IMG/VR virus record: IMGVR_UViG_3300024346_007254
Span: 1-64,000 of that record
DNA from: a virus
DNA length: 64,000 bases
Reading direction: 5' to 3' (one strand)
Both the position numbers and the translations under genes were made by a program. Positions 1 through 64,000 of the stretch are shown here, in pieces. The notes beneath the pieces were generated by a model. That model saw only the letters and a program-made list of their open reading frames with translations, was not told the origin of the DNA and ran no database searches. Within the stretch, counting starts at the first letter, position 1. Every line of letters starts with the position of its first letter.

Positions 1-6
1 ATGTCA

Positions 7-1119
7 TTAAACTTTCCTTTTAGGTATCTTACTGTCGGCGCTGCTTACACAACTGTCTGTAATACAGGGCATCGGTTTGTCAAACAGCTTAAACCCTGTT
101 TCTATATTACCAAGAGGCACATCGTGGCATGAATAGGAACGTTTGATACTTCCGTCAGGCTCGCGTATAATAATTCCTTGATATCCGGCATTACAACTCC
201 ATCCTTTAAATTTGTTAAAGTTAAAGGCATTAAAGCGCTCGGCCTGATCCATGAACCATTTCTTGCCGTTTTTGTCTTCAAACTCAACTTGCATATGCCA
301 TGGAACACTTGCATCTAGTTTGCCATTAATGCCTTTTGGTATTTCAAATGTAGGCTTTGGACGGTCTGCCCATTTGCGTTTGCTTTCTGTGTAAGCACGT
401 TGTGGCATGCCGTTGTGCAGTCTCTTAAGCATATCGTCTGTATACCCGTCAACGACGCGGCTAGCGGTAGGGTCTGACTGTGGCTTGAGTGTTACGTTAA
501 TATTTTGCTCATGAAAGAACAGTGCGTTAGACCAGTCTTCTTCAAAGTGCTCCGGACGCATTACCATGTTGATTGTAACTTGCACATCGTACTCTTGACA
601 GAAAACTAGCTTGTCTGCAAATTCTTGCATCTTCTCTGTTGTGTTAAGATGCTCTGTGTGTAAGCTTGCTGTAATGCTGGCGCGGTGGAATGGCTTTGCA
701 TACTCTACATATTCTTCAAACCACTTCATATTGCGACTGCAATTAGATGTCATGTGTACTGAAGTATAGTTTGTGTTCGGAGCGTCATCTGAAAGGTGTT
801 TCATAATATCCAAGTAGCCTGGATGGAACGTAGGCTCGCCTCCGCTTAGGGAGAAGTGGAAACTGTTAAATCCGTTGCCTCTAGCTTGTCGTTTAATCTC
901 ATCGATTGTCTTAAGGCAGAGTTCAGTCGGTCTGTGATCTTTTCTATCCGACCTTGCATATGGCCAGCAATAACTACACTTATAATTACAAAACCTACCG
1001 AGTAACCAAGACACAGTGAAAATATCTCTGTAGATGAGAGTTCTTTGGCCCACAGACGTGATATCGTCAAACGGAATTTTTGTAAAATCGTAGTTGCTCC
1101 ATTTTAAATCTTCATTCAT
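7..1119 (-). CDS. Radical SAM protein, type A (W-x5-CNxxCxYC core, C-terminal Cys-rich twitch-like domain)
   Basis: WLLGRFCNYKCSYC triad, SGGEPT motif, C-terminal WSCNAG...SC...CITDSC. Confidence 0.9.
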   Translation of the reverse strand: MNEDLKWSNYDFTKIPFDDITSVGQRTLIYRDIFTVSWLLGRFCNYKCSYCWPYARSDRKDHRPTELCLKTIDEIKRQARGNGFNSFHFSLSGGEPTFHPGYLDIMKHLSDDAPNTNYTSVHMTSNCSRNMKWFEEYVEYAKPFHRASITASLHTEHLNTTEKMQEFADKLVFCQEYDVQVTINMVMRPEHFEEDWSNALFFHEQNINVTLKPQSDPTASRVVDGYTDDMLKRLHNGMPQRAYTESKRKWADRPKPTFEIPKGINGKLDASVPWHMQVEFEDKNGKKWFMDQAERFNAFNFNKFKGWSCNAGYQGIIIREPDGSIKRSYSCHDVPLGNIETGFKLFDKPMPCITDSCVSSADSKIPKRKV

Positions 1120-1124
1120 AATTT

Positions 1125-1153
1125 ATTATAGCATCCAATTTATTCTTTGTCAA
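1125..1153 (-). promoter_or_regulatory. Sigma70-type promoter with extended -10
   Basis: Minus strand TTGACA (1153-1148), 17-nt spacer ending TGC, TATAAT (1130-1125), then 5 nt to the ATG at 1119. An ATTAAATA late-like motif also lies at 1168-1161. Confidence 0.8.
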
Positions 1154-1171
1154 GTATAGGTATTTAATAGA

Positions 1172-2113
1172 CTATAGTTCTTCTTTTGAAAAATGATCTC
1201 TTTTATTTTCTTTACAAGTGTTTAAACATTTTGGAATTTTATTATCACCAGTCCAGGATTCAATTATATCCGTAAACACTTTTCCTTTGAGTGCTTCTTT
1301 AATACTTACGTTTTCTAGATTAATGTCGTTCATGTAGTCGTGCTCAACTAGTATTTCTTCAAAGCGATCTTTAACTTCACCTGTTACAGAAAATTCTAGC
1401 ATCTTGCTGTTTAGATGACAGCACGGAATAACGTTACCCATATGATTTACAAAGATTCTTTTTTGATTTGAATACTTACAACTTATACAAGGCGACTCGT
1501 CTACTTCTTTTTTCTTGTGCTTCACTCCATTTTTATCATCGCGGTGACTTATGATAGTTTTAAAATCTTTAAACCCTTCAGCTTTAGCTTTTGCTTTTGC
1601 TTCTTCTAGTTGGTGCTCGTTATGTTCAAACACAATAAACTGCCAATTAGATTTGCCGCCCGCTGCATTAAATGCGCGGTAGTTTTTTTCTACCTTTTCA
1701 AAATTAGAACCTTCTCTATAAATTTCACTTGTGCTATCGCTACCGTCAATGCCCCATGTTACTTTGTGGCTTGCAGGCATATGAGTAGCTAACTTTGCCC
1801 ACCATGCTTCGGTTCGCAAACTCCCATTAGTAGCAACGTTTATATGGGCATTCCAATCTGCAAAATGATCAATTATATCAAAAAAGTCAGGATGGGTAGT
1901 AGGCTCGTCGACACTGCCGCAAAAGTTGATAATTTTTATATTAGGAAAGTCTTCTTTAATAAATCTTTTTCTAATAGTATCGATTCCAATATAATGTTTG
2001 TTTAAAATCTTATCAGCTTGTTTTGATATAACTCTAAAACACCCCTTGCAACTTATGTTACAAAAGCTAGTAAGTTCTATATCAATCCATTCTATTGTGT
2101 CAGTTGACCACAT
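1172..2113 (-). CDS. Radical SAM protein, type B (CG-x2-(G/D)(D/E)P, C-terminal twitch/SPASM-like)
   Basis: IELTSFCNISCKGC, FCGSVDEP, TNGS, IDG, C-terminal IPCC...CLNTC. Confidence 0.9.
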   Translation of the reverse strand: MWSTDTIEWIDIELTSFCNISCKGCFRVISKQADKILNKHYIGIDTIRKRFIKEDFPNIKIINFCGSVDEPTTHPDFFDIIDHFADWNAHINVATNGSLRTEAWWAKLATHMPASHKVTWGIDGSDSTSEIYREGSNFEKVEKNYRAFNAAGGKSNWQFIVFEHNEHQLEEAKAKAKAEGFKDFKTIISHRDDKNGVKHKKKEVDESPCISCKYSNQKRIFVNHMGNVIPCCHLNSKMLEFSVTGEVKDRFEEILVEHDYMNDINLENVSIKEALKGKVFTDIIESWTGDNKIPKCLNTCKENKRDHFSKEEL

Positions 2114-3450
2114 TATGTTATCCTCGTTTCTAAATATTTAATAATATCGGGATGCAAGTATTCGTGATAATCTTGATCCCTTGATTTATCAAATACTGTA
2201 ATTTCCCTCAACATGTTTTGTCTATGTTCGTCAGTTACATCAAAGTCTAAATTTTCTTCTAAGTATTTAATTACATGCTTCACCATAGTTGAGCCGTGGT
2301 CAGCTGCAAGAGTTTGAAAATTTTTGATCAGGTCGAGCTTTATATCTTTTGTTAAGAATTTAACATTAATAAATTTTTCATCTGGCCAAATCAAGTCTAC
2401 AAAAAAGCTACAATTCTCTACTGTATCATTATTTAAAATACGTTCTTTGTACCATTTATAAAGATCGGGAATGTAGTGTGCGTTGAGCGCACTAAGCACT
2501 ATAGTTGGAAATAAATTTAACTTACGATCGTTTTCGTCAAACTTTGCAATTAGGTTATCTAAACTTTTTACAAGACTGTTCCATTTCATTGGGTAACGAA
2601 TATATTCGTAATTTTTTCCAACACTGTCGATGCTTAGATTTAGAGACGGCGCGCCTCTAAATTTTAACATTTTTTTAACTAATTGATTATTAAATTTTGT
2701 TGCATTTGTATGAAAACTTAAATGTATATTTTTGGCAGCGTCAACTTCTATAGCTTTATCTAAAAACTGTAAAAAAGGTTGAACAATTGTAGGTTCACCA
2801 CCAGTTGCTTTAATTTCTCGCAAGTTGTGTATGTTATCTAAAATATTTTGCCATTGCTCGTTACCGTTCCAAAAATGTGACTTGTTGTGAGAATTTGGAC
2901 CTGTATTATGTAAGAAGGTAGGAATATTAGTTAATTGCTTATCAGATTTCCATTCAAACCCACTGATGCCATTAGTGTCTAGATTGTTTTCAATAAAGTA
3001 ATTATAATCGTGTCTAAGCTTATTACTAAGTCCAGGTTGACACATTCTGCATCTAAGGTTACAATTTTCGCCAAGGCTCAGGTCAACACATTGCATCTTC
3101 GGATTATTAACATCAAACTCATTAGCATCAGGAAGGGTAGAAAAAATCCTATAGCTTGTACTGCCTCTGTCTTCCATTTTCCAACAAGTGTTACAAGCTT
3201 GGGGGCGGTTGCCTGCAAGCATTGATTCTCTTATTGCAGTCATTGCAGGTCCATAGAATATCTCCGTGGGCATAATTTTTTTTTCAGACTTAGCAATAAT
3301 GTCTGCTATATGCAGTGGATCGGGGGTCTCGGGCCTTATTGCATTACAACATGGTGCTGCACTTACAATACCTAAGCCGTCTTTCCACTCCTTTAGTGCC
3401 AATTGACTAAAGGGAAAATAGCAAAACGTATTGTCGGTTTCTGGTTTCAT
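2113..3450 (-). CDS. Radical SAM protein, type C (N-terminal twitch-like Cys domain)
   Basis: N-terminal FCYFPF..PCC..CNTCWKME, then CNLRCRMC, TGGEP, TNAT, YIRYP. Confidence 0.9.
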   Translation of the reverse strand: MKPETDNTFCYFPFSQLALKEWKDGLGIVSAAPCCNAIRPETPDPLHIADIIAKSEKKIMPTEIFYGPAMTAIRESMLAGNRPQACNTCWKMEDRGSTSYRIFSTLPDANEFDVNNPKMQCVDLSLGENCNLRCRMCQPGLSNKLRHDYNYFIENNLDTNGISGFEWKSDKQLTNIPTFLHNTGPNSHNKSHFWNGNEQWQNILDNIHNLREIKATGGEPTIVQPFLQFLDKAIEVDAAKNIHLSFHTNATKFNNQLVKKMLKFRGAPSLNLSIDSVGKNYEYIRYPMKWNSLVKSLDNLIAKFDENDRKLNLFPTIVLSALNAHYIPDLYKWYKERILNNDTVENCSFFVDLIWPDEKFINVKFLTKDIKLDLIKNFQTLAADHGSTMVKHVIKYLEENLDFDVTDEHRQNMLREITVFDKSRDQDYHEYLHPDIIKYLETRIT

Positions 3451-4703
3451 TAATTGTTCTCAGTAGGTATAATCGGAGGAGCCTTTGCTACTTCGTCCAT
3501 ACTGTTTTCAAAAACACTACTATCAATATGATTATAAAGAACATCTTTATAGTTTTCTTTATATGCACTCTTTGGTGCGCAAAGGCCGCAACCACATGTA
3601 GCTTTTGGACAAATAACAGTTGGCATTGTCTTTGACTCAAGGCGTTGTTTTAGATCTGCAATGATTTTATAACCTTCGCTAATCTTTCCAATCGGGCCGC
3701 GTGTTTGATCAAATTTAGCTTGACACGTTTGGTGATGGAATACTTGATCTGTTTGTTGTTCTAAATGCAGGAAGAACCAGTTAACACTGCAATGCCAGCC
3801 TTTAAAGTTTCTAAAGTCAACAAAGGTACTTTTACGATCTTCTCCTTTAGCACTTAGGCACATCTCTCTACTGCCGCAGCACGGTCGTCCAATTGCATAA
3901 CCATCTTTCTTTGGTTTAAGTACAGGAACTGCTTCAGCAACCTTAGTTTCTTCGTTTGTAGGTTCGCCTACAGCACTTAGTTTGTGCGATATTTCTTTTT
4001 CATCATTAAGTTTAGCGTTCTTATACTTCCAGTAGTTTTTCATATAATCAAGTTGTTCTTCAGTATACTGGTGTGCAAAGTCACTAGCACTGCCTGCTTC
4101 TTCTCCAATTACACGCGGTACATACTTTACACCGTTTTCATGCAAAAAATCACATAGCTCTTTGCATTCGTCAAAGTATGCAGCATGAAACATAACATTA
4201 ACACTTACAGTGAAATTATTTGCAGGGCCTTCTTTATGAAACTGCATTATTCTATCTTTAACTTGCTGTTTAAGTTTTTGATTGCTTTCGCTATGATAAC
4301 TAACTGTGGCGTGAGTAAAATGCTTCATTACGTTATCGGCCATCTTCTTGCCCATTGCGCCGTTTGTAGTAAGTGAAAATGTTGCAGTCCACTTGTCACT
4401 ATACCGTTTTTTGTATTCATCTTTAAGATAAATTACAAATGGAACAAAATGAGGGTTAACTGTAGGCTCGCCTCCGGTAAAACTAATAGCGGTATATTTG
4501 TTTTTTCTATATTCCATATATGTATCAATATATTCAAACAAGAAATTTGTGTTAGCTTTTAATTCGTCAAGAGTTGCATGTGGACTAAAGTTATCATGAC
4601 GGTGAACAGGACAATAGCTACAATCATAGTTACATCGTCTTCCAAGATCCCACGACACTTGAAAAACATTTCCAGTAAGCAAGTCTACTGTATCAAAACT
4701 CAT
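3450..4703 (-). CDS. Radical SAM protein, type A with extended Cys-rich C-terminus
   Basis: WDLGRRCNYDCSYC, TGGEPT, PCCG..C, HHQTC, CPKATCGCGLC. Start moved to 4703 because of the ATGA overlap with the upstream stop at 4700-4702. Confidence 0.9.
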   Translation of the reverse strand: MSFDTVDLLTGNVFQVSWDLGRRCNYDCSYCPVHRHDNFSPHATLDELKANTNFLFEYIDTYMEYRKNKYTAISFTGGEPTVNPHFVPFVIYLKDEYKKRYSDKWTATFSLTTNGAMGKKMADNVMKHFTHATVSYHSESNQKLKQQVKDRIMQFHKEGPANNFTVSVNVMFHAAYFDECKELCDFLHENGVKYVPRVIGEEAGSASDFAHQYTEEQLDYMKNYWKYKNAKLNDEKEISHKLSAVGEPTNEETKVAEAVPVLKPKKDGYAIGRPCCGSREMCLSAKGEDRKSTFVDFRNFKGWHCSVNWFFLHLEQQTDQVFHHQTCQAKFDQTRGPIGKISEGYKIIADLKQRLESKTMPTVICPKATCGCGLCAPKSAYKENYKDVLYNHIDSSVFENSMDEVAKAPPIIPTENN

Positions 4704-5482
4704 AAAGAATAACCCTTCTTTGCTGCTTCTTCCATTGCCCATTTTCGTTCAGCACACCAAAAACAATTGTTACATACTTCGAGAGGAATACCGTGTTCGT
4801 ATGTGTCCCACGTTATTCCTTCAAATTGGCCTTCGCAACTTCTTGTAGTAGTTAACAAATCTTGCCACCCATTAACAAAATATTGTTCTATAACCCAATC
4901 TTTTTCAACATACTTAAACGGGTGTAGCTGACTCCATTCTTGTTGTTCTGCTGTGGCGTCCTCTATAGATACCTTTCTATCGTGCGGGGCTTTATTCAGC
5001 TTAACATTGGGGTTTTTAGTAACACAATTGTATATGCGAGAAAGATTGTGTCGTTTAAATGCATATTGATTATATGCACTTACCACCATCCTGTCGCCGG
5101 AAAACGCAGGATCTGCTGGGTTTTTATAAGGTCCGGACTCTTCAAATTGAGGTGGAATAAATCCTTCAATGCGTTCGACAATTACATCTGGAAACATTTT
5201 CTTTAATTTATTGTATACATCAATGCTGATGTATCCAGCCCAAGGCCTATCGGTGTAAACACGAACAAACGAAATTATCTTTATCTTTGTCTTGTATCCA
5301 TTTTCTTGAATGTACTTTGCTAACAGTGACGTAAATAACGCACTGTCGGCACCGCCACTTACATTTATTCCAACATAGTCCCAATTCGGATCGAAGCGTA
5401 CAGGCAAGCCATTTAGCTCATGTAACTTATCACTTATGCCAAGTGAATAGAATTTTTTTTGTATTTCATCAAGATTTGTCAT
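4700..5482 (-). CDS. QueC-like PP-loop ATPase (adenine nucleotide alpha-hydrolase) with C-terminal Zn-binding motif
   Basis: NVSGGADSA PP-loop, TRSCEG...CNNCFWCAER (C...CxxCxxC as in QueC). Confidence 0.8.
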   Translation of the reverse strand: MTNLDEIQKKFYSLGISDKLHELNGLPVRFDPNWDYVGINVSGGADSALFTSLLAKYIQENGYKTKIKIISFVRVYTDRPWAGYISIDVYNKLKKMFPDVIVERIEGFIPPQFEESGPYKNPADPAFSGDRMVVSAYNQYAFKRHNLSRIYNCVTKNPNVKLNKAPHDRKVSIEDATAEQQEWSQLHPFKYVEKDWVIEQYFVNGWQDLLTTTRSCEGQFEGITWDTYEHGIPLEVCNNCFWCAERKWAMEEAAKKGYSL

Positions 5483-6893
5483 CTAGAGATTCCTTATTAA
5501 ATATATCTTTCATTTCAGGAAACGTTTCAGCAAATGTTATCCCACGTTGTTGATCACATAATCCAAGAAACTCTTTCATTTCGGGTAGACGTTGACTCCA
5601 ATCTTCCGAATCCATAAAGCTAAGTATTCCATCAAGACGTTTGATTCCGTATTCTGCTTCTTGCCATGTTTCATATGTTATTTTTCCTTTGTGCCACTCC
5701 GGTATACCTAGTTCCCAGTTTTCTTCCCACCACGGATACCATGCTTCGTACTTATCTCTGCATTCTTTCTTAAACCAAGTAGGTAGAGCTTTTACATTTA
5801 GGTGTGCCGGCCAGTATACAAAGTGCTGACTTATGCCGCCAGCGCCAAATGGCCACATGTTAACCTTTTTAAAACCTTGCTCAAGTTTCCATTGTATAAA
5901 ATCTGGCAAGTAATATACATTAAGGGCTTGTACTGCGCAAGCAATAGTAACCTCGACATTATCACTTGTTTCGTTATCAAGTATGTGGAACACTTCTTCT
6001 TGACGTGTCCACTTACTAGGATAGCGAATATAATCATTCATCTCTTTAATGCTGTCTATCGAATAGTGAAAACGCACCAGCTTAAATTCTTTCCATAAAT
6101 CAAATAGGTCCTCTCTCCATTCAACTCCATTTGAGTTATAACGAAGTTCAAGGTCTTTTGCATAACCCATTTTAATTGCGTGTTCAAGAATTTCATAATG
6201 TTCCTCAATAATAAGACTTTCGCCGCCTGCAAAATAGATTTGTTGCATAGTCGGCATTTGCTCATAAAACTGTTTCCAGAATGTAGGATTTTGTTTGTGC
6301 CAGTTGTAACTACTGCCGTTAGTACTACCTTTGTCTTCCCACTGCATAATCTCTTTAAGTGATTCGTTTTTAACTGCTGGGAAGATAGCTTTGTAGTCTT
6401 TAATCCAGCCACTGCTATCATGCGGGCTGCACATTACACAAGCAAGCTGACACTTTGTTCCAAAACGCAAATCAATGTATGCTAGGTTTGGGGGCACTTC
6501 GCCATCTTCTTTGGTATCGGCTAGAATCTTTTCAAGGTCTACACGCTGGCTCCAATAGTGTGTTTCCCACTGTCGCTTACTACGATGGCCTGCTGCTTCC
6601 TCTTTGTAGCACTTTAAACAGCTAGGTGGTTTTTCTCCGTTAAGCATTTGCTTTCGGACGTTCTTCATGTAGTTGCTATTCCATGCTGTTTCAAAGTCAC
6701 TTACATTTAGATTGTTAGGCTTGCCATCATCTGTTTTAAGAATGCCTACTTGTCCGCCATGTTCTTTGTCATTTGTTGGGCCAACGCTACTTGCGTTAGC
6801 TGTACAACAAACTCTCATGCTGCCGTCTGGGCGTGTACTTAGGTGTACCCACGGCAGGAGGCAAAACGTCTCGCTCGGTAATTTATCGGTCAT
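5469..6893 (-). CDS. Radical SAM protein, type C
   Basis: FCLLPWVHL..VCC..CLKCYKEE, DLRFGTKCQLACVMC, AGGES. Confidence 0.9.
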   Translation of the reverse strand: MTDKLPSETFCLLPWVHLSTRPDGSMRVCCTANASSVGPTNDKEHGGQVGILKTDDGKPNNLNVSDFETAWNSNYMKNVRKQMLNGEKPPSCLKCYKEEAAGHRSKRQWETHYWSQRVDLEKILADTKEDGEVPPNLAYIDLRFGTKCQLACVMCSPHDSSGWIKDYKAIFPAVKNESLKEIMQWEDKGSTNGSSYNWHKQNPTFWKQFYEQMPTMQQIYFAGGESLIIEEHYEILEHAIKMGYAKDLELRYNSNGVEWREDLFDLWKEFKLVRFHYSIDSIKEMNDYIRYPSKWTRQEEVFHILDNETSDNVEVTIACAVQALNVYYLPDFIQWKLEQGFKKVNMWPFGAGGISQHFVYWPAHLNVKALPTWFKKECRDKYEAWYPWWEENWELGIPEWHKGKITYETWQEAEYGIKRLDGILSFMDSEDWSQRLPEMKEFLGLCDQQRGITFAETFPEMKDIFNKESLDDKS

Positions 6894-7972
6894 TAGTTTC
6901 CTTCAATCTTAATTTCGTTATGGTAAGCTTTGTTCATTCCGCATGTACGAACACAACGAGTTAGGTGCAAGCTGTTTTTAGGATCCCAACTTAATTCTAA
7001 CAGTTCAGTATACCACGGATGTGATAGAATTTCTTCTACAGTGTGATATCTAAGGGAATTCCACGTATCACTAAAAATTGCCAACTTGTCGACTATTTTG
7101 TCTCCATTTTTAATAAATTCTGTCCACAAAAAACAGCATGGCCAAACTTTTAAATCTGCAGATATAAAAATCTCTCCCTCATGGATGTACTTACACGTTA
7201 TACTTTTAATTATAGCATCTTTTTCGTTTTTGTCAATTTCTTTGTTTGAGGAATAATCCTCAATGAATTTATCAAGCTTTTGTACTTGAGCCACTTTACT
7301 GTGTTCTTTAGCACCCGTTGTTGTAACTATTTTTTCTTCTTTGACTATTTTACCATTTTGTTTTTTAGTAATTTGCGATAGCCAATCCTGATAGCTGTTG
7401 CGCATACCAGTACGAGTGGCAAATTTTAATCCTAGCTCTGCGGCGTGCTGGCGAGCAGTGTCTAACTCGTATTCATTATGGTCAAACACAATAAAGATCC
7501 ATGTGCCCGTTGCAATGCCTTCGCCGCCTGCCATGTATGCTTTTACGTTACGCTCAATAACTGAGAATTTTGTATTAACTCTGTATATGTGATTTGTTTC
7601 AGCATGACCATCAATACAAAAGACAACGTCTACATTTTGTGTTTCTTTGCCAACTTTGCCTAATTCTCGCCACCATTCTTCTGTACGGATGCCGCCGTTT
7701 GTGCTTAATTGACAACGGCCACCGTTTGTGGCCAAATATCTAACCATGTCCAGACATTCTACGTTTGCAGCCGGGTCGCCTAATACTCCGCAAAACTTAA
7801 ACGATTTTCCAGTAATGTGTTCTTTTTTAGGAAAGGCTGACTGCAAGTCTTTAAATGTAAAACTTTGAATCTTGTATTCGCCGAGCCGTTGTGTCCTTAG
7901 ACAGCCCGGGCACGCCGCATTACAATCCGACGTGATTTCGAGTTCAATTTTTTTAAGGAAATCAACTGACAT
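6893..7972 (-). CDS. Radical SAM protein, type B
   Basis: LEITSDCNAACPGC, FCGVLGDP, IDG, WPCC, CVRTC. Confidence 0.9.
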   Translation of the reverse strand: MSVDFLKKIELEITSDCNAACPGCLRTQRLGEYKIQSFTFKDLQSAFPKKEHITGKSFKFCGVLGDPAANVECLDMVRYLATNGGRCQLSTNGGIRTEEWWRELGKVGKETQNVDVVFCIDGHAETNHIYRVNTKFSVIERNVKAYMAGGEGIATGTWIFIVFDHNEYELDTARQHAAELGLKFATRTGMRNSYQDWLSQITKKQNGKIVKEEKIVTTTGAKEHSKVAQVQKLDKFIEDYSSNKEIDKNEKDAIIKSITCKYIHEGEIFISADLKVWPCCFLWTEFIKNGDKIVDKLAIFSDTWNSLRYHTVEEILSHPWYTELLELSWDPKNSLHLTRCVRTCGMNKAYHNEIKIEGN

Positions 7973-7990
7973 TGTGTACGTACTTTACTC

Positions 7991-8008
7991 TCATAAATAT
8001 ATTTATGA
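7991..8008. promoter_or_regulatory. Perfect 18-bp palindrome containing two opposed late-promoter-like motifs (CATAAATA on each strand)
   Basis: TCATAAATATATTTATGA lies between divergent genes starting at 7972 (-) and 8005 (+). It resembles the T4 late promoter TATAAATA. Confidence 0.65.
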
Positions 8009-9282
8009 ACTCCGATACACCAGAAAATAAAAACAATGCAATACTTAAGAAATATGGCAAATCCTTTTGTGCTGCGCCGTTTACTAGTTTCCACGAAGGT
8101 GAAAACGGTCTTATCAGTACGTGTTGCAAAACTAGAAATCCTCTTGGGTTTACTTCCCAAAATACTGTAGAAGAAATTCTAAACAGCGCAGAAGCACAGA
8201 AAATTCGTAAAGAATTTCTAGAAGGCAAACGCCCAGAGCAATGCAAGGCTTGCTGGAATCTAGAAGAAAGCGGAAAGATTGCTAGCAACAGACTCCATTC
8301 AAATGATATGGGTGCGGCAGGCATTGACGAAGCTGTCGCAAATACTAACGAAAATGGCTATATGAACAAACAGTTTCCAACATGGCTGGATATCTTATGG
8401 ACTAATAAATGCAATTTTGCGTGTATAGGATGCAAGCCTAGTTTAAGTAGTACAATTGCCAACAACTATATAAAAGAATTTTCTATATTGCACAATCACG
8501 ACTACGCAAAAGAACAATCACATGAATGGAAAAATTCAAATGATAGCAAAATAGATTACGTTCTTAAGCATAGTGATTCTATACACACTATTCACCTTAA
8601 CGGCGGCGAACCATTAATGGCCGAAGACTTGTATGAATTCTTAGAAGTAATGATTAGCAAGGGACTTCACAAGAAAATAAAAATATGGAGTCATACTAAC
8701 GGCAGTGTAAAGAGTTTTAAAGGTAGAGATTTAATACTTGATTATTTTTCTCATTGGGGCAAGAATTGTAAGATTACGTTAAGCAATGACGGACATAGTA
8801 AGTACGGTGAATATATTAGATATGGATACAATGATAAAAAATGGCTGAATACATATGAAAAAATTAAAGAAGCAAAAATAGAATTTAACGTTCAGACCTG
8901 TTTAAATATTTTTAACGTATTGTACTTAGATGAAATTAATGATTGGTATTTTTCTAATATTATCGATAATGAAAAGATTCCATATGGAACATTAACCCTC
9001 TGGACAAATCCAACTCTTAGTATTAGGCTAGCAAATCACATACCTGAACTAAGAGAACAGTCGTTAAACATGTTAACACAGCTTCAATCTAAGAAAAGTA
9101 TGCAGTGGAATAAATCACTAGTTTCAAGTCACCAATGGCTTGAAAATAATACACATGCGGACCAACATCATTTGAAGTCTTTTTATAACGGAGTAGTAGC
9201 GTTAGATGCAAAAAGAAATACAAACTTTTTAGAAACGTTTCCGTTGCTTACAGATTTATACAATTTAGGAAAATCTATTTAA
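8005..9282 (+). CDS. Radical SAM protein, type C
   Basis: FCAAPF..TCC..CKACWNLE, CNFACIGC, NGGEP, YIRYG. Start placed at the first ATG (8005). Confidence 0.9.
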   Translation: MNSDTPENKNNAILKKYGKSFCAAPFTSFHEGENGLISTCCKTRNPLGFTSQNTVEEILNSAEAQKIRKEFLEGKRPEQCKACWNLEESGKIASNRLHSNDMGAAGIDEAVANTNENGYMNKQFPTWLDILWTNKCNFACIGCKPSLSSTIANNYIKEFSILHNHDYAKEQSHEWKNSNDSKIDYVLKHSDSIHTIHLNGGEPLMAEDLYEFLEVMISKGLHKKIKIWSHTNGSVKSFKGRDLILDYFSHWGKNCKITLSNDGHSKYGEYIRYGYNDKKWLNTYEKIKEAKIEFNVQTCLNIFNVLYLDEINDWYFSNIIDNEKIPYGTLTLWTNPTLSIRLANHIPELREQSLNMLTQLQSKKSMQWNKSLVSSHQWLENNTHADQHHLKSFYNGVVALDAKRNTNFLETFPLLTDLYNLGKSI

Positions 9283-10024
9283 TTCCAGCTTTTTGTTTTC
9301 CCCAATTGCGTTCTTCACACCAAAAACATTCTCCGCATTCTGGAACAAACTGTCCCTCAACATAATTTTCGTATGTTAGATCATCCCATTCCTGTTCACA
9401 GCTACGTGTTGTATTAAGTAAATCGAGTACATTATTATTAGCGTACTGCTTAATAATCCAATCTTTTTCAGTTAATCTAAATGGTGTTAAGAACCATCCA
9501 TTTTCATCTGCGCTTGCAAGAGTATCTATTTCGTATTTTGGAGTGTCCCTTGCAAGAACTCTGCGGGAGTGCTCTAGTCCTGTAGGATTTTTTGTAGTAG
9601 CATTATATATTGCATCATACTTATTTTGAAATTGAAGATAACGACTATAGCTTACCCCTATAACAACATCGCCTGCGCGGCCATTAATTGGTCCGGCAGC
9701 ACTGAGCTCAAGTTCCGGAGGCATATACATAGTATGTCTTTCTCCAATAATTTCTGGAAATCTATTCTTGAGCCAATTATAAACATTTTCTGCAATACTG
9801 TATTGCCAAGGACGTGTTTTCCACATACGGATATATGATAACACATCAACTTGACAATCGTAGTTGTTTTCTTCAATAATTTTACAAACTAAAAATGCTA
9901 ATATTGCACTGTCTGCGCCGCCACTTAAATTAATAACTACCTTTTTCCATTTAGGATTTACTGGTATTGGAAGACCGTCGACGTTGTGCGTTTCTAAATT
10001 AGTGCTATTATATAATTTTTCCAT
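9275..10024 (-). CDS. QueC-like PP-loop ATPase
   Basis: LSGGADSA, RMWKTRPWQ, TRSCE...CGECFWCEER. Confidence 0.8.
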   Translation of the reverse strand: MEKLYNSTNLETHNVDGLPIPVNPKWKKVVINLSGGADSAILAFLVCKIIEENNYDCQVDVLSYIRMWKTRPWQYSIAENVYNWLKNRFPEIIGERHTMYMPPELELSAAGPINGRAGDVVIGVSYSRYLQFQNKYDAIYNATTKNPTGLEHSRRVLARDTPKYEIDTLASADENGWFLTPFRLTEKDWIIKQYANNNVLDLLNTTRSCEQEWDDLTYENYVEGQFVPECGECFWCEERNWGKQKAGIK

Positions 10025-10033
10025 TTTATTTCC

Positions 10034-11113
10034 TTATTTAAACTGTGCAGCAAACGGATCAAACTCTGCTCCACATTTCATAGAACATACTTTTAGCTTA
10101 CCTGATGCACAAGTCGGCTTATTCCAACTTGCTTGTATAGAATCAAATATTCCAGTATCAAACACTGCACGTAGACCATGTATCTTAGCGTTAACTGCAT
10201 CTTTGCCGCCTGCTTCGTCAATAAAGTCCCATACTTGTTCTACTTTTGGATCTTTGTGCCACCACTTGTACATACGACCTGCTGTCCAGCAACACGGCAT
10301 TGCCAATCCTTCTGCTGTAATAAACAAGTTGCCTTCGTCTTTTACTTTACAATTAATAGGTGCAGCATCATAATATGCGTCCATACTACCGTACTTGTCA
10401 ATAATTACATCCTGTTTCTTAAGTGCAGTGTTTTGAAACTTTTCATCAGGCTTTTTAATTTCGTTGGTTTCGTTGCCTTTGCGATCAACTGCTTGGTGCG
10501 ATTCTTTCTTTTCACTGTTAGCAGTAACAAAACGTCCTGTCTTCTTTGCAACGAACCTCTCAAATCCCATTTCTTTACTTAATGCTTCGGCTTCTTCTAC
10601 TTGGTGCTGGTTATGTTCGAAGATGAGGAAGTCCCAACGGGCTCTGCCTCCTGCTGCAATAAAAGCTCGCATTGAGCGTTGCACGTTGTCCCAATTAACG
10701 TTTTGCCTATATATATGGTTGGTATCAGCAAGACCATCCACACTAAAAATGACAGCGCCGCAACGCCCAAAAACGGCTGCAAGTTCTCTCCACCATGTTT
10801 CATTCTTCGCTCCTGCGTTAGTGTTCATACTCAACCACATGTCTTTATTATGACTGCGAAAGTATTCAAAAATTTCTAATGTATCTCTAGCAACAATTGG
10901 ATCACCTAAGTTGCCGCACATATACAATGTCTTAAGCTGCTTGATAAAGCTGGGCTCAAACATTACTTTAATGTCGTCAAGTGTAAGTTCGCTCAAGTCG
11001 ATGTGCGGATTAACTGCTCCGCCGTTTTGATTACGGTCACACATCGGACAAGCTGCTTGACAATTCTGTGTGTTTTCTAAATGAATTACTCTAATATCTT
11101 CGTACTTGTACAT
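10034..11113 (-). CDS. Radical SAM protein, type B
   Basis: HLENTQNCQAACPMC, MCGNLGDP, MPCCW, CSMKC. Confidence 0.9.
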   Translation of the reverse strand: MYKYEDIRVIHLENTQNCQAACPMCDRNQNGGAVNPHIDLSELTLDDIKVMFEPSFIKQLKTLYMCGNLGDPIVARDTLEIFEYFRSHNKDMWLSMNTNAGAKNETWWRELAAVFGRCGAVIFSVDGLADTNHIYRQNVNWDNVQRSMRAFIAAGGRARWDFLIFEHNQHQVEEAEALSKEMGFERFVAKKTGRFVTANSEKKESHQAVDRKGNETNEIKKPDEKFQNTALKKQDVIIDKYGSMDAYYDAAPINCKVKDEGNLFITAEGLAMPCCWTAGRMYKWWHKDPKVEQVWDFIDEAGGKDAVNAKIHGLRAVFDTGIFDSIQASWNKPTCASGKLKVCSMKCGAEFDPFAAQFK

Positions 11114-11935
11114 TTATTTTAATGCCTTTAAAATTTCTGGAGCAACATAATTAGTCATAAGTTCGGTATTTCCTTTTGGTCCCATGTGGTTGCCGATGTC
11201 AGTCCAGTGTTTATCCAAAAGTCCTGTTTCTTGTACTACAAAATCAACAATGTTAATACTAGGGGCCGTGTTCTTGTCCCAAATTTGCAGCCAAGGATAA
11301 ACAAGATGGGGAATATTTTTATTTTCAATAAGCGCATGAGTATAGTATAATTGAGCCTGTATAGACTCTAGATGATGATACCCCCCTACTTCGCCTACAG
11401 CGTAGACGTTCATCTTATTAAGTAAATCAAATACCCATTTTACTTTTTTAGATATCCTATTCCCTGGCTGACTGGCTATTCCAGGATTTACCCATATTCC
11501 TCCCAAAAGTGGATCAACCCCAAATTTAGGAAGATCACTGTACGGTAACAAATAATGATTGTTGCGAGACTTATTATCACCTGTAGGATGTCTCTGCAGA
11601 TTTCTTGGATCAATTGCATTGAAGAATTTTTTAGAATTAAAAAGTAGACCTAAGCGGTGAGGAGTTGTTACTTGCCAAACAATAAAATCAGGAGTATAAT
11701 ATTCTAAATATTTTTGGATAATCATTGCTTGTGTTGCTACTGAACTACATAAAACTGATACATTGTATAATTCAAAGTCATCTAGGCCGCCTTCTTCTAA
11801 TAGATCATAAAGAATATCCGTCGGAGTTAGGTCGTATGGATTTAAATCTTCCTTTTGAAATTTCTTTAGCTTCTCTACTTTAGAACCGTATAAGCCACGT
11901 GTAAAGCTACATCCAACTACTAATATTTTTTTCAT
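11114..11935 (-). CDS. SGNH/GDSL-like hydrolase or acyltransferase (G-C-S variant)
   Basis: N-terminal VVGCSFT block I and C-terminal DIGNH. Confidence 0.6.
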   Translation of the reverse strand: MKKILVVGCSFTRGLYGSKVEKLKKFQKEDLNPYDLTPTDILYDLLEEGGLDDFELYNVSVLCSSVATQAMIIQKYLEYYTPDFIVWQVTTPHRLGLLFNSKKFFNAIDPRNLQRHPTGDNKSRNNHYLLPYSDLPKFGVDPLLGGIWVNPGIASQPGNRISKKVKWVFDLLNKMNVYAVGEVGGYHHLESIQAQLYYTHALIENKNIPHLVYPWLQIWDKNTAPSINIVDFVVQETGLLDKHWTDIGNHMGPKGNTELMTNYVAPEILKALK

Positions 11936-12156
11936 TCATCTAATACCAATTTTACTTGTTTGCCCGGACCTACTTTGCTCGGTAAATCGCCGTAACGATC
12001 TATATACCATTCAATAACAGCTTTGTACCAGTTTTGGCTATTATGATGTGCCTTTTGATTAAACTGCCATATGTTATTGTTTGTTGCTTCCATTGTACTT
12101 AGTGCTCTTGCACTTTCCGTTTGCAACTCTCTTAAACTTAAATCACTTATATCCAA
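11932..12156 (-). CDS. Small hypothetical protein (74 aa)
   Basis: Overlaps both neighbours in the operon, no recognisable motif. Confidence 0.7.
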   Translation of the reverse strand: MDISDLSLRELQTESARALSTMEATNNNIWQFNQKAHHNSQNWYKAVIEWYIDRYGDLPSKVGPGKQVKLVLDE

Positions 12157-13108
12157 TTTTCATAAACCTTGTATACTTTTCTAATTCAAGTTTTCCTTCG
12201 TAAAGAACTGTTGTCATTGGTGCAGATTTGCTGAACTCTTCGATTGACGAAGAACAGTTAACATGCTCTTCTATTTCAAAATAGTTATTACTTTGAAGTA
12301 TTACTAGTTTGCCATTGGGTATCTTTGCATACCAATCTGTAAAATTTTCAATATGTTCACAGCTTGTATTAATAATTGTATCCGGAACATCTAGCACATT
12401 GCATTCTGAGCCGTCTGCTCTCCTAACTGTGGATACGTGTTCTTCAAAATTAATCGATTGTATATCCTGTGTTGAAGCTTGGAATTTCCAATCATCGATC
12501 ACCCAAGGCTTATTGAACACTTTAGCAATGCCTTCGCATTTAAAATCAATATCAAAACTACGTATCTTGTCAACCTTTATATTTGACTCAAACAACATAA
12601 CTGCTAGAGTAGCATACCATCCTGCACATAAAAATACTGTTCCGAGATCGATTTTAGTTCTCTGAAGTTCTTCAACAAGCCATTGTTTACTTTGTAGCTG
12701 ACCTCTGCTAAAGCAATCTTCGTCTATTTCTATTTCATTAACAAAGAAATTTTTAAATGCAGCAATAAATTGCGTTTCGACATATCGGTCAAGTATAGGC
12801 CAAAGCTTCCATGTATTATCTTCGAGTACAAGTTTTCGTAAGTCGTCGTCATCGATAAGTCTAAATATACTATGCAAATTTTGTTCTGTAACAGCTTTTC
12901 TTAATTCTTCAGTATCATACTTATCAACAATACGAAACAAGCTATGTAAGTTTTTTTCTAGTACTGCTTTACGTAAGTCGTCATTGGCATTGGTCAACCT
13001 AAAAAGACTAGAAATATCTTGGTCGATGTATGTTCGTCTTAAATCTGCCAATTTTATATTAGTATAGTACAGTAATTCAAATCTATCTAATAGTTCAAAA
13101 GTTTTCAT
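12143..13108 (-). CDS. Class I SAM-dependent methyltransferase-like protein with N-terminal helical repeats
   Basis: FLCAGWYATLA, IRSFDID, IINTSCEH. Paralogue of 30909-31514. Start at 13108 from the ATGA overlap. Confidence 0.65.
   Translation of the reverse strand: MKTFELLDRFELLYYTNIKLADLRRTYIDQDISSLFRLTNANDDLRKAVLEKNLHSLFRIVDKYDTEELRKAVTEQNLHSIFRLIDDDDLRKLVLEDNTWKLWPILDRYVETQFIAAFKNFFVNEIEIDEDCFSRGQLQSKQWLVEELQRTKIDLGTVFLCAGWYATLAVMLFESNIKVDKIRSFDIDFKCEGIAKVFNKPWVIDDWKFQASTQDIQSINFEEHVSTVRRADGSECNVLDVPDTIINTSCEHIENFTDWYAKIPNGKLVILQSNNYFEIEEHVNCSSSIEEFSKSAPMTTVLYEGKLELEKYTRFMKIGYK
12815..13045 (-). repeat. About 3 tandem ~21-aa repeats (SLFRL...DDLRKAVLEKN)
   Basis: ISSLFRLTNANDDLRKAVLEKN / LHSLFRIVDKYDTEELRKAVTEQN / LHSIFRLIDDDDLRKLVLEDN. 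Boundaries approximate. Confidence 0.75.
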
Positions 13109-13818
13109 AGAGTTAGTTTCCATTTCTCTTTATTATAACACGCATAGCACACACCGTCAATCAATAATTTGTCATTTGTTATTTCGTATCTTACTGGCGG
13201 ATCTGCTTTTGTTGGGTTAGCATAGAACGGACAATGATCGGTTAGCTCTTTAAAAAATGTATTTGCGGGCGCTGATCTTCTGTAAACGCCCGGCGAATCC
13301 GAAAGTGCTGTACTATCAACTGCAAAGTTCATGCCAACAACTTCGGCAACTTCGGTATCTTGTGGAGAAATACATTCAACTGGAAATTTCTTTTTAAACT
13401 TTCCTACAAAGTCTGTAATAACTACAGGCACTGGTTTATTGTACAACTCAGCTACCATTAATCGAGTGCCGCCAGGATGTATTGCAATGTTCATCTTTCC
13501 AAACCAACTTAAACTTACCGGGGAAGTAATTCCAACTCCTGTTTTAATATCGTCGATGATTTTTGATAGAGCATTTAGCTTTCCGATGTGACTGTCATTT
13601 AGCCATGCTTCGTTGCTAAGAACAACATTACTATCTGCAAATAACGAATTAATTAGCCTTGATAGATACATATCGCTGTTATCGTCTGTAAAAGTTTTAC
13701 TAATTTCTGCTAAAGTTAAAAATGATATATAAGTTTTTGTGCCATGAAAATTATCAAACTCATTAGTTAACTCTACAAAATGCTGATAATCTTTTACAGT
13801 ATGAACTTGTAAATCCAT
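13105..13818 (-). CDS. Hypothetical protein
   Basis: Coupled ORF. IHPGGTR only weakly resembles a ParB/Srx motif. Confidence 0.7.
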   Translation of the reverse strand: MDLQVHTVKDYQHFVELTNEFDNFHGTKTYISFLTLAEISKTFTDDNSDMYLSRLINSLFADSNVVLSNEAWLNDSHIGKLNALSKIIDDIKTGVGITSPVSLSWFGKMNIAIHPGGTRLMVAELYNKPVPVVITDFVGKFKKKFPVECISPQDTEVAEVVGMNFAVDSTALSDSPGVYRRSAPANTFFKELTDHCPFYANPTKADPPVRYEITNDKLLIDGVCYACYNKEKWKLTL

Positions 13819-14789
13819 TATTGCTTTACCTCTATTGTAGTTCCTAACATCTGACCAACTTTTGCTTTTGGACTGTTACTCCAAACTAACACTTCGGCGT
13901 CGTCATATAAAAAGTCGCAATCTTTGCAATAAGAAATTTCATCAAATCTTCCTTCTGCATGTTTGGTTCGTAGTTCGTTGTACAAGTCTCCAAAGTATAT
14001 TTCTTCAAAGCTTTGTGTATCGAAGTGCCCGAGCACACTTGCACTCTCGGTAGGCGGTCCGAGCACTTGACAACAAGGCGTTACGGCTGCGCGATGCCCG
14101 TTAATCCCACCTGCTCGTATTGTAAGTTCGTCTGCTGCTGGACGACCGCAACTACGACGTTCTCCTTTTCGTCCATACTCCGGAGAATAGTTTCCGCTCC
14201 AGTTATGCATCTTCCATATAAAGCCTTCGGTACCAACAGGATATACAAAGTTGTTTTGGTATTGTTCAACTTCATAGTCCACTTGTGTTGGATCTAATAT
14301 AAGGTGATAACTGTCAAGATCGCACTTGCTATTTGTTTCTTTAATATATGCTTTTGCTTGTGTTGCATTATTATAAATCAAGTCCCAATTGTCAACGTCC
14401 ATCCATTTAGCATATGTTTCTCTATTGTACCCAATAACACTAAAACGAAACAGCGTTAATCCTGCATCAATACTGTCTTTCATAAGTCTATCTGAAAACT
14501 TACTTCCATTGCTGTAAATAAAGCTTGGCAAGCCACGGCGTGTACATGCTTCGATATATGCAGGAAGGTCTGCTGCCATTGTAGGTTCGCCGCTGCCTTC
14601 TAAATTGATAACAGGCTTTCCATACTTTGGAGTAATTTGATCTAAGATTTCTTCAAACTGCTTGAGTGGCATCTTACGCAAGAATTGTTTCTCTCGGCCG
14701 GGATTAGATTGCGGACACATCTGGCAAGTATAGTTGCAGCCGCCAAATATTTCAATTACAACTCTTTGTAAATTTACATCAGGATTCAT
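13818..14789 (-). CDS. Radical SAM protein with canonical C-terminal SPASM/twitch domain (BtrN-like layout)
   Basis: IEIFGGCNYTCQMC, EGSGEP, SCGRP...PCCQ...LGH...CKDCDF. Confidence 0.9.
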   Translation of the reverse strand: MNPDVNLQRVVIEIFGGCNYTCQMCPQSNPGREKQFLRKMPLKQFEEILDQITPKYGKPVINLEGSGEPTMAADLPAYIEACTRRGLPSFIYSNGSKFSDRLMKDSIDAGLTLFRFSVIGYNRETYAKWMDVDNWDLIYNNATQAKAYIKETNSKCDLDSYHLILDPTQVDYEVEQYQNNFVYPVGTEGFIWKMHNWSGNYSPEYGRKGERRSCGRPAADELTIRAGGINGHRAAVTPCCQVLGPPTESASVLGHFDTQSFEEIYFGDLYNELRTKHAEGRFDEISYCKDCDFLYDDAEVLVWSNSPKAKVGQMLGTTIEVKQ

Positions 14790-16077
14790 TAAATTTTTCT
14801 CTTAACCAATTAAAGTCATTAATCTTCTTTAATGCTTCTTTATCGTTCTGATTTCTTGCGCCATAAGCTGCGCCAGCTTTGGCGCCAGCTAATGCATATT
14901 TACCAAACGGGCGATCTTCGCCTACAGTACACCATGTTTGCAAACGAGTTTGTGTTTCTTCATCTTTTTGTCTGTCAATAACTTTAGAGGAAAGCTTAAC
15001 GCATTCTCTAAATGCACTTTTCCATGTATTATACGGATCGGTATTAAATCCAGTTATGTTGCTAATCTCTTGTACTGCTCTAAACTTGCTGCTAATGCTA
15101 GTTGTCATATCGGGCTTAGATAAGTCCATGTTAACTGTCATTTCGGTTGGCAACAACTTTACACCACCATACCCGTACACCAATCCATTAATAGGATTCT
15201 GGCTGCGCCATACATGAACAATATCTTGATCCCATTTTGGAGCCAAATAATCAAACTTAAAACCGTCTACAATTAGTGCGTCAGCATCTACTACCCAGAA
15301 CATGCTGGTCCTGCATAGCTTTGCTGCTTCAATGTGTGCGTTGTGTATGCCCTTAACACCATGTACACGCTTTGCACGTGGTGCAATCTGCAATAGCTTT
15401 TCGTAGTTTTCGTCTGCATTAGGTTCTTCATAACTCATAAACACTATGTCGTATTCTGTTGGGTTTGCAACAAACTTGAGTTCGTATTCTCTTCTAGTAA
15501 ACTTTGCATCTTTGCTGCACAATACAATACCGTCTTGATGTATTCCGTTAACGTAAGAATGATTAACTTTTCTGTCATATGATTCGTGGTGACTGAAATA
15601 CTTGTCAAATGCAACGTTGCAAGAAGGAGTAATGCCATTAGTAATAATCCAAAACATTTGATACGTTGATTTGTTTAGGGCATCTAAATAATCATCGTAT
15701 GTATTTGTGTGAAAAATTTCATAAGGTGCTGGAACACTAGCAGTAACGTCTACTTCTTTTTTATTCATAAAAAAACGATAGTTGAATTCTCTACTAGTGA
15801 TTGGTGCATGTTTTGGGACTAGTGCTATTCCGTCATACGTCTCGCCATTTTTAAACGTATGTATGTACTCTGTACTCCATTCATCAAGCCGAAAATCAAA
15901 TTGAAACTTGTCATCAACAATAACATCGTCGTATACTGTCCAAAAGAAATCGGTTAATGAAATACGCTGGGCTTCATGGAACGAGGATGCCCGCTTTGCC
16001 AAAGGAAAGCGTTTTTTAAGCTTTGCCCATTCTGGATTATCATAGTTAGTTGGCTGAATAAACACGATATCATACAT
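14779..16077 (-). CDS. GT-A fold glycosyltransferase with three tandem related domains
   Basis: YDIVFMSYEEPNA..RVHGVKG..AH..FWVVDAD (DxD), with two degenerate copies upstream. Start at the ATG at 16077. Confidence 0.7.
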   Translation of the reverse strand: MYDIVFIQPTNYDNPEWAKLKKRFPLAKRASSFHEAQRISLTDFFWTVYDDVIVDDKFQFDFRLDEWSTEYIHTFKNGETYDGIALVPKHAPITSREFNYRFFMNKKEVDVTASVPAPYEIFHTNTYDDYLDALNKSTYQMFWIITNGITPSCNVAFDKYFSHHESYDRKVNHSYVNGIHQDGIVLCSKDAKFTRREYELKFVANPTEYDIVFMSYEEPNADENYEKLLQIAPRAKRVHGVKGIHNAHIEAAKLCRTSMFWVVDADALIVDGFKFDYLAPKWDQDIVHVWRSQNPINGLVYGYGGVKLLPTEMTVNMDLSKPDMTTSISSKFRAVQEISNITGFNTDPYNTWKSAFRECVKLSSKVIDRQKDEETQTRLQTWCTVGEDRPFGKYALAGAKAGAAYGARNQNDKEALKKINDFNWLREKFNES

Positions 16078-16084
16078 ATACTTA

Positions 16085-16113
16085 ATTATAACATAATAGA
16101 TTTGCCGTGTCAA
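16085..16113 (-). promoter_or_regulatory. Sigma70-type promoter with extended -10
   Basis: TTGACA (16113-16108), N17 ending TGT, TATAAT (16090-16085), 7 nt to the ATG at 16077. Confidence 0.85.
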
Positions 16114-16120
16114 CTTATTG

Positions 16121-16128
16121 AATAAATA
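16121..16128 (+). promoter_or_regulatory. T4-late-like promoter motif
   Basis: AATAAATA 5 nt upstream of the ATG at 16134. Confidence 0.6.
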
Positions 16129-16133
16129 TTGTA

Positions 16134-17279
16134 ATGATATATGATGGTGGAACTTACAGAATAAATATTGAAGGTGAAGATAGCACCGTAATTCTCGATT
16201 CGTCTACAAACACAATCAAAGCGAATTTAGTAGACATTAATAATCAAACAGCGTTTAATCCAATTAATAGAGAATTTAACGGCGACTTTGTTGGAAATTT
16301 TCGCGGTAACATTGTAAACAGCCAAGGCGACAAACTTTACAACTGGAAAACGCAACAATTAAAAGCTAACATTATAAGCAATGACGGAATCATTTCGTAT
16401 AACTCCGACGCTAACGAATTTTACGGCAAGTTTGTTGGCACACATCTTGGAGATATTGTTAACCAACAAAACGAAATAGTTTACAATGCAGATCAAAGAT
16501 CTTTGTCCGCAAGTCTAAGAAGCATTAATGGCGATCTAGCTTATGACGCAAGTACAAATACTATCATGGCAAATTTTAGTGGAAAGATTATCAATAGTAT
16601 TAATGTTAGTGTACGGAATTCAACAAGTACAAAAACGTTAGTTGATGTAATAAGCGAGACTGTACATGCCCGTGTAATTGGAAATGTTATTTCTAACGAC
16701 GGAGAAACTATAGTTAATGCTACTAGAAACTCCGTTAAGACCAAAACCGTAAAAACTGCAAATCTACGTCCATGGGAATATGACACCGGACTTACTATTG
16801 GACAAAACAACAGCGACCTAACCTTAATATCTGGAAAAAATGGAATTGACATTGTAAAACAAGATCATAGCGATTCTCTCTCACAACGCAACCGAATTAA
16901 TTTTATAACCGATCTTAACGCTGCGTTGAATGAGCGGCTATTAGCAAGTATCGAAGGTACCGGAATTCACAACGGAGAATTATACCAAGGCGGGGTGTTA
17001 GCTTTTGGCATAGACAAAGACTTTAAGGCAAAGGGCGAATTTAGCAGTATTCCTTCTTGGTTTGGAGTGTTTGTTAATGACGGTAGTGCTCCAACTTATG
17101 GAATCGAGAACGCACTAACTCAAAGTTTAATATTTGATCATACTGGCATTTTAAATATTCCAGTATTGAAACTTAGAGGTAAACAGCCAAAAAACCCCGA
17201 AGAGGGTACTATTATCTTTAATAAAAAGCTTAAAAAGTTTCAAGGATATACTGGCGACGAGTGGGTTAATTTACATTAA
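16134..17279 (+). CDS. Putative virion structural or fibre-like protein with Asn-rich repeats
   Basis: Repeats such as FNGDFVGNFRGNIV and FYGKFVGTHLGDIV, C-terminal EGTIIFNKKLKKFQGYTGDEW motif typical of phage fibre proteins. Confidence 0.55.
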   Translation: MIYDGGTYRINIEGEDSTVILDSSTNTIKANLVDINNQTAFNPINREFNGDFVGNFRGNIVNSQGDKLYNWKTQQLKANIISNDGIISYNSDANEFYGKFVGTHLGDIVNQQNEIVYNADQRSLSASLRSINGDLAYDASTNTIMANFSGKIINSINVSVRNSTSTKTLVDVISETVHARVIGNVISNDGETIVNATRNSVKTKTVKTANLRPWEYDTGLTIGQNNSDLTLISGKNGIDIVKQDHSDSLSQRNRINFITDLNAALNERLLASIEGTGIHNGELYQGGVLAFGIDKDFKAKGEFSSIPSWFGVFVNDGSAPTYGIENALTQSLIFDHTGILNIPVLKLRGKQPKNPEEGTIIFNKKLKKFQGYTGDEWVNLH

Positions 17280-17764
17280 TGAAATATATAGGAAATTATC
17301 AATTTGATGGGTTGCGAGAATTAGCAATTATGCACGTCGGATCTAGACGGCCACGCGATATACCCCACAAAGAAAGTTGGGACGGATATACAGCGGCATC
17401 AAAAGCTGGGCATTATGATTTAAATGCAGTGTATTGGGAAATTGTAGAACAAGGACAAATTGATACTGATTTAAAATTTCCGTGGACAAATTCAAACACG
17501 CACTGGTGGATTTCAAAAATGACTCCAGGACAGTTTATGCCGATGCACGTAGATCCAATAGCTGAAAAACGCAAATGCAATAGATACTGGATCCCGTTAC
17601 AAGATTACGAACCAGGACATATCTTTATTTACGATACTGAGTTAATTAAAGATTATGTTGCAGGAGACGTTTATCAGTTCAACGACAGCGACGGTTATCA
17701 CGGCGCTGCAAACATCGGGCACAGCGTTAGATTAGTATTGCAAGTAAACGAATATTTTGACTAA
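17279..17764 (+). CDS. 2OG-Fe(II) oxygenase (Asp/Asn beta-hydroxylase-like)
   Basis: PMHVD (HxD)...YHGAAN...RLVL. TAATG coupling to the upstream gene. Confidence 0.75.
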   Translation: MKYIGNYQFDGLRELAIMHVGSRRPRDIPHKESWDGYTAASKAGHYDLNAVYWEIVEQGQIDTDLKFPWTNSNTHWWISKMTPGQFMPMHVDPIAEKRKCNRYWIPLQDYEPGHIFIYDTELIKDYVAGDVYQFNDSDGYHGAANIGHSVRLVLQVNEYFD

Positions 17765-18327
17765 TTCCATCTAACTGACAAATCAGAAATATAACTTTGG
17801 CTATTAAGTACATAATCAACCGCTTCGATTAATTGTTCGCTGTCTGTAAACGGTTCGTTATTACTAGCTTCTAATAGGTTTCCAAATTTTATTAAAATGC
17901 TTTGTGGCATATTATGCCAATTGTTAGTTAAATGGTCATAACAAAGTTCTTTGTGTGCTTTTTCTAAAAGTAATTTCGTACTTACATACTCGCTTTGAAA
18001 TCCACGCAACAGTTGAAGATCGTTGACGCTAAAATCAGTTGCTAATGTTCCAAATGATATAATTTTTTTAATATCAAAATTTGCGTTCTTTTTCCACGTG
18101 TTAAATACTCGAATAGCAAGTTCTGATTGCGAATGCCCAATACATGCAATGTTAAAGAACACATCTGCATCTTTTGCTAATTCAACAACTCGATCACATG
18201 ATTCTTGCGTTAAAAGATCAAACCCATTTGAACGAGATACAACTAACCAGTTGTATTGGTTTTTGTACTTCTCAAAAATGATATTACCAACTGGGTTAGT
18301 CGACCCAGTTATAATTGCTGTTTTCAT
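17761..18327 (-). CDS. Short-chain dehydrogenase/reductase-like Rossmann protein
   Basis: AIITGS..VG, SRSNGFDL, FNIA, YVSTK (YxxxK). Confidence 0.6.
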   Translation of the reverse strand: MKTAIITGSTNPVGNIIFEKYKNQYNWLVVSRSNGFDLLTQESCDRVVELAKDADVFFNIACIGHSQSELAIRVFNTWKKNANFDIKKIISFGTLATDFSVNDLQLLRGFQSEYVSTKLLLEKAHKELCYDHLTNNWHNMPQSILIKFGNLLEASNNEPFTDSEQLIEAVDYVLNSQSYISDLSVRWN

Positions 18328-18770
18328 TTGATATTAAATCCTGCAAAAGTAAAATTAGGATTATCAATCCAAAATCTAATTGTATTTCCAATTAGTTTGT
18401 AATTTTTATAGCTGGTGCTAGTTAGTTTTAAATATAGCATCGGATGTGTACTGTGTCTTGACAGTTTAACAAATTCATTTTCTAATGATTCTTTTGTTTT
18501 ACTGTATTTTGGAGTGTCTGGATTATGAAAAGTGCTTGCAATACTGCCACATACTACAATACTACATTTTTTATTCAATCTTTCAAGATAGTCAAGTTGT
18601 GTTCCGTTAGCATATGCATTCAATATAACAAGACTATCTTGTTCGATCGAGCTGCATATATTGTTAATATCTTGCTCTATGTTGTATTCTGGCCTATCAA
18701 ACCCAAAACAATTAAATTCGTGTTTTAAATATAACCCAAGACCGCGTGTGCTTCCTGTTATATACCTCAA
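18324..18770 (-). CDS. Minimal SDR-like protein
   Basis: ITGSTRGLG, ILNA, YSKTK (YxxxK). Confidence 0.6.
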   Translation of the reverse strand: MRYITGSTRGLGLYLKHEFNCFGFDRPEYNIEQDINNICSSIEQDSLVILNAYANGTQLDYLERLNKKCSIVVCGSIASTFHNPDTPKYSKTKESLENEFVKLSRHSTHPMLYLKLTSTSYKNYKLIGNTIRFWIDNPNFTFAGFNIK

Positions 18771-19582
18771 TAGTGCTCCAAATGATCAATTCCTAGTGTC
18801 TTTCTAAAGCTGTCACTAAACTTGCAATCAATGCGCAATCCGTATTCAACTTCTTTAGATTCCTCGCCGCCGTGCCAGTCTTCGTCATTCCAAAATGCTG
18901 CATTACAATTTATGTAGTGCTTATTTTCTGTTTCCGGGTCCCAAATATAAAAGCCACGCTTGGTTCTATAACGGATGTGAATAAACTCGTTGTTGTGCTG
19001 CGAGTACTGTTTATCGTCAAAGACTCCATTATTTGCATCGAGGTCTCTGTGTTCAAATGCTCGGCCGTTATGGTCGCAATGGAAAAATATTACTCTGCCA
19101 ATGCGATCAATAATTCCACTAGTTTGTAAATTCTCAACCCATTTTACAATACCCGGAAAGTATACACTCTCTTCCGTCTTTTGTCGTGCAGTGTTACGTT
19201 CATTCCAGTCACCTTGTTCCCAAAGGAAATAATAAATGTAAGGATCGTTTGCGCCCATAGTAGCTTTAAGGTAACGAGTAAAAATGTTACGATTTCTAAA
19301 ATCTTTTAAATCTGTAAAATATAGCTTATCCCCTATAATTCTGATCGGATCATCTTCAGGAAGTTCGAGATATTCTTCAACTGCTTTGTAAATTGGTTTC
19401 CAATCCATTGTATAGCTCATGTCTTTAAAGTCAAATCCAGGAGACATCCAAGTTCCTTCTTTTGCATAATCTCGTGCTAATGCAAAACCCTTTGCTATTT
19501 CAGGATGCAATCCCTTAAATCCGTCAATATCTAAATACGGGTCTAAGTTAATATACGGTCGATTTCCAATTCCTCTTATCAT
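18767..19582 (-). CDS. 2OG-Fe(II) oxygenase-like (double-stranded beta-helix) protein
   Basis: EHRD (HxD)...WHGG...LRID. Confidence 0.6.
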   Translation of the reverse strand: MIRGIGNRPYINLDPYLDIDGFKGLHPEIAKGFALARDYAKEGTWMSPGFDFKDMSYTMDWKPIYKAVEEYLELPEDDPIRIIGDKLYFTDLKDFRNRNIFTRYLKATMGANDPYIYYFLWEQGDWNERNTARQKTEESVYFPGIVKWVENLQTSGIIDRIGRVIFFHCDHNGRAFEHRDLDANNGVFDDKQYSQHNNEFIHIRYRTKRGFYIWDPETENKHYINCNAAFWNDEDWHGGEESKEVEYGLRIDCKFSDSFRKTLGIDHLEHY

Positions 19583-19587
19583 GTATC

Positions 19588-19604
19588 TATTTACTTGATA
19601 ACTA
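19588..19604. promoter_or_regulatory. Back-to-back late-promoter-like motifs
   Basis: AGTAAATA on minus (19595-19588), 5 nt from ATG 19582. GATAACTA on plus (19597-19604), 5 nt from ATG 19610. Confidence 0.55.
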
Positions 19605-19609
19605 AGTGT

Positions 19610-20305
19610 ATGAACATAGATTTTGAATACTACTATAATAATGTGCCCAGCAAGGGTCTCTGCCGTAACAATTTAATTTACACAAGCTTAATGTCTAAAA
19701 ACCAAGATGTATTTTGTCAATGGTACTATAATGATGAAAAATATCACGGGGGACAAAACGAAGTTGTTGACATTGCACTAATGGGTGATAAATGGCGAAG
19801 AGAAATGCATTACTATTATACATTTCAAAGAACTCATAAAGAGCATGTCTTAGACATTTTAGATCTTGACTATATTACAAGAAAAGCGTATTATAAAATA
19901 CAAGGTCCGGACTTTTGGGAGTTATCCAGATGTGACTCTAAAAACTTTGATAGCGTACTTCCAGACTGGCGTGATCAGATGCACAAAATACTGTTTGACT
20001 TACGCAAAGAAAAACTATGGAAGTTTAGCTTACATCCTAGTAGCTATTTCATTGTTGACGGAAAACTAAAGACTACAAACTTTTTCTTTTGTTATAATGA
20101 CAAAGAATACGGTTTTGCAGTATCGGATATACTAAGTCATATTAGTCAAGATCGAAGAAAGCACTTATATCCAACAATGGAAAAACACAATATTATTGTA
20201 GACGAAATTGCTCCATTTAAAAAGCTAAGTCTGTTAGCTTTAGATAGTTTTAGTGATTGCTACGATCAAGAGTTTATTAATAAGGCAAAACAATATTATG
20301 TATAA
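19610..20305 (+). CDS. Putative degenerate kinase/phosphotransferase-fold protein
   Basis: WRREMHY, SLHPSSYF..DGKLKTTNFF. Similar layout to 22591-23268. Canonical catalytic residues not evident. Confidence 0.4.
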   Translation: MNIDFEYYYNNVPSKGLCRNNLIYTSLMSKNQDVFCQWYYNDEKYHGGQNEVVDIALMGDKWRREMHYYYTFQRTHKEHVLDILDLDYITRKAYYKIQGPDFWELSRCDSKNFDSVLPDWRDQMHKILFDLRKEKLWKFSLHPSSYFIVDGKLKTTNFFFCYNDKEYGFAVSDILSHISQDRRKHLYPTMEKHNIIVDEIAPFKKLSLLALDSFSDCYDQEFINKAKQYYV

Positions 20306-20909
20306 AGTTGAGGAATACAATGATAGCTTAGATCTAAGTGATTTTTACAAACTTGCTGACGAAAAAGGATATCATAATAATTCAAGTAAAGAAATACTAG
20401 TAGATACCTTCAAGCATTATGACAGATGGGCTACGTGGTTTCTTTCGACTAACAATCAATTTGTAGGAAGTGTTAGCGCACATAGTCTCGAAGAACTTGG
20501 CATATTAGGTGATTCCTTTAGGATGGCTGCACGAACTTGTGTGTTAGCAGATCTTACAGAACGGCCAAAGCACATGAGATCAACAAATACTATTTTTAAA
20601 CAACATCAACACTTAACAGCACAAGTATTCTATCCACTGTGCATCGAATGGGCAGGACGTGATAAAGATCTCTATATTAGCACAAACGAAAACGAAAGCG
20701 GCAAGCAACGTGCTGTACACCGAATTTATTGTCCTACTTTGCAAGACACTGGAGTTCTCGAAGAACCGATTGAGCTCGAATTTCGATTGAGCATACAAAG
20801 CTTTTGGAAATTTAACGTTGAGACATTTTACGAGCAACTAAATCGAAATTGGTGGCCGGCTGCAAAGAAGGCAGTTGAAGATTGTTTAGGAAAAGAAATT
20901 AAGATATGA
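20298..20909 (+). CDS. Putative GNAT-fold acyltransferase
   Basis: FVGSVSAH..RMAARTCV..LYISTN pattern. Start overlaps the upstream gene end. Confidence 0.4.
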   Translation: MYKVEEYNDSLDLSDFYKLADEKGYHNNSSKEILVDTFKHYDRWATWFLSTNNQFVGSVSAHSLEELGILGDSFRMAARTCVLADLTERPKHMRSTNTIFKQHQHLTAQVFYPLCIEWAGRDKDLYISTNENESGKQRAVHRIYCPTLQDTGVLEEPIELEFRLSIQSFWKFNVETFYEQLNRNWWPAAKKAVEDCLGKEIKI

Positions 20910-21568
20910 ATGATAAGCTAGTACTCGGAATGCCTCACTTATTAAGTAATTTTGATCTTAATTTAAATCATATTGCTAAGATATTTGGCGACAATCACTG
21001 GCATTATATGTCAGACCGTCCGAGCGACAGTTACATTAACAATAATAGAATTTATCAAAGCTTTTTAAGAATCGATTTTTCTATAAAAGATAATTTCAAC
21101 GAGGATGACGAATTTGATGTAAATATAGTCGGAGACTATGTTGATGACTATATCTTTCGTACTAATCACACTTTCGGCAATAATTCTATCTCTATGTACA
21201 CTATTGGTATCTATATGGAGAATGAAAAAATACAAAAGGCAAGACGCCTGGGTAAGAAGGATCAGGCGTTTTGGTTAAGTCATAAGGCGAAAAAAAAGAA
21301 CACACGTACTGTGTTAGAACCTGTAGACTTTCCAACTTACTATAATATCGATTTCAACTGTGCAAAAATACTCTATTGCGCAAACTATCTAAAATTTATA
21401 TACCAATATTGTGATGTAAAAGATATTGATCCAATTATTACTCGAATTGATTATTTTGGAAATATCTCCCCAAAAGCTGTATTGACTGTCGGTAAAAGCA
21501 ACAACGATTTTGTTATACTCGAAAATGACAGACTTATAGCAAGTGTAGAATACCTACCAAAGGTTTAA
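20906..21568 (+). CDS. LnmK/Pnap_2097-like double-hotdog biosynthetic protein
   Basis: LGMPHL..FGDNHW at the N-terminus, DFNCAKILYCANY, RIDYFGNI. Matches remembered family motifs, not searched. Confidence 0.55.
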   Translation: MNDKLVLGMPHLLSNFDLNLNHIAKIFGDNHWHYMSDRPSDSYINNNRIYQSFLRIDFSIKDNFNEDDEFDVNIVGDYVDDYIFRTNHTFGNNSISMYTIGIYMENEKIQKARRLGKKDQAFWLSHKAKKKNTRTVLEPVDFPTYYNIDFNCAKILYCANYLKFIYQYCDVKDIDPIITRIDYFGNISPKAVLTVGKSNNDFVILENDRLIASVEYLPKV

Positions 21569-22087
21569 AAGATACTTTGGTTGTAGTCCACAATTTGATC
21601 CGGCATGCCAAAGTTTGCGACTGCTCCACATATAAGTAGAACCTTGCGGTCTATTATAAAATGCTTCATCGCCTGCAATAAAGATATGCCCAACTGCGGG
21701 CTGTCCTATGTGGCAATGATAGCGTACACAATCATCTAAGACGTCATCCTTGTCATTAACGTCCCAGTGTACTGGAGCATAATTTCCAACGTGTATGCAG
21801 CTAATCCAAGCTGTGTGATAATTTTCAATCTCAAAAAAATCAACAAACTTCTTGATTACCAATTCGTCAAACTGTTGACCCGGAAAATACATATCCCATC
21901 CAAGTGTTCCGCCGTCTGCAATAGGTTTGTAATTTCCTTTTTCCCACAATTTAGTAACTTCGTTAACGCCATCTAGCTTGTCGCCTTTTTTGTGACGTGG
22001 TCCGACATAAGCAGGCTCAGTGTTATCTAAATCTGCAATAACTGCATCCCAATTTAAATTTGAACAATTTCCAATAAAATTAATCAT
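21554..22087 (-). CDS. 2OG-Fe(II) oxygenase
   Basis: APVHWD...GHIF...WHAGSN. Paralogue of 17279 and 22080. Confidence 0.75.
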   Translation of the reverse strand: MINFIGNCSNLNWDAVIADLDNTEPAYVGPRHKKGDKLDGVNEVTKLWEKGNYKPIADGGTLGWDMYFPGQQFDELVIKKFVDFFEIENYHTAWISCIHVGNYAPVHWDVNDKDDVLDDCVRYHCHIGQPAVGHIFIAGDEAFYNRPQGSTYMWSSRKLWHAGSNCGLQPKYLLNLW

Positions 22088-22598
22088 TTGGTTTTCCTAA
22101 AAAATGCATCATGTAAAATGGATCAGATCCGCTGTTTGATTTAGCATGATAGCTATTCCAATTGTCCCATTTAATTATTGTTCCTTGTTCTTGATTGTAA
22201 TAACATTTGTCCTCAACGAGGAACACATGTCCAAATCTAAACTTTCGTCGGTCAAGAAAACAACTCCACCTTACTAGCTCACCATCGGCTAGCCATTCGT
22301 CGGTGCGATCATTAACGTCCCAATGCCACGGCGCAGTTTTTCCAGGCATAAGTTTACTAACCCATGCATACCGAGGGGTAGCGTTTACTTCTCTTGCAAA
22401 CCAATCTACAAAAAGTTTGTCTGGATAATAATTAATCCACTCAACATTTGTTAAATCATAACCTGCTGTTTTCCAGGTATCTAGTATTTCCGTATACGGA
22501 TCAGTTGGACCTGTTGCTCGTTTAAGAATGCCTGTAGCATTATTTGCAATTCCGTTAGTGCAACTTAGCATAATACTATTACAAGCAATTTTATTCAT
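22080..22598 (-). CDS. 2OG-Fe(II) oxygenase
   Basis: APWHWD...GHVF...YHAKSN. Start at 22598 inferred from the short overlap with the upstream gene. Confidence 0.7.
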   Translation of the reverse strand: MNKIACNSIMLSCTNGIANNATGILKRATGPTDPYTEILDTWKTAGYDLTNVEWINYYPDKLFVDWFAREVNATPRYAWVSKLMPGKTAPWHWDVNDRTDEWLADGELVRWSCFLDRRKFRFGHVFLVEDKCYYNQEQGTIIKWDNWNSYHAKSNSGSDPFYMMHFLGKPND

Positions 22599-23268
22599 TA
22601 AACAGTTCCTTATATACTCCAAGCAAGGAGTTGTTGCCCCAATTAGTAATTCTTAATGTATGTTTGAATAATACTTCGAGATCTAGCATATCGTCTTTGA
22701 CAAATCCAGGAATTTTTAATTTGTCTTTGTTATTCATGTTTAGGATAACGTCTAGATTCCTTTTTTCAGTAACAGGATTAGCTATTTCTGTTGTTCCGTA
22801 CCAATCAAATGTTCTCATATTGTCGTTGTTGTCAACATAGTGACAGTGAGGATACATTGTTATTTTGTAATAACCAAATTTGTGCTGATCTAAAATAATA
22901 GACTTTATCTTATCGCCCCACGAGTTTGGGTGATGATTGCAGCCATAGATATGTTGATTACAACTTAGTTCGTACCATTTAATATATACTCGTTTTTTCT
23001 TATAGTCAATCTCTATTATTTCAGGAGCATAGGGTTTGTCTTTAAAAATATTTAAATATTTTAGTTCTCTTTCAAAGAAATAATCAGCTGCTTCTTTTGT
23101 ATAATCAAGGCGCACATGATCTCGACGTTGATATTTGTTTCGCCAATCAAAGTTTAAGCAAAACGTTTTGCCATCTCGACTGATTAACGGTTCGTAAGAC
23201 TGTTGTGCCATACCTAATGTTCCATCAGGAGTATACTTAAGGTAAGGGTGCCAGTCATTAATATTCAT
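22591..23268 (-). CDS. Putative kinase/phosphotransferase-fold protein
   Basis: FERELKYL..PYAPEIIEID, MYPHCHY..MRTFDWYG (DFG-like). Confidence 0.45.
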   Translation of the reverse strand: MNINDWHPYLKYTPDGTLGMAQQSYEPLISRDGKTFCLNFDWRNKYQRRDHVRLDYTKEAADYFFERELKYLNIFKDKPYAPEIIEIDYKKKRVYIKWYELSCNQHIYGCNHHPNSWGDKIKSIILDQHKFGYYKITMYPHCHYVDNNDNMRTFDWYGTTEIANPVTEKRNLDVILNMNNKDKLKIPGFVKDDMLDLEVLFKHTLRITNWGNNSLLGVYKELFNE

Positions 23269-23911
23269 AAGAAAATTCCTTTGGTAGAAGATTCTTTAAT
23301 ACCGGAACATATGCCTCTTCGATATCAAACTTTACGCTTGTTTGTCCTTGTTTAAAATTTGTAATAATTCCAGATTTATTTGCAATGTTTAACCACGGGC
23401 TTAAAGTGTTGTCAAATTTAAAACGTGGATTCTTGCCACGAGCAGTTATAAGCACAGTTACAGGCGATGAAATTTTATTATTAATTAAAAGTTTTCTTAC
23501 AACAAGTTGCTTTCGGTCATATTCGCCAAAATTAACTGCAGAATGGCGAGGACTTGCATCCATGTCATACCAAATTCCATCTGGTTTCAAAAAGAAATTT
23601 TGATTATTATCTAAGTTTACTAATGCTGCACAATCGCCCGAAAGGTTTAAATGATACCTGTCATCAATGTCACTGTGTGAATAGTAGCACGAACCACTCT
23701 TAAGTGTAATGATTCTTGCTTCTCCTGTGTTAGGTGGAAGTACAGACAGCACTTCTTCTATTGCAGTACCTTTATATTCATCTAGTATAACCCAGGGATC
23801 ATAAAAGAAATCGCCAGTGGGTTTATTTAATATTAATTTGTCAGAATTACCAAAAGTACTACAATCGTGTAGTAAACTTAGATTGACTTTATGCCTAGTT
23901 TCGTGTATCAT
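23258..23911 (-). CDS. 2OG-Fe(II) oxygenase (Asp/Asn beta-hydroxylase-like)
   Basis: YSHSD..RYHL..RHSAVN..RKQL. Start at the ATG at 23911. Confidence 0.75.
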   Translation of the reverse strand: MIHETRHKVNLSLLHDCSTFGNSDKLILNKPTGDFFYDPWVILDEYKGTAIEEVLSVLPPNTGEARIITLKSGSCYYSHSDIDDRYHLNLSGDCAALVNLDNNQNFFLKPDGIWYDMDASPRHSAVNFGEYDRKQLVVRKLLINNKISSPVTVLITARGKNPRFKFDNTLSPWLNIANKSGIITNFKQGQTSVKFDIEEAYVPVLKNLLPKEFSYEY

Positions 23912-23916
23912 GTTTA

Positions 23917-23946
23917 TATTTATATGCTCAGTTTTTAGGTTAAATA
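23917..23946. promoter_or_regulatory. Divergent pair of late-promoter-like motifs
   Basis: TATAAATA on minus (23924-23917), 5 nt from ATG 23911. GTTAAATA on plus (23939-23946), 5 nt from ATG 23952. Confidence 0.65.
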
Positions 23947-23951
23947 AAAGT

Positions 23952-24647
23952 ATGATAGTTGACAAATTAGACATCCCACTTGACAAAAGGTGGAGGCGCA
24001 TCGGTATTAGTTTAAGTGGCGGCGCAGATAGTGCATTGCTTGCATACCTAATCTTAAAGAACACTAACGCAAGCATATTCTTTACAACACAAATACGTAT
24101 GTGGAAAACTCGGCCTTGGCAGCGTTATGTTGCAAAGGATGTAGTAAGCTGGTTTAGAGAACACTTTAATAATACCATTGAACACGTCGAAAACTTTATT
24201 CCGCCGGAATTAGAAGAGCCAACAAGCCCTCTTATTACAGACGAGTACGGCAAGCAAAAACCTGGGAATAGAATTATACTAAGGGCGCACAATGAATTTG
24301 TAGCGCATACTTACAAACTCGACGCTTGGTATGCAGGAGTTAATTTAAATCCAACAGAGAAGTTTGATGGTGCGCCGCCCGACAGAGACCAAAGCTTCAT
24401 TCCACTAAATCTTTCGCATATGGGGGTACAAGTACTGCACCCATTTGTTAACACCAGGAAAGACTGGATTATACGCCAGTACATAAATCTCGGAATTGGC
24501 GACTTACTTGAAATTACACGAAGTTGCGAGGGTGAATTTAAAAACTTAGACTACACCAATTACACTCCGTACCAACAAGTTCCAATTTGCAAAACATGCT
24601 TCTGGTGTAACGAAAGAGAATGGGGTGTGCATAATGCATTCAAGTAA
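23952..24647 (+). CDS. QueC-like PP-loop ATPase
   Basis: LSGGADSA, RMWKTRPWQ, TRSCEG...CKTCFWCNER. Start aligned with the paralogues. Confidence 0.8.
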   Translation: MIVDKLDIPLDKRWRRIGISLSGGADSALLAYLILKNTNASIFFTTQIRMWKTRPWQRYVAKDVVSWFREHFNNTIEHVENFIPPELEEPTSPLITDEYGKQKPGNRIILRAHNEFVAHTYKLDAWYAGVNLNPTEKFDGAPPDRDQSFIPLNLSHMGVQVLHPFVNTRKDWIIRQYINLGIGDLLEITRSCEGEFKNLDYTNYTPYQQVPICKTCFWCNEREWGVHNAFK

Positions 24648-25899
24648 AACTTTCTGTATGCATCCGTTTACAGGATTGGCTACAAGAGAAGATGGCGCTA
24701 TTAAAGTTTGCTGTCGCAGTCATTCTGTAGGCTGGATACAAAACGAAACACTCGAAGAGGCGTGGAATAATGACGCCATGCGTACTATACGACGTCAAGT
24801 GCTTAACAACGAACGCCCAGAAGCTTGCATTCCATGTTTTAATTTAGAAGACCAGGGTGTAGAGAGTTTGCGACAAAGACACATACGCGATAGTTTTCCT
24901 GATTCGCGGATCAATTTATATCCAAATGCACTTGACAGTTTAAACGATGATTACAGTATGCCGTTTGAAATGCCTACTATTGAGATTAAAATAAACAATC
25001 TGTGTAATCTAAAATGTCGTATGTGTAATCCTCTAGATAGTACACAATGGAAGGACTGGCTCGAAGTTGAAGAGTTTTACAAAGCAGAGGACAACTACTT
25101 AGTTGATGCTGTGCGCAACTTAGGATTAACAAAAGCACCGTATGTAGGATTGTTTGAAGGACGTGATGACTTTTGGGAGAACCTAGAAAAGCTATTGCCA
25201 TATTTTAGACGTGTAGAGTTTGCAGGCGGCGAGCCATTAATGGATCCTAATCATTACAAAATATTAGACCTGCTTGCTAAGAACGGTGAAAATATAGAAC
25301 TAAAATATGCAACAAACGGAACAGTAACAGGAATTAAGGGCGGACGCACCATTCACGACTATTGGCCGAAGTTTAAGAGCATAGTTGTTAATGTAAGCAT
25401 TGACGGGTTACACGATGTTTATGAATATATTAGAGGCAACGGTAAGTTTGAGGACGTAGAAAAAAATGTTAAAGTATTTAAAAGTTTTCCAAACGTAAAA
25501 TACGTAGTCGGTGCGTGTACTGTGCAAGTCGGAAACATAATGCAATTACATGAAATTATTCCATACTTTTTAAATACAATGGGTATTGTGTTTTATAGTC
25601 ATCGTGTAAACTATCCTAATGTTCTTAGCGCACAATGCATTCCAGCAAAGTTAAAACTCAAAGCAATCCGAAGCCTCGAAATGCTTAAAGCAGAGGTAGG
25701 CGATTATCCTATAATGAATACACACAAAGATCTACTTCCAACAACATTGCGCGGCATTGAAGATAACATTAACTTTTTAGAAAGTAGAGATCTTAGCGAT
25801 AAATGGGCTGACACTCTCAAGTTCAACCAGCGTCTTGATAAAACTCGTAACCAAGGGCCGATGGAAAATATTATAAAGGATTTCAGACCTTATGTATAA
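24634..25899 (+). CDS. Radical SAM protein, type C
   Basis: FCMHPF..VCC..CIPCFNLE, CNLKCRMC, AGGEP. Confidence 0.9.
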   Translation: MHSSKTFCMHPFTGLATREDGAIKVCCRSHSVGWIQNETLEEAWNNDAMRTIRRQVLNNERPEACIPCFNLEDQGVESLRQRHIRDSFPDSRINLYPNALDSLNDDYSMPFEMPTIEIKINNLCNLKCRMCNPLDSTQWKDWLEVEEFYKAEDNYLVDAVRNLGLTKAPYVGLFEGRDDFWENLEKLLPYFRRVEFAGGEPLMDPNHYKILDLLAKNGENIELKYATNGTVTGIKGGRTIHDYWPKFKSIVVNVSIDGLHDVYEYIRGNGKFEDVEKNVKVFKSFPNVKYVVGACTVQVGNIMQLHEIIPYFLNTMGIVFYSHRVNYPNVLSAQCIPAKLKLKAIRSLEMLKAEVGDYPIMNTHKDLLPTTLRGIEDNINFLESRDLSDKWADTLKFNQRLDKTRNQGPMENIIKDFRPYV

Positions 25900-26797
25900 A
25901 GTCGAAAATCGATGGCCGCATTATTACGATAGCTGTAAGATAGAATGGAATCTTGGGAAGCGTTGCAATCTTGATTGTACGTATTGCCCGTCCGAAATCC
26001 ATGACTATACTAGTCCTCACACAGATATTAATATTTTAAAGAAAACAATTGATGTTATTAGCACAATTCCAAATGCTAGGGTTAGTTTAACCGGCGGTGA
26101 GCCATGTGTACATCCTAAAATCTTAGAGTTGCTTTATTACCTTAGAAAAAAAGTCGGATGGATTAATTTAACAACTAATGCTACTCGGAGTCATGAATTT
26201 TATTTAGAATTACCAGTTGACCATATTGTTTTTAGTTTGCACTTTGAACATCCAAAATGGGAAACTCGATTAAACAACATTATTAAATTTGTTAGAGATA
26301 ACAGAAATTCAACAGATGCGCCAAACATAAAATACCACATAAACATTATGGCGCATCACGATTACATGAGTCGTGCTAGGAATGCAGTCGAAACCCTTAG
26401 TTTCTTTAAAGCAAATTATACAGTGCGCAGAATACGCTGGACTGAAAAGCATGACTGGTTTGATGATTTAAAATACAAGCCAGAAGATTTACAATGGCTA
26501 ATTGATACAGAAACTACCGCTGATTTTAATACATTAATCGATAGCAGAACTTTAACTCATACAAACGATTTACTTAAAGAAAACAAAAATAAGTTCGAAG
26601 GGTGGTCTTGTCGTGCAGGTATAGAAAGCCTAATGATAAATTGGGACGGCGATGTTCATCGTGCTACTTGCAGAGTAGGCGGCAGTTTAGGGAATATATA
26701 CAACGGAACATTTGACATTCCAACAGAACCGATTACATGCACCAGAAAATGGTGTACATGTGCAGCAGATGTGAATATTACAAAATGGAAAAAGTAA
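25892..26797 (+). CDS. Radical SAM protein, type A
   Basis: WNLGKRCNLDCTYC, TGGEP, WSCRAG..ATC..CTRKWCTCAAD. Confidence 0.9.
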   Translation: MYKVENRWPHYYDSCKIEWNLGKRCNLDCTYCPSEIHDYTSPHTDINILKKTIDVISTIPNARVSLTGGEPCVHPKILELLYYLRKKVGWINLTTNATRSHEFYLELPVDHIVFSLHFEHPKWETRLNNIIKFVRDNRNSTDAPNIKYHINIMAHHDYMSRARNAVETLSFFKANYTVRRIRWTEKHDWFDDLKYKPEDLQWLIDTETTADFNTLIDSRTLTHTNDLLKENKNKFEGWSCRAGIESLMINWDGDVHRATCRVGGSLGNIYNGTFDIPTEPITCTRKWCTCAADVNITKWKK

Positions 26798-27861
26798 CAG
26801 CAATTGACTTAGTAAAGCCCGAACCATTTATGGTTACGTGGGACATTGGCAGGCGTTGCAACTTTGATTGTACGTATTGTGAAAGTACTCGACACAATAC
26901 CTACAGTCCACCGACTGTTTATAGAGAGCTAGTGGATACATTTGATTTTATTAAAACGTACACTGAGCTATATAATAGAGATTCAGTTAACCTTAACTTT
27001 ACAGGTGGCGAGCCAACAGTGAATCCAAACTTTTGGAATTTAGTTAACCATATAAAAAACCATACTAACTTCGGAGTTGGACTAACTACAAACGGAACGT
27101 GGGATCCTAAGCGTACTGATTTTATTTTAGAGAACATGAACGGAGTTACAATTAGCTGGCATGCCGAAGCACATGAGCAATTACGCGAGCGAGCAATAGA
27201 TAACGCCATAGCACTGCACACAAGCGGGCTGTGGGCTACGGTCAATGTAATGATGCATGCCGACCACTGGGATACTGCGGTAGACGCCTACAACCGCTTA
27301 AAAGCTGCTGGAGTAACAGCTAATCCTGTTCCACTAGGTGACGGTAACATTGGAAATACTAACTGGTTTAAAGATACCGAAGGAGTGTTACGTCGTACTA
27401 GCCATGAATATACAAAAGAACAGATAAGTTGGTTTTGGAACGAAAAAGGCATCTCTAAAGAAGTAGGTGATCAGATATTAGCCGGTAACGAAATGGGAAG
27501 AAGTTGCTGCGGCAATAGATGCTTAAAAGGCAAGATCAATAGCTGGAAACCTGTAGAGCACGTAGACAATCATTTTAAAGATTGGCTTTGTACTGTTAAC
27601 TGGTATTTTATGCATATTGACCAACACACTAAAGATGTGTTCCATCATCAAACATGCCAGGCAACATTTAAACAGACACGTGGACCAATTGGATCTTTAA
27701 AGCGTAAAGATTTAATTTTTGATAACGTTAAAAGATACATGCAATCACCAACGCCTATTGTGTGTCCTAACATGCGCTGCGGGTGCGGAATGTGTGTTCC
27801 TAAAGCAAAAGATCAAATCGATTTTGATCCTATGTGGAAGTTAGTGACTGGTAATCAGTAA
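26785..27861 (+). CDS. Radical SAM protein, type A with extended Cys-rich C-terminus
   Basis: WDIGRRCNFDCTYC, TGGEPT, SCCG, HHQTC, CPNMRCGCGMC. Close paralogue of 3450-4703. Confidence 0.9.
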   Translation: MEKVTAIDLVKPEPFMVTWDIGRRCNFDCTYCESTRHNTYSPPTVYRELVDTFDFIKTYTELYNRDSVNLNFTGGEPTVNPNFWNLVNHIKNHTNFGVGLTTNGTWDPKRTDFILENMNGVTISWHAEAHEQLRERAIDNAIALHTSGLWATVNVMMHADHWDTAVDAYNRLKAAGVTANPVPLGDGNIGNTNWFKDTEGVLRRTSHEYTKEQISWFWNEKGISKEVGDQILAGNEMGRSCCGNRCLKGKINSWKPVEHVDNHFKDWLCTVNWYFMHIDQHTKDVFHHQTCQATFKQTRGPIGSLKRKDLIFDNVKRYMQSPTPIVCPNMRCGCGMCVPKAKDQIDFDPMWKLVTGNQ

Positions 27862-28894
27862 AGTTATCAGTTGGACTAGCTAGTATCTTTCCACAGGTTC
27901 TACTACAAGTCCAAAGCTTCTTTGTGTTCCAGTAATATTCCCAAACACTTTGAAAGCTGTCTTTTTCTAATACCGTTTCAATCCCTTGCAATGCATTAGT
28001 ATCACCAAGTTTTTCAACAAGTTCTGCGTATTGTTTTTTAATTACTCTATTAGCTTGTGATAAGTTATCTTCTTTGCGATAATATTCATACGGAATAACA
28101 GCAAGAAAGCAACAAGGCAATATTGTTTTGTGTGCATCAATATAAATCTCATTTGCATGTTGTGCCTGGCATGAAATATTAGAAGAATTAACTACTTCCT
28201 CAATTTTAGTTAAGTCAGTTGCATCAAAAAACTCAATGCTTGCAGCAGGGGCTTTTTCTAAGTTATATAAGACATTTTCATTTTTGTCTAGTACAGGAAA
28301 TACAGGTTCAAATACAAATCTACTGCTATCCTTTACACTAAAATTTTTGAATCCTAAGTTTTGTGCAGTTTGTTTAGCTGCGTAAACTTGATGCGCATTG
28401 TGTTTAAATCTAATAAAGGACCAATCGGCATTTCCACCTGCATCAATAAATGCTTTAGCGTTGTCTAATATTTTTTGATAATCAGTGCCGCGGCGGTAAA
28501 TTGCATGGGTATCAGCAAGGCCGTCGATTGCAAAAACAACACGATGTTGTGGCGGCATAATCTTTGCTAAGTTTGCCCAATATTCAACTGATCGAAGACT
28601 TCCGTTTGTATGCACGTCAACAAAAATATCAAAATGGTTTAATGATTCAACCATTAAATGAAAATCTTGATTAAGCAATGGGTCGCCGTAATTGCCACAA
28701 AACATTATCTTGCTTAATTGTGCTTTTAAATCATCGTTAACAATTTGATTAAATTCATTTAACGTCCAATCCGATATCTTTAAATACGGGTTGTCTATTT
28801 CGCCACGATAGTTCCTACTACACATAGGACATGCTGCTTGACATCTATTTGTTATTTCAAGATGTAAATTTTTTAATTTGGAATATTTAAACAT
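27830..28894 (-). CDS. Radical SAM protein, type B
   Basis: HLEITNRCQAACPMC, FCGNYGDP, LPCCF, CSRTC. Confidence 0.9.
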   Translation of the reverse strand: MFKYSKLKNLHLEITNRCQAACPMCSRNYRGEIDNPYLKISDWTLNEFNQIVNDDLKAQLSKIMFCGNYGDPLLNQDFHLMVESLNHFDIFVDVHTNGSLRSVEYWANLAKIMPPQHRVVFAIDGLADTHAIYRRGTDYQKILDNAKAFIDAGGNADWSFIRFKHNAHQVYAAKQTAQNLGFKNFSVKDSSRFVFEPVFPVLDKNENVLYNLEKAPAASIEFFDATDLTKIEEVVNSSNISCQAQHANEIYIDAHKTILPCCFLAVIPYEYYRKEDNLSQANRVIKKQYAELVEKLGDTNALQGIETVLEKDSFQSVWEYYWNTKKLWTCSRTCGKILASPTDNFTDYQSLTST

Positions 28895-29520
28895 TCGCCT
28901 AAAATAATATCCCCGGTATGTGCATCAATGTATATATGTGTTCCTAAACTATCAGCAACATAATGTATCCATGCGTCATCAGGATGCTGCTTAATTGGGT
29001 TTAAAAGATATTCCTTTTCTGTTATTGTATATTCCTTGCCAATCGGCTTTGTAAAAATTAAGAAGTCGTGCCTGCCTTCTTGAAAAAAGTCAACTAGTTC
29101 AGTGCAAGTTTCAAACGCTTCTACATCTACAAGTATATTAACATTAACTAAAACATTCATTTCATACAAATATTCAGCCACGTTGCGAGCTTTAACTTTT
29201 TTGATTGTTTTGTAATTTACAATTAAATTAACACGGTCGAGTACTCTTCCTGCCTTTGTCCACCAGATAATACCATTTGAACCATCTGAATCTATTTCAA
29301 GAATACATTTATACGTGTTTTTTAAATAGTCGCACAACAACAAAAAGTTATCACATGTTTCCGGTGCTGCAATGTTAAACTTAATAGTAACAAGCTCATC
29401 TTTTTTAAGTAGACAAGAGATATCTTCTTTTACAGTTTCTAATTCTAATTTCTTAGTTGTGCCAATGTCAAATTCTATTTTTTTAATAATTTTTAAATCT
29501 TTTTTGTGTAAATTCATCAT
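28873..29520 (-). CDS. Hypothetical protein, probable degenerate type-A radical SAM fold lacking the Cys triad
   Basis: KIEFDIG, EIDSDGS..WW, VNVNILVD, YT..EKEYL mirror type-A segments. No CxxxCxxC. Confidence 0.5.
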   Translation of the reverse strand: MMNLHKKDLKIIKKIEFDIGTTKKLELETVKEDISCLLKKDELVTIKFNIAAPETCDNFLLLCDYLKNTYKCILEIDSDGSNGIIWWTKAGRVLDRVNLIVNYKTIKKVKARNVAEYLYEMNVLVNVNILVDVEAFETCTELVDFFQEGRHDFLIFTKPIGKEYTITEKEYLLNPIKQHPDDAWIHYVADSLGTHIYIDAHTGDIILGECLNIPN

Positions 29521-30908
29521 AATAAGTGTGCCAATTCCGGAAATACTTTTTTAGCACTAACACCGCGTATTGCGTCCAGCTTAGTTACATATTCTTTAAA
29601 GTCAGGAAGTAGATATGAATTGTCTTGTGCATTCATATGATTTAGCACTCCTTCCCAACGTGCCCAGCCATACGGATTATTATCCCAAAATCCTTCTGAT
29701 TCGTGATGTGCTTTTAGATATCCTTTAAAACTCATAAAGTTTTCTTCTACTTCTTTTTTATCATCCTTAGGTAACATTTGTATACTTAAAAAGGTCGGAA
29801 TATATAACAGGTGCATGTTAAATAGTCCGCCGCCATGTAGAACAAAGGACGTCATTTCAGTATTAACTTTTTTAAAGTTTTGAGACATTTTCCAATACGC
29901 AAAATCAGGTAAGTGTTTAACATTAAAGATTTGTATTGCGGTTGCAATCGACGGAGATATATTATACGGAGAGTTGTCTAACATATGCATAGTCTCTTCA
30001 ATTGTATTCCAGTCACTTGGATGTCGAATGTATGCATTTCGTTGTCCGGTTGCATCAATACTTACACCAACTTTTACTTGCTGAAAGTAATTCCATAACT
30101 CCATTAAATCTTTGTCAATAAGTAATCCGTTTGTATTATAGCGTAGAATAATGTTTTTGGCATATCCTGATTTTACAATTTGTTCAATAAATTCTTTATG
30201 CTGCTTAATCATTAACGGCTCGCCACCGGCAAAATATACTTCTTTTAAATAGGGAATCTGTCTGTACATTTGATCCCAAAACTCTGGGTTTTCATGCCAT
30301 TTGTTATTAAATGTCATCTTGTCCCATTGTAATTGATCCTTAACTGTTTCACTTTCTAGTTGAGGAAATAGTTCTTGCCAATCTTTGACCCATTTACTAC
30401 TATCATGCGGACTGCACATAACGCACTTGATGTTACAAGTGTGTCCGAGACGTAAGTCAAGGTATTGTAGTTTATCCGGAACCCTGCCCTCTGGTGTTGT
30501 ATTAGATAGTAACTCGGTTAGATCTAAGTCACGCCTTGCTATCCATGCAGAAGTTTCCCACAAGCGTTTGCTTGCAACTCCTTTTGCTTCTTCTTCAAAG
30601 CATTTCGTACAACTAGCAGGAATGTTTCCTTCCATCATTGTTGTACGCACAGATCTCATGTAATCACTGTTCCATGCTTCAAGTGGTGTCATTTTTGCAA
30701 AATTAGAAGGATTACCGTTAACGTCTTTTACTAATCCTATAGTATGATCAGTGCCTGCGCCGCTGGCATTTGCAGAACAACAAAGGCGCATATCCCCATT
30801 TGGTCTAGTTGCTAAATGTATCCACGGAAGAGCGCACATTGTTTTTGTACCGGATTCTTCAATCACGTGCTGCCAATGTTCCATTATTCTTTGGCTGGAA
30901 TTTGACAT
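29517..30908 (-). CDS. Radical SAM protein, type C
   Basis: MCALPWIHLATRPNG..LCC..CTKCFEEE, CNIKCVMCSPHDSS, AGGEP. Close paralogue of 5469-6893. Confidence 0.9.
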   Translation of the reverse strand: MSNSSQRIMEHWQHVIEESGTKTMCALPWIHLATRPNGDMRLCCSANASGAGTDHTIGLVKDVNGNPSNFAKMTPLEAWNSDYMRSVRTTMMEGNIPASCTKCFEEEAKGVASKRLWETSAWIARRDLDLTELLSNTTPEGRVPDKLQYLDLRLGHTCNIKCVMCSPHDSSKWVKDWQELFPQLESETVKDQLQWDKMTFNNKWHENPEFWDQMYRQIPYLKEVYFAGGEPLMIKQHKEFIEQIVKSGYAKNIILRYNTNGLLIDKDLMELWNYFQQVKVGVSIDATGQRNAYIRHPSDWNTIEETMHMLDNSPYNISPSIATAIQIFNVKHLPDFAYWKMSQNFKKVNTEMTSFVLHGGGLFNMHLLYIPTFLSIQMLPKDDKKEVEENFMSFKGYLKAHHESEGFWDNNPYGWARWEGVLNHMNAQDNSYLLPDFKEYVTKLDAIRGVSAKKVFPELAHLL

Positions 30909-31514
30909 CTACTTTCTTCCAATCACTAAAAATCTATTATATAACGGCAACTCTAAAGTTTCCTTACAATATATACTATTTAATCCGCAAAAATCAGCAA
31001 ACTTATCTGCATCAACTTCACAGCGTACATGCTCCGGAAGGGAAGTATAATTATTGCTCTGCAAAATAACTAAACTGCTATCAGGTACACGAGATAACCA
31101 TAAGTCGTAATGATCACGTGTTAAATGTTCAGTACTTGTGTTAATTACATATTCGGGTTCTGTTTCATAATTCCATGCTGCCATGTCAGAGGTATGTGCA
31201 TGAAAGCGGCTTTCCATTTCAAACCTCTTGTTAATCATATTAGCAACTTCTTCGCAGCCTGGATCAATATCAATACTATCTATGTGATTAATTGGAATTT
31301 GGCTGTTAAACATCAAGCTTGCAAGCACTCCGTTCCATCCGCCGTGTATAACAGCGTTAGCAGGTTCAGAGTGTGCATATTTTTGCAAATGTTCAATTAG
31401 CCAAACTTTGCTATAAACTTGACCACGCCAAAAGCTTTCCAATGTGCCAAAGTAGTTTTCACTTTGTCTAATTGCATCCATCCAAAAAATAACATCTTCT
31501 ATTTCTACTTTCAT
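30909..31514 (-). CDS. Class I SAM-dependent methyltransferase-like protein
   Basis: IHGGWNGVLA, IDSIDID, VINTSTEH. Confidence 0.65.
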   Translation of the reverse strand: MKVEIEDVIFWMDAIRQSENYFGTLESFWRGQVYSKVWLIEHLQKYAHSEPANAVIHGGWNGVLASLMFNSQIPINHIDSIDIDPGCEEVANMINKRFEMESRFHAHTSDMAAWNYETEPEYVINTSTEHLTRDHYDLWLSRVPDSSLVILQSNNYTSLPEHVRCEVDADKFADFCGLNSIYCKETLELPLYNRFLVIGRK

Positions 31515-32428
31515 GGGTTTAATAAAATCTTTTTCCAGTGTTCTATAGTTTTAGCAATACCTTCTTCGTATGAGACTTTAGGTGCCCATCCAGTTTTTTC
31601 TGTAATCAAATTATGATTGCTGTTAAGCCACCATATTTCTCCATGGCGTGGATCTTTGGTATCCCAATTAATAGTGCCCTTCCAGTCTAGCTGCTCGGCA
31701 ATATAATTTGCACAATCTCTAATTTTGCGAGGATCGTCTGGACCAATTGTAAAGATGTTTCCTTTACAAGTATCTCTGTTTTCAATAACAGCCATCCATG
31801 CATCTAACAAATCGTCAATATAGATAAAGTTACGATATGGTTCGGCATATCCAAGATTACATTCATCACTTGTTAGCATTTGTGCTATGATGTGCTCAGT
31901 TATAAAAAAATCGTTATCCTTGCGCCCATAAGCATTTGTTTGTCTAAAGCTAGCCCACTCTAGTCCGTATGCACGTTCGGCGTACTCGAGATACTTTTCA
32001 CAGCCATACTTAGCAACTGCATACGGCGCGTTAGGATGAGGTTGCGTATGCTCGTCAAATGCAACACGGGTTGTGTATGTACCTGTATTTTCAACTTCGT
32101 CGCTAATTGGTTGCCAACCGTAAACTTCCATTGTGCTAGCAAATACAAAGTATGGCATTGGATCAACTTGTCGACATGCTTCAATTAAGTTAACTGTTCC
32201 TACATAGTTCACCTCACTAAAACTAACCTGCTCGTAAAAGCTTTTTTGTACTTCTGTTCGTGCTGCTAGGTGCACCACAATATCCGGAGCAACTGCTTTC
32301 ACTTCGTCTTGTACTGCAAGGTGATCTGTTAAGTCACTTTTGAGATCAACAACTTCTCCTAGTTGTAGCAAGCGAGGCAGCAAATGCTGTCCAATAAATC
32401 CGCTTGCGCCTGTAAGTAATATTTTCAT
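31511..32428 (-). CDS. NAD-dependent nucleotide-sugar epimerase/dehydratase (extended SDR)
   Basis: LTGASGFIG, HLAA, ASTMEVYG, PYAVAK (YxxxK), RNFIYIDD. Confidence 0.9.
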   Translation of the reverse strand: MKILLTGASGFIGQHLLPRLLQLGEVVDLKSDLTDHLAVQDEVKAVAPDIVVHLAARTEVQKSFYEQVSFSEVNYVGTVNLIEACRQVDPMPYFVFASTMEVYGWQPISDEVENTGTYTTRVAFDEHTQPHPNAPYAVAKYGCEKYLEYAERAYGLEWASFRQTNAYGRKDNDFFITEHIIAQMLTSDECNLGYAEPYRNFIYIDDLLDAWMAVIENRDTCKGNIFTIGPDDPRKIRDCANYIAEQLDWKGTINWDTKDPRHGEIWWLNSNHNLITEKTGWAPKVSYEEGIAKTIEHWKKILLNP

Positions 32429-33486
32429 TTTTGTACCTTTTTTAAAAAATTATAATTATCGGGAATTCTTTTTATATCAAATGTTTGATGATAGTGTTCA
32501 CGCTGATCAATATCAGGAATACCTTGGATTGCATCAAGAATGGAATCAGAGGCGTGCTCGTTTGTTTGAACAATGTTTAACAGGTTATTAAAATTGTAAA
32601 GAACTTTCTTTTGTAATTTATTTTGTAATTCTGTTATATCGTATTGACAAAGTTTGGCAACTTCTTTCATAAACATTTCACAACGCTTTTCGTCATCAAG
32701 CTCTTTATCAAATGAATAATCTATTACTTCGTCAAACAGTTTAAATCCCATTTTCTTTAAATATCGATGAGTATAAGGAGCACCAGATATTAAAAACGGA
32801 CGTTGATGATAAATTGGAACATAAGTTTTTTCTGTAATAAACAATGCACGTGGATGCGACTCGCTAATAATGCTAAACAAACTATCTTTAAATTCTTCAG
32901 GAGGAATAAAGATATTTAGAAATGAATGGAATTTTTTAGCTTCGATCCATTTTTGATCGAATTCCATTCTTTCAGGCGTCCACCATTTAAAGTCATATTG
33001 ATAACTCCACTCCTCGGTATTATGCCAACTTATAAATCCATGTTGAAATAAATTTTCTTTGTACATGTAATCAATAAACATGCACCTCCACGGATGTGCC
33101 CTGCCGTTTAAACTAGTAAAATGTTTAGTAATTTCTTTATTATGTCCGAACGGTCTGACTTGATTTTCAAAAGAATGACGAAGAACAAAGTTAGCAAAAA
33201 AGGTGGGCCAGCTTCCAGTTACTTCCGGAACGCTATTTAGAAAATAGTTTGGACTTAACTTACTGTCTAATACTGCGCCTGTGATAATTTCTAATTTAAC
33301 ATTATGAAAATCTAAGAATCGTTTGAAAAGCGTAAATGATGTAGGATCGGTATAGAGGGTGGCAGCTTCCCATTCCTCTGGAGAAAAAACTATCAACTTT
33401 TCAGGTTTATTATCCGATTCAATGAGATCAACTAGATCTTTAAGTTCGGATGCGCCCCAAGGGAAAAAATATTCTACGCTGCTCAT
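32425..33486 (-). CDS. GT10-like (fucosyltransferase-motif) protein
   Basis: SIISES..FITEKT..RPF..G..LKKMGF, resembling the GT10 E-N/S..Y(I/V)TEK signature. Confidence 0.45.
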   Translation of the reverse strand: MSSVEYFFPWGASELKDLVDLIESDNKPEKLIVFSPEEWEAATLYTDPTSFTLFKRFLDFHNVKLEIITGAVLDSKLSPNYFLNSVPEVTGSWPTFFANFVLRHSFENQVRPFGHNKEITKHFTSLNGRAHPWRCMFIDYMYKENLFQHGFISWHNTEEWSYQYDFKWWTPERMEFDQKWIEAKKFHSFLNIFIPPEEFKDSLFSIISESHPRALFITEKTYVPIYHQRPFLISGAPYTHRYLKKMGFKLFDEVIDYSFDKELDDEKRCEMFMKEVAKLCQYDITELQNKLQKKVLYNFNNLLNIVQTNEHASDSILDAIQGIPDIDQREHYHQTFDIKRIPDNYNFLKKVQK

Positions 33487-33494
33487 TGTATACC

Positions 33495-33502
33495 TATAAA
33501 TA
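33495..33502 (+). promoter_or_regulatory. T4-late consensus promoter motif
   Basis: TATAAATA 4 nt upstream of ATG 33507. Confidence 0.65.
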
Positions 33503-33506
33503 TGTT

Positions 33507-34097
33507 ATGTTCGAAATAGTAACAGAATTTGAAAATAAAATTGCTGAGTTCTTTGGTGCGCCGTATGCAGTGTCAACTGATTGCTGTACGCATGCCATAG
33601 AACTGTCTTTATTATACACTAATCCTCGACGTTTGTCTATACCTTATTACAATTACTTATCTATACCTATGACAGCTAAAAAATTAAATTTGAACTGGAC
33701 ATGGCACGATAAGCATTGGGAAGAATATTACAAATTAGAATTTACAAATATCTACGATGCTGCTGTGCTTTGGAAACAGAACAGTTACATCAAAGGATCG
33801 TTTATGTGTTTAAGTTTTCAATACCGAAAGCACCTTAGTCTAGGACGAGGAGGCATGATACTAACTGATGACCGTACTGCATACACAGACTTGATTAAGT
33901 TAGGATATGATGGTAGGACACGAGATAAGCCCTGGGCAGAACAAGAAGTTGATTCACTTGGTTATCACTATTATATGACACCCGAAATTGCACAAACTGG
34001 GTTAGATAAATTGCCCAGTGCAATTGCTTCTACTCCAAAAAAGTGGAGTTGGAAAGACTATCCAGATTTAAGAAATATGCCATTATTCGCCAAATGA
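33507..34097 (+). CDS. Compact DegT/DnrJ/EryC1/StrS-family PLP aminotransferase
   Basis: EFENKIAEFFGAPYAV..CT.AI, IYDAA, LSFQYRKHLSLGRGGMILTDD, LGYHYYMT. Confidence 0.85.
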   Translation: MFEIVTEFENKIAEFFGAPYAVSTDCCTHAIELSLLYTNPRRLSIPYYNYLSIPMTAKKLNLNWTWHDKHWEEYYKLEFTNIYDAAVLWKQNSYIKGSFMCLSFQYRKHLSLGRGGMILTDDRTAYTDLIKLGYDGRTRDKPWAEQEVDSLGYHYYMTPEIAQTGLDKLPSAIASTPKKWSWKDYPDLRNMPLFAK

Positions 34098-34856
34098 TCT
34101 AACATTAACAGTTTCAAACACCGTTGGATATTCTTGACTTAAAAGAACATTAATTGCAGGAATCAATTTGTCAAAGTTTTTATTTTTTTGAGCAATAGCT
34201 TTTATGTCATTGTGTATTTTTGTGAATGTTTCTTTAGTTGAATCTTTTATTAGCCTACCTACATCACTGTAAATTGTCTCTGCTATCTCCAAATGTTTTA
34301 GCACGTCGGGATGAAAATCGCCCTCTACAGTACCAAAAGCCGGAGTTTTATGATCTTCGATTTTTAAGAATTTCATCGTAGGAAATGCAGTCGAATATAA
34401 CTGAAACATTTTTTGATTTGGAGTTTTAACAACACGGTCTTCGTCTACAAAGAGTCTAAATCCTGTTGCTTGCCATGATACATTGTAAAGCCTATTAGCA
34501 CAGATTATTGCTGTAGAATTTTTAACAGCATCGTTATCAGAATCCCAATACTTTTTTATAAATCTCTTATCATAGCCAGCACTTCCGGGGTTTAGAACAG
34601 ATCCGTTTGGAAGCCAATTGCCATCTTTTATTCTATCTTCCCTGCTCCAACTGGACCAAAGTATATAAATTTGATCGTCATCTTTAAATTTGTGAATTAG
34701 ATCTGCCTCAAGAAGGCGGTGGAAAATTCCTACGTTTCCTAAACCAGCAAGCGCATAATTACAATACTCAATTCCTTGATCGTATGCAATTATGTCTGCC
34801 CAGGTCGGCCAGCAGTACTGTGTAAAACTGCATCCAAAAGTAAAAATTCTACTCAT
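34083..34856 (-). CDS. SGNH-like hydrolase or acyltransferase (G-C-S)
   Basis: FTFGCSFT..WAD..N.A.AG.GN..WS..SRED..DFHP. Confidence 0.65.
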   Translation of the reverse strand: MSRIFTFGCSFTQYCWPTWADIIAYDQGIEYCNYALAGLGNVGIFHRLLEADLIHKFKDDDQIYILWSSWSREDRIKDGNWLPNGSVLNPGSAGYDKRFIKKYWDSDNDAVKNSTAIICANRLYNVSWQATGFRLFVDEDRVVKTPNQKMFQLYSTAFPTMKFLKIEDHKTPAFGTVEGDFHPDVLKHLEIAETIYSDVGRLIKDSTKETFTKIHNDIKAIAQKNKNFDKLIPAINVLLSQEYPTVFETVNVRSFGE

Positions 34857-34863
34857 ATCATTC

Positions 34864-34888
34864 CTTAAATATAGTATGAGTATTTATA
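34864..34888. promoter_or_regulatory. Opposed late-promoter-like motifs serving divergent genes
   Basis: CTTAAATA on plus (34864-34871), 4 nt before ATG 34876. TATAAATA on minus (34888-34881), upstream of an AAGGA RBS and ATG 34856. Confidence 0.6.
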
Positions 34889-35883
34889 GCACCAATGAGT
34901 GGGATCCACTAAAGAAGGTTGTAGTAGGCGTAGCCGATTATGCACGTATTCCAGAAATGGACAAAAGTTTACGTTGTATCAATTATGCAGACAGAGACAA
35001 TGTAAACGATGTAGTTGCTGGGTTGTATCCCCAACAGGTTGTAGACGAAAGTAATGAAGATCTAGAAACATTTGTTAAGTTTTTAGAAGGAGAAAGTGTT
35101 GAAGTTGTAAGACCTAAGCGCACTCCGGATGTAAAATATTATAACTATTGTCCTAGAGATACTGTGTTTGTACACGGTACTAAAGCACTTGCTGCACCAA
35201 TGGCACTCGAATCAAGAGCCGAAGAGTGGAAATATTTACTGCCAGGTGCAGCACCAATTGAAATCGGTGCAAGGACTAGTAGAGAAGGGTTATATGACGA
35301 GTCATGTGTAGGCAATCCTGATAAACTTGCACTCACTGAGACTTCGCCTTGTTTCGACGCTGCTAATGCTATCAAAGCTAATGATGACGTATTGTACTTG
35401 GTCAGCAATAGTGGCAATAAAGCTGGCGCTACATATTTACAAGATTGGATTAACAAGCCTAGAAACAATTTTGTCGATCCTGGAAATATTAAAGTTCATA
35501 CACTCGAAAATGTTTATAGCTACATGCATATCGATAGCACTATTGCGTTTTTAAGAGAGGGGCTGTTGCTTGCTAATCCAAGTCGTATTAAAGACAAAGA
35601 CATGCTGCCTGCCCCATTTAATAATTGGGATATAATTTGGGCACCCGAACCAGTTGATGCAGGACATTATCCCGGACTGTGTAATAGTAGCATTTGGACA
35701 TGGAACGTAAACTTGTTCAGCGTCAACCCAAACCTAGTCGTGTTAGAGGAACATCAGGTGCCTACGCGCGACGCACTGGAGGCATACGGTATCGAGTGCG
35801 CTATGTTGCCACTAAGACACGCACGCACGTTAGGTGGGTGTTTTCACTGTTGCACGCTAGACCTTGTGCGTAAAGTTTCCTGA
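34876..35883 (+). CDS. Amidinotransferase (glycine / inosamine-phosphate amidinotransferase family)
   Basis: STNEWDPLKKVVVG, YCPRD, FDAAN, MHIDST, LGGCFHCCTLD (catalytic Asp/His/Cys). Confidence 0.9.
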   Translation: MSIYSTNEWDPLKKVVVGVADYARIPEMDKSLRCINYADRDNVNDVVAGLYPQQVVDESNEDLETFVKFLEGESVEVVRPKRTPDVKYYNYCPRDTVFVHGTKALAAPMALESRAEEWKYLLPGAAPIEIGARTSREGLYDESCVGNPDKLALTETSPCFDAANAIKANDDVLYLVSNSGNKAGATYLQDWINKPRNNFVDPGNIKVHTLENVYSYMHIDSTIAFLREGLLLANPSRIKDKDMLPAPFNNWDIIWAPEPVDAGHYPGLCNSSIWTWNVNLFSVNPNLVVLEEHQVPTRDALEAYGIECAMLPLRHARTLGGCFHCCTLDLVRKVS

Positions 35884-36645
35884 GTCGATAATTTTAATAA
35901 GCCGTTCGGCAGTATCAGAATGAAAGCCAGGGCCGTCGTGGTCAAAATCACGTGCTCGATCTTTAATGTCCGGACTAACAAACCAAAGCTTGCGAGAACT
36001 AATGATGACCTCTTGTTCAATGTCGTCGTCCCAGGTCCAGTTAAATACCGGAACGCCTAGCGATTCCCAAATGTTATTGAAATTTTCAAACCAGATAAAG
36101 TTGTTAAAACTCATTTCAGCAGTATCGACTATATATCGTTTACCCCACCATCTTCCGTCATGCGTTGGAGTTTCGGACATATCATTAAATTCTAAAAACT
36201 TTTGTTCAGTAGAAGCAAACATTTTTCTTGATTTTTGAGGCCACTGTACTATAACTAACTTTGGCAAGGGTAACTTATTAGTTTTCCATAAGGTAGTATT
36301 GTAGTATTGTATATCCATTCCAGTAGCACCTTTGGCGCAATTATATAAATCAAGATTTAGATGAGTTTTTAGAGTGTGGTTCCAAATTTGATCTTCGCAA
36401 AGTCCTATGCCTTCGGTATAACTGCATCCAAAAGTTAAAAGAAAATCGTCATTAAGATCCTCGATGTTTTTTGTTCTATGCCCATATTTGTTAAATTTGT
36501 ATTCAATCTCATATTCAAATTGTTTTTGAAATTCGAGAGGTTGTTTTAAAAACTTTTTCTCAGAATCAGCACTATACCATTTTAAGGTTTGGTTTGCACG
36601 ATCCGTGTCGCACAGTAAAGGTTTATCGCGATACCATTGTAGCAT
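35857..36645 (-). CDS. SGNH-like hydrolase or acyltransferase (G-C-S)
   Basis: YKFNKYGHR, TFGCSYTEG, ARDFDHDG. Start at ATG 36645 with an AGGA RBS. Confidence 0.65.
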   Translation of the reverse strand: MLQWYRDKPLLCDTDRANQTLKWYSADSEKKFLKQPLEFQKQFEYEIEYKFNKYGHRTKNIEDLNDDFLLTFGCSYTEGIGLCEDQIWNHTLKTHLNLDLYNCAKGATGMDIQYYNTTLWKTNKLPLPKLVIVQWPQKSRKMFASTEQKFLEFNDMSETPTHDGRWWGKRYIVDTAEMSFNNFIWFENFNNIWESLGVPVFNWTWDDDIEQEVIISSRKLWFVSPDIKDRARDFDHDGPGFHSDTAERLIKIIDSGNFTHKV

Positions 36646-36655
36646 TTTAGTTCCT

Positions 36656-36676
36656 AATAAATATATTGTATTTACA
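36656..36676. promoter_or_regulatory. Opposed late-promoter-like motifs serving divergent genes
   Basis: AATAAATA on plus (36656-36663) and TGTAAATA on minus (36676-36669), in the gap between divergent genes. Confidence 0.5.
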
Positions 36677-38050
36677 TTGGAGTTGATAGATTTGTTTTCA
36701 GAATGGTTTGGCGGAATATTTTTTCGTGCTAGGGGAAAACTATCCCCTAAGTTAGTTTTACAGGATGGCACTCTAATCGTAAATCCTGATGTACAAAAGT
36801 ACGATGTCTTAAGAGAATTGCTTGAGGAATCGCAGTTAAAGTTCGAAGACCGCCCGATGATATTGTATAACGGTACGCATAACATTCATCACCTAGACAA
36901 GTTGTTTGTTACAGATCATTATCGCAAAGTATTACAAAATAATCAAGTTGCTGTGTACTTTTTTGAACCATTAACACACTACGATCCTAGTGACGGGTCG
37001 CATCCGCACATTATAAAAATTGATAATGCAGATAACGAGATCGAGCAGGTAAGATGTCACGAACTTGATAGTTTACAGGAATGGGCAACTGCCAACGAGA
37101 TTAACGATATATGTGTTTATTGTACTGATTACAAATCATGGGAATATTATCAACCCTTGTACCCAAAACTAAAGCTATTTTCATTTGATCTGTTTGTTTC
37201 TTGGTATGTTGATCGTGCTACATTATTTGAAAAAAGACATCCATCTGGGCCATTGCCACAAAAACTATATGCTGATAAAATTATAAAAAAATTCTGGTCA
37301 GGTGCTTGGCGATACGAACCTTATAGAAACTTTATATCAGCATACTTAGCCGGGCGTGGAATTGCACAGGAAAGCCACGTGAGTTTTTATTTTAAGGTTC
37401 CAAATCGTGAATTGAGAGATAGGCTTTGGTTTGACTGGGAAACGTTTCATAAAAAGCATCCTATGGTTGCAAATACTGTTATGCAAGGAAATCAGATATT
37501 GCAAGAAATTGTTCCATTGTCAATTGAAGTTGAAAACCCAAAAGCTCTAGACGAAAGTAGAAACGATCCTGAAATTTGCACCAATGGAGAATTTAATATA
37601 AGAGGAGATCAAAATCCGGTTAAGTCATATAAAGAATCGTTTTGTGTTATTATACAAGAATCAAGGTTTAGTCAGCCATGGCCAAATATTAGTGAAAAAA
37701 CTCTCAATGCAATAATCAATCAACGACCTTTTATTATGTGCGGGCCGCCGGGCACGTTGCATATGCTAAGAGAAATGGGGTTTCAAACATTTGACGGTTA
37801 CTGGCCAGAAGATTATGATGAGATTGTATCAAATCAAGATCGATTAGCAAGAATATGCGAAGTTATTGATTACGTTAATTCTTTTAGTATTGATGATTTA
37901 AAACAAGTATACGGTAATATGCAGTCTATTTTGTTTCATAATAACGAAAAGATTAAAGACGTAAATAATTTTTATTTTAATCTAAATGACAACCTTAAGA
38001 GAAATTTTCAAGATATAAAAGATCAGCCCAATAATCGTGGGCTGCTTTAG
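36677..38050 (+). CDS. GT10-like protein (paralogue of 32425-33486), start uncertain
   Basis: VIIQES..NISEKT..QRPFIMCG..LREMGFQTF..YD. Confidence 0.45.
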   Translation: MELIDLFSEWFGGIFFRARGKLSPKLVLQDGTLIVNPDVQKYDVLRELLEESQLKFEDRPMILYNGTHNIHHLDKLFVTDHYRKVLQNNQVAVYFFEPLTHYDPSDGSHPHIIKIDNADNEIEQVRCHELDSLQEWATANEINDICVYCTDYKSWEYYQPLYPKLKLFSFDLFVSWYVDRATLFEKRHPSGPLPQKLYADKIIKKFWSGAWRYEPYRNFISAYLAGRGIAQESHVSFYFKVPNRELRDRLWFDWETFHKKHPMVANTVMQGNQILQEIVPLSIEVENPKALDESRNDPEICTNGEFNIRGDQNPVKSYKESFCVIIQESRFSQPWPNISEKTLNAIINQRPFIMCGPPGTLHMLREMGFQTFDGYWPEDYDEIVSNQDRLARICEVIDYVNSFSIDDLKQVYGNMQSILFHNNEKIKDVNNFYFNLNDNLKRNFQDIKDQPNNRGLL

Positions 38051-38762
38051 TATGGTGCCAATATTCTTGTCCGTCGACACTAAACCCCTGATCCAAGCAA
38101 TGTTCAAAGAATGATAACTTACTATTGTTGTATCCAATAAATCTTTCTTTAATAATCTTATTCTGATAATATTCATAACGAGCACCGGTTGCACACGATT
38201 GAAATGCATTTTTAAAAATAAAAGGAAATCTGTTTGCTTCAAGTATTGTTTGCAAATTAATGATATTTAAATATCGATTAACTTCCCAATGCTCATTACT
38301 AATAAACATCGACTTCGATAATGTTTTAGCATTCCTTCTTAAATTGCTTGGAAAAACAGGAGCATAATGGTCCGGATGTATGTGTCCAACATTTCTGTCC
38401 GCTACATAAGGAAGAAATTGCCAATAGTTGTCAGTTTTAGAATGATCAAAAAATATTTCAGATCTACTGCTTCCTGTCCAGTGTATTAAGTATAAAGTAC
38501 GCTTGGCCATTGCGGCATGATCTAACATCCACATTGACGTAGTACGATTTATATAATCATTACTTGCACCCGGGAGTGCAAGGTTAGTGTATACAACACC
38601 TAGTTTTCTAGCTAACTGTGCTCCAAAGCAATTGTCGCGATTATAGTTGCCTTCGCCAATGCCCGAGCCTTCAATTTCGCTGCCGGCGGTATGGCTACAT
38701 CCATTAATTAAAATATGCTCAAAGTCATATTTTTTCTTTCGGAATGATAATATCTGTGCCAC
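37995..38762 (-). CDS. SGNH-like hydrolase or acyltransferase (G-C-S)
   Basis: INGCSHTAG, NLALPGASN, HWT...R, YWHH...H. Confidence 0.65.
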   Translation of the reverse strand: MAQILSFRKKKYDFEHILINGCSHTAGSEIEGSGIGEGNYNRDNCFGAQLARKLGVVYTNLALPGASNDYINRTTSMWMLDHAAMAKRTLYLIHWTGSSRSEIFFDHSKTDNYWQFLPYVADRNVGHIHPDHYAPVFPSNLRRNAKTLSKSMFISNEHWEVNRYLNIINLQTILEANRFPFIFKNAFQSCATGARYEYYQNKIIKERFIGYNNSKLSFFEHCLDQGFSVDGQEYWHHTKAAHDYWADLLYLENFS

Positions 38763-39690
38763 AGTGACAATGCTCCTTACTACAAATTACAGGCTTAAGA
38801 TTAAGTTTTAGATCTTTGTCTAAAATGTTTCCGTGTCTATTTCCAACTCCGCAACTAGCACTGCTTATTTGTCCAATTGGGTTGATGAACAAAGCGTCAT
38901 CAACTGAACACTTCCATCCTTTAAAAAAATTCTGTCTTGCTGCTATTATTTCATTACTATTTACCGGACGAGTTGTACCGTTATTATAATGTGCAATACT
39001 GATTGCTTTATTAGTTCTATGCGGCTTGGGTATACGCATTACTGTTTCAAATTGTGCTTCTGCAAGAAACTTTTCTTTAGCAGGATCTTTGTATTTCCAT
39101 GGACCTGCATTAACGCTCATTTCATCAAACAAAGGTGTCCATTCTAAATTGTAGTTTGGTACTTCTTGTCTTACACGTTCGCCAAAATCAACTACCTCCC
39201 AAAAACGCTCTTCGTGCATTAACATTTTTGTGCATAGATAATCTACCTTATCGCATAAAAATTGTGCATTTTCAATGTATCTATCTTTTTTACAAAACTC
39301 AACGTGAAAGCTTGCTACAATATCATCAAACAAATGATAGTGCTGTTCCCAATATTTTAGTGGTCTTGACAAATTGGTATTAATTGCTACTGTTAACTTG
39401 TCGCCCATTTGTTCTTTTAAATATTCAGTGAGTGGAATAAAGTTTTCCCAATATGCAGGTTCGCCGCCACTAAGAAAAATCTTAAAATATCGATACCCCC
39501 TGTCCTCGTATTGACGGAATATATCCATTACATTTTTCTTGTATAAATCTAGGTTGCCGTTGTTTTTGCTGTCGCCTGCCCAATTGCCTGGATTGCAATA
39601 ACTGCATTGAAAATTGCAGAAGTTATTCACTTGCCATGTTATGCTAAGGTACGGTTCGGCCATTGGAGTTATTTTAGTTAGTTTATTCAT
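38725..39690 (-). CDS. Radical SAM protein, type A
   Basis: WQVNNFCNFQCSYC, SGGEP, ASFH, WKC..ASC..CSKEHCHCGTD. Confidence 0.9.
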   Translation of the reverse strand: MNKLTKITPMAEPYLSITWQVNNFCNFQCSYCNPGNWAGDSKNNGNLDLYKKNVMDIFRQYEDRGYRYFKIFLSGGEPAYWENFIPLTEYLKEQMGDKLTVAINTNLSRPLKYWEQHYHLFDDIVASFHVEFCKKDRYIENAQFLCDKVDYLCTKMLMHEERFWEVVDFGERVRQEVPNYNLEWTPLFDEMSVNAGPWKYKDPAKEKFLAEAQFETVMRIPKPHRTNKAISIAHYNNGTTRPVNSNEIIAARQNFFKGWKCSVDDALFINPIGQISSASCGVGNRHGNILDKDLKLNLKPVICSKEHCHCGTDIIIPKEKI

Positions 39691-40273
39691 TTATTAATTT
39701 AAACAATCTTTTTGCAAATATATCATGGGTTCTTTTATTAGGGTGTCCATCTTTTAACGCTTTGTAATAACCAAATTTTTTAAAAACAATATCTATATTT
39801 ACATTGTTCCAGCTTGGTGGATTTTTAATTATTAATTTATTATATGTATGCAAACTATTAATTGTTTGGCTAACTCTATTTTTTAAAAAGTAATTAGCTA
39901 AGTTAGCATTCATAAAAAAATCTAAACAATCATCGTAGTCGTTTTGATACTTAGCAAAAAACCTCTGCCATACTTCTTCTTCTTGCCAGGAAGCTAGTTG
40001 TTCCCAATAGCGTCCATTCCAGACTCCTCTACGAGAAGGAATGGACCAATTTATTACAACAATGTCTGTTTTTCTAAACTCTGTTTCAAGTACTGTTGCT
40101 GTTATTTGCTTAGAAGATGCTCCGGTATCGGACCTATTAAGTTCTTCTCTTCCAAGCATATTTGATAACGTAGTAGAGAATCCAAGCTTGCTAGGAGGAT
40201 CATTGACTGTTAAGCAGTCATCTAATTCTAATCCATATACGTGACTGCATCCAAATGTAACTAATCTAGGCAT
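39683..40273 (-). CDS. SGNH-like hydrolase or acyltransferase (G-C-S)
   Basis: TFGCSHVYG, N.S.TGAS, NWS..SR, DGHP. Confidence 0.7.
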   Translation of the reverse strand: MPRLVTFGCSHVYGLELDDCLTVNDPPSKLGFSTTLSNMLGREELNRSDTGASSKQITATVLETEFRKTDIVVINWSIPSRRGVWNGRYWEQLASWQEEEVWQRFFAKYQNDYDDCLDFFMNANLANYFLKNRVSQTINSLHTYNKLIIKNPPSWNNVNIDIVFKKFGYYKALKDGHPNKRTHDIFAKRLFKLINE

Positions 40274-41549
40274 ATTTGCGTAACCAAGTCATTTCCGGAT
40301 AAACGGACCAAAAGTCCTCTTTACGATGAATGTCCAATCTATGATTATTATCAAAAAACTGCTTGAGTTTGGCCTCATCTAATTTGCCAGTATTCATAAA
40401 TTGTATAACGCTATCAATTTTTCCAATTACATCCTTAATTACTTCCGGACGTGCTTCTGCACGTTCTTTAATCTTGTCAAATGCCCATGCTTTATAATCG
40501 ATATATTTTGATCTTAATTCTATTTTAATATCTTCCGGTATGTTATCAATTCGCATAAAATCAGGATCGGTAAGGATATTCAGTCTACAATTTTCAATAT
40601 CTACTAACCCACGTTCTACCCAATCCATATGAAAATCTGGCCAATTCCATGCATTGTATAAACTAATAGTCGGCGTTAATTCAAAGTGTACATGAGGCAC
40701 TTTCTCAAGCATTTCAATTCTGTTACGTTCAATTTGATTCCAGTCGGTGCCATTCCTGCTGTATTCAGCTCTTGTTCCATTGGAATCAAGACTACCGCTA
40801 ACTTGGATATCTTCAAATTCTTTCCAGTATTCGATTATTGACTTTTGTTTGTATTTAAAGTTACTAAAATTAGTAGTGTAACGTAACCGCACATCTTTTT
40901 TACCAGTTTCAATCCAATAATCAAGTATTTTGTAATGCTCGTCTGTAATAAGTGCTTCGCCGCCTGCCCAATACACTTCTTCGACATCGGGCAAATATTT
41001 TTGCAGATCTTCCCAAAAGTTGTTTTCTTTTGCAATATTAACTACAATCTTGCCATCGTTTTTTAACATACGAGCAAGTTCGTGTTCGCCGTACAAGTCT
41101 TTAAATTCTTTAGCATGTTGACTGCTAAGTTCTGGACCACAAGTATGACATTTCATGTTGCAAATATTTGAGAAGCGTATGTCTAAGTATGCCATGCGCA
41201 AATTATCAATACTTCCGTCGGCATTTGTATTTTCAACTAGATCAAAGTGTTTGTCACCAAACCATTGATTATGATTCTTGCGCAACGTCCAAGTATTTGA
41301 TCGATTTTCTAGTTCGTAGCAACGTTTGCATACATCACGCTTTTCTCCGTTAAGCATTGCTAGTCGAAGATCCTTGTATTCGTCACTATTCCATACTTCA
41401 GCAATGCTTTTATTTTTTACATTGCCAAACGGCTTATCCGAATCAGCAATACAACAAGGCATTGCATTGCCGTTTGGCCAAACGTGCATGTGAACCCACG
41501 GTAAAATGCAGAATGCTTTATTCTGTGTTAATAACTCTTTTTTATCCAT
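40266..41549 (-). CDS. Radical SAM protein, type C
   Basis: FCILPWVH..PCC..CKRCYELE, DIRFSNICNMKCHTC, AGGEA. Confidence 0.9.
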   Translation of the reverse strand: MDKKELLTQNKAFCILPWVHMHVWPNGNAMPCCIADSDKPFGNVKNKSIAEVWNSDEYKDLRLAMLNGEKRDVCKRCYELENRSNTWTLRKNHNQWFGDKHFDLVENTNADGSIDNLRMAYLDIRFSNICNMKCHTCGPELSSQHAKEFKDLYGEHELARMLKNDGKIVVNIAKENNFWEDLQKYLPDVEEVYWAGGEALITDEHYKILDYWIETGKKDVRLRYTTNFSNFKYKQKSIIEYWKEFEDIQVSGSLDSNGTRAEYSRNGTDWNQIERNRIEMLEKVPHVHFELTPTISLYNAWNWPDFHMDWVERGLVDIENCRLNILTDPDFMRIDNIPEDIKIELRSKYIDYKAWAFDKIKERAEARPEVIKDVIGKIDSVIQFMNTGKLDEAKLKQFFDNNHRLDIHRKEDFWSVYPEMTWLRKYA

Positions 41550-42768
41550 TTAACATTACAGCCAATTCAGGAAATACTTTAGCGAAATCTTCGTTGCGTA
41601 TTTTATCTCTTCGGTGCGTATGATGCAAAAATTGCTCTTTTTGGTCATGCCATTGATCTTGCTGGGTAGTAAAAGTTATTGCATCGCGTACATGCATAGC
41701 TTGATACCAATCGTGCTCAATCATATAACTGTGAAGGTCGATTAACTTTTCCGTACCTATAACTTTTAAATGTGTTGGTAGTATTGTTGAAGCATAGTAT
41801 TCCGGAGTCAACGCTCTATAGATACTTATCATGTCCTTTTTTCGTAGTAAGTCTTTATCCATCATGTACTGGAAAAAGTCCGAAAGTGTAACATAATTAA
41901 AAACACTCAAAACTGTGTTATATTGGTAGTCAATGTAATCCAGGTCGCGTATGCTTTTTAGATTGCTTTCAACAACACCCCAATCAGTGCCGTGCCTTAT
42001 GTATTCGGCGCGTTCGCCGTAATGATCAATGCTTGCACTAATTTCAACACGCTTAAATCTGCTCCACAAATCAAGTATGTTGTGCTTCTTGTATTTGAGG
42101 TTGCTCATATTAGTATTGTAGCGCAATGTAATTTCACTGTTTCTACCAGTGCGAATCATTTCTTCTAATATGATATAATGCTCTTCTGTAATAAGAGGTT
42201 CTCCGCCAGCAAAATATGCAAGTTCCATGTGCGGGACTTGCGACTTTATTTCGTCTAATAATTTGCCTGTATTATCTGCATGATTAATAACACGATATCC
42301 GGTTTCAACGTTATCATGTTGCTTCATTTCTTGTGCCCATTGACTGCTAAATTCAGAGCCACAAGTACGACACTTCATATTGCAAATATTACTAAATCTT
42401 ACATCGAAATATTTCATACGGAATTCTGGTAAAGATCCGTCTGTGCTTGTTGGGGTTACAAGTTCATCAAAGTCCTTGCCAAAATGCTCTAGGCTATATT
42501 TTCTAAAACTGAAAGGTGAGCTTTCTTCATGCTTGTAGCAATATGTGCATATGCTGCTTTCTTTGCCAGCAAGCATATCAAGTCGCAATTGCTTCATTTT
42601 GTCATTGTTAAAAATGTCTTTTAAGCTTGCATCCTTAACGTTAGCAAACGGCTCAGTATAATCACTGCTACAACACGGATACACGTTTCCTAGAGGAGTC
42701 ACATTTAAGTGCATCCACGGAAACATGCAAAAAGTTTTACTATCAGTTAGTAATTGTTTTTTATCCAT
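41542..42768 (-). CDS. Radical SAM protein, type C
   Basis: FCMFPWMH..PCC..CTYCYKHE, DVRFSNICNMKCRTC, AGGEP. Tandem paralogue of 40266-41549. Confidence 0.9.
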   Translation of the reverse strand: MDKKQLLTDSKTFCMFPWMHLNVTPLGNVYPCCSSDYTEPFANVKDASLKDIFNNDKMKQLRLDMLAGKESSICTYCYKHEESSPFSFRKYSLEHFGKDFDELVTPTSTDGSLPEFRMKYFDVRFSNICNMKCRTCGSEFSSQWAQEMKQHDNVETGYRVINHADNTGKLLDEIKSQVPHMELAYFAGGEPLITEEHYIILEEMIRTGRNSEITLRYNTNMSNLKYKKHNILDLWSRFKRVEISASIDHYGERAEYIRHGTDWGVVESNLKSIRDLDYIDYQYNTVLSVFNYVTLSDFFQYMMDKDLLRKKDMISIYRALTPEYYASTILPTHLKVIGTEKLIDLHSYMIEHDWYQAMHVRDAITFTTQQDQWHDQKEQFLHHTHRRDKIRNEDFAKVFPELAVMLNG

Positions 42769-44143
42769 TTGCTTCTTTGCGGCAAAGTTCAAAGAATTCT
42801 GTCATTTCTGGAAAAGTAGCTTCGAAATCATTGCCACGTCTGCGATCTTGTTCCTTAAAATAGTTCCAAAAATCTCGGCGGCCTTCCATTAGCTTATTTT
42901 CGTCATATGTTGTGTTCTTCATGTAGTCAACTACACGACGGAATTTTTCATATTCAATTTCAGAAAAATGTACCTTACTCCCTTCCTGCATATTATCTTT
43001 AATAAATTGTAGATGACTTTCCATGTAAGGAATGTAATCTTCTTTTGGAAGAATATTTATGTCGTATTGCAACGGTTCTTTTAAATAAGGTGTATCAAAG
43101 TGAATGCGCTGCCAACGGCCACTATTTATATCGTTGTATTTCTGCCTCCATTCGAGTATCTTTTCAAGAAGTGTTTGGAAAGTTGTTACAGAGAACAGAT
43201 TGAAAGTAATCATAAACGTAACCGGTGCAGTTGTATTTGTTAAAAAGTAGTCAAGATTTCTTTCAAAAACTTCAAGGTCAAGTCCGTCGCGAATATATTC
43301 AGCACGTTCATTCCAAGTATCTACGCTAGTAAACAGTTTGAAGTGCTTAATTTTGTTTTGCGATATAAGACTGTTAACGCCGTCAGTAAACTTTTCTAGC
43401 TGCTTTTCTTTACCACCTAAATTGCTGTTAACATTTAATTCAAGGTTTGGCTTAGGCTCTTTTTCGAGCTCTTCGAACAGTCTATATGTGCTTTTTTGTA
43501 TTGTAGGTTCGCCGCCTGTTACACGCAGGATATTAAGCGTTTTGCTAACTTCCGGCCACCATTTCCACCATGCGCGAACGTAGGGGTTTGTTTCTTCTTC
43601 GTATACTTTAAACCAGTCTACATCACAGCGGTGATTTTTAGACATATCGTACGGTCCGTGCTGACGTATTTCAGCATGATAGCGACTGCTTGCTTTAGGG
43701 TGACAATATCCGCATCTAAAATTACATTCGTTTCCAAAGCTAACTTCAATATACTCAGGGTTCACGTCAAAGTCCCAAGGATTAAATTTAATCTCTTTTA
43801 GGCGATCTTCGCTGTGTATTGAGGCGCTGCGTATGTGCCTGTCACTAACATAGTCTTTGCCCATGTTTTCAATGTTCCAGCAATACTGACAACCTTCAGG
43901 CTGCTTACCTTCTAGCATCATTTTGCGCTCTAGCTTTTTATGCTTGGTATTATGCAACGCGCTCGGATTAGTTAACAGTTCATCAACATCAATTTTATGA
44001 GGTGCTGGATGATAGCAACTATGAGTTTCACCTGTCTGCAAATATATTGTAGTATGATACCATTTAGCATAGCAGAATGTAGGCGAAAAATGCCTATCTG
44101 TAATCTCATTTAGGTATTTGATTTTATCTGTTTGAAATGACAT
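42761..44143 (-). CDS. Radical SAM protein, type C variant (HSCYH replaces the CC motif)
   Basis: FCYAKW..HSCYHP..CQYCWNIE, CNFRCGYC, TGGEP. Confidence 0.9.
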   Translation of the reverse strand: MSFQTDKIKYLNEITDRHFSPTFCYAKWYHTTIYLQTGETHSCYHPAPHKIDVDELLTNPSALHNTKHKKLERKMMLEGKQPEGCQYCWNIENMGKDYVSDRHIRSASIHSEDRLKEIKFNPWDFDVNPEYIEVSFGNECNFRCGYCHPKASSRYHAEIRQHGPYDMSKNHRCDVDWFKVYEEETNPYVRAWWKWWPEVSKTLNILRVTGGEPTIQKSTYRLFEELEKEPKPNLELNVNSNLGGKEKQLEKFTDGVNSLISQNKIKHFKLFTSVDTWNERAEYIRDGLDLEVFERNLDYFLTNTTAPVTFMITFNLFSVTTFQTLLEKILEWRQKYNDINSGRWQRIHFDTPYLKEPLQYDINILPKEDYIPYMESHLQFIKDNMQEGSKVHFSEIEYEKFRRVVDYMKNTTYDENKLMEGRRDFWNYFKEQDRRRGNDFEATFPEMTEFFELCRKEANG

Positions 44144-45072
44144 TAAGTCTCTCTATCAATAAATTGCTGTCCGGCATTTCTTGCAGGATTTTGGTATACT
44201 GTTTTGAAGAACTTGCTTTGACCCGGATCAAGTGGATGTTCTGCAATTGGTAATTCCAGTTCATTAATGATCAATGAGCCCATTTCTTTAATCGAATAAA
44301 GCAAGCTATCTTCAGAAAGCCCACTTACGTTCTCATCCCAATACTTATTCAAATACTTAAAATCTCTTACATTAATAAAGTCCCAGTCTGTGCGCATCGT
44401 CTTGTACAAGCCTTCTCTTGCACCATAGATTGCCCACATGCCGTTTTCAACATCTGCACCTGCCATTAACCAAATATATAACCTGTGCATGTTTTTCCAA
44501 TGATTTTTTTGGAATGCTTCCAGAGATGGTTTTAGGCCTCTGTCAAGTGACATTTTTACACCCTCCCTAAAGCCGGCGCGCCATGCTTGCTGCGGAGTAG
44601 CGTTGTTAAAGATTTCACTATAACAGCTATTCATTTGAATATATTCAATGTCCCAACAAAAATCTACTTGTGCATGTGGATTGTTAGGATCGGCGTTTTC
44701 GTGTGTACGCATATTGAGTACGTATTCTTTTGGCCAACATTTTAAGCCACCGTTACCGTACATTAACCCGTTGATATGATTTTTAGCTGTCCAGCTAATG
44801 ACACATTTTTCAAGCTCTTTGTGTTCATCAAAGTCAAATTCCTTTGTTAAGAATTCTTGCTTGATAATATTGTCGCCGTCGACTGTTATAAATCTATCTG
44901 TCTCTGAAATTCTTGCACATTCTTTGTGGGCAGCATCACTACCTTCAATTCCGTGTACACGTTTTGCCCATGGAATTTTTTTGCAAAGATCTGCATAATT
45001 TTTTTCGGCATTAGGCTCGTCGTAAGACAGGTAGATAATGTCGTAGTCTAATACTCTAAAACTTTTACGCAT
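44143..45072 (-). CDS. GT-A fold glycosyltransferase
   Basis: YDIIYLSYDEPNA..RVHG..AH..TVDGDN (DxD), AWRAGFREGVK. Paralogue of the C-terminal domain of 14779-16077. Confidence 0.7.
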   Translation of the reverse strand: MRKSFRVLDYDIIYLSYDEPNAEKNYADLCKKIPWAKRVHGIEGSDAAHKECARISETDRFITVDGDNIIKQEFLTKEFDFDEHKELEKCVISWTAKNHINGLMYGNGGLKCWPKEYVLNMRTHENADPNNPHAQVDFCWDIEYIQMNSCYSEIFNNATPQQAWRAGFREGVKMSLDRGLKPSLEAFQKNHWKNMHRLYIWLMAGADVENGMWAIYGAREGLYKTMRTDWDFINVRDFKYLNKYWDENVSGLSEDSLLYSIKEMGSLIINELELPIAEHPLDPGQSKFFKTVYQNPARNAGQQFIDRET

Positions 45073-45649
45073 AAATTACCTCATGTTGATAAGACTCAAG
45101 TCTCTTTATAGTATATACGCTTAATGCGTTTGGGTCAAGCTCAATTTCGGTTTCGAAAGGTATTTTTACTGATTTATTTTCAACTAATTTGTTTAATTTT
45201 AAAATAACAACTCTTTCTAAAATATGAGGATCGTTATATTTGGTAATGCTAAACATTAGGGTCTTTTCTAACGATATTGACTTTTCTTTGAAATTTTCTC
45301 TTATACCTTCGTCGAGTATAATTTTCCATTCTTTATTTTCAATATCTTGTATTACCTTTATGTCGGCTCTTTGATCGTCTTTTCTTTTGATATAATGTAT
45401 CTGATTGTTAATGTCAAATACTACATCTTCGTCGTTGTATCTATGTTTAAGAACATACTTTTTGCTAACAGTATCAAAGATAACGTGATAATGGAACATT
45501 TGTTCTTTACCGCTTATCATTCCTGCAACTTCTTCATTGGACACTTGAATATAATTGCCCGTAACTGTGTTTCTGTTACTTACACTTAATATATTACCGT
45601 CGTCATCAAAGTAAACATACCTTCTTTGTGGTATTACTATTGTTTCCAT
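45065..45649 (-). CDS. Hypothetical protein
   Basis: Coupled ORF within the glycosyltransferase operon, no motif recognised. Confidence 0.7.
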   Translation of the reverse strand: METIVIPQRRYVYFDDDGNILSVSNRNTVTGNYIQVSNEEVAGMISGKEQMFHYHVIFDTVSKKYVLKHRYNDEDVVFDINNQIHYIKRKDDQRADIKVIQDIENKEWKIILDEGIRENFKEKSISLEKTLMFSITKYNDPHILERVVILKLNKLVENKSVKIPFETEIELDPNALSVYTIKRLESYQHEVIYA

Positions 45650-46492
45650 TTAAAGTCCTAAATAATTTTCGTATATTTTTATTATTTTGTCGTCGACAAA
45701 GTCTTTTTCAGTATAATGAAAAATTCCACGTTGTTTATAATTGCCAATTTTTAAATTCAAATCTCTGTCAAGATATACACCAACTTTATCCTGCCATCTG
45801 TCAGTTATTAACATCTTCCAATCTTGTGCATGGGTTTTCATATGCACAAAATATGGATAGCTAGTAGGACTAGTTATTTTGTCTTCGCATCCTAAGATTC
45901 TAGTAACAATAGCTGCACTCACATCAACACTGGGATATTTTTGAAAATACTTTCCGCCTGCGAACTGTCCGTAAAACAATTCCCAATTATTCATTACTAT
46001 CTCTAACCATTTGTAAAATTCGTGTGCTTCTTCACTTTTTTCAAAGTAATGAAATCCACTATACAAATCGGGCAAATTATGATTTCTAAACGCTTTTCTA
46101 TAATGCACACTAGTTAGTGGAGTGCCTCGATATGTTATCGTTTTAGTAGTAAAGAATACTTTTTTCTTTTGTAAAAAATCCCACCAATGACTAATGTCGT
46201 CAAGTACTAACATATCGGTATCAAGTACTATAGTTCTATCATACGGAGTAGCATGATAAATCTTCCAACGGTTCTCAACTTTCCAAAAAGAATTTGCTGC
46301 TTGGTCATCCCAAGGAATTGTAACTATGTCATCAAATACTTTTTTTTGTTTTTGAGAAACTGTGTCGTTTGATATTAATGCTATTTTAGAATTAGGATTT
46401 GATGCACGAATACTTAGAGCGCACAAATAAGCTTGCTCAACATAATCGTACTCACCGTTTTGCGCTAGTAAAGTAAAATTAATTGAGGTCAT
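45650..46492 (-). CDS. GT8-like glycosyltransferase
   Basis: YVEQAYLCALSI, TPYDRTIVLDTDML (DxD), FVHMK. Confidence 0.7.
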   Translation of the reverse strand: MTSINFTLLAQNGEYDYVEQAYLCALSIRASNPNSKIALISNDTVSQKQKKVFDDIVTIPWDDQAANSFWKVENRWKIYHATPYDRTIVLDTDMLVLDDISHWWDFLQKKKVFFTTKTITYRGTPLTSVHYRKAFRNHNLPDLYSGFHYFEKSEEAHEFYKWLEIVMNNWELFYGQFAGGKYFQKYPSVDVSAAIVTRILGCEDKITSPTSYPYFVHMKTHAQDWKMLITDRWQDKVGVYLDRDLNLKIGNYKQRGIFHYTEKDFVDDKIIKIYENYLGL

Positions 46493-47312
46493 CAATAATC
46501 CTGTTAAGTCCAAACTTATTCATAATATGTACGTTGCCACTGAATTTTACAGGAAAATGTTCAGAAGTATTTTCTTTTTCAATTAAGAATAAAAAATCTT
46601 CTTCGTCAATTTTTTCAACATGATCTCTATCAGTAATAAAATGTTTCTTGCCCGGCATTGGTTTAATTAGGCCGCCGTCTACGTGCCCGTTCATAATATG
46701 TGCAGCAATACTAAATGCAAAATCATTACGGAAAACTGCGGAGGTTATTTGATACACATTTCGATAATGTTGCCAGTGTTCCTGTATGTGTTTTACTAAG
46801 TCAAAAAAGCATTTGTTAGTATCACTCTTTTTAAAAAAGACACAAGTAGCCCAATAAAATGTCGGTCCGGTTTCACTTATAAATTTAAATTCATCAAGAT
46901 CACGCCATCTAGAAAAATCTGTAGCATCTTTATACATCATTAGTCCGTGTTCTTGCGAAAAGCATTCATTTAACAAATCATTAGAAACTATATAATCTGT
47001 GTCAAGCAACAGCGTTTCAGTGTACGGTGTTAGGTCGTATGCGTTAAAGCGACTAGTATTTTTAAATTCAAGACTCTTTCTAGCATATATACCATCGTTG
47101 TATTTCTTAAATGTGAAATCTTCATCACTAATTTTTAAGATCTTATCAAAAGGATGATTTGGATACTTTTTTGTAAGGTAGGTAGAATTGTCTGTAAGAA
47201 CACTAACCGGAATATCCATATACTTTTTGATTCTGCTTGCAGCAAAAACAGCTTGTTTAATATAATCAATTTGGCTGTTGTTTCTTGCAATTAAAAGGGC
47301 GCCCCTACTCAA
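46479..47312 (-). CDS. GT8-like glycosyltransferase
   Basis: YIKQAVFAA, TPYTETLLLDTDY (DxD), FRNDFAFSIA, VHIMNK. Confidence 0.7.
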   Translation of the reverse strand: MSRGALLIARNNSQIDYIKQAVFAASRIKKYMDIPVSVLTDNSTYLTKKYPNHPFDKILKISDEDFTFKKYNDGIYARKSLEFKNTSRFNAYDLTPYTETLLLDTDYIVSNDLLNECFSQEHGLMMYKDATDFSRWRDLDEFKFISETGPTFYWATCVFFKKSDTNKCFFDLVKHIQEHWQHYRNVYQITSAVFRNDFAFSIAAHIMNGHVDGGLIKPMPGKKHFITDRDHVEKIDEEDFLFLIEKENTSEHFPVKFSGNVHIMNKFGLNRIIDDLN

Positions 47313-47653
47313 CTAACGATACCTTCTACAGTTCGATTAACCTTTAGTTTATTGTATTCAGTGTAATACTTATTTGAAGCTTTATAATAATTGCTTACCA
47401 CATCTTGTGTAAACTTTTCAAGTTCTTCAACAAAAATAGGAATTGAGTTATCATCAACTAACACAGTTTCTGTCTGTTTAAGTTGTAGCAGAGATTGACA
47501 GAAACTAATAAGTCCTTGCGAAACTGTAAACTGGCCGCCATTATAGAAAAACAACAAGTCATTCTCGTATTGTTCTTTTAACACTCTTTTTTGCGACTCA
47601 AGTGTAATCATATAATTACTAAAGTCGAGCGCTGCTTTTAATCTGTCGTCCAT
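47309..47653 (-). CDS. Small helical hypothetical protein (possible tail-fibre assembly chaperone)
   Basis: AGGAG RBS, position immediately after the fibre genes. Function inferred from position only. Confidence 0.5.
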   Translation of the reverse strand: MDDRLKAALDFSNYMITLESQKRVLKEQYENDLLFFYNGGQFTVSQGLISFCQSLLQLKQTETVLVDDNSIPIFVEELEKFTQDVVSNYYKASNKYYTEYNKLKVNRTVEGIVS

Positions 47654-47673
47654 AAAAACTCCTGTTGTAATTT

Positions 47674-47702
47674 ATACTACAACATTATCCTCTTTTTGTC
47701 AA
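47674..47702 (-). promoter_or_regulatory. Sigma70-type promoter
   Basis: TTGACA (47702-47697), N17, TAGTAT (47679-47674), then AGGAG RBS and ATG 47653. Confidence 0.7.
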
Positions 47703-47707
47703 TTATT

Positions 47708-48706
47708 TTATGCTGGTGGCGAAGCGTTGTTTGCACTTAGATTAACCACTGTGGCTATTGTTGGTGCTGCTATGTCTACCGCAGTGTAAGTAACTGTGTC
47801 GTATACAAAACTACTATCCGGTCTAAACGTATTAACGTTGCTAGTTGTTGTGCCCGATACTTCCTCGTCGACCAGTGTGCCAGTGTCGAGGTCGCCAAAC
47901 GTTATCCTAAATCTCAAAACAGTATCACTTACAATGCGTCCCTCAATAGTGTATTCATTTGCTGAATATACCCCAGAGCCCGTCTTACTAAGAAATTCTT
48001 GATACGTTCCTGTTAAATCATCATATCCACTATTTACGGCAGGAGTACCGGAATCAGCAGTTAGTCTATATTTGTCAAGCTTAATTGTTCCCATACTACT
48101 GAGCATTGCAGCCCAATCAGCATCCTTAGATCCAGTTCCGCCTGTTAGTGCTGCTGAAAATCTTAATTCTCCGCCTGCTGCAAAATAAGCATCTCGTGCC
48201 GCAAGACTTGCAAATGTAAAAGTAACTACGTGATATATACTCGTTGGTTCGGTAGCTGTGCCAGTTCCCCAATTTGTTGCGCGGGTTCCTGCAACGTTTG
48301 TTCCTAGTGAAAAACTACTATCAGGCCAACCTGTTGTGCTACCGTCAAAGTTACTAACATCAATAATTACAAGTTCGTAATCATTTAAACTTTGTTCAGT
48401 TCCATCAACTGGTGTAGCTTTTGCGCCAGTTGTTTGGTTATATGTCTGGGATGTATTTGCGCCAACTGTTTGTCCTGTAGGCGGGACAGCTATAAGAACA
48501 GATGCAAGGCCACGCTGATGTACATGTACGCTTTGCGCATCAAGGTAAAGTTGTAACATTTGCGCCGAAGTTACACGATTGACTCCGCTACTAACTGTAG
48601 TAGAACGCATAGTCTGGCCGTATTGTGTAAAATAAATCGCAGAAAGAGTAGATCTAAAACTATTATATTCAGATGCTAATATCGATGTACCCGAACTTAC
48701 TGCCAT
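47708..48706 (-). CDS. Virion structural protein (tail-associated), Ser/Thr-rich
   Basis: Paralogue of 48741-49625 (TFASLAARDAYFAAGGELRF), AAGGAG RBS, late motif upstream. Confidence 0.65.
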   Translation of the reverse strand: MAVSSGTSILASEYNSFRSTLSAIYFTQYGQTMRSTTVSSGVNRVTSAQMLQLYLDAQSVHVHQRGLASVLIAVPPTGQTVGANTSQTYNQTTGAKATPVDGTEQSLNDYELVIIDVSNFDGSTTGWPDSSFSLGTNVAGTRATNWGTGTATEPTSIYHVVTFTFASLAARDAYFAAGGELRFSAALTGGTGSKDADWAAMLSSMGTIKLDKYRLTADSGTPAVNSGYDDLTGTYQEFLSKTGSGVYSANEYTIEGRIVSDTVLRFRITFGDLDTGTLVDEEVSGTTTSNVNTFRPDSSFVYDTVTYTAVDIAAPTIATVVNLSANNASPPA

Positions 48707-48727
48707 AAAAAGACTCCTTCAACAATG

Positions 48728-48735
48728 TATTTATT
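48728..48735 (-). promoter_or_regulatory. T4-late-like promoter motif
   Basis: AATAAATA in the short intergenic gap. Confidence 0.6.
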
Positions 48736-48740
48736 GCCAA

Positions 48741-49625
48741 TTAAGCCAATGTGATAGTAGTCTGATATAACGGTGCTGGAAGAGTTACATAAAATCCTGT
48801 TGCACGCTGCTCAGAAATAATACTTCTAACAGTACCAGTTACGCTTTCGTCAACAAATCCGTTTTCGCCGTCATTGAATGTAATTTTAAAAGTTATTACA
48901 GGTGAATTAGCTGCGGCAAGTGCTTCGATTATGTAAGTACTATCTGAATAAGTTCCTGATCCGCTTTTACTAAAAATTGTCTGGAAACTACTAGTTAATT
49001 CAAAGTTACCGATTGTAGAACCATTGCCAGTACCTGTTACTGTTGTTTGACTATAATCAAAAACAACAGTTCCAATAGAACTAAGTAACCCTGCCCAATC
49101 TGTAGATTTGGCATTTGTACCGTTAATAAGCGATGCTGCAAAACGTATTTGGCCACCACTATTGAAAAAATGACGGCGGGCATCAAAATTAGAAAAAGTT
49201 ACAGTAAATTCATGTGTTATAAATTGTGACGGATCGCCTGATCCTCCCCAGCTAGCTGTTCTGCTAGAATCAAGTACTTGAGAGGTAGTAATTTCGCCGA
49301 TGTCAATTCTAAATCTATTATTGGCGTCGCCAACCTCTTGTATTATACTTTCGTATTCAGCATAAACTGCGTCAGTGATGTCATCTTGTGTAACTACTGA
49401 AGTTAACGACGGCGGCACCATTCCTGTCTGGTGTGCATAACATTTAGTAACATCACCTTGCAGTCTTTGCATATGAGTAGCATTGACTCTGTTGCCCGAT
49501 GCAAGCGCAATGCTTTGGACAGATTGCCCATAACCAAAAGTGGTATCTCCATTTCCTAGCGTTCTAACAATTGCACTTTGAAGTGTATTGTATCTTGCTA
49601 CTGAGATTATATCGCCTACTGCCAT
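48741..49625 (-). CDS. Virion structural protein (tail-associated), Ser/Thr-rich
   Basis: FGYGQ, HEFTVTFSNFDARRHFFNSGGQIRF, location in the tail module. Confidence 0.65.
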   Translation of the reverse strand: MAVGDIISVARYNTLQSAIVRTLGNGDTTFGYGQSVQSIALASGNRVNATHMQRLQGDVTKCYAHQTGMVPPSLTSVVTQDDITDAVYAEYESIIQEVGDANNRFRIDIGEITTSQVLDSSRTASWGGSGDPSQFITHEFTVTFSNFDARRHFFNSGGQIRFAASLINGTNAKSTDWAGLLSSIGTVVFDYSQTTVTGTGNGSTIGNFELTSSFQTIFSKSGSGTYSDSTYIIEALAAANSPVITFKITFNDGENGFVDESVTGTVRSIISEQRATGFYVTLPAPLYQTTITLA

Positions 49626-49651
49626 CTATTCATCCTAAAAACTGCTAGTAT

Positions 49652-49659
49652 TATTTATA
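49652..49659 (-). promoter_or_regulatory. T4-late consensus promoter motif overlapping the upstream stop codon
   Basis: TATAAATA on the minus strand. Confidence 0.6.
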
Positions 49660-51106
49660 CTTTCAGTACACACTCGACTAACTTTTCACCATCGTCACTG
49701 TTTGATTCGAGAGCAATTCCAACTAATGCAGTAGTTGTTATAGTAGTACATACCCCAGCATCCATTGCATATACAGCTTGTCCTTTTTTAACTGGACCTT
49801 TTACTCTTACTGGTAAACGGCCCTTAAGACCAATGTACTGGCCTTCAGCTTCGCTATTCATCATGTATGCCGGATCAGTTGACACTACTCCAATGCAATG
49901 GCTGCTTGCCGTTGCTGGGCACACTTCATGTCCGTCACAAGCACAAACTGCTACGGCTGTTCCTGCTGGAAGCTCTTCTTTTGTAGTATACTTCTCTGCA
50001 AGGTCTGCATAACGCGCTGTTGTAGCTGTACCTTGGAAAAGGACTGCTGTGAGGTTACCGCTTGTGTCTCTTGCAGCTATAGTGTTCGCTGCGGCCGCTG
50101 TTGACGCCGAACGATATGTTCCGCTAACTGATAGAGTGTTTGCTTGGGTTGCTGTACCGGTAAATGTAGTAGCGTGTACGTTACTCCATTTACGTGCAGC
50201 GGAACCTAATGCATATGTGTTATCGCTTCCTGGATAAATTCCAGTATTTTCAATAGTTGTTGTAAGAATATTGCTCGAATTGTAAATTCTAAAATTGTCT
50301 CTTACTAATGTTATCATAGGAGTTGAATTATCTGCATCAATTTTTACAATTAAATCTTGTTCATTACCGAGTGTAAACCCAGCATCGCCAAATGTTACAA
50401 TGCCTGTAAAGTCAGCATCGTTAGTAGTTAAAAATTCACTTGCTGGGATGCCGTCTAGTGTAATAGCATTACTTGCTGTACCCCAAAATCTATGGTCCGA
50501 AGATGTAACACCGTTTGTAGACGAAGTAGTATTTACAAGAGTCACACCTTGCTTAACTTCATCAAAACCAGTAATTGCCGATCCCGAAGCAATAGTAAAC
50601 TCAGTAGAACTAATCAAGAAGATAATTTCATCTTCGATAGTACCGGCAATAACAGCGTTTGTGCCACTATTTGTATCAGTTAGGGTTAATGATTGCATCT
50701 GAGTAACACCAGTACCTGCACCCTGAGGACCAACTAGGATCCATTCGTTTGATGCATTTCTTGCATAAAGTTGGTTTGCTGTGTTGTTCCACCAAAGTTC
50801 ACCTTCGACAAGACCTGTTGGTTGGGTAGAACTTACTTCAGCACTACTAGTAGTTTTCCATCTAGTTCCGTCAAAAACTTTAATTTTTGAACTGTTGCTG
50901 TCATACCATATCATTCCACTAATTGGTCTAGTAGGTGCGTTTGCTCCTGCAAAATTCTCTAGCAAAAACAGAAAGTTTTCGTTTTGTGCTTCGCCGTAAC
51001 CGGCAAAGTTTTTACCAATGAATTTCACCTCGGTAACTTGGTCTACAGTTCCATCTTCAACCGTAGTTAAAACTGTACCATTGTATCTATTAATAATGTA
51101 AGCCAT
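49655..51106 (-). CDS. Tail fibre protein with C-terminal intramolecular chaperone/autoproteolytic domain
   Basis: Shared N-terminal GKNFAGYGE..NENF..LLENFA domain, C-terminal YADLAEKY..GVVST.PAY.MN..GLKGRLPVRV. Confidence 0.8.
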   Translation of the reverse strand: MAYIINRYNGTVLTTVEDGTVDQVTEVKFIGKNFAGYGEAQNENFLFLLENFAGANAPTRPISGMIWYDSNSSKIKVFDGTRWKTTSSAEVSSTQPTGLVEGELWWNNTANQLYARNASNEWILVGPQGAGTGVTQMQSLTLTDTNSGTNAVIAGTIEDEIIFLISSTEFTIASGSAITGFDEVKQGVTLVNTTSSTNGVTSSDHRFWGTASNAITLDGIPASEFLTTNDADFTGIVTFGDAGFTLGNEQDLIVKIDADNSTPMITLVRDNFRIYNSSNILTTTIENTGIYPGSDNTYALGSAARKWSNVHATTFTGTATQANTLSVSGTYRSASTAAAANTIAARDTSGNLTAVLFQGTATTARYADLAEKYTTKEELPAGTAVAVCACDGHEVCPATASSHCIGVVSTDPAYMMNSEAEGQYIGLKGRLPVRVKGPVKKGQAVYAMDAGVCTTITTTALVGIALESNSDDGEKLVECVLKV

Positions 51107-51135
51107 TTATGGATTAACCCCTCTGCAATTAATAG

Positions 51136-51143
51136 TATTTATC
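51136..51143 (-). promoter_or_regulatory. T4-late-like promoter motif
   Basis: GATAAATA in the intergenic gap, upstream of a GAGGGG RBS. Confidence 0.6.
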
Positions 51144-51145
51144 GG

Positions 51146-52951
51146 TTAAACGCTAGAAACTAAGTTTGACTCAAACGCCCACTGATTAGAACCATTAACA
51201 ATAAATCTTTTTAATGAACGTGTAACAGACATTGTAACTGTTTCAATTGTATCCGAAAACCCAATGTCTTCAAGGACTGATTGGTTTTCACTACCGTTTT
51301 TATCAACTGAAACAAATGACTTTGCAAGTCCATCGGTGCTGTTATAAGTAATCTGTCCACTGTACTCTGTACAATGCACTCTAGCGTACACACCTGTGTT
51401 TTTAGTTATCGCAGGTACTAAGTCATCGAGAACTGATGCAATTTGTACATCTGAAAGTCCTGTTGTATCCAATGATAGGAAAATATCTTCGTCGAGACTT
51501 TTTTGATCAACATATTCCTTTGTTGCTACGTGGCTTGGATCATCACTAACGTCCGGCGTACCTACACCAATAATTTTACGAGAATCGGTAACTTGTATAT
51601 CTGCCGAACTAGTAATAACTAATTGAGTCGTTGTTGTAATAGTTGAACCGTTTAGATTAATATTATCAACATCAAGGTTTGTTAGTGTACCAATAGTTGT
51701 TAATCCAGCGGCTGTTGTAACTGTTGAACTAAGGGTAGTTGCTGACAATAAGTTTGCGCCATTAATCTTGTACCACGTGCCATCGATATCAAAATTAGAT
51801 GTGCTAGTCCAGGAATCGGTTGCCAGCGACCATGTAAGACTTTTGTCATTACCAGTTGCTTTTACAGTAATGCCGGCGCCGTCAAGATCTCCATCAGTTA
51901 ACAATGTACTATCTGATGAAAATGCAAGTTCGATATTTTTATCTTCAACTCTCAAAGTAGCTACGTCAACATACGTTGCATCGCCTTCAACTCTTAAATC
52001 ACCTGTAACTCTTAAATCACCTGTAACGTCAAGAGTGTATGCAGGAGAGCTTTGAAAAATACCAACACGGTTTGTGCTATTGTCAACAGTTAGATAATCA
52101 ACATAAGTTGGAATACTTGTAGTTCCTTTGTTAATTTGGAATTTTATATCTGAGCTACCTGTTTGGTTTCTTAGTACTACTGTACTGCCATCAATTCTAG
52201 CGTTAAAATCAAAATTGTCGCCAATAATTACACCACGGTCGTCTTTAACATGCAAGAATCCTTCAGAGGTATTGCCGCCGCCGGCAGGATTAGTTCTTAA
52301 AAATTCAGTAGAACTAAATCCACCTAGCTGATTGGCTGATTGTGCAGTACCGCGATATACAAAGTCAGTGTAAACATCACTAATGTTAATACCTTGTTCA
52401 AGTGTACTTCCAAAATCTTGGATGCCGGATGCAAGTGTAAATGATTCTCTGCTTATAATTGCCACAGCTTGTGCGCCGATCATTATTCTTGCAATTACTT
52501 TTGGATTACCAAATTGATCTAATACCGTTTGAATATCAAATCCAGATAGGCCCTGGCTTGCTGTATATGCTGGGCCTGCAAGGAAAATATCTTCTCCATC
52601 GGTAAACTTTAATTGTTTGTTTGCTGTATCAATCCAAAGTTCGCCTTCAACAAGACTTGGAGGTGTTCCTGACGAAACAATAGTTGCGTTAGTTGATTTA
52701 AAAGTCTCGCCGTCAAAGATTTTCAATCTTGCTTCAGATGTATCATACCATAGTTGTCCTCTGATAGGATTGCCCGGGGCAGAGGAGTTAGCAAAATTTT
52801 CAAGTACCTTTACAAAGTTTTCATTAAATGCTTCTCCGTAACCTGTAAAATTTCGACCGATAAGAGTTAAGTCAGTAGTATCTACGTCAATCCTACCGTC
52901 AATTAAGTCTACTAGTAAAGTTCCATCTGTTGTATTAATTTTATAACTCAT
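51146..52951 (-). CDS. Tail fibre / baseplate-associated fibre protein
   Basis: Shared N-terminal domain, fibre motifs NRVGIFQSSPAYTLDVTG, VEDKNIEL, VATKEYVD. Confidence 0.75.
   Translation of the reverse strand: MSYKINTTDGTLLVDLIDGRIDVDTTDLTLIGRNFTGYGEAFNENFVKVLENFANSSAPGNPIRGQLWYDTSEARLKIFDGETFKSTNATIVSSGTPPSLVEGELWIDTANKQLKFTDGEDIFLAGPAYTASQGLSGFDIQTVLDQFGNPKVIARIMIGAQAVAIISRESFTLASGIQDFGSTLEQGINISDVYTDFVYRGTAQSANQLGGFSSTEFLRTNPAGGGNTSEGFLHVKDDRGVIIGDNFDFNARIDGSTVVLRNQTGSSDIKFQINKGTTSIPTYVDYLTVDNSTNRVGIFQSSPAYTLDVTGDLRVTGDLRVEGDATYVDVATLRVEDKNIELAFSSDSTLLTDGDLDGAGITVKATGNDKSLTWSLATDSWTSTSNFDIDGTWYKINGANLLSATTLSSTVTTAAGLTTIGTLTNLDVDNINLNGSTITTTTQLVITSSADIQVTDSRKIIGVGTPDVSDDPSHVATKEYVDQKSLDEDIFLSLDTTGLSDVQIASVLDDLVPAITKNTGVYARVHCTEYSGQITYNSTDGLAKSFVSVDKNGSENQSVLEDIGFSDTIETVTMSVTRSLKRFIVNGSNQWAFESNLVSSV
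51989..52024. repeat. Perfect 18-bp in-frame tandem duplication
   Basis: AACTCTTAAATCACCTGT x2, encoding VTGDLR-VTGDLR. Confidence 0.8.
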
Positions 52952-54990
52952 TAAAAGACTCCGGTATAGATAATAAAGCTAACAGTTGCAAACGGTGGTG
53001 TATGCGATATTGGCTCTTGAGTGGCAAAATCTTGTATGCCTTCGGTTCTTGTTATGCCAGAACCAGTTGACCCATCGTTTGTGTACGGCACTGCTGTTGA
53101 TGCTGTATCTGTTGTACCTGCTGTTGTAGTTGTAGCATAAAACTGTGTTCCTGCATCGCCTTGTAAACTGTGATAGTGTTCCGGCAGTTGTTCTTCTAGT
53201 AGAAGTTCACTTTCCTTGCCGCCATAATTACCAATTGTTTGTGCTGCACCATCAAGAAGAACTCTATTTCCAGTAGTTGCACCTGCTAAGTGTCCTAGTA
53301 GTGTTCTACCTCTTAAATCGGGCACCAAGAATGTTAATGATGGTGTTGCTGTTACACCAAAACTCGATCCAATTACATTATACAAATCTTCGTACGCTGA
53401 AATATTCCATTCAGTTCCAGTACAAAGTATCCAACCTGCAGGGGCTGCTGAGCCGCCGAACGGTAGAATAGTTCCAACTGGAGTAAGCGGGCCTTGGGCT
53501 GCGTTAGGAATAACACTTAACAAGTTTTCTTGTTGTATTTTTCTTAAACCAATTCCGTCTCTGTTAATTAGAATTTCGTCAGTATTCAATACATTAGTAA
53601 TTTCATCTTTTGATCCTACAAAAGAATCGTCTAATGTTGTTGTAAATGTTTTTGTTAGTCCGCCTGCGCTACCATCAAATTGAAAACTTGGAGAAGTAAC
53701 ATCTCCGGTCATTTGGAATGTTGTAGGACTAGTAATCTTACCAGCACTTGATGCAGATCCAGTAATGTTGCCCGAAAGATCACCTGTAAATGCTCCAGTG
53801 AATCTGTTAGCAAACACATTATTAAATCTTGTTCCAGTAGTACCGATGTTGGTTGTTCCGCTAGATACCGGCAATACGTTTCCAACTGTTGTTTGCCCAC
53901 TCACTTCAAGTGTGCCTCCGATTGTTGTTGCGCCAGCAACTTCCAATGTGCTTAAAGTTTTAATAAATCCGGATGCAGTAATAGAACCTACTGCGCCGCC
54001 ATGGGCTGCTACTGAAATATTTCCTTGAACATCAAGAGCCTGTGTAGGAATTCTACTAGCATTACCAATTGCAATGTTTGTGTTATTATAAATTCTTAAT
54101 GCTGTTGTCGAAACTCCAACATTGTTAACTCTAACATCAATGCCGCCATCTGATGCACTATTTCTTACCTCTGAAAAACTTCCTGATGACGAAAGTGTTA
54201 ATCTTGACGATTCGCCAATACTAATACCAGTATTACTTAAAATTCTTATTGATTGCTGGAAGGTGTTTGCTTGACTTAGTCTTGCAAAATCTGTTGCAGG
54301 CACATCTGAGCCATTAAGAATTAAATTTTCAGCTGACTGCGAAACTCCATAGAATTTTCCTACTGCCGATCCACCGTATGTTGCATCTGTAAGAGAACTG
54401 CTTACGTTAATACCCGGACGTATTTTTGAAAATCCAGAAATTCCTATCTTAGGTGTAAATTCTGCCTTGGAAATGATTGAAATAATTTGCCCGTTAACAT
54501 AGTTAACTAACACCTTTCGGGTTTGGTTGGCTGTATCTACATATTCTTCTACTCGTTGCCCGCTAATGCCACCGTTGTCGTCAGTTGCAGTTTCTGGACC
54601 AACTAATATCCAGCCCGATCCACTATAAAGAAAAAGCTGTTGTGTTGAGGTATTTGACCATAGGTCGCCAAGAGTACTTGCCGATACGTCAGGTTCTACT
54701 GAAGCTTTCTTTAATCCGCTTGCACTAACCCATTGTGTACCGTCATACAATTTTAACTGTGTAGCATTGTCAGTGTTGTCATACCAAAGCTGTCCTTCGA
54801 TAGGATTCTCCGGTGAGGTATTGTCTGCAAAATTTTCTAACAGATTTAAAAAGTTTTCATTAACTGGTTTACCATAACTTGTAACGTTTCGACCAACAAG
54901 CGTTAAACTAGTTTCGTTGTTATTCGAATCGTCATCAACAGTTATTGAGCCTTTGTTAACAAAATCTGTAAAATTTATCTGTGTGCTCAT
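52951..54990 (-). CDS. Tail fibre protein with phage tail-collar domain (short-fibre-like)
   Basis: PVGTILPFGGSAAPAGWILC.G..YEDLYNVIG..FLVPDLRGR, terminal PPFATVSFII, shared N-terminal domain. Confidence 0.85.
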   Translation of the reverse strand: MSTQINFTDFVNKGSITVDDDSNNNETSLTLVGRNVTSYGKPVNENFLNLLENFADNTSPENPIEGQLWYDNTDNATQLKLYDGTQWVSASGLKKASVEPDVSASTLGDLWSNTSTQQLFLYSGSGWILVGPETATDDNGGISGQRVEEYVDTANQTRKVLVNYVNGQIISIISKAEFTPKIGISGFSKIRPGINVSSSLTDATYGGSAVGKFYGVSQSAENLILNGSDVPATDFARLSQANTFQQSIRILSNTGISIGESSRLTLSSSGSFSEVRNSASDGGIDVRVNNVGVSTTALRIYNNTNIAIGNASRIPTQALDVQGNISVAAHGGAVGSITASGFIKTLSTLEVAGATTIGGTLEVSGQTTVGNVLPVSSGTTNIGTTGTRFNNVFANRFTGAFTGDLSGNITGSASSAGKITSPTTFQMTGDVTSPSFQFDGSAGGLTKTFTTTLDDSFVGSKDEITNVLNTDEILINRDGIGLRKIQQENLLSVIPNAAQGPLTPVGTILPFGGSAAPAGWILCTGTEWNISAYEDLYNVIGSSFGVTATPSLTFLVPDLRGRTLLGHLAGATTGNRVLLDGAAQTIGNYGGKESELLLEEQLPEHYHSLQGDAGTQFYATTTTAGTTDTASTAVPYTNDGSTGSGITRTEGIQDFATQEPISHTPPFATVSFIIYTGVF

Positions 54991-54992
54991 TA

Positions 54993-55613
54993 TTATCCCT
55001 CGCTCAACCCGCTAAGGCTTTGTACTCTAACAGTATAGTCAATTTGAATTAGTCTGTTCAAACTTTTCTGTACAGGATGGAAAATAACATGAGTTAAAAG
55101 CCTTCCTGTGCCTGTTGAACTAAACCCTCGTAGTCCTAATTCATCAAAAACATAAATTTGATCTGTGTTTGTTGCTGTATCAAATGCGTCTTGGCCGTTA
55201 GGCTCGCCGTAGTCTAACAAACAACTAACTAAAATATCAGTATAATTGGTTCCTGAAACATGTCTAATTTCAGTTTTATTTCTAGTAGGATCTAAGTTGT
55301 TAACACTTCTATCGTCAATAACTTTTGAATAAGTTTCGTTGTACAAGCTAGCATTTGTGCCAACTGTATTCGGAGTCAAATATGTAATGATGCCTGTTGG
55401 ATCTACACTCGTGCCGCCGTTGCCGAAGCTTAATTCATATACAAATCCTTGACCAGAATTGGCCAAGCTTTCTGCTAATGATAAACTCATGTTTTCATAA
55501 TGAATAGCATTACGCTTGTTAATAAAAGTTTCTCCCGAAGAAGGATCAAATATTTTAATATGACCTTCTACATGTAAACCACTGTAATCTTTTAAATCTG
55601 TCATTCCTACCAC
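54993..55613 (-). CDS. Virion structural protein (baseplate/tail associated)
   Basis: Lies between the wedge-like and fibre genes. FDELGL..LLTHVIFHPVQKSLNR motif. Start may be ATG 55604. Confidence 0.65.
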   Translation of the reverse strand: MVGMTDLKDYSGLHVEGHIKIFDPSSGETFINKRNAIHYENMSLSLAESLANSGQGFVYELSFGNGGTSVDPTGIITYLTPNTVGTNASLYNETYSKVIDDRSVNNLDPTRNKTEIRHVSGTNYTDILVSCLLDYGEPNGQDAFDTATNTDQIYVFDELGLRGFSSTGTGRLLTHVIFHPVQKSLNRLIQIDYTVRVQSLSGLSEG

Positions 55614-55621
55614 CTATACTG

Positions 55622-55629
55622 TATTTATT
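55622..55629 (-). promoter_or_regulatory. T4-late-like promoter motif overlapping the upstream stop codon
   Basis: AATAAATA on the minus strand. Confidence 0.55.
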
Positions 55630-58600
55630 TAGGTAACTCTATTGTTGCTTCTCGCAAGAAATTGCCTATTGCATTTTTCGATCTAGCCAAAGATTTTCCT
55701 GATTCATTCCACACTTTACCAATTTTTCTTAGTACGCGAACCTGTGTTTCTGGTGCAGGTTGCAGGGACGAATCCAAAATAATCATATTTCCGTCTAGAA
55801 TATATTCTGGGGCTAAAGTTTCGTCGCCGGCTGGGCTATCTTGAGCAATTGATGGATTAAATCTTTCAACTGCAACCTTTCTAAGTCTGCGACCGCCAAC
55901 AAACACATCAATTTCGTTAATGCTAGATGGTGTAAAATTAAGTTCATAATCAATACTTCCATCAGACATAATTATCTGAGTCAATGTTGTGTCGTTATAA
56001 TTAATATTTTCCTCTGGGCCTTGGCCGTATGCTATTATGCCTTCGTTGTATGTATCTCTAACACCTGTTCCGAGAGTACCTCTTCTTAGCTGTCTTACTG
56101 TGTTGCCTTGTACTTCAAAGTACTCAATTCTTTCGCCTTCGATGAATAGTACTCCAGGTATATTTCTTGTTTTGTCAGGTTGGAAAATTCCGCTTGTGTC
56201 TTCCAAAACAATTCTCACATCATAGTAATTTAGCGGAGATGCTAGTTTATAACTGTTATCCTGGTTAAGTCTCTTGTAATGAGTTCTATTCAACATATCC
56301 TTGAAAATTCTATAACCAAACTTTTTAGTTACTGGTTGAGCGCCAAACTGTATTACGTCAATTACGTCGCCAATTTCAGGATCGTTAGTTAGTTGCACAG
56401 CGTCAAGAGATATAGCCAGGCTATAATCAACATTTGGAGTCAACAAGGTTCCATTTAGTGCCACCCATGCATAGTTTGCATTTGTAATGGTTCCTCTTAG
56501 CGGAATATATCCACTCGAAATTAAGTTTCTAGTAGTAGACTCGCTTGGAGAGATATCCAACGGAACCTCGTTAACAACTTTGTAAGTAAATCGTTCAAAA
56601 TTATTAACGTCGTGATTACTAAATTGATATATTTCAACTGTTGAATCTGCTGCCGGTGCTTCAGCAAATGTTAGTGTTTCGCCTGATGTATAGATTACAT
56701 CGTCAACAGTTAGAACGGTGCTGTCAGCATCGTCAACTGATGCAACAAACTGGTCTCCATTAATAAATGCGTCTCTGATATCTTCTCGTATACTTTGAAT
56801 TACAACTATGTTACTATTTACAGATACAATTGTTCCTGTGTAAATAGTGCTTGTAGCTAGTGATTCTAATGTTAATTCTCCACCAACCTCTGCGTAGTTT
56901 GAAATTGTGTCGCTGTCGAATTCAATTTGTGTGTCTACAAAGTAATATTCAGCGTTCTTAATTACATAGATGTCTAGTCGTGTGCCTGCAGGGGCTACAT
57001 CTGGAGTAAGTAATTCTACTCTTACGTTTAATGGATCAAAGCTATATAGCGTTGATGACAATTGTACATAATCGGCAAATACTAGGACGTCTACGCTTTC
57101 CAAATCCTCTCCAGTAAACTGCCATTCTTCGATGTCATAAACTCTTGATGCTGTAGTAGTGTAAGAAACACTGTATCCTGGATTTAGAATTGTGTTGTCA
57201 ACTTTAACAAGAATGTTATGCGAGATTGGTTCTTTACTAAACGGCACTGGAATTATTTCGCCATCAAATTGATAAGTTTTAGTTATACCATCTGGAATAA
57301 ATGTTCTATCAATAATAACTTCGCTATAAGTCTTAACATTAGTACCGTAAACACTGTACTGAACAAAATCGCCTTCGGCTAACAGACCTTGTGCAAAAAC
57401 AATTTTTAATCTATCTACAAATCCATCTGTTGCGTCGGATTGAAGTAAAGTATATCCTTCACGAGCAACTTCGCCATTGACTAGAACTAGTGCAGAAAGT
57501 TCATCAGTCCAAGTTGCCGAAGTTACAAAAGTAATCGTACTTCCGTCGGAAACAAATGTGTTAGTATCGATTAGATCTGCGCCATTAGTTCCAATAGTTG
57601 TTATAGCAAGACTTGCACCTGTATTTGTATTATTATCATTATACAACAGTAATTCATTTTCAAAGTCAATTGAATAAGAATCGTTACCTAATATAACGTT
57701 GTTAATTTTAACAATGATTCCTTCGTTGCTTTGTGGCATTCCTGGTAGTGGAAATTCTGTAGTCACTCCGTCAAGTCTGTAGTTTGCAGTTGCAATAACT
57801 CCAATACCTTCAGATGGTCTATGATATACACGAATATCTAATGTGTCAACAATCTCTCCAGGAACAAGTTCTTCGGGTCCTTTTGAAGTAGTTGGAGTAA
57901 CAAAACCGTCGCCGTCGATATTAATTTCTCCTGCATCAATGCCAGTTGCAGTTGAATATGCAAGATTGCCGCCTTCTAATTGAGTGTCGAAGTTTATAGC
58001 ACTACTTGCGCCATCGCTTGTGCTCTTTCTAATTACAATAAGGTCGCCAATTTCGGTTGTGATTTCTTCACTAATTGTAATTGTGGTTGTAACACCATCG
58101 CCAACAATTGTTTGCATAATTGCATTTGGGTTTTGAGTTGGAGTGCTTCCATCATATACAGGATCATCAAGTCTGATTCCATTTCTATAGAAGTTATACT
58201 CTGCGCCGTCTTCAAGTGGCTGACTTAGCTCAAATATAACAGTACTTCCATCTAGCACAAAAACTTCATCTTGTGCATCGTCAAATGTATCCCACGGAAG
58301 AGATGCCCATCCAGCAACGTCCCAGCCTTGCTCATTTCCAAAGTCAAAGCTATCAATTTGTACGCCGCTGTATTCAACACCGTCCATTAATTGAGACAAG
58401 TCTTTACCTAGCATACCAGTTGTTGGATTATAGAAGAAGTTAATTCTGTCTGCTGCTTGTAGCAACGAAACTTCCTTCTTATATTGAATTTCGATAACTG
58501 CATCTTCACCAGGTGCTTCTGCAAAATCAATAAATCCTGTAAATCTGTCATATCCTTTTGAAGTGTCAAGATCATTTCCGACATCAAAAGAACTTTCAAG

Positions 58601-61600
58601 CTGTTCAATACCGTTAACAATTATAGTGTAATTAGAAGTGTTAACGCTCATTGGCCATTGTAGTTCAAATTTTTCTCTAGCAGATGTACCTACAAACGTT
58701 TCTGTTTTATCTAATTCTGTAAACAAGTAAGATCCGCTTACTCTATCAAACTTGATAGTCATATGCATTCCACGAACTTTACCATTGCCTAGAATTGCAA
58801 CAGCTTTTGCAGGGCGACCAAATTGATCAACAGCGCCAACAATGTTAATAGTTGGAGCAGTATAATAAGTAGATCCAGTATTTTCTATTTCAATTGAACG
58901 AACTGTTCCTCTGCTTACGAATGCCGTTGCTACTGTTCCTTTATTTCCTTCGATCTCAATTGTTGGAGTTTCAAGGTAGCCCTGACCTGCATCTGCAATA
59001 TCAATTCTTACAATTTCGTATCCGTTATTGTTAGTCCATTGGTTAAACGGTTCTTCAAAGTATAGGCCGCCAACACCAAATAATGCATCGCCATTTTGAG
59101 TTGCAATATTTGTTAAAATACTTCTTGTTACAGCATCATAAGACGGCGGTAAATCAAAGTCCGTTGTTAGGGTTTCAGTCGGTTCTAATTTTTCATAAGA
59201 ACTAATGTATTCTCGAACTTTTGTTTTGTATGGCTTAACTTCGTTAACATAATCTTCGTAATTTTCTAAGTTGTCATTTTGGAAGGTAACTTTTTGTGTT
59301 AGTTCACCAAGATTGTGCTTGGCTCTTACAAAGCTAGTTTTAAACGCCCAATCAATATCTGCTTGCTCAGAAAATGCATATCTCATACTTGCAAAGAATA
59401 ACTTGTTCCATTCAACTGCTAAGTCTCCAATAAACAAATCGTCTCTTAAAGAAGTTAAGATATTTCTTAATTCAACTACCGGTTCTCTGTCATAAAAAGC
59501 ACTGTCGTAAATATTAGAATCAAATCCGCTAGTTGTAGAAGCATAATCGTACAATCTAGTCGAAAGCTGGATTGTTCCATCTTGTCTACCAATTGTTTCA
59601 AAGTTAACAGTAAAATCTTGTGTAAATTGATCGTCAACTTTACGTAGAAGTAACCAACCTCCTGATCCAACACTTTCAACTTTTATAATATCACCAATTT
59701 CAGCATCGATACTTGCTAACTCAAAAGTCTGTGCTAGTATTCGGTTGATTGCTGTTTGAGAACTATATCCTTCTGCGTACCAATCTGCATAATCCCAGTA
59801 ACGTGTTGTATCAAACGCTTGGTTGTCTGAGCGTGACCATTCCTGCGATGTTTTATCCCAAGTATAAATTGCCCAACGACCGCCTATTTCCTCATCACTG
59901 TTAACAAGAACACTAAATTTTCTAACTGTTAATTTAGTATTACTAGTGTAATTTTTTCCACCGTTTTTAATGTTAACACTTGTAACTTGTCCAAGATTAT
60001 TAATTGTGGTTTGGATTACAGCTGACGCGCCTTTATTGTCACTGATCTTTACAGTAGGTGCAACAGAATATCCTCTACCAGAGTTAATAATGTTAACTCC
60101 GACAATTCGAGTATTTTCAATAACCGGTTCTAATATTGCTTGCTCTACTTTAGCAACGCCAACAAATCTTAACTGAGCAACACTATCAATTACGCTATCG
60201 TACTTTCCTTCAACAGTTAAAGGTGGTTCGTCTTTTAGTAATAGAGATGTAAAATCTTTTCCATCAACTACTTGAGTGTTTACTAGAACGTCATTAACTC
60301 TTTCCACAACCTGCTTAACTGCTTCAAGTCTGTTAATAAACATACTCTGGCGAGGGAAGTTTAGAATTCCGTACTTTTGCTTTACAGGAAGTTCTGGATC
60401 CGGAACGTTGTTGTTATTTTGATCATATCCAACTAAGCTGTCAACCCACTTAGATTGAACCTCGACATTAATAATACTAGTGTCAAGTCCTTCAGTAACT
60501 AGCTGATATTCTCTGTGTAGGTTTGTTTGTAAAGTAGGATCCTTAGCAAAGCTAAAGTGCAAAATAGTATTTGTACCTTCTACAAAGCTTCTTGAATTAT
60601 AAATTGCAAACTTATTTGTGTCAAGCGGTGCAACAAATCGGTATCCCGAATTTGCAGGATCTCTAATAATTTCTGCAACGTCAAATGCGCTCAATCTTCT
60701 AGTACGAAGTTGTGGAACAATTCTTTTATTCTTAACCCAATAGAAGTATTTTGTACTAAATGTTCTTGAGATATTGTCGTAAACTCTCTTTGAACTGTAA
60801 ACACTATTGCCGTACAATGTAGTACCGCTAATGTTTTTAGCAAAGCCTTCGTTTGTATCAGCAAGACGGTTCCAATCTGATGGAAGTAAATCAGTGCTTA
60901 TCCATTCGTATACATCAACTGACGAACCAGGCGTGATTCTATTCCAATTGTTTGCTCTATACTGAGACTCGCCTTGGTAAGGATTGTACCAGCTTACAGT
61001 GCTTAGATCCCACCATAGCTGCCCCACTTGCTTGTCTGTCCAGTTTGATTCACTATCAACTACTACACCCTGCACTCCTGCTGTATTAATCGAGTACACT
61101 GCTGGATCATAGAAAGTTTTATAATCAAGTTCTTGCTCAGCAGGACCTGCAATTTTACCTTGTCTTGGATCTACAATATCAAGTTCAGCAATAATATCAT
61201 TTAAATCTTTTGAGTACAAGAAGCAACGTGAAATCTTTGAGATATCAATTTTGCCGTCTTCTTGTGTAATAAGTGTCCAGCTATTAGCATTTCTTTCTGC
61301 TCGCATATCAACAAACATTCCAACCGTTGAATCGTTGTCGACATAATTTCCAACAAGGTCATCATTTGTTAATGCCGGATTTAATTTAGGCAATCCGATG
61401 TAGATATGGTTATCAATTAATTTAAAGTTTGAAAGACTATTAAACTTTGTGTCTCTATTATAATTGATATCTTCAGCAAAGATGAATGCATTTCCAATTT
61501 GTTGGAAGAGAGCAATTCTTCCAGTATCGGCACGCTTAGTCATAAATCGTGTTGTTCCGCCATCGTATGTTGTGCTAACTTCGCTACGAGTAGTATTTTG

Positions 61601-64000
61601 ATCAAACACATAAGACGAAACAAAATTAGTATCCAATGTAAAGTAATTGTCAAACGTTGTAAAGATTCTAGTATCAGTATTCTTTCCTGAGATAGCAACT
61701 TTGTTTCCGTAAAACGATACTCCAGTACCAAATGCTTCATTCTTTTCATCAAACGGACTTCTTAGAGTTTGACCGATTTCGTATTGTGTGTTATCATTTT
61801 GGTCGTAGATATAAACAACACCCGAATCGATACCTTCGTCATCGTTGCGTGGTGCTGCAACAGCAAGCTTATTACCTTGTTCGTTAAGTGCAATAACATA
61901 TCCAAAAGTTTCTAGGCTGTCGTCGGTATCAATTTTCTGTGAGAAACCAAACCTATCAGAAACAAATCTGTAGATAATAATCTTTTCAATATCGTCTTCA
62001 ATTGCGGCAACTGCTAATACATCACCAAGGCGGTTTACAGTAAATTTGTCTCCGATGTTTGTAGCGTCTGCATAAACTCCGTTTTCGCTATCTGAAAGAA
62101 CAGGTGAATTTGGTCTTGGAATAAATCCAGTATGTTCTGGATAATCTGTAGTTACCAGAGTTTCCCAATCAATGCTGTCAATTGCGCCGGGTGCATTAAC
62201 AATTGCTTTCTTAAATTCGCCAGCAGTATAAACAATTTCGCCAGCATAATAATCAAACGACACATTATAAATGCCTCTGTAAGAACTATCGGCTGTCCAA
62301 GAAAATTCACCACTTAAATTATCAAAGAAATAAATTCTTCCTTTTGATATATTTTCCTCACCAGGTGCGCCAACAAATAAACGTGTTCTTCCAAGTGCAT
62401 CTCTTCTTAGTTCAACCTTGTAACCAAATCTTTCATTGTCAGTTGGATCTGGACTTGTAATAATATGCTTCAGAGTGTAAGTGCTGTTAACTGCTTTTTC
62501 ATAAAGGAATACAACTCCCTGACGTGTAAGCCCACTTTCAATTCCTCCAGAATCCGAACTAGCTTCAAGAATATTAACTTGTTCCCAGTTTGTATCAGTA
62601 GGAGAAATAACTGCCGGTGCTGGATTAACACTAACTAGCGCTCTCCAGAATGTGTTTCTATCTTTAACAATGTATCCTGCTTCGTATCTTTCTCCCGGTA
62701 CTAAATCACCGTCGTAGAAAGTTTTAGCGTTACTTGCATGTGGAGCACCAACAGCAATAAATTCACCATTACTACTGATTGACACATCAAATCCAAATAA
62801 GCTGTTGCTGTCAACTGAATCTGTTGCTGTAATTGCCTGAAGGAGAGTTAAAACTGAATTTTCAGCAAATCTTCTGTAAATTCTAACTACTGGATCTAAA
62901 TCTCTTTCAGGTGCGCCCATTATAATAATACTGTTATTATCAATTGCATCAAAGCTTGTTGCAAATCCATCACCGTCACCAGTTGGGTTTGGAATTTCTT
63001 CTAATAAGCTATAGATGTTTTCATTCTCGTAAACGCCCCAGCGCGATTCACCTGTATCATCAAGCCAAATTCTATCATTTAGATCAACTTTGATATCAGT
63101 AATGTTGCTGTTAAGATCGTCAGCATCGTCAAATCTTCTTCTAACAAATCGAGTAACTGCTAGAGTACTGCTATCTGTAAATTCTTGTACGTTAACTGGC
63201 GAATCTGTTAGTATTACAATCTTGTCAAGTGATGCATAAGTTACTTTAAAGAAACCATTAATGTCCGGTATGCCGCTCTTAATTCCAATAACTTCATCTT
63301 TTTCAAAGTCACTAAACTTGTCAAGTGTAATCACAAAGCCTACTCGATTTCCAGGATCATAAGGAAGGAATTCGTCATCCGGTATTGCAGGTTCGATATT
63401 GACAATTTCGTATTCAGTGTTAACATAACGCGACACTGTCCAAGATTGTTGTTGATCCTTAATCCAAACAAATTCACCAATTAGAATATCGTCAATTGAC
63501 AATTGAAGTAATTGCTCGTCGCTAATAGCAAGGAAAGAAACATCCTTATCACGTACATAGCCACTATCTTTTACATACATTTCTGAGTTAACGTTTTCAG
63601 TAAACAAGTTCTGATGATCGTAATCATCAGGCTTAATGTAAGTTTGGTACGGAGCAAATTCATAAACTAGATCAGTTCTAGTTGACGAAAGGTTATCAAC
63701 TAGTTCAATTAATTGCGGCTCAAGTCTGTACTTGCCTTCATTGAGATTAAATTCTACTTCTTGTAGATTATTAACTGAACCATATTGTCCTAAACGAATT
63801 GCCCATTCTTCAAAAAATTCCAAGCTATCCTTGTTTGCCGAACTTAGGGCATCAAACAATTTAGTTAACGAATTTAAAGTACCTTTGTCTTGTATAAATC
63901 CTTGGTAGAACTTATACTGACTAACACTATCTGGAATGATATTAGCAAGATATTCTCTCTTCTGATATCCAATAAGGTGTTGTCCGAGACGCTGTTGTTC
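55625..64000 (-). CDS. Very large baseplate-wedge-like structural protein, 5'-truncated by the window edge
   Basis: Frame stays open from 63859 to 64000 (EQQRLGQHLIGYQKREY..YQGFIQDKGT). FG-GAP-like propeller repeats (FG..V.IS..G..IAVGAP), GRGY..APTV repeats, YVNEVKPYKTK, many NG-containing beta-sandwich repeats. Confidence 0.8.
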   Translation of the reverse strand, partial: EQQRLGQHLIGYQKREYLANIIPDSVSQYKFYQGFIQDKGTLNSLTKLFDALSSANKDSLEFFEEWAIRLGQYGSVNNLQEVEFNLNEGKYRLEPQLIELVDNLSSTRTDLVYEFAPYQTYIKPDDYDHQNLFTENVNSEMYVKDSGYVRDKDVSFLAISDEQLLQLSIDDILIGEFVWIKDQQQSWTVSRYVNTEYEIVNIEPAIPDDEFLPYDPGNRVGFVITLDKFSDFEKDEVIGIKSGIPDINGFFKVTYASLDKIVILTDSPVNVQEFTDSSTLAVTRFVRRRFDDADDLNSNITDIKVDLNDRIWLDDTGESRWGVYENENIYSLLEEIPNPTGDGDGFATSFDAIDNNSIIIMGAPERDLDPVVRIYRRFAENSVLTLLQAITATDSVDSNSLFGFDVSISSNGEFIAVGAPHASNAKTFYDGDLVPGERYEAGYIVKDRNTFWRALVSVNPAPAVISPTDTNWEQVNILEASSDSGGIESGLTRQGVVFLYEKAVNSTYTLKHIITSPDPTDNERFGYKVELRRDALGRTRLFVGAPGEENISKGRIYFFDNLSGEFSWTADSSYRGIYNVSFDYYAGEIVYTAGEFKKAIVNAPGAIDSIDWETLVTTDYPEHTGFIPRPNSPVLSDSENGVYADATNIGDKFTVNRLGDVLAVAAIEDDIEKIIIYRFVSDRFGFSQKIDTDDSLETFGYVIALNEQGNKLAVAAPRNDDEGIDSGVVYIYDQNDNTQYEIGQTLRSPFDEKNEAFGTGVSFYGNKVAISGKNTDTRIFTTFDNYFTLDTNFVSSYVFDQNTTRSEVSTTYDGGTTRFMTKRADTGRIALFQQIGNAFIFAEDINYNRDTKFNSLSNFKLIDNHIYIGLPKLNPALTNDDLVGNYVDNDSTVGMFVDMRAERNANSWTLITQEDGKIDISKISRCFLYSKDLNDIIAELDIVDPRQGKIAGPAEQELDYKTFYDPAVYSINTAGVQGVVVDSESNWTDKQVGQLWWDLSTVSWYNPYQGESQYRANNWNRITPGSSVDVYEWISTDLLPSDWNRLADTNEGFAKNISGTTLYGNSVYSSKRVYDNISRTFSTKYFYWVKNKRIVPQLRTRRLSAFDVAEIIRDPANSGYRFVAPLDTNKFAIYNSRSFVEGTNTILHFSFAKDPTLQTNLHREYQLVTEGLDTSIINVEVQSKWVDSLVGYDQNNNNVPDPELPVKQKYGILNFPRQSMFINRLEAVKQVVERVNDVLVNTQVVDGKDFTSLLLKDEPPLTVEGKYDSVIDSVAQLRFVGVAKVEQAILEPVIENTRIVGVNIINSGRGYSVAPTVKISDNKGASAVIQTTINNLGQVTSVNIKNGGKNYTSNTKLTVRKFSVLVNSDEEIGGRWAIYTWDKTSQEWSRSDNQAFDTTRYWDYADWYAEGYSSQTAINRILAQTFELASIDAEIGDIIKVESVGSGGWLLLRKVDDQFTQDFTVNFETIGRQDGTIQLSTRLYDYASTTSGFDSNIYDSAFYDREPVVELRNILTSLRDDLFIGDLAVEWNKLFFASMRYAFSEQADIDWAFKTSFVRAKHNLGELTQKVTFQNDNLENYEDYVNEVKPYKTKVREYISSYEKLEPTETLTTDFDLPPSYDAVTRSILTNIATQNGDALFGVGGLYFEEPFNQWTNNNGYEIVRIDIADAGQGYLETPTIEIEGNKGTVATAFVSRGTVRSIEIENTGSTYYTAPTINIVGAVDQFGRPAKAVAILGNGKVRGMHMTIKFDRVSGSYLFTELDKTETFVGTSAREKFELQWPMSVNTSNYTIIVNGIEQLESSFDVGNDLDTSKGYDRFTGFIDFAEAPGEDAVIEIQYKKEVSLLQAADRINFFYNPTTGMLGKDLSQLMDGVEYSGVQIDSFDFGNEQGWDVAGWASLPWDTFDDAQDEVFVLDGSTVIFELSQPLEDGAEYNFYRNGIRLDDPVYDGSTPTQNPNAIMQTIVGDGVTTTITISEEITTEIGDLIVIRKSTSDGASSAINFDTQLEGGNLAYSTATGIDAGEINIDGDGFVTPTTSKGPEELVPGEIVDTLDIRVYHRPSEGIGVIATANYRLDGVTTEFPLPGMPQSNEGIIVKINNVILGNDSYSIDFENELLLYNDNNTNTGASLAITTIGTNGADLIDTNTFVSDGSTITFVTSATWTDELSALVLVNGEVAREGYTLLQSDATDGFVDRLKIVFAQGLLAEGDFVQYSVYGTNVKTYSEVIIDRTFIPDGITKTYQFDGEIIPVPFSKEPISHNILVKVDNTILNPGYSVSYTTTASRVYDIEEWQFTGEDLESVDVLVFADYVQLSSTLYSFDPLNVRVELLTPDVAPAGTRLDIYVIKNAEYYFVDTQIEFDSDTISNYAEVGGELTLESLATSTIYTGTIVSVNSNIVVIQSIREDIRDAFINGDQFVASVDDADSTVLTVDDVIYTSGETLTFAEAPAADSTVEIYQFSNHDVNNFERFTYKVVNEVPLDISPSESTTRNLISSGYIPLRGTITNANYAWVALNGTLLTPNVDYSLAISLDAVQLTNDPEIGDVIDVIQFGAQPVTKKFGYRIFKDMLNRTHYKRLNQDNSYKLASPLNYYDVRIVLEDTSGIFQPDKTRNIPGVLFIEGERIEYFEVQGNTVRQLRRGTLGTGVRDTYNEGIIAYGQGPEENINYNDTTLTQIIMSDGSIDYELNFTPSSINEIDVFVGGRRLRKVAVERFNPSIAQDSPAGDETLAPEYILDGNMIILDSSLQPAPETQVRVLRKIGKVWNESGKSLARSKNAIGNFLREATIELPK

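Follow-up and report, generated by a model that had tools for sequence, protein, structure and literature searches.

The window described here, which covers the initial 64 kb of an IMG/VR phage fragment of 74.9 kb, carries at 7..47653 an enzyme island that directly extends the tail-fibre operon. The reading we favour, at somewhat less than even probability, is that of a late, fibre-linked island of soluble enzymes which build and edit an unusual glycan, probably on the fibres of the phage itself. The source is a jumbo myovirus, marine and uncultured, with a baseplate like that of Rak2/Atu_ph07-type phages. A first-pass annotation had described a phage-encoded tailoring cluster joined to the tail-fibre module and perhaps running past the left edge. 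These parts of its account were borne out, while the glycan product that it placed on fibres and baseplate is kept here as a tentative interpretation.

Gene content and linkage to the tail fibres

The island contained 53 ORFs of at least 80 aa and one missed ORF of 74 aa (sm74), with almost no gaps, which agrees with the roughly 55 tightly packed ORFs counted at first. A contig-integrity check and comparison with relatives showed that the fragment was phage, with no chimeric join at 47.7 kb, and the complete relative G001 indicated that about 3 kb of the island lie beyond the left edge. The enzyme genes mostly shared the fibre orientation, as had been claimed: 40 of the 53 ORFs lay on the minus strand, as the fibre genes did. 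A TAAATA box occurred with the fibre genes and with part of the island genes, 8 times as often as expected.

The fibre block (g54-g59, 47708..55613, -) had a Ser+Thr content of 19-26%; g56-g58 had a common N-terminal domain, and g58 a tail-collar domain. It was flanked on one side by g60 (55625..64000, -), a giant ORF for a structural protein of about 4,570 aa with an FG-GAP repeat that continues into L001, and on the other by g53 (47309..47653, -), a small conserved protein encoded directly after the last fibre gene. The order of fibres, GT-A gene and radical SAM array was kept on one strand in all five long relatives, which upholds the proposed junction with the tail-fibre module. Each relative contig had 7 to 21 Radical_SAM-profile matches, and core genes were 74-87% identical, in comparison with 42-48% for the fibres.

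A core of one radical SAM gene per family (A, B and C) plus a GT-A gene recurred in Bdellovibrionota chromosomes. In a 1.56-Mb Bdellovibrionales chromosome this triad formed a five-gene island with a GT2 gene and a g15-like protein, and the Bdellovibrionales contig L099 carried homologues of g06, g15 and g01, a fibre-like gene, and then, arranged as in the phage, homologues of g53, g52, g51 and g49. At 16 cellular loci with a single-copy NF033640 gene, the families most frequent among 91 neighbours were GT2 (5), PhyH (5), TPR (4) and GDSL (2).

The acceptor is most likely the phage's own fibre proteins, to which only gene position and the shared cassette tie the product. A virion or fibre target is favoured indirectly, because the fibres are Ser/Thr-rich (21-26%), because export and membrane components were absent, and because the fibre-enzyme cassette is shared with the Bdellovibrionales contig. 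No transmembrane segment was found in any of the approximately 54 island proteins, and thus no flippase, polymerase or Und-P transferase; an ABC exporter was not found among them either. These absences argue against remodelling of the host surface, in which O-antigen, capsule or another envelope glycan would be altered during infection, for example against superinfection, and an extension of the fibre operon is an unexpected place for early exclusion genes. We consider this explanation unlikely, although it is the foremost of the alternatives: the GT8-like genes g51 and g52 are present, cellular NF033640 genes often adjoin GT2 genes, and host-surface modification was proposed for GT8-rich islands with radical SAM cassettes by Zaragoza-Solas et al. 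2020 (PMC7029224).

Radical SAM families

The number of radical SAM proteins given at first, 18, was exact. Pfam Radical_SAM matched 18 ORFs, 16 of which reached the gathering score or missed it by no more than 0.2 bits. The two below it, g07 (19 bits) and g46 (17.7 bits), are counted because g46 reached 385 bits on NF033640, g07 is a paralogue of g02, g10 and g32 (E 1e-33 or better), and all 18 had CX3CX2C. The genes formed three old paralogue families and one singleton, g14 (13818..14789, -; Pfam 8e-13), which had a C-terminal SPASM/twitch domain (SPASM 1.4e-6).

Family A had eight members with an N-terminal twitch: g03 (2113..3450, -), g06 (5469..6893, -), g08 (7972..9282, +), g29 (24625..25899, +), g34 (29517..30908, -) and the three tandem genes g46, g47 and g48 (40266..44143, -). 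It corresponds to the catalogued NCBIfam family NF033640 (N_Twi_rSAM, twitch domain-containing radical SAM protein; cut-off 170 bits), which was matched over the full length by g03 (240 bits), g06 (424 bits) and g46. The four N-terminal Cys, CX3CX2C and GGE were kept in all eight members. Conservation was highest for g06, which was present in 80 of 80 loci at a median identity of 87% and had more than 3,800 homologues; g34 was 42% identical to it. Many environmental, largely marine proteins were 67-88% identical to g46 over the full length, and a g48-type gene was also present in Ralstonia phage RsoM2USA.

Family B, with a C-terminal SPASM/twitch, consisted of g02 (1172..2113, -), g07 (6893..7972, -), g10 (10034..11113, -) and g32 (27830..28894, -). 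The conserved core gene g10 showed 74% median identity in 74 loci and 37-61% identity in Bdellovibrionota-type loci. Family C, a plain core with a C-terminal 4-Cys motif, comprised g01 (7..1119, -; Pfam 7e-14), g04 (3450..4742, -), assigned by Pfam and paralogy, g30 and g31 (25892..27861, +) and g44 (38725..39690, -). Its conserved core gene g01 had a median identity of 83% in 41 related loci and 54-66% in Bdellovibrionota. The functional nucleus would be one radical SAM enzyme per family (g06 of A, g10 of B, g01 of C) with the GT-A proteins; the remaining radical SAM genes are old paralogues that differ between relatives.

We know of no reaction for any radical SAM enzyme of families A, B or C; NF033640 itself is catalogued with no known reaction, and here eight members share one island with two further radical SAM families. 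The 4-Cys twitch of family A aligned (7e-9) with that of BtrN, the butirosin 2-deoxy-scyllo-inosamine dehydrogenase (PDB 4m7s/4m7t). However, the BtrN twitch is C-terminal whereas that of family A is N-terminal, and the cores are not close. Families A and C also showed weak viperin/MoaA-like similarity, including a weak viperin match of g01 (5e-3).

SPASM/twitch radical SAM enzymes together with glycosyltransferases might instead mature a protein or peptide in a RiPP-like manner, with a fibre protein or sm74 as substrate. The gene sm74 (11932..12156, -; TTG start) lies in translational coupling between g12 and its other neighbour. Of 80 related loci, 65 encoded its 74-aa product, which was 74-84% identical among them and had 27 invariant residues, and in relatives the gene was coupled directly ahead of a radical SAM gene of family B. 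Such maturation would also suit the peptide S-glycosyltransferases among the structural matches of g49 and the Asp/Asn-hydroxylase lead for the g24 family, both described below. On the other hand, a search of the Bdellovibrionota modules in which the triad is preserved found no sm74, a protease and a transporter were absent, and the twitch is like that of BtrN, which acts on a small molecule. As sm74 lacks Cys and the fibres contain 0-1 (6 in g56), most candidates are unlikely to undergo thioether chemistry. We regard RiPP-like maturation as quite unlikely, third among the alternatives.

Candidate sugar-precursor, transfer and editing genes

From the gene identities, folds, synteny and shared core, we infer a possible route in three steps. 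In the first, nucleotide-sugar precursors would be altered in the cytoplasm. The claimed epimerase was confirmed in g36 (31511..32428, -), an NDP-sugar 4-epimerase-like extended SDR (Pfam Epimerase 2.7e-40) whose nearest solved structure was UDP-glucose 4-epimerase 4zrm (2.5e-29). Two short SDR-like proteins, g18 and g19 (17761..18770, -), with TGxxxGxG and YxxxK motifs recognised by eye, are further candidates; the cellular array L098 contains a homologue of g18. The predicted aminotransferase, g38 (33450..34097, +), did belong to the DegT/DnrJ/EryC1 family (Pfam 8.5e-15) and kept the SFxxxK lysine in an alignment to ColD, but at 215 aa it is short and comprises the large domain only; the G001 orthologue is likewise short. 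The amidinotransferase was recovered as g40 (34792..35883, +), a StrB1/AGAT-type enzyme that matched StrB1 (1bwd) over its full length at 2.8e-54 in a phmmer search against PDB, with HsvA, AGAT and SxtG as further matches; it could introduce a guanidino group. Together with the GT-A proteins, g36, g38 and g40 support the proposed dedicated tailoring cluster with sugar-handling genes. A sugar-nucleotidyltransferase was not found within the 64-kb window.

The StrB1-, DegT- and BtrN-like trio suits a free aminocyclitol-type small molecule equally well, and the substrate of BtrN is an aminocyclitol, chemically near to the DegT and StrB1-type genes. An aminoglycoside-, aminocyclitol- or nucleoside-like metabolite acting on host or competitors would also agree with the viperin/MoaA-like similarity and with the solubility of all the proteins. 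However, there was no Pfam match to a cyclitol synthase of the DOIS or inositol-phosphate synthase type, an exporter and a self-resistance gene were absent, and such a product leaves six glycosyltransferase-like genes and the tight, conserved fibre link unexplained. A free small molecule therefore ranks second among the alternatives and is unlikely as a whole.

The three QueC-like ATPases noted earlier were found as PP-loop paralogues: g05 (4700..5482, -), with SGGADS and a C-terminal CxxCxxC recognised by eye, g09 (9275..10024, -) and g28 (23817..24647, +), assigned by Pfam QueC (1.3e-3) and paralogy. The first was 34-39% identical to the other two. On the glycan reading these enzymes would yield amidated carboxylates. 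Radical SAM enzymes occur in phage base-modification pathways, and QueC-like genes that adjoin radical SAM genes could point to DNA hypermodification, that is, a modified base such as a 7-deazaguanine derivative or a DNA-linked glycan. This is highly improbable: FolE, QueD, QueE-type and DpdA/TGT proteins had no match in the window, the QueC scores fell below the Pfam cut-off, the QueE-like gene of G001 lies elsewhere, among nucleotide-metabolism genes, and the island is placed in a structural operon.

In the second step of the favoured glycan route, the GT-A proteins, the GT8-like pair and possibly the GT10-like proteins would assemble an oligosaccharide. The Pfam GT2, PhyH and GDSL models had no match in the window, even in a one-genome search, so several enzyme assignments rest on predicted folds or motifs. 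Of the four to six glycosyltransferases first proposed, g15 and g49 have the GT-A fold (Z about 10) with a conserved DxD. The AF2 model of g49 (44143..45072, -; pLDDT 87) has a GT-A-like domain and a helical C-terminal domain, a layout shared by the peptide S-glycosyltransferases ThuS/SunS, its top Foldseek matches, which were accompanied by WrtF, RmlT, TarP and A64R; the model was similar to a wide range of GT-A enzymes, including A64R and mimivirus R699 (VIA Z 8-10). The protein was 64-79% identical in all five long relatives. Its paralogue g15 (14779..16113, -), a conserved core gene, has two tandem GT-A-like domains (profile matches at residues 12-131 and 218-443) and was 40-61% identical in cellular modules. 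For g51 and g52 (45650..47312, -), a GT8-like pair with DxD, the evidence is a weak Pfam GT8 match of g51 (0.004) and the paralogy of g52, and for the paralogues g37 (32425..33486, -) and g42 (36605..38050, +; start uncertain) a C-terminal motif makes them GT10-like candidates.

In the third step, SGNH acyl-esterases or transferases, cupin hydroxylases and the 18 twitch-type radical SAM enzymes would edit the oligosaccharide, the last by C-H chemistry such as oxidation, epimerisation, deoxygenation or C-methylation. Five SGNH-like proteins had been listed. The fold supports g39 (34083..34856, -; AF2 pLDDT 93), a hydrolase or acyltransferase with exclusively SGNH/GDSL structures among its Foldseek matches and with invariant S10, G38, N41, D180 and H182. 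Profiles link g41 (35857..36885, -; E 6e-3, GCSYT at about residue 150, start uncertain) and g45 (39683..40273, -; E 4e-4), whereas g11 (11114..11935, -; GCSFT, profile E 0.11) and g43 (37995..38762, -; a DUF6071 protein, Pfam 3.3e-13, GCSHT) share only the GCSxT block I. No g11 homologue was found in the related loci searched.

Among the five suggested 2OG-Fe(II) oxygenases, g17 (17279..17764, +; HxD...H), g24 (21554-22087) and g25 (22080-22622) form one cupin/2OG-oxygenase-like family with a hydroxylase lead (Asp/Arg, also given as Asp/Asn). The claim was not supported for g20, nor for g27 (23258..24076, -), which has an HxD motif only and probably starts later than listed because it overlaps g28. 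The two methyltransferases are paralogous and remain putative on motif evidence: g12 (12143..13123, -), a conserved core gene, has N-terminal helical repeats and a Rossmann methyltransferase-like domain, to which the Rossmann protein g35 (30909..31514, -) is related. A PDB sequence search with g35 gave no match.

Related systems and remaining genes

To our knowledge, no radical SAM array occurs in the virion-glycosylation systems of mycobacteriophages, chloroviruses and mimivirus, which rely solely on glycosyltransferases and sugar-nucleotide enzymes. Their glycosyltransferase genes (chlorovirus A64R and the mimivirus fibril genes included) adjoin structural genes, as the glycosyltransferase-like genes do here. 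Glycosylation of mycobacteriophage capsids and tails was described by Freeman et al. 2023, as cited in PMC12619734.

By analogy, the island can be regarded as the jumbo-phage equivalent of the "host recognition cluster", an island found in marine T4-like phages. In pelagimyophages and cyanomyophages, this cluster is likewise a large variable island on the tail-fibre genes of marine myoviruses, with GT8 glycosyltransferases and radical SAM cassettes gained and lost between relatives (PMC7029224). However, those phages are T4-like, of about 150-200 kb, with the island between VrlC and a neck gene, whereas the present island belongs to a jumbo phage whose baseplate is of the Rak2/Atu_ph07 type; it closes the fibre operon and borders on a non-structural block of convergent orientation. 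Zaragoza-Solas et al. 2020 reported the radical SAM cassettes with glycosyltransferases in pelagimyophages, and neither dissected the radical SAM genes nor gave them a role (PMC7029224). The marine T4-like genome TARA_ERS488813_N000010, with 12 radical SAM genes mentioned only in relation to Fe-S cluster supply (Nishimura et al. 2017, PMC5332604), is also a marine myovirus with an exceptional radical SAM number. The statement in the first-pass annotation that no such phage pathway had been characterised thus stands, but clusters of this kind had already been noted (PMC7029224, PMC5332604) and the main family is catalogued as NF033640.

About 15 island ORFs remained without assignment after profile, structure and motif annotation, among them g13 (13105..13818, -), which is variable, the variable genes g20-g23 and g26 (within 18767..23268), g33 (28873..29520, -) and g50 (45065..45649, -). 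One further gene, g16 (16134..17279, +), encodes a fibre-like, Cys-free repeat protein with a foldon-like C-terminus, and its homologue in G001 is located beyond the island of that phage.

The contig and its radical SAM array

The source record of the window is linear (74,882 bases; CheckV completeness 21%), and the G+C content was even across the window (33-41%). ORF calling with a minimum of 80 aa gave 53 ORFs, g01-g53, between positions 7 and 47653; the minus strand carries 40 of the 53, and neighbouring ORFs mostly abut or overlap. Six fibre-type genes, g54-g59, adjoin this island on the same strand, with a tail-collar domain in g58. Ahead of the fibres, a single FG-GAP repeat ORF of about 4,570 aa occupies 55625-64000 and runs on through positions 1-5337 of the adjoining stretch L001 (minus strand); it may be the counterpart of VrlC of cyanomyophages and pelagimyophages. 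Fibre genes g56-g58 (49655-54990, minus strand) have about 230 aa of N-terminal domain in common (33-38% identity) and differ in their C-termini, a sequence pattern that looks like modular swapping of receptor-binding parts. The opposite-strand pairs g27/g28 (23258-24647) and g41/g42 (35857-38050) overlap by about 260-280 bases as listed, and the true starts in both pairs are probably internal.

The gene upstream of the giant ORF encodes a baseplate wedge protein of 1,144 aa. It was about 36% identical to that of Salicola phage SCTP-2, Agrobacterium phage Atu_ph07 and 350-kb phages of the GAP32/Serratia-BF type (labelled 'Rak2-type' here). This identifies the source as a jumbo myovirus from the same broad group, as opposed to a cell. 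A megablast comparison of 25 kb of the window with GenBank phages gave no match. A chimeric contig was ruled out by an independent DNA contig covering 45455-49533 without a difference and by conserved synteny.

The first-pass annotation had described a 47-kb phage biosynthetic cluster with 18 radical SAM enzymes, joined to the tail-fibre module. The number was confirmed: the Pfam Radical_SAM profile (PF04055) matched 18 ORFs, and the [4Fe-4S]-binding motif CX3CX2C occurred once in each of them (18/18). Fifteen ORFs were over the gathering score of 29.5 bits, while g10, g07 and g46 reached 29.3, 19.3 and 17.7 bits, respectively; g07 and g46 were kept despite the low score because paralogy and the NCBIfam model NF033640 secure them. 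A six-frame search of the contig recovered 17 of the 18 genes.

All-against-all BLASTP placed the proteins in family A (g03, g06, g08, g29, g34, g46, g47, g48), family B (g02, g07, g10, g32), family C (g01, g04, g30, g31, g44) and the singleton g14, and a 4-Cys auxiliary motif was present in every family. The NCBIfam scan for family A covered g03, g06 and g46, which matched NF033640 (N_Twi_rSAM, 'twitch domain-containing radical SAM protein') over the full length with 240, 424 and 385 bits (cut-off 170 bits). The remaining members, g08, g29, g34, g47 and g48, were assigned by full-length alignment to the family with the invariant Cys residues kept. All eight have four N-terminal Cys, CX3CX2C and GGE. 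Their Cys-rich auxiliary (twitch) domain lies ahead of the core; Pfam SPASM matched it at about residues 11-100 in g06, g08, g29, g34, g46 and g47, and the family profile matched the BtrN twitch domain (7e-9). The core part of the profile matched GDGT-MAS, SkfB, MoaA, viperin and BlsE. In family C, g01 gave a weak match to viperin, and a PDB sequence search with g10 of family B returned nothing useful. Identity among the paralogues of the window was only 22-43%, whereas several have orthologues in other phages at 55-87% median identity, and the duplications are therefore old.

Other proteins of the island

The epimerase and the amidinotransferase of the first-pass annotation were both borne out. 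The protein g36 was nearest to UDP-glucose 4-epimerase. A sequence search of the PDB identified g40, which Pfam missed, as a full-length StrB1/AGAT-type amidinotransferase (1bwd, 2.8e-54, query residues 34-360 of 363), with matches to HsvA, AGAT and SxtG of 1e-25 to 1e-33. The proposed aminotransferase g38 held as a DegT/DnrJ/EryC1 family member (55 bits; cut-off 19.8), and the PLP-binding lysine of SFxxxK was aligned, but at 215 aa (206 aa in the complete related phage genome G001) it falls short of the two-domain length of about 360-400 aa. A free aminocyclitol-like metabolite is a less probable rival explanation of the product; g40 and g38 speak for it, and the attachment of the island to fibre genes speaks against it.

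The three PP-loop paralogues of QueC type (g05, g09, g28) were recovered as claimed, though none of the three reached the Pfam QueC cut-off of 22 bits (best score 18.7 bits, E 1.3e-3). PHROG called two of them 'QueC-like' (2e-7), g05 had no NCBIfam match, and the sole match of g09 among PDB sequences was NAD synthetase (0.12). These genes bear on DNA modification as a rival explanation of the island; of the deazaguanine companions, FolE, QueD, QueE and DpdA/TGT were not matched in the window. In G001, a QueE-like radical SAM gene (phrog_2076, 1e-51) was located at 287893-288765 (L085 2893-3765), among exonuclease and ATPase genes outside the island. A deazaguanine pathway, if any, may therefore be apart from the QueC-like genes of the island.

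Five SGNH-like proteins had been listed. The model of g39 (pLDDT 93) has an SGNH fold: all Foldseek matches were SGNH (probability 0.96-1.0), and S10, G38, N41 and H182 were invariant. The g39 profile reached g45 and g41, while g11 and g43 (DUF6071) were linked by a GCSxT block only. The model of g49 (pLDDT 87) comprises a GT-A and a helical domain, for which Foldseek found ThuS/SunS, WrtF, RmlT, TarP and A64R; against many GT-A enzymes it gave VIA Z 8-10 and an rmsd of about 3 A over about 138 residues. In its DxD motif, D67 was invariant and D65 was kept in at least 90% of the sequences. Since nucleotidyltransferases of the GT-A fold score alike, g49 is a putative transferase. A profile placed two GT-A-like domains in g15. 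Many relatives carry the GT-A domains of g49 and g15 on one fused protein of 843-1,222 aa (for example at two related loci, L041:1300-4968 and L057:4089-7472).

Other assignments serve as leads: g17, g24 and g25 as candidate cupin or 2OG hydroxylases, g51 and g52 as GT8-like, g37 and g42 as GT10-like, g12 and g35 as methyltransferase-like, and g18 and g19 as SDR-like. Among the five 2OG-Fe(II) oxygenases claimed earlier, g17, g24 and g25 thus persist as leads, whereas g20 and g27 found no support. PDB sequence searches with g35, g42 and g20, and one-genome HMM searches for PhyH, Lipase_GDSL_2 and Glycos_transf_2, returned nothing useful and no match, respectively. No credible membrane segment was found among the island proteins.

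The only real gap in the island, 11935-12143, is filled by sm74, a 74-aa ORF with a TTG start at 11932-12156 (minus strand), which lies below the 80-aa limit of the ORF list. Of 80 related loci, 65 encode this near-invariant protein (74-84% identity, 27 invariant residues). The gene is translationally coupled to its neighbours and overlaps the two of them in G001. The protein has no Cys and belongs to no known family. These data bear on direct, RiPP-like protein maturation as a further rival explanation: sm74 was alone among small conserved ORFs of the island, and no protease or transporter was matched in the window.

The gene g16 (16134-17279, plus strand) encodes a repeat protein that lacks Cys and has a foldon-like C-terminus. 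The enzyme island thus contains a fibre-like gene, whose homologue in G001 is just beyond the island of that genome. Of 60 upstream regions, 10 contained the box TAAATA, some 8 times the number expected; genes preceded by it include g09, g16, g20, g54-g56 and g59. The T4 late promoter TATAAATA was not enriched in the window (5 found vs 8.4 expected). In the RNA-library run X13, small contigs matched g44-g48 and the fibre genes at 95% identity or more, and none lay over 44.0-47.3 kb; DNA carry-over is possible in this library, so no conclusion on island expression was drawn.

Related loci in phages and cellular assemblies

Conservation was compared across 80 of the related loci (160 g06 loci in IMG/VR). 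The conserved set comprised g01, g02, g04, g06, g07, g10, g12, sm74, g15 and g49, while g11, g13, g14, g16-g27 and others were rare or unique. The gene order of G001 is that of the window: the giant protein, the fibres, then homologues of g53, g52, g51, g50, g49, g48 and, further on, g15, g12, sm74, g10, g06 and g01. Its island continues for about 3 kb beyond the g01 homologue before the strand switches. The suspicion that the cluster passes the left edge of the window was therefore justified, to the extent of about 3 kb as judged from G001. The linkage to the tail was kept in all five long relatives, in which about 10 kb separates the fibre gene g59 from g49, and g49 leads into a same-strand radical SAM array. 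Relatives carried 7 to 21 Radical_SAM-profile matches per contig. In the 31 kb examined of Ralstonia phage RsoM2USA, the core was absent and a g48-type gene was the only one present. The 92%-identical copies in Flavobacteriales MAG bins sit on short or phage-like contigs and were not taken to indicate the host.

The island resembles the host recognition cluster (HRC) of marine T4-like myophages, which is likewise variable, attached to fibres and equipped with glycosyltransferase and radical SAM cassettes. Such an island was described in pelagimyophages, with modification of the host O-chain as its proposed role (Zaragoza-Solas et al. 2020, PMC7029224), and a marine T4-like genome has 12 radical SAM genes (Nishimura et al. 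2017, PMC5332604). A change of the host surface is a rival explanation here. The HRC belongs to Tevenvirinae-type genomes, where it is placed between VrlC and the neck gene gp14, whereas the present island is in a phage with a Rak2/Atu_ph07-type baseplate; a giant FG-GAP protein precedes the fibres of the window, and on the far side of the island in G001 lie convergent genes of unknown function and then genes of nucleotide metabolism. Two papers on jumbo phages from aquatic habitats did not mention radical SAM. The new elements are the size of the array (the largest encountered in any one window), the confirmation of the amidinotransferase, the models of SGNH and GT-A proteins, the small gene sm74, and a fibre-plus-enzyme cassette in a Bdellovibrionales contig.

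Cellular contexts were annotated by Pfam tallies and one 10-protein scan, and genome contigs were scanned for family A with four paralogues as the query set. Homologues of the triad g06, g10 and g01, one from each of families A, B and C (40-66% identity), and a g15-like protein were found in assemblies assigned to Bdellovibrionota and Oligoflexia. On chromosome OY843585.1 (1.56 Mb), the triad, the g15-like gene and a GT2 gene form a 5-gene island flanked by DsbA/VKOR, MlaC, multicopper oxidase and VTT-domain (DedA-type) genes. The Bdellovibrionales MAG contig (L099, 139.9 kb, with an ABC ATPase) carries g06, g15 and g01 homologues and then a fibre-like protein; at 13054-21274, the fibre-like gene is followed, in phage order, by g53, g52, g51 and g49 homologues and two NF033640 genes. 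This block may be a cassette common to phage and bacterium or what is left of a prophage. On a 1.27-Mb contig labelled Candidatus Parcubacteria, a 30-kb array comprises nine or more NF033640 genes as well as members of families B and C and an SDR, and large radical SAM arrays are therefore also found in cellular assemblies. Array-bearing Haliscomenobacter contigs had no ABC ATPase match, may be misbinned phage and were left out of the cellular count. Of the families among 91 neighbours of single-copy NF033640 genes at 16 cellular loci, GT2 (5), PhyH (5), TPR (4), Radical_SAM (3) and GDSL (2) were the most frequent.

Proposed role and distribution

We infer that the island would assemble and edit a sugar structure in the cytoplasm. 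This reading was drawn from the gene set, the lack of machinery for export, the place of the island at the end of the fibre operon, the TAAATA box in common and the core of triad plus glycosyltransferases. The fibres are the favoured candidate acceptor, in view of the fibre-plus-enzyme cassette common to the phage and a predator genome. A bolder form, which we consider rather improbable, is a new type of virion maturation in which the radical SAM enzymes would edit the fibre glycan or the sugars from which it is made. Exchangeable cassettes of radical SAM, SGNH, oxygenase and glycosyltransferase genes would vary or hide the surface that recognises the host, and Bdellovibrio-type predators would put the same fibre-plus-enzyme cassette to use on fibre-like adhesins of their own. 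If the product is on the fibres, phages would tune host recognition by enzymatic decoration besides fibre sequence, which would matter for predicting the host range of marine phages known only from sequence.

The three radical SAM families, whose reactions are not established, occur together as a triad, accompanied by glycosyltransferases, in phages as well as predatory bacteria. Solving a single triad would give access to a new field of radical chemistry on carbohydrates or glycoproteins. The search with g06 gave 3,838 homologues, the best 120 of which were 78-89% identical and came from sources including Tara and marine metagenomes. Close homologues in public metagenomes, largely from marine sources, thus number in the thousands, which places the g06 type among the most frequent radical SAM chemistries of the sea that are still uncharacterised.

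Follow-up and report, generated by a model that had tools for sequence, protein, structure and literature searches.

The 64,000-nucleotide stretch of viral DNA analysed here (the window) carries two diverged versions of a recurring enzyme cassette, as the initial annotation had recognized. With moderate confidence, the arrangement is interpreted as a complete core of one version (T1) next to a partial core of the other (T2), the second set having been gained by recombination with a T2-type phage and the enzymes serving the tailoring of a sugar or glycan.

The window stems from an uncultured marine jumbo myovirus, a distant relative of the Rak2, GAP32 and Atu_ph07 group. A megablast search with 22 kb of the window gave zero matches among 50,697 phage records, and tblastn with the radical SAM (rSAM) protein 5469 (genes are named by their first coordinate) found just three distant matches of 22-23% identity. 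The island of tailoring enzymes lies behind the tail-fibre genes and adjoins them. In the window, the consensus of T4 late promoters, TATAAATA, shows no enrichment (5 matches versus 8.4 expected); a looser TAAATA box occurs 5' of 10 of the 63 genes. The cassette itself was found nowhere described in the literature. For a T4-like marine viral genome of 183 kb, 12 radical SAM genes have been reported and read as Fe-S related metabolism, but as a gene count only, with no cassette, paralogue families, bacterial link or second copy (Nishimura et al., 2017; PMC5332604).

Composition of the cassette and its two versions

The comparison covered 74 related viral loci with full flanks (43 T1 and 31 T2) and at least 25 loci of Bdellovibrionota; the presence counts are lower bounds, because the flanks extended no further than 10 kb and the contigs are often fragmentary. 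Five members are constant: a GT-A-like protein, a methyltransferase-like protein, an rSAM-C of the 10034/27830 type, an rSAM-A of the 5469/29517 type and an rSAM-B of the 7-1119 type (B0). The core proposed initially, a methyltransferase with rSAM-A, -B and -C and a QueC-like ATPase, thus needs revision: the GT-A-like gene and B0 belong to it, and the QueC-like genes and the 3450/26737 pair are accessory. The genes concerned are the following.

14779..16113, minus strand: two-domain GT-A-like protein of the T1 backbone with DxD-type motifs; C-terminal half paralogous to 44143-45072
12143..13123, minus strand: T1 methyltransferase-like protein; N-terminal helical-repeat domain (residues 8-129), then a class I SAM-dependent methyltransferase fold
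11932..12156, minus strand: T1-specific conserved protein of 74 aa; its start overlaps the 3' end of the methyltransferase-like gene
10034..11113, minus strand: rSAM-C of the T1 backbone with CQAACPMC motif, C-terminal Cys cluster and intact CX3CX2C
5469..6893, minus strand: rSAM-A of the T1 backbone with N-terminal twitch domain
7..1119, minus strand: rSAM-B0 of the T1 backbone, one copy in the window; orthologues in T1, T2 and Bdellovibrionota
1172..10024, mixed strands: T1 accessory genes among the backbone (rSAM-C 1172, 6893; rSAM-A 2113, 7972 (plus strand); rSAM-B1 3450; QueC-like 4700, 9275)
17279..24076, mixed strands: T2-linked genes without assigned function (17279, 18767, 19595, 20253, 21554, 22080, 22591, 23258), syntenic with T2 loci and without Pfam match
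23817..27861, plus strand: T2-linked operon (QueC-like 23817, rSAM-A2 24625, rSAM-B2 25892, rSAM-B1 26737)
27830..28894, minus strand: T2 rSAM-C
29517..30908, minus strand: T2 rSAM-A
30909..31514, minus strand: T2 methyltransferase-like protein of 201 aa without the N-terminal repeat domain
31511..44143, mixed strands: remainder of the stretch missing from T1-only relatives, with a sugar-nucleotide module (31511 epimerase/dehydratase, 33450 DegT-like; Pfam), DUF6071 37995, rSAM-B 38725 and rSAM-A 40266, 41542

The T1 core of the window is complete (14779, 12143 with its 74-aa partner, 10034, 5469 and 7-1119), and its backbone order, 14779-12143-11932-10034-...-5469-...-7, recurs in related loci. 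A 14779-type gene lies upstream of the methyltransferase-like gene in 36 of the 43 T1 loci and is also found in Bdellovibrionota cassettes. Orthologues of 12143 (45-72% identity) occur in at least 31 and those of 10034 (60-89%) in 41 of the 43 T1 loci. B0 is 75-88% identical in at least 29 of them, 45-51% in T2 and 58-69% in Bdellovibrionota, where the copies of 5469 share 56-61% identity. The 74-aa protein is present in 65 T1 loci and no T2 locus, and its only two bacterial loci are phage-like. Each of the T1 accessory genes is found in part of the T1 loci only (the 3450 type in 18 of 43, QueC-like genes in 22 of 43) and forms a separate clade in the tree of its family.

The T2 layout that recurs elsewhere reads >14779-like >7-like >30909 >27830 >29517 ... 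<25892 <24625 <Q. In the window this set is partial: 30909, 29517 and 27830 are accompanied by T2 accessory genes, and the 7-1119-type rSAM and the GT-A-like gene are missing. The 27830 type occurs in 27 of the 31 T2 loci, the A2 and B2 types in all 31, the QueC-like gene in 26 and the 26737 type in 7. The partial T2 core sits within about 26 kb, between 42761 and 14779, that T1-only relatives lack; in one of these loci (L001) a 42761-like gene directly abuts the 14779-like gene. The T1-type rSAM-A 42761 comes after the stretch that begins at 31511, in which positions 34792-35883 gave no Pfam match at E <= 0.01.

In about 350 related jumbo-phage contigs the core is single-copy, as either the T1 or the T2 version. 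T1-type rSAM-A is absent from five large T2 contigs, and T2-type rSAM-A from as many large T1 contigs, including a complete one of 382 kb. At least three other contigs combine a complete T1 with a partial T2 set in the same layout as the window, with the versions about 20 kb apart as here. T1 samples are mostly marine-looking and T2 phages are more distant relatives; sequencing-run shares suggest that block II is present in marine metagenomes. Identity to the baseplate wedge protein of the window is 59-81% for T1 phages and 39-54% for T2 phages, so that the phage lineages diverge in parallel with the cassette versions. In five T1 contigs, this 59-81% compares with 83-92% for T1 rSAM-A (loci kept), the enzyme being far more conserved.

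On the chromosomes of Bdellovibrionota, the cassette is single-copy and in most cases ordered B0 > C < A > GT > MT. One such cassette adjoins tadA-yqeY-dnaG-rpoD and includes a NodU/CmcH carbamoyltransferase. The methyltransferase-like homologues of other bacteria adjoin GT4 and GT28-like genes; some neighbour clusters in high-GC bacterial loci were dropped as Arg-rich shadow ORFs.

Relationship of the two sets and origin of the second

All-vs-all blastp of the window ORFs confirmed homology for each of the five pairs that had been said to link block I and block II: 5469/29517 (rSAM-A; 41.6% identity over 466 aa, E 3e-131), 3450/26737 (rSAM-B; 33.5%, E 4e-73), 10034/27830 (rSAM-C; 29.4%, E 5e-57), 12143/30909 (methyltransferase-like; 34%, E 6e-35, only the C-terminal 190 aa of 12143 being aligned) and 9275/23817 (QueC-like; 38.4%, E 3e-48). 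In each of the first four, the two members are one another's best match among the window ORFs. This exclusivity does not extend to the QueC-like homologues 9275 and 23817 (true start of the latter probably 23952): the best match of 9275 is another block I gene, 4700 (38.9%; 177 bits, versus 153 for 23817). In the QueC-like family tree, 9275, 4700 and 23817 fall into separate clades of an unresolved fork. The motifs quoted for the families were recovered letter for letter, except that the rSAM-C motif needs one more spacer residue (G...NP).

The picture of two copies of one module proved too simple for an island with 18 rSAM and three QueC-like genes in which the blocks are not collinear and their genes differ in order and strand. 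Further members of these families form a third group at 38.7-45 kb, and a paralogue of the 14779 C-terminus is encoded at 44143 (34% identity, blastp). Synteny with related loci also shifts the limits of both blocks, from about 3.4-13.1 kb to 7-16113 for block I and from about 24-31.5 kb to about 17.3-31.5 kb for block II.

The initial annotation left open whether the unit was duplicated or acquired twice. A recent segmental duplication in this genome followed by fast divergence would explain the four families with reciprocal best hits, but identities of just 29-42% and the differing order and strand of the genes speak against it. Moreover, only short stretches of 60-85% identity are left between the blocks at the DNA level, with no repeats beyond short coding motifs, and thus nothing points to a recent event. 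Far closer orthologues exist in other phages: 5469 has 160 viral relatives (83-92% identical in the 80 loci kept) and 29517 has 192 (54-70% in the 80 loci kept). A recent duplication is therefore barely credible.

Phylogenetic trees instead place the second set within T2 diversity. In the rSAM-A tree, 29517 is nested inside a T2 clade (support 100/100), T1 is nested among Bdellovibrionota (97/95), and the grouping of T1 with the bacterial copies has a support of 80/93. The B0 tree unites T1 with the bacteria against T2 (support 100). In the rSAM-C tree, T1 and T2 form separate clades with 27830 in the latter (support 97) and an unresolved base. The methyltransferase-like 30909 is nested in a T2 clade (98-99); with bacterial sequences added, the resolution of this tree is too low to show where T1 stands with respect to T2. 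Thus, the proposed nearest-paralogue relationship between the blocks holds within the window for four families but not in the wider trees, in which the block I genes have closer relatives among bacterial genes than in block II. Because block II nests in T2 clades and T1 groups with bacterial copies, the evidence favours a second set that was acquired from a T2-type phage rather than duplicated in place.

An older event has to be weighed separately. The cassette might have been duplicated in the common ancestor of T1 and T2, with most lineages losing one version and that of the window keeping both. FastTree places the T1 and T2 A clades within one clade (support 99), and an AU test of rSAM-A does not reject T1 + T2 monophyly (p 0.23); with the C and methyltransferase trees unresolved at their bases, this scenario stays a rival. 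GC content does not set block II apart as foreign, so no compositional signature marks it as an import. The two-version arrangement is also old, because the layout is common to contigs with just 60% identity between their baseplates. However, many independent losses would be required, since about 350 contigs have one version and only a handful have both, and block II lies inside T2 diversity, near the T2-only loci L091 and L096 that still possess the T2 B0 and GT genes. T1 joins the bacterial copies for B0 and A, as described above, and the distance between the T1 and T2 cassettes corresponds to that between the phage lineages. An ancient duplication with losses is thus considered unlikely. 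If the second set did come from a T2-type phage through recombination, single copies of B0 and of the GT-like gene would suffice for both sets, which would explain why neither was kept twice.

Predicted chemistry and candidate targets

The window encodes 18 radical SAM proteins (eight rSAM-A, five rSAM-B and five rSAM-C, 13818 counted), all of which keep the CX3CX2C motif. Pfam PF04055 scores above its cut-off in 15 of them and below it in 6893, 10034 and 40266. All eight rSAM-A match NF033640 (N_Twi_rSAM) with 240-424 bits against a cut-off of 170 (5469 424; 41542 387; 29517 386; 40266 385; 24625 326; 42761 307; 7972 263; 2113 241). Like this family they carry an auxiliary-cluster motif, C..CC..CxxC, N-terminal to CX3CX2C, with a single C for CC in 42761, and the Pfam SPASM match of rSAM-A also lies at the N-terminus. 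The family name is silent on the substrate and no characterised member was found in the literature; the window adds eight members in one phage island. A PDB search with the single sequence of 5469 gave no significant match to any solved structure. Judged by their sequences, all three core rSAMs (C, the N-terminal-twitch A and B0) are equipped with auxiliary Fe-S domains. Auxiliary clusters of the twitch/SPASM type are also a feature of BtrN and further radical SAM enzymes that modify sugars or aminocyclitols, a group reportedly treated by Grell, Goldman and Drennan in 2015 (cited in PMC5332604). The window resembles the BtrN type in combining an rSAM core and an auxiliary Fe-S domain amid sugar-nucleotide and glycosyltransferase-like genes, but the twitch domain is C-terminal in BtrN and N-terminal in rSAM-A.

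The methyltransferase-like proteins 12143 and 30909 have no sequence match in Pfam, NCBIfam, PHROG or PDB, including a profile search with their alignment, in which G168-W169 and D191/D193 are invariant. An AF2 model (pLDDT 94) matched CFA synthase, NodS, TehB and spermidine synthase, among others, in Foldseek at E ~1e-7, the best matches being without exception class I methyltransferases or aminopropyltransferases. Model and invariant residues agree with the Rossmann-like seven-strand fold of class I enzymes, with its Gly-rich motif I and the acidic residue that follows strand 2. The modelled fold is equally compatible with methyl transfer and with alkyl transfer of the spermidine or nicotianamine synthase type. 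The GT-A-like proteins 14779 and 44143 lack Pfam and PHROG matches; DAD and DGD motifs are visible in their sequences, and their nearest atlas clusters are automatically named GT2-like, which is a lead only.

From this gene content, the cassette probably carries out sugar tailoring: the core includes GT-A-like genes, the island further encodes an NDP-sugar epimerase/dehydratase and a DegT-like protein, and the methyltransferase-like homologues of other bacteria have the GT4 and GT28-like neighbours mentioned above. The rSAM enzymes would perform C-H chemistry on a sugar or glycan unit, the methyltransferase-like protein would add a SAM-dependent alkylation, and the GT-like protein would transfer the unit. 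The second trio of methyltransferase-like protein, A and C would make a second variant or use a second acceptor, plausibly on the virion. Virion glycosylation is known from mycobacteriophages, where glycosyltransferase genes lie next to structural genes; to our knowledge, such phage clusters contain ordinary glycosyltransferases and no radical SAM enzymes. The island of the window likewise places tailoring and transferase genes beside tail and structural genes; it differs in its radical SAM enzymes, and the virion is a candidate target only.

Maturation of a peptide or protein, as in RiPPs, would have the rSAMs cross-link, epimerise or methylate the 74-aa protein or the tail-fibre proteins next to the island; on this reading, two sets would mean two protein substrates. 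SPASM/twitch rSAMs are typically peptide maturases, the weak NCBIfam matches of the window rSAMs are to such families, and translational coupling links the conserved 74-aa gene to the methyltransferase-like gene of T1. However, the 74-aa protein is missing from the T2 and bacterial cassettes, and its alignment, with 27 invariant columns, is conserved uniformly over the full length and lacks a leader/core pattern. It has no protein-family match and no usable atlas match. No RRE/PqqD-like (Pfam), protease or exporter genes were found, nor a leader/core precursor with a recognition element conserved alongside the maturases, and GT-like and sugar-nucleotide genes form an integral part of the island. 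RiPP-type maturation is accordingly judged quite improbable.

The QueC-like genes might suggest nucleic-acid modification, for example hypermodification of DNA or tRNA of the 7-deazaguanine or another type by QueC-like ATPases and rSAMs, and QueE, MiaB and TYW1 are indeed radical SAM enzymes. Three such genes are present (4700, 9275 and 23817); 23817 reaches 18.7 bits with Pfam QueC (PF06508), below the cut-off of 22, and 9275 and 4700 have no QueC match. A PP-loop, SGGADS, and four Cys are invariant in the 26 aligned sequences. The family model, built with 9275 as the first row and with 23952-24644 (23817 from its probable start) among the rows, supports the fold: AF2 gave a pLDDT of 93.7, and the best Foldseek matches were the QueC structures 2pg3 and 3bl5. 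PDB searches with the single sequences of 12143 and 9275 and with the QueC-like alignment profile yielded nothing useful. The likeness thus extends to QueC and the QueC-like Cap9 (2pg3, 3bl5, 9nto), but TM-scores are just 0.5-0.66, and no other gene of the deazaguanine pathway was found in searches that covered TGT/DpdA and QueE. The TGT/DpdA search, positive for 14 of 14 control genomes, found no homologue in five records of related phages, among them the complete one of 382 kb. In addition, the QueC-like genes stand outside the core, no QueE-level match was found among the window rSAMs (NCBIfam search), and the island occupies a structural rather than a replication region. Nucleic-acid modification is therefore very unlikely.

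Implications for phage tailoring islands

If the sugar-tailoring reading with acquisition of the T2 set is correct, it defines an uncharacterised cassette of five genes (GT-like, methyltransferase-fold and three rSAMs) that is conserved between chromosomes of Bdellovibrionota and hundreds of contigs from aquatic jumbo phages. The evolution of phage tailoring islands would then seem to proceed by bringing together lineage versions of a core and exchangeable accessory rSAM and QueC-like genes. The five-gene core is a minimal set for biochemists to reconstitute. The two-version contigs amount to a natural experiment that separates the parts setting specificity (methyltransferase-like protein, A and C, present twice) from the generic ones (B0 and GT, present once). 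More tentatively, and with considerable doubt, a widespread group of aquatic jumbo phages may build a decoration, a glycan or something similar, that is heavily tailored by rSAMs on tail fibres or the virion, using up to 18 Fe-S radical enzymes and mixing lineage-specific versions of the five-gene core that they share with the predatory Bdellovibrionota. If so, a second, foreign trio of methyltransferase-like protein, A and C would create a new decoration with new host-range or anti-defence properties.

Organization of the enzyme island and its paralogous genes

The viral contig is 74.9 kb long, and its first 64 kb form the window, where an enzyme island precedes the tail region:

7-47.6 kb: enzyme island encoding 18 radical SAM proteins, sugar-nucleotide enzymes, three PP-loop ATPases, GT-like proteins, and two methyltransferase-like (MT-like) proteins
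49655-54990: three successive tail-fibre-type genes, with the first ~230 residues in common (33-38% identity) and differing C-terminal parts
55625-64000, on to 69337 of the contig (L165), minus strand: single 4570-aa ORF, immediately upstream of these three tail-fibre-type genes

Tail-fibre-type proteins are encoded at 49.6-69.3 kb, followed by baseplate genes. Among the three paralogues, a phage tail collar domain occurs in one and a weak chaperone-like match to Peptidase_G2 in one; the 4570-aa ORF probably encodes a giant protein of the fibre or decoration type. The baseplate wedge protein matches PHROG 10646 (E 2e-298) and is 33-36% identical to its counterparts in Salicola phage SCTP-2, Agrobacterium phage Atu_ph07, Cronobacter phage GAP32, and their relatives, all of which are jumbo myoviruses (350-490 kb). 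No close isolate of the enzyme island was found in the phage collection searched.

All-vs-all blastp of the window proteins (genes are named by start position) recovered every pair of block I and block II paralogues proposed in the initial annotation, and the motifs quoted there are present, one of them with a spacer that is a residue longer than given. Four pairs are reciprocal best matches within the window: 5469/29517 (rSAM-A; 41.6%, E 3e-131), 3450/26737 (rSAM-B1; 33.5%, E 4e-73), 10034/27830 (rSAM-C; 29.4%, E 5e-57), and 12143/30909 (MT-like; 34%, E 6e-35). The QueC-like pair is similar but not exclusive, with 38.4% identity between 9275 and 23817 and 38.9% between 9275 and 4700; in the QueC-like tree, the three window copies occupy a clade each, at a fork that the tree does not resolve. 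The families also exceed the pairs, comprising eight rSAM-A, five rSAM-B, five rSAM-C (13818 counted), and three QueC-like members. All eight rSAM-A proteins score above the NCBIfam N_Twi_rSAM cut-off and carry the auxiliary Cys domain N-terminally, and CX3CX2C is kept in 18/18 radical SAM proteins. The two blocks differ in gene order and strand, and their DNA similarity is down to short coding motifs of 60-85% identity. The longest ORFs of the divergent genes 23817-24647 (plus) and 23258-24076 (minus) overlap by 260 nt. As homologue alignments begin at about residue 44 of 23258 and at Met 23952 of the QueC-like gene, both genes probably start internally and do not overlap.

Two lineage versions and the origin of block II

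Among viral contigs, 5469 retrieved 160 relatives (80 loci kept, 83-92% identical) on contigs of up to 382 kb, the largest rated complete. The backbone of this T1 version runs 14779-like, 12143-like, 74-aa gene, 10034-like, variable stretch, 5469-like, variable stretch, 7-1119-like (rSAM-B0), the second variable stretch consisting of assorted radical SAM genes. The query 29517 found 192 relatives (80 loci kept, 54-70% identical). In this T2 version, one strand carries 14779-like, 7-like, 30909-like, one or two 27830-like, 29517-like, and 38725-like genes, and the other carries 25892-like, 24625-like, and QueC-like genes, then homologues of 23258, 22591, 22080, 17279, 18767, 19595, and 20253. 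Block II is thus syntenic with T2 loci from ~17.3 to 31.5 kb. In two T2 loci (L158, L119), up to five tandem 17279-like genes (160-180 aa, no family match) adjoin the cassette; the window has three such paralogues (17279, 21554, 22080).

Searches of whole records found exactly one backbone rSAM-A per contig in five large T2 contigs of 102-221 kb, where it is 42-44% identical to 5469, and in five large T1 contigs of 147-382 kb, where it is 45-46% identical to 29517; none of these T2 contigs has a T1-type copy, and none of the T1 contigs a T2-type copy. The two scans have three contigs in common, each with the two versions separated by ~20 kb and arranged as in the window. Gene 34792-35883, which lacks a Pfam match at E <= 0.01, has 76-86% orthologues in contigs with both versions. 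In the T1-only locus L001, a 42761-like gene abuts the 14779-like gene, so that 16.1-42.7 kb of the window, containing block II, the sugar module, and 38725-41542, is extra relative to T1-only relatives. In L007 and L003, the stray last 75 residues of a 10034-type rSAM-C (6553-6777, 88% identity) follow an inserted 13818-like gene, which looks like a recombination scar of cassette insertion.

The baseplate wedge of T1 phages is closer to that of the window (59-81%, five contigs) than is that of T2 phages (39-54%), and the split of the cassette versions therefore parallels that of the phage lineages. Within T1, rSAM-A (5469-6893) is more conserved than the wedge (L165:14337-17771), at 83-92% (80 loci kept) versus 59-81% (five contigs); this is unusually strong constraint for an enzyme encoded in an 'auxiliary' island.

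In the rSAM-A tree (IQ-TREE), 29517 and its two-version relatives are nested within a T2 clade (100/100), and Bdellovibrionota sequences enclose the T1 clade (97/95), the grouping of T1 with bacteria having 80/93. The rSAM-B0 tree likewise separates T1 plus bacteria from T2 (support 100). In the MT-like tree, 30909 lies deep inside a T2 clade (98-99) above a base without resolution; T1, T2, and bacterial copies of rSAM-C separate into three clades whose branching order is open, and 3450 and 26737 share one 14-row rSAM-B1 clade (95) with other sublineages. From all this, the block II genes are T2-lineage counterparts of the block I genes, located in a T1 phage. The unit had been proposed to be duplicated or acquired twice. 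A recent duplication in place is excluded, and the simplest reading is acquisition of the second version by recombination between related phages. An ancient duplication, which would demand many losses, is less likely; an AU test on rSAM-A does not reject T1 and T2 as one clade (p 0.23).

Core, accessory genes, and bacterial cassettes

Presence of cassette genes in loci with full 10-kb flanks (T1, n=43; T2, n=31)
rSAM-C: T1 41/43; T2 27/31
MT-like: T1 at least 31/43; T2 at least 22/31
rSAM-B0: T1 at least 29/43; T2 at least 14/31
GT-like: T1 36/43
74-aa gene: T1 36/43
QueC-like: T1 22/43; T2 26/31
3450 type: T1 18/43
26737 type: T2 7/31
24625 type: T2 31/31
25892 type: T2 31/31

Scanning bacterial genomes with the MT alignment and with B0 revealed at least 25 Bdellovibrionota loci with the cassette, complete chromosomes among them, and most have the gene order B0 > C < A > GT-like > MT. 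Relative to the window, B0 is 58-69% identical, A 56-61%, and C 42-49%. One of these cassettes adjoins tadA-yqeY-dnaG-rpoD and includes a carbamoyltransferase of the NodU/CmcH type. From these cassettes and the viral counts, the constant core is the GT-like protein, the MT-like protein, C, A, and B0. The core first suggested, MT, A, B, C, and a QueC-like ATPase, has to be revised, because QueC-like genes (22/43 T1 loci) and the 3450/26737 types are accessory. With neither B0 nor the GT-like gene, block II is a partial copy.

The carbamoyltransferase, at 5702-7519 of the Bdellovibrionales chromosomal cassette L179 and present in five loci, has no counterpart in the phage island. The phage-type island, at phage-level identity and with tail-fibre-side genes, was also found in assemblies binned as Rickettsiales, Crocinitomicaceae, Neisseriaceae, Neomarinimicrobiota, Flavobacteriales, and Gammaproteobacteria (L166-L168, L195, L246-L248, L284), which are probably mis-binned phage contigs.

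Predicted function

In the MT-like protein, whose fold is predicted with high confidence (pLDDT 94), an N-terminal helical-repeat domain is combined with a SAM-dependent transferase domain of class I. Methyltransferases and aminopropyl- or aminocarboxypropyl-transferases are its neighbours by structure, and no curated family matches its sequence. The QueC-like family, scoring below the Pfam cut-off, has QueC as best structural match (model folded on 9275); TGT/DpdA is absent from related phage records, a complete one included. The start of the 74-aa gene (11932-12156) overlaps the MT-like stop. Its product, 62-84% identical over 65 loci and without detected relatives or family, occurs with T1 alone and is evenly conserved throughout, a pattern that speaks against a RiPP precursor.

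The core contains GT-A-like genes, the island has an NDP-sugar epimerase/dehydratase and a DegT-like aminotransferase, GT8-like genes are close by, and MT-like homologues adjoin GT4 and GT28-like genes in more than 25 other bacterial loci. On this evidence the cassette, whose function is inferred along with its substrate, reactions, and product target, has about an even chance of serving sugar or glycan tailoring.

The one relevant account found in the literature describes 12 radical SAM genes in a marine T4-like environmental genome, interpreted as Fe-S metabolism (PMC5332604). New here are the two lineage versions of the cassette, the contigs with both, the distinction of core from accessory genes, and the finding that the second copy is partial. 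If the cassette does serve sugar or glycan tailoring, then, as a prediction rather than a result, the doubled genes MT, A, and C would set specificity, and the singly kept B0 and GT-like genes would be common to both sets.

Follow-up and report, generated by a model that had tools for sequence, protein, structure and literature searches.

A virus-specific gene set with a half-size DegT aminotransferase and a StrB1-like amidinotransferase in a marine jumbo phage, and its predicted guanidino sugar product

Gene content of the locus

The window analysed here is a stretch of viral DNA of 64,000 nucleotides (IMG/VR record IMGVR_UViG_3300024346_007254, positions 1 to 64,000). The source contig covers part of the genome of a marine jumbo phage, which from its structural genes appears to be a lytic-type jumbo myovirus. 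An initial annotation had placed an NDP-sugar epimerase/dehydratase (SDR), a DegT-family aminotransferase and an amidinotransferase within 31511–35883. Under translation table 11 all three genes are found there, together with two genes that had not been named, both on the minus strand, which encode a GT-B-like glycosyltransferase and a DUF6071-like protein (Table 1). Reading TAG as Gln or TGA as Trp gives a gene map that is no better. The cluster, which is very large and contains many radical SAM genes, is located immediately downstream of the baseplate and fibre genes and shares their strand. Boxes of the sequence TATAAATA precede the gene of the half-size DegT protein (here called mini-DegT), the DUF6071 gene at 34856, and a gene at 49625 which sits between the fibre genes and the cluster.

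Table 1 Features of the locus, with positions counted in the window.
Feature	Position	Strand	Size and basis
Methyltransferase-like protein (class-I motifs)	30909–31514	−	201 aa; assigned from motifs alone
Extended SDR, NDP-sugar dehydratase/decarboxylase/epimerase type	31511–32428	−	305 aa; Pfam, PHROG, motifs
GT-B-like glycosyltransferase paralogue (family 0)	32425–33486	−	353 aa; clusters with the 36857–38050 protein
Mini-DegT, PLP-dependent sugar-aminotransferase core without C-terminal domain	33507–34097	+	196 aa; Pfam DegT
DUF6071-like protein between mini-DegT and amidinotransferase	34083–34856	−	FGCSFT N-terminal motif; SGNH-like by motif alone
StrB1-like L-arginine amidinotransferase (predicted)	34876–35883	+	335 aa; catalytic Asp (CPRD), His (MHIDS), Cys (FHCC)
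Second DUF6071-like paralogue	35857–36645	−	TFGCSYT motif; likely start Met at 36645
GT-B glycosyltransferase, third conserved partner	36857–38050	+	AF2 model, Foldseek, VIA-align
Third DUF6071 paralogue	37995–38762	−	Pfam DUF6071 3.3e-13

The SDR is confirmed as an epimerase/dehydratase by its matches to Pfam Epimerase (PF01370, 2.7e-40) and GDP_Man_Dehyd (3.4e-37) and to the PHROG family 'nucleotide-sugar epimerase' (2.6e-58). The GxxGxxG motif is present as GASGFIG and the catalytic motif as YAVAK, the YxxxK being found in 84 of 84 family members checked. Judged from sequence, the assignment is solid at the superfamily level. The subtype appears ambiguous, since the top PDB match is an epimerase (UDP-glucose 4-epimerase 4zrm, 2.5e-29) and the top NCBIfam matches are dTDP-glucose 4,6-dehydratase and LegB, both far under cut-off; TIGR01181 scores 110.6 bits, with a cut-off of 365. 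At the T-D/S-E of dehydratases the protein has S-T-M-E, in which the Glu is kept and a Met occupies the Asp/Ser position, and STME is kept in 18 distinct orthologues taken from amidinotransferase loci. The Glu of a motif of the S-x-x-E type marks dehydratases and decarboxylases. The SDR is presumed to be the source of a keto sugar.

The two GT-B-like proteins group together in an all-against-all BLASTP, with 18% identity in the family alignment, and the family 0 representative has a weak match to Pfam GT10 (3.6e-4, under cut-off). For the 36857–38050 protein, the AF2 model (pLDDT 88.7) gave a Foldseek list consisting entirely of GT-B-fold proteins (glycosyltransferases, glycogen phosphorylases and the N-terminal domain of trehalose-phosphate phosphatase), and VIA-align gave Z 10.5 to the H. 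pylori α1,3-fucosyltransferase 2nzw and Z 10.1 to T4 β-glucosyltransferase. As modelled, it has the two-Rossmann-domain GT-B fold. The atlas neighbours of the first DUF6071-like protein are virus-only clusters, and the gene for the second is syntenic in all close relatives. The methyltransferase-like protein has no match in Pfam, NCBIfam or the PDB, GAMT included.

The aminotransferase and the amidinotransferase

The open reading frame 33450–34097 matches Pfam DegT_DnrJ_EryC1 (8.5e-15) over just positions 163–235 of the 360 in the profile. Its gene most likely starts at 33507 and not at 33450, because a TATAAATA box ends 4 nt 5' of that ATG. The possibilities that it is a fragment or pseudogene, or a full-length DegT, are ruled out by the homologues listed, all of which are 193–233 residues long; the 120 listed of 8000 homologues at E ≤ 1e-5 are all 193–205 residues. 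The short protein is a conserved half-size form and belongs to a large viral family.

D84, S103 and K108 are invariant in an alignment of 21 homologues, and K108 corresponds in the alignment to the lysine of the aminotransferase motif. The AF2 model (pLDDT 93.8) resembles the fold-type I large domain (best Foldseek match 7e-10), and VIA-align superimposes 187 of its 196 residues on sugar aminotransferases with Z 19.5 and an rmsd of 2.5 Å. All 50 of the structural matches listed (Z 17.3–19.5) are sugar or sugar-phosphate aminotransferases, dehydrases or AHBA synthase, with target lengths of 357–442 residues. The family core of the annotated DegT aminotransferase is therefore present, with its PLP lysine and aspartate kept, but the full-size architecture is not, the C-terminal domain being absent. 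A CCTHA motif stands at what we take to be the expected place of the family's G(T/S)xAL phosphate-binding motif. Because the C-terminal domain of full-length DegT is absent, the protein may bind another kind of substrate, or need a partner protein.

For the open reading frame 34792–35883, the N-termini of homologues and a TTAAATA box make 34876 the likely start, not 34792. It has no match in Pfam or NCBIfam. In a phmmer search of the PDB it matches the StrB1 inosamine-phosphate amidinotransferase 1bwd over residues 6–332 (2.6e-54, 187.6 bits), followed by HsvA (1e-32 over 7–333), AGAT (3.5e-27, best stretch 147–333) and SxtG (7.8e-25 over 3–333). R94, H218, D220, H324 and C325 are invariant among 19 diverged viral sequences, and D95 and D161 are conserved in at least 90% of them; C325 (FHCC), H218/D220 (MHIDS) and D95 (CPRD) align to StrB1 motifs. 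The near full-length alignment to StrB1, with the catalytic residues in place, bears out the description of a complete amidinotransferase. By its sequence the protein, which has 2730 homologues at E ≤ 1e-10, belongs to the AGAT/StrB1-type amidinotransferase family (pentein fold).

It does not, however, fall in the StrB1 clade. In a tree of 65 rows it lies in a viral clade (20 rows, SH-aLRT 100) apart from the bacterial one in which the Streptomyces sequences sit, the order among the four main clades of this tree not being fixed. Its identity to the 80 best bacterial loci does not exceed 40%. This placement and the half size of the DegT protein lend no support to the analogy with streptidine or cyclitol synthesis drawn at first. 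A scan of about 50 ORFs of the window, many of them matchless, gave no Pfam or NCBIfam match to an inositol-phosphate synthase, a cyclitol dehydrogenase or a full-length StsC. A suggested BtrN-like step likewise found no backing: two radical SAM proteins, 38725–39690 and a family 60 member from a related locus, gave no BtrN match when queried against solved structures with phmmer, matching QueE, MoaA and viperin-like chains at E ≥ 5e-5.

Linkage across viral and bacterial loci

The initial annotation had made its reading depend on linkage of the two genes in other genomes. The linkage holds across diverged genomes: among 47 viral loci in which the amidinotransferase shows at least 50% identity, 43 have a mini-DegT gene within 10 kb, as do 6 of the 19 with an identity of 34–37%. 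The mini-DegT gene often adjoins the amidinotransferase gene directly upstream, and the two are on the same strand in all loci having both, with one exception (L034). In six non-redundant related loci the order mini-DegT, amidinotransferase, family 0 GT-B is found with the genes directly adjoining. None of 80 bacterial loci with an amidinotransferase homologue contains a mini-DegT. The set of SDR, half-size aminotransferase, streptomycin-type amidinotransferase and glycosyltransferases is conserved and virus-specific. Enzyme identities, catalytic residues, folds and this linkage are established directly.

Among 80 loci centred on mini-DegT, 31 have the amidinotransferase and 53 an SDR, for which reason the amidinotransferase seems to be an optional addition to a core that makes an amine. 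Replacement was counted in 91 non-redundant mini-DegT loci, 42 with and 49 without the amidinotransferase. Several families go mainly with it: GT-B (24/42 with, 5/49 without), the DUF6071-like family (17/42, 0/49), the family of the methyltransferase-like protein in Table 1 (15/42, 5/49) and carbamoyltransferase (13/42, 1/49). Others occur only in its absence, namely methyltransferase family 24 (0/42, 16/49) and a hexapeptide acyltransferase-like family (0/42, 9/49). UDP-glucose/GDP-mannose dehydrogenase is found in 12/42 and 14/49. Common to both kinds of locus are S-x-x-E SDRs, UDP-glucose dehydrogenase, carbamoyltransferase and GT-B glycosyltransferases. Several loci, including that of the Synechococcus phage S-SCSM2R, have no SDR within 10 kb; there the gene after mini-DegT encodes a radical SAM protein instead.

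The predicted product and its relation to known systems

With SDRs, UDP-glucose dehydrogenase, carbamoyltransferase and GT-B as typical partners, a nucleotide-sugar route is indicated, and since the neighbouring families belong to nucleotide-sugar metabolism and glycosyl transfer, a guanidino sugar is the interpretation that fits best. From its gene content, the set most likely builds a positively charged sugar of this kind. The first proposal had been a guanidino sugar or a guanidino cyclitol; the neighbouring families agree with the sugar, and neither the ORFs scanned nor the tree lends support to the cyclitol.

We hypothesise that this phage-borne module serves to tailor a nucleotide sugar, leading from a keto sugar to an amino sugar, then to a guanidino sugar and its transfer, and we give this about an even chance. 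The SDR would oxidise an NDP-sugar, yielding a keto intermediate through either 4,6-dehydration or oxidative decarboxylation. The half-size DegT, with PLP, would convert the ketone to an amino sugar by transamination, and the StrB1-like enzyme would pass the amidino group of L-arginine to this amine via a Cys-amidino intermediate, giving the guanidino sugar and ornithine. The adjoining GT-B enzymes would then transfer the sugar to an acceptor within the infected cell; the likeliest acceptor is part of the virion, for instance the fibres whose genes lie just upstream. We infer the order of steps, the identity of the sugar, the acceptor, and whether glycosyl transfer follows or precedes amidination. 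No sugar nucleotidyltransferase was recognised in the window. To our knowledge there is no precedent for an amidinotransferase acting on an NDP-sugar, nor has a guanidino sugar been reported in a glycoconjugate.

None of the 55 ORFs of the cluster has a convincing transmembrane segment. The lack of membrane and export proteins and the position beside the fibre genes lean towards a cytoplasmic, macromolecular target such as virion proteins; the fibre-gene adjacency is not kept in cyanophage-type loci. It is a tentative and rather doubtful further step that marine phages use this virus-specific pair, perhaps as a complex, to make a guanidinylated sugar which is put on fibres or capsid or on DNA, where its fixed positive charge alters adsorption or evades host defences.

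The genes might instead make a free secondary metabolite, aminoglycoside-like or some other guanidino compound, with an action on competitors or the host, as the initial annotation partly proposed. Carbamoyltransferases, which are frequent neighbours here, are also part of antibiotic pathways, those of aminoglycosides among them. Of the solved structures StrB1 is the closest, the cluster is of great size with many radical SAM genes, and in S-SCSM2R the genes for an 'AHBA synthase' (AHBA_syn-like), a radical SAM protein and an 'inosamine amidinotransferase' have been labelled antibiotic synthesis genes, a label given without tests (PMC12801897, 2025). We nevertheless consider a free metabolite improbable: the phage enzymes form their own clade, distant from the bacterial loci; the ORFs scanned contain no Pfam or NCBIfam match to an exporter or resistance gene, as to the inositol and cyclitol enzymes above, and no membrane protein; and several GT-B genes per locus, placed behind fibre genes, fit glycoconjugate synthesis better.

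Equally improbable is that the amidinotransferase uses a small non-sugar amine (glycine, lysine or a polyamine), like AGAT, AmtA and HsvA, the link to mini-DegT then reflecting amine supply or co-regulation. The characterised relatives, with AGAT, HsvA and SxtG all matched, mostly use small amines, and mini-DegT lacks the C-terminal domain of full-length sugar aminotransferases. Guanidinoacetate methyltransferase-like genes have been reported in ocean viral AMG surveys (PMC11360552), and the methyltransferase-like family is often beside the module; its member here, however, lacks detectable similarity to solved chains, GAMT among them. The structural matches of mini-DegT listed above, all of the sugar aminotransferase type, and its usual partners (SDRs, UDP-glucose dehydrogenase and glycosyltransferases) argue against such an amine.

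Transfer of the sugar to phage DNA comes next, also with a small probability. Pairs of glycosyltransferase and sugar epimerase in phages hypermodify DNA with diverse glycans (bioRxiv 10.1101/2023.12.21.572611), and a cationic sugar on 5hmC or 5hmU would shield from nucleases and ease packaging. The cluster enzymes are all soluble, and the GT-B model matches T4 β- and α-glucosyltransferases at Z 9–10, about equal to fucosyltransferases. Against this, no Tet_JBP was found in the contig and four related partial genomes (113–170 kb), in a search that also matched no control genome; among the cluster ORFs scanned, Pfam detects neither a DNA C5-methyltransferase nor another family of DNA metabolism, in records that are fragments (21–48% complete); and the cluster lies in the structural, not the replication, region. 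Remodelling of the host surface (LPS, capsule or S-layer glycan) for superinfection exclusion, by way of host export machinery, is very unlikely, for although phage-encoded sugar-modifying genes can alter O-antigens and S-SCSM2R has a second, distant amidinotransferase-like gene near kdsA/kdsB and many glycosyltransferases, 47 kb hold no polyprenyl-phosphate transferase, flippase, polymerase or other membrane protein, and the phage appears to be lytic.

If the chemistry of the guanidino sugar line is as proposed, amidinotransferases would act not just on small amines and cyclitols but also on nucleotide sugars or glycans. The proposal, if true, would also define a minimal sugar aminotransferase of 196 residues, place a permanently cationic sugar among the known decorations of phage surfaces or DNA, and assign a function to a gene pair of at least dozens of marine viral contigs and thousands of metagenome homologues.

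Compared with DegT/DnrJ/EryC1/StrS enzymes (WlaRG, DesI, perosamine synthase, ArnB), mini-DegT shares the PLP core (Z 18–19.5, about 2.5 Å over 185–190 residues), the Schiff-base Lys (SFxxxK) and the pyridine-binding Asp (DAA). Those enzymes have about 360–400 residues, whereas mini-DegT lacks the C-terminal small domain, has a large domain shorter by about 45 residues, and is half-size in architecture beside StsC. The amidinotransferase is like StrB1 in length (about 335–348 residues), in its catalytic Asp/His/Cys and the FDAAN aspartate, and in having no long insertion between the two, but is about 37% identical to Streptomyces homologues, and its partners are a half-size DegT and GT-B rather than streptomycin-cluster genes. 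Loci without the amidinotransferase resemble the Ugd/ArnA/ArnB route to UDP-4-amino-4-deoxy-L-arabinose and similar routes, with UDP-glucose dehydrogenase, an S-S-S-E SDR and an added hexapeptide acyltransferase-like or methyltransferase gene, so that an amine is made and then tailored; here there is no ArnT-type membrane transferase, and the amine would be tailored by the amidinotransferase. Phage S-SCSM2R differs in being a T4-like cyanophage whose neighbourhood has GT25-like genes and 2OG oxygenases but lacks an SDR; its ORF305/306/309 include a homologous mini-DegT (53% identity) and amidinotransferase (62%), 2.1 kb apart amid glycosyltransferase genes. It is cultured, on Synechococcus WH7803, and since it carries the pair the question is directly testable.

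Source contig and gene map

The window (bases 1-64000) belongs to a 74,882-base IMG/VR viral contig, estimated by CheckV to be 21% complete. Its gene map is compact under translation table 11, and treating TAG or TGA as a sense codon brought no improvement. Alternative codes (TAG as Q, or table 4) were considered as the cause of the short DegT gene and the alternating strands, and were ruled out by the tight, conserved table-11 map. The minus strand carries structural genes followed by an enzyme region, of which the genes studied here occupy 4.4 kb. A conserved 206-residue structural protein has its nearest relatives in Sinorhizobium phage Phosso, Agrobacterium phage Atu_ph07 and enterobacterial jumbo phages of 340-375 kb, and the contig therefore appears to be part of a marine jumbo myovirus genome rather than of a cyanophage as such. 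A megablast of positions 30000-40000 against isolated phages gave no match.

Coordinates of the genes and promoter-like boxes discussed in the text
Feature	Position	Strand	Remark
Baseplate hub-like gene and gp25-like gene		-	First in minus-strand order
gp6-like wedge gene, 1144 aa		-	PHROG 2.4e-298; after hub-like and gp25-like genes
Single open frame, ~4,570 codons	55625-64000, continuing to G000:C1:69337 (locus L229, 1-5337)	-	Between gp6-like baseplate wedge and fibre genes
Structural protein, 206 aa	54993-55613
Three fibre-like genes	49.6-55 kb	-	After giant open frame
Enzyme genes, ~47 kb			After fibre-like genes in minus-strand order
Methyltransferase-like protein, 201 aa	30909-31514
SDR	31511-32428	-	Sugar enzyme
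GT-B paralogue, first	32425-33486	-
Mini-DegT, 196 aa	33507-34097	+	Half-size aminotransferase
Amidinotransferase	34876-35883	+	StrB1-like
GT-B paralogue, second	36857-38050	+
TATAAATA box	33495-33502	+	Before start 33507 (mini-DegT)
TATAAATA box	34881-34888	-	Before start 34856 (DUF6071-like gene)
TATAAATA box	49652-49659	-	Before start 49625, gene adjoining fibre block
TATAAATA box	23917-23924	-	Before start ~23911

The window contains five exact TATAAATA boxes against 8.4 expected, so that the total is not enriched. In four of the five, however, a start codon of matching orientation follows within approximately 35 nt, a placement that is striking despite the count; the box is a T4-late-promoter-like signal.

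At least 16 radical SAM genes were identified by Pfam in about 45 kb (7-44143). In seven of them (5469, 7972, 24625, 29517, 40266, 41542 and probably 2113) a SPASM-type Cys domain is N-terminal to the radical SAM core, reversing the usual order. The analogy with BtrN drawn in the initial annotation is not supported; no BtrN-like identity was detected in the two radical SAM proteins compared with PDB sequences (38725-39690 and a fam-60 protein of a related locus).

The enzymes of the module

A sugar epimerase/dehydratase, a DegT aminotransferase and an amidinotransferase had been annotated here, and the trio is indeed present, with corrected gene boundaries and with a DegT protein of only half the usual size. 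Of the 360 positions of the Pfam DegT profile, this mini-DegT matches only 163-235 (8.5e-15). Its most likely start is 33507, because a TATAAATA box ends 4 nt upstream of the ATG and the homologues likewise begin MF(D/E)IV. The short length is the rule: 30 distinct homologues from viral loci have 195-233 residues, and the best 120 of the 8000 proteins found by a profile search at E<=1e-5 all have 193-205. D84 (DAA), S103 and K108 (SFxxxK) are invariant among the homologues aligned. The AF2 model (pLDDT 93.8, seven strands) superimposes on the NDP-sugar aminotransferases WlaRG, DesI, perosamine synthase and ArnB with Z 18-19.5 and an rmsd of about 2.5 Å over 185-190 residues, corresponding to residues ~30-320 of these 360-440-residue proteins. 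On the basis of the conserved residues, the size and the superposition, mini-DegT is predicted to be a sugar aminotransferase reduced to its PLP core; the C-terminal small domain is missing. The possibility of a pseudogene or fragment was ruled out by the uniform homologue length and the confident, compact fold.

Further carriers of a mini-DegT are two 'huge phage' genomes (H8, LR756502.1, 642 kb; H10, LR756511.1, 595 kb) and the cultured Flavobacterium phage immuto (H11-H14); in immuto it is annotated next to mannosyltransferase and pilin-glycosylation genes. A tblastn search with the amidinotransferase gave no match in any of these records.

The amidinotransferase ORF has no match in Pfam or NCBIfam. 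Against the PDB (phmmer) its best match is StrB1 (1bwd, 2.6e-54), with an alignment over the full length, followed by HsvA, AGAT and SxtG, a ranking by bit score only. The catalytic Asp (CPRD), His and Asp (MHIDS) and Cys (FHCC) are kept, with little or no variation among 19 diverged viral homologues. The start at 34876 agrees with the N-termini of homologues and with a TTAAATA box 5 nt upstream. Bacterial relatives are at most 40% identical among the best 80 loci. The initial annotation had proposed a phylogeny against StrB1, AGAT, SxtG and CyrA; of these, the 65-row tree built here covers StrB1, through Streptomyces StrB1-type sequences. The window enzyme falls inside a 20-row viral clade (SH-aLRT 100), apart from a bacterial clade holding the StrB1-type sequences, a second viral (jumbo) clade and an alphaproteobacterial clade; the tree does not settle the branching order of the four.

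A separate clade of homologues (L179-L227, ~355 aa, ~30% identity) occurs widely among marine Rhodobacteraceae and Pelagibacteraceae, and CP220-type Campylobacter phages have a long-annotated possible glycine amidinotransferase, 24% identical to the window enzyme. A search for fusions, which is weak evidence, yielded no DegT-amidinotransferase fusion among the amidinotransferase homologues; the sole long homologue found, and the only fusion, is a 777-residue TauD/TfdA dioxygenase-amidinotransferase of the actinomycete Streptoalloteichus hindustanus (P0241).

The third enzyme is clearly an extended SDR (PF01370, 2.7e-40; PHROG nucleotide-sugar epimerase, 2.6e-58). Its top NCBIfam matches, dTDP-glucose 4,6-dehydratase and LegB, are both far under their cut-offs, and its top PDB match is UDP-glucose 4-epimerase. 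The catalytic motif is T-D-E in RmlB and T-S-E in GMD, UXS and ArnA. The window SDR has S-T-M-E, as do 18 distinct orthologues from amidinotransferase loci, and since the Glu is retained, we lean towards a dehydratase or decarboxylase, which would give a 4-keto product. Where the amidinotransferase is missing, most SDRs adjoining mini-DegT have S-S-S-E.

The genes at 32425-33486 and 36857-38050 are paralogues related to glycosyltransferases. The model of the second is confident (pLDDT 88.7), and every Foldseek match listed for it has the GT-B fold, with glycosyltransferases making up nearly all of them; the best VIA-align matches are H. pylori fucosyltransferase (Z 10.5) and T4 BGT (Z 10.1), and a relative has a sub-threshold Pfam match to GT10. 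Three DUF6071-like paralogues, whose Atlas neighbours are exclusively viral, lie on the strand opposite to mini-DegT and the amidinotransferase. The 201-residue protein beside the SDR has methyltransferase-like motifs and no match in Pfam, NCBIfam or the PDB; a GAMT-like identity was rejected for want of a PDB sequence match.

Linkage and neighbouring gene families

An IMG/VR scan for the amidinotransferase gave 65 loci, to which that of the cultured Synechococcus phage S-SCSM2R was added. The linkage to the aminotransferase in other genomes on which the initial annotation staked its reading is borne out: mini-DegT lies within 10 kb (tblastn) in 43 of the 47 loci with at least 50% amidinotransferase identity, and in 6 of 19 at 34-37%. 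In the reverse direction, the mini-DegT patterns recover at least 599 viral stretches, and among the best 80 the amidinotransferase is found in 31 and an SDR in 53. None of the best 80 loci with bacterial amidinotransferase relatives has a mini-DegT nearby. These counts make the pairing conserved, virus-specific and asymmetric: loci with the amidinotransferase nearly always have mini-DegT too, whereas loci with mini-DegT often lack the amidinotransferase. The two genes are direct neighbours on the same strand, mini-DegT first, in 13 of 42 non-redundant loci, with the GT-B gene directly next in 6 of the 13; in the lineage to which the window belongs, they are separated by one to three genes of the other strand, either DUF6071-like or GT-like.

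Clustering of the neighbouring genes covered 2,947 ORFs in 145 loci; the main families were identified by Pfam and counted over 91 non-redundant mini-DegT loci.

Neighbour families in mini-DegT loci with and without the amidinotransferase
Family	With	Without
Hexapeptide acyltransferase-like	0/42	9/49
Methyltransferase (fam 24)	0/42	16/49
Carbamoyltransferase	13/42	1/49
GT-B (fam 0)	24/42	5/49
DUF6071 (fam 7)	17/42	0/49
UDP-glucose/GDP-mannose dehydrogenase	12/42	14/49
SDR	18/42	38/49

The carbamoyltransferase is of the NodU/CmcH type (Pfam 8e-52; L052:11005-12531 and 12 further loci) and is strongly associated with the amidinotransferase, which it frequently follows as the next gene or the next but one. 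A small family (fam 9) often adjoins the amidinotransferase (23/42 loci with it, 2/49 without); its label, 2OG-Fe(II) oxygenase, comes from the S-SCSM2R annotation alone. Families 9, 13 and 14 have no Pfam match.

The neighbour set follows the grammar of amino-sugar pathways, in which a keto sugar is made and transaminated and the amine is then tailored. The amidinotransferase appears to occupy the slot held elsewhere by an N-acyltransferase or methyltransferase, and this replacement is the main reason for reading its acceptor as a sugar amine made by mini-DegT.

Product, acceptor and comparison with known systems

A guanidino sugar is thus the best reading of the module product, as the neighbour families suggest. 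The initial annotation also offered a guanidino-cyclitol, by analogy with streptidine; this is unsupported, the viral clade being apart from the StrB1-type clade.

No convincing membrane segment emerged from hydropathy profiles of 55 cluster ORFs; the few peaks are accounted for by a PP-loop, Rossmann-like regions or an N-terminal extension that is spurious. The cluster therefore lacks a polyprenyl-phosphate transferase, flippase or exporter, which speaks for a cytoplasmic target rather than for an exported antibiotic or a surface-polysaccharide pathway complete in itself. The fibre genes immediately precede the cluster and share its strand. DNA as the sugar acceptor seems improbable. The GT-B model is as close to T4 DNA glucosyltransferases as to fucosyltransferases, and pairs of a GT and an epimerase have been shown to glycosylate phage DNA (bioRxiv 10.1101/2023.12.21.572611), but no Tet_JBP, C5-methyltransferase or replication gene was found nearby in these records, which are fragments. 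A Tet_JBP search of five related records gave no match and is uninformative, as control genomes were equally silent.

The module can be set beside two known systems. Loci without the amidinotransferase (L076, L118, L077, L086 and about 40 more) combine a UDP-glucose dehydrogenase with an S-S-S-E SDR, resembling the Ugd/ArnA/ArnB route to Ara4N. Also present in these loci are genes for a methyltransferase, for a hexapeptide acyltransferase-like protein and for fam 14, a family of 137-residue proteins (28/49 loci).

The second system is S-SCSM2R, in which an 'AHBA synthase', a radical SAM gene and an 'inosamine amidinotransferase' were described in 2025, without experiments, as antibiotic synthesis genes (PMC12801897). 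This 'AHBA synthase' is a mini-DegT (53% identical), and the 'inosamine amidinotransferase' is 62% identical to the window enzyme. The phage has a second, distant amidinotransferase-like protein, ORF266 (L228:10354-11247; 22% identity, 7e-14), which adjoins kdsA/kdsB and is reported in the virion proteome (PMC12801897). No paper on the mini-DegT form, the conserved pairing or guanidino sugars in glycoconjugates was found in the literature library searched, which is incomplete. The component enzyme families are already known, and the trio had been noted in this one cultured phage; what is new is the conserved, virus-specific pairing of mini-DegT with the amidinotransferase, in some loci with a GT-B gene directly downstream, the apparent replacement of N-acyl and methyl tailoring enzymes by the amidinotransferase, and the separate viral amidinotransferase clade.
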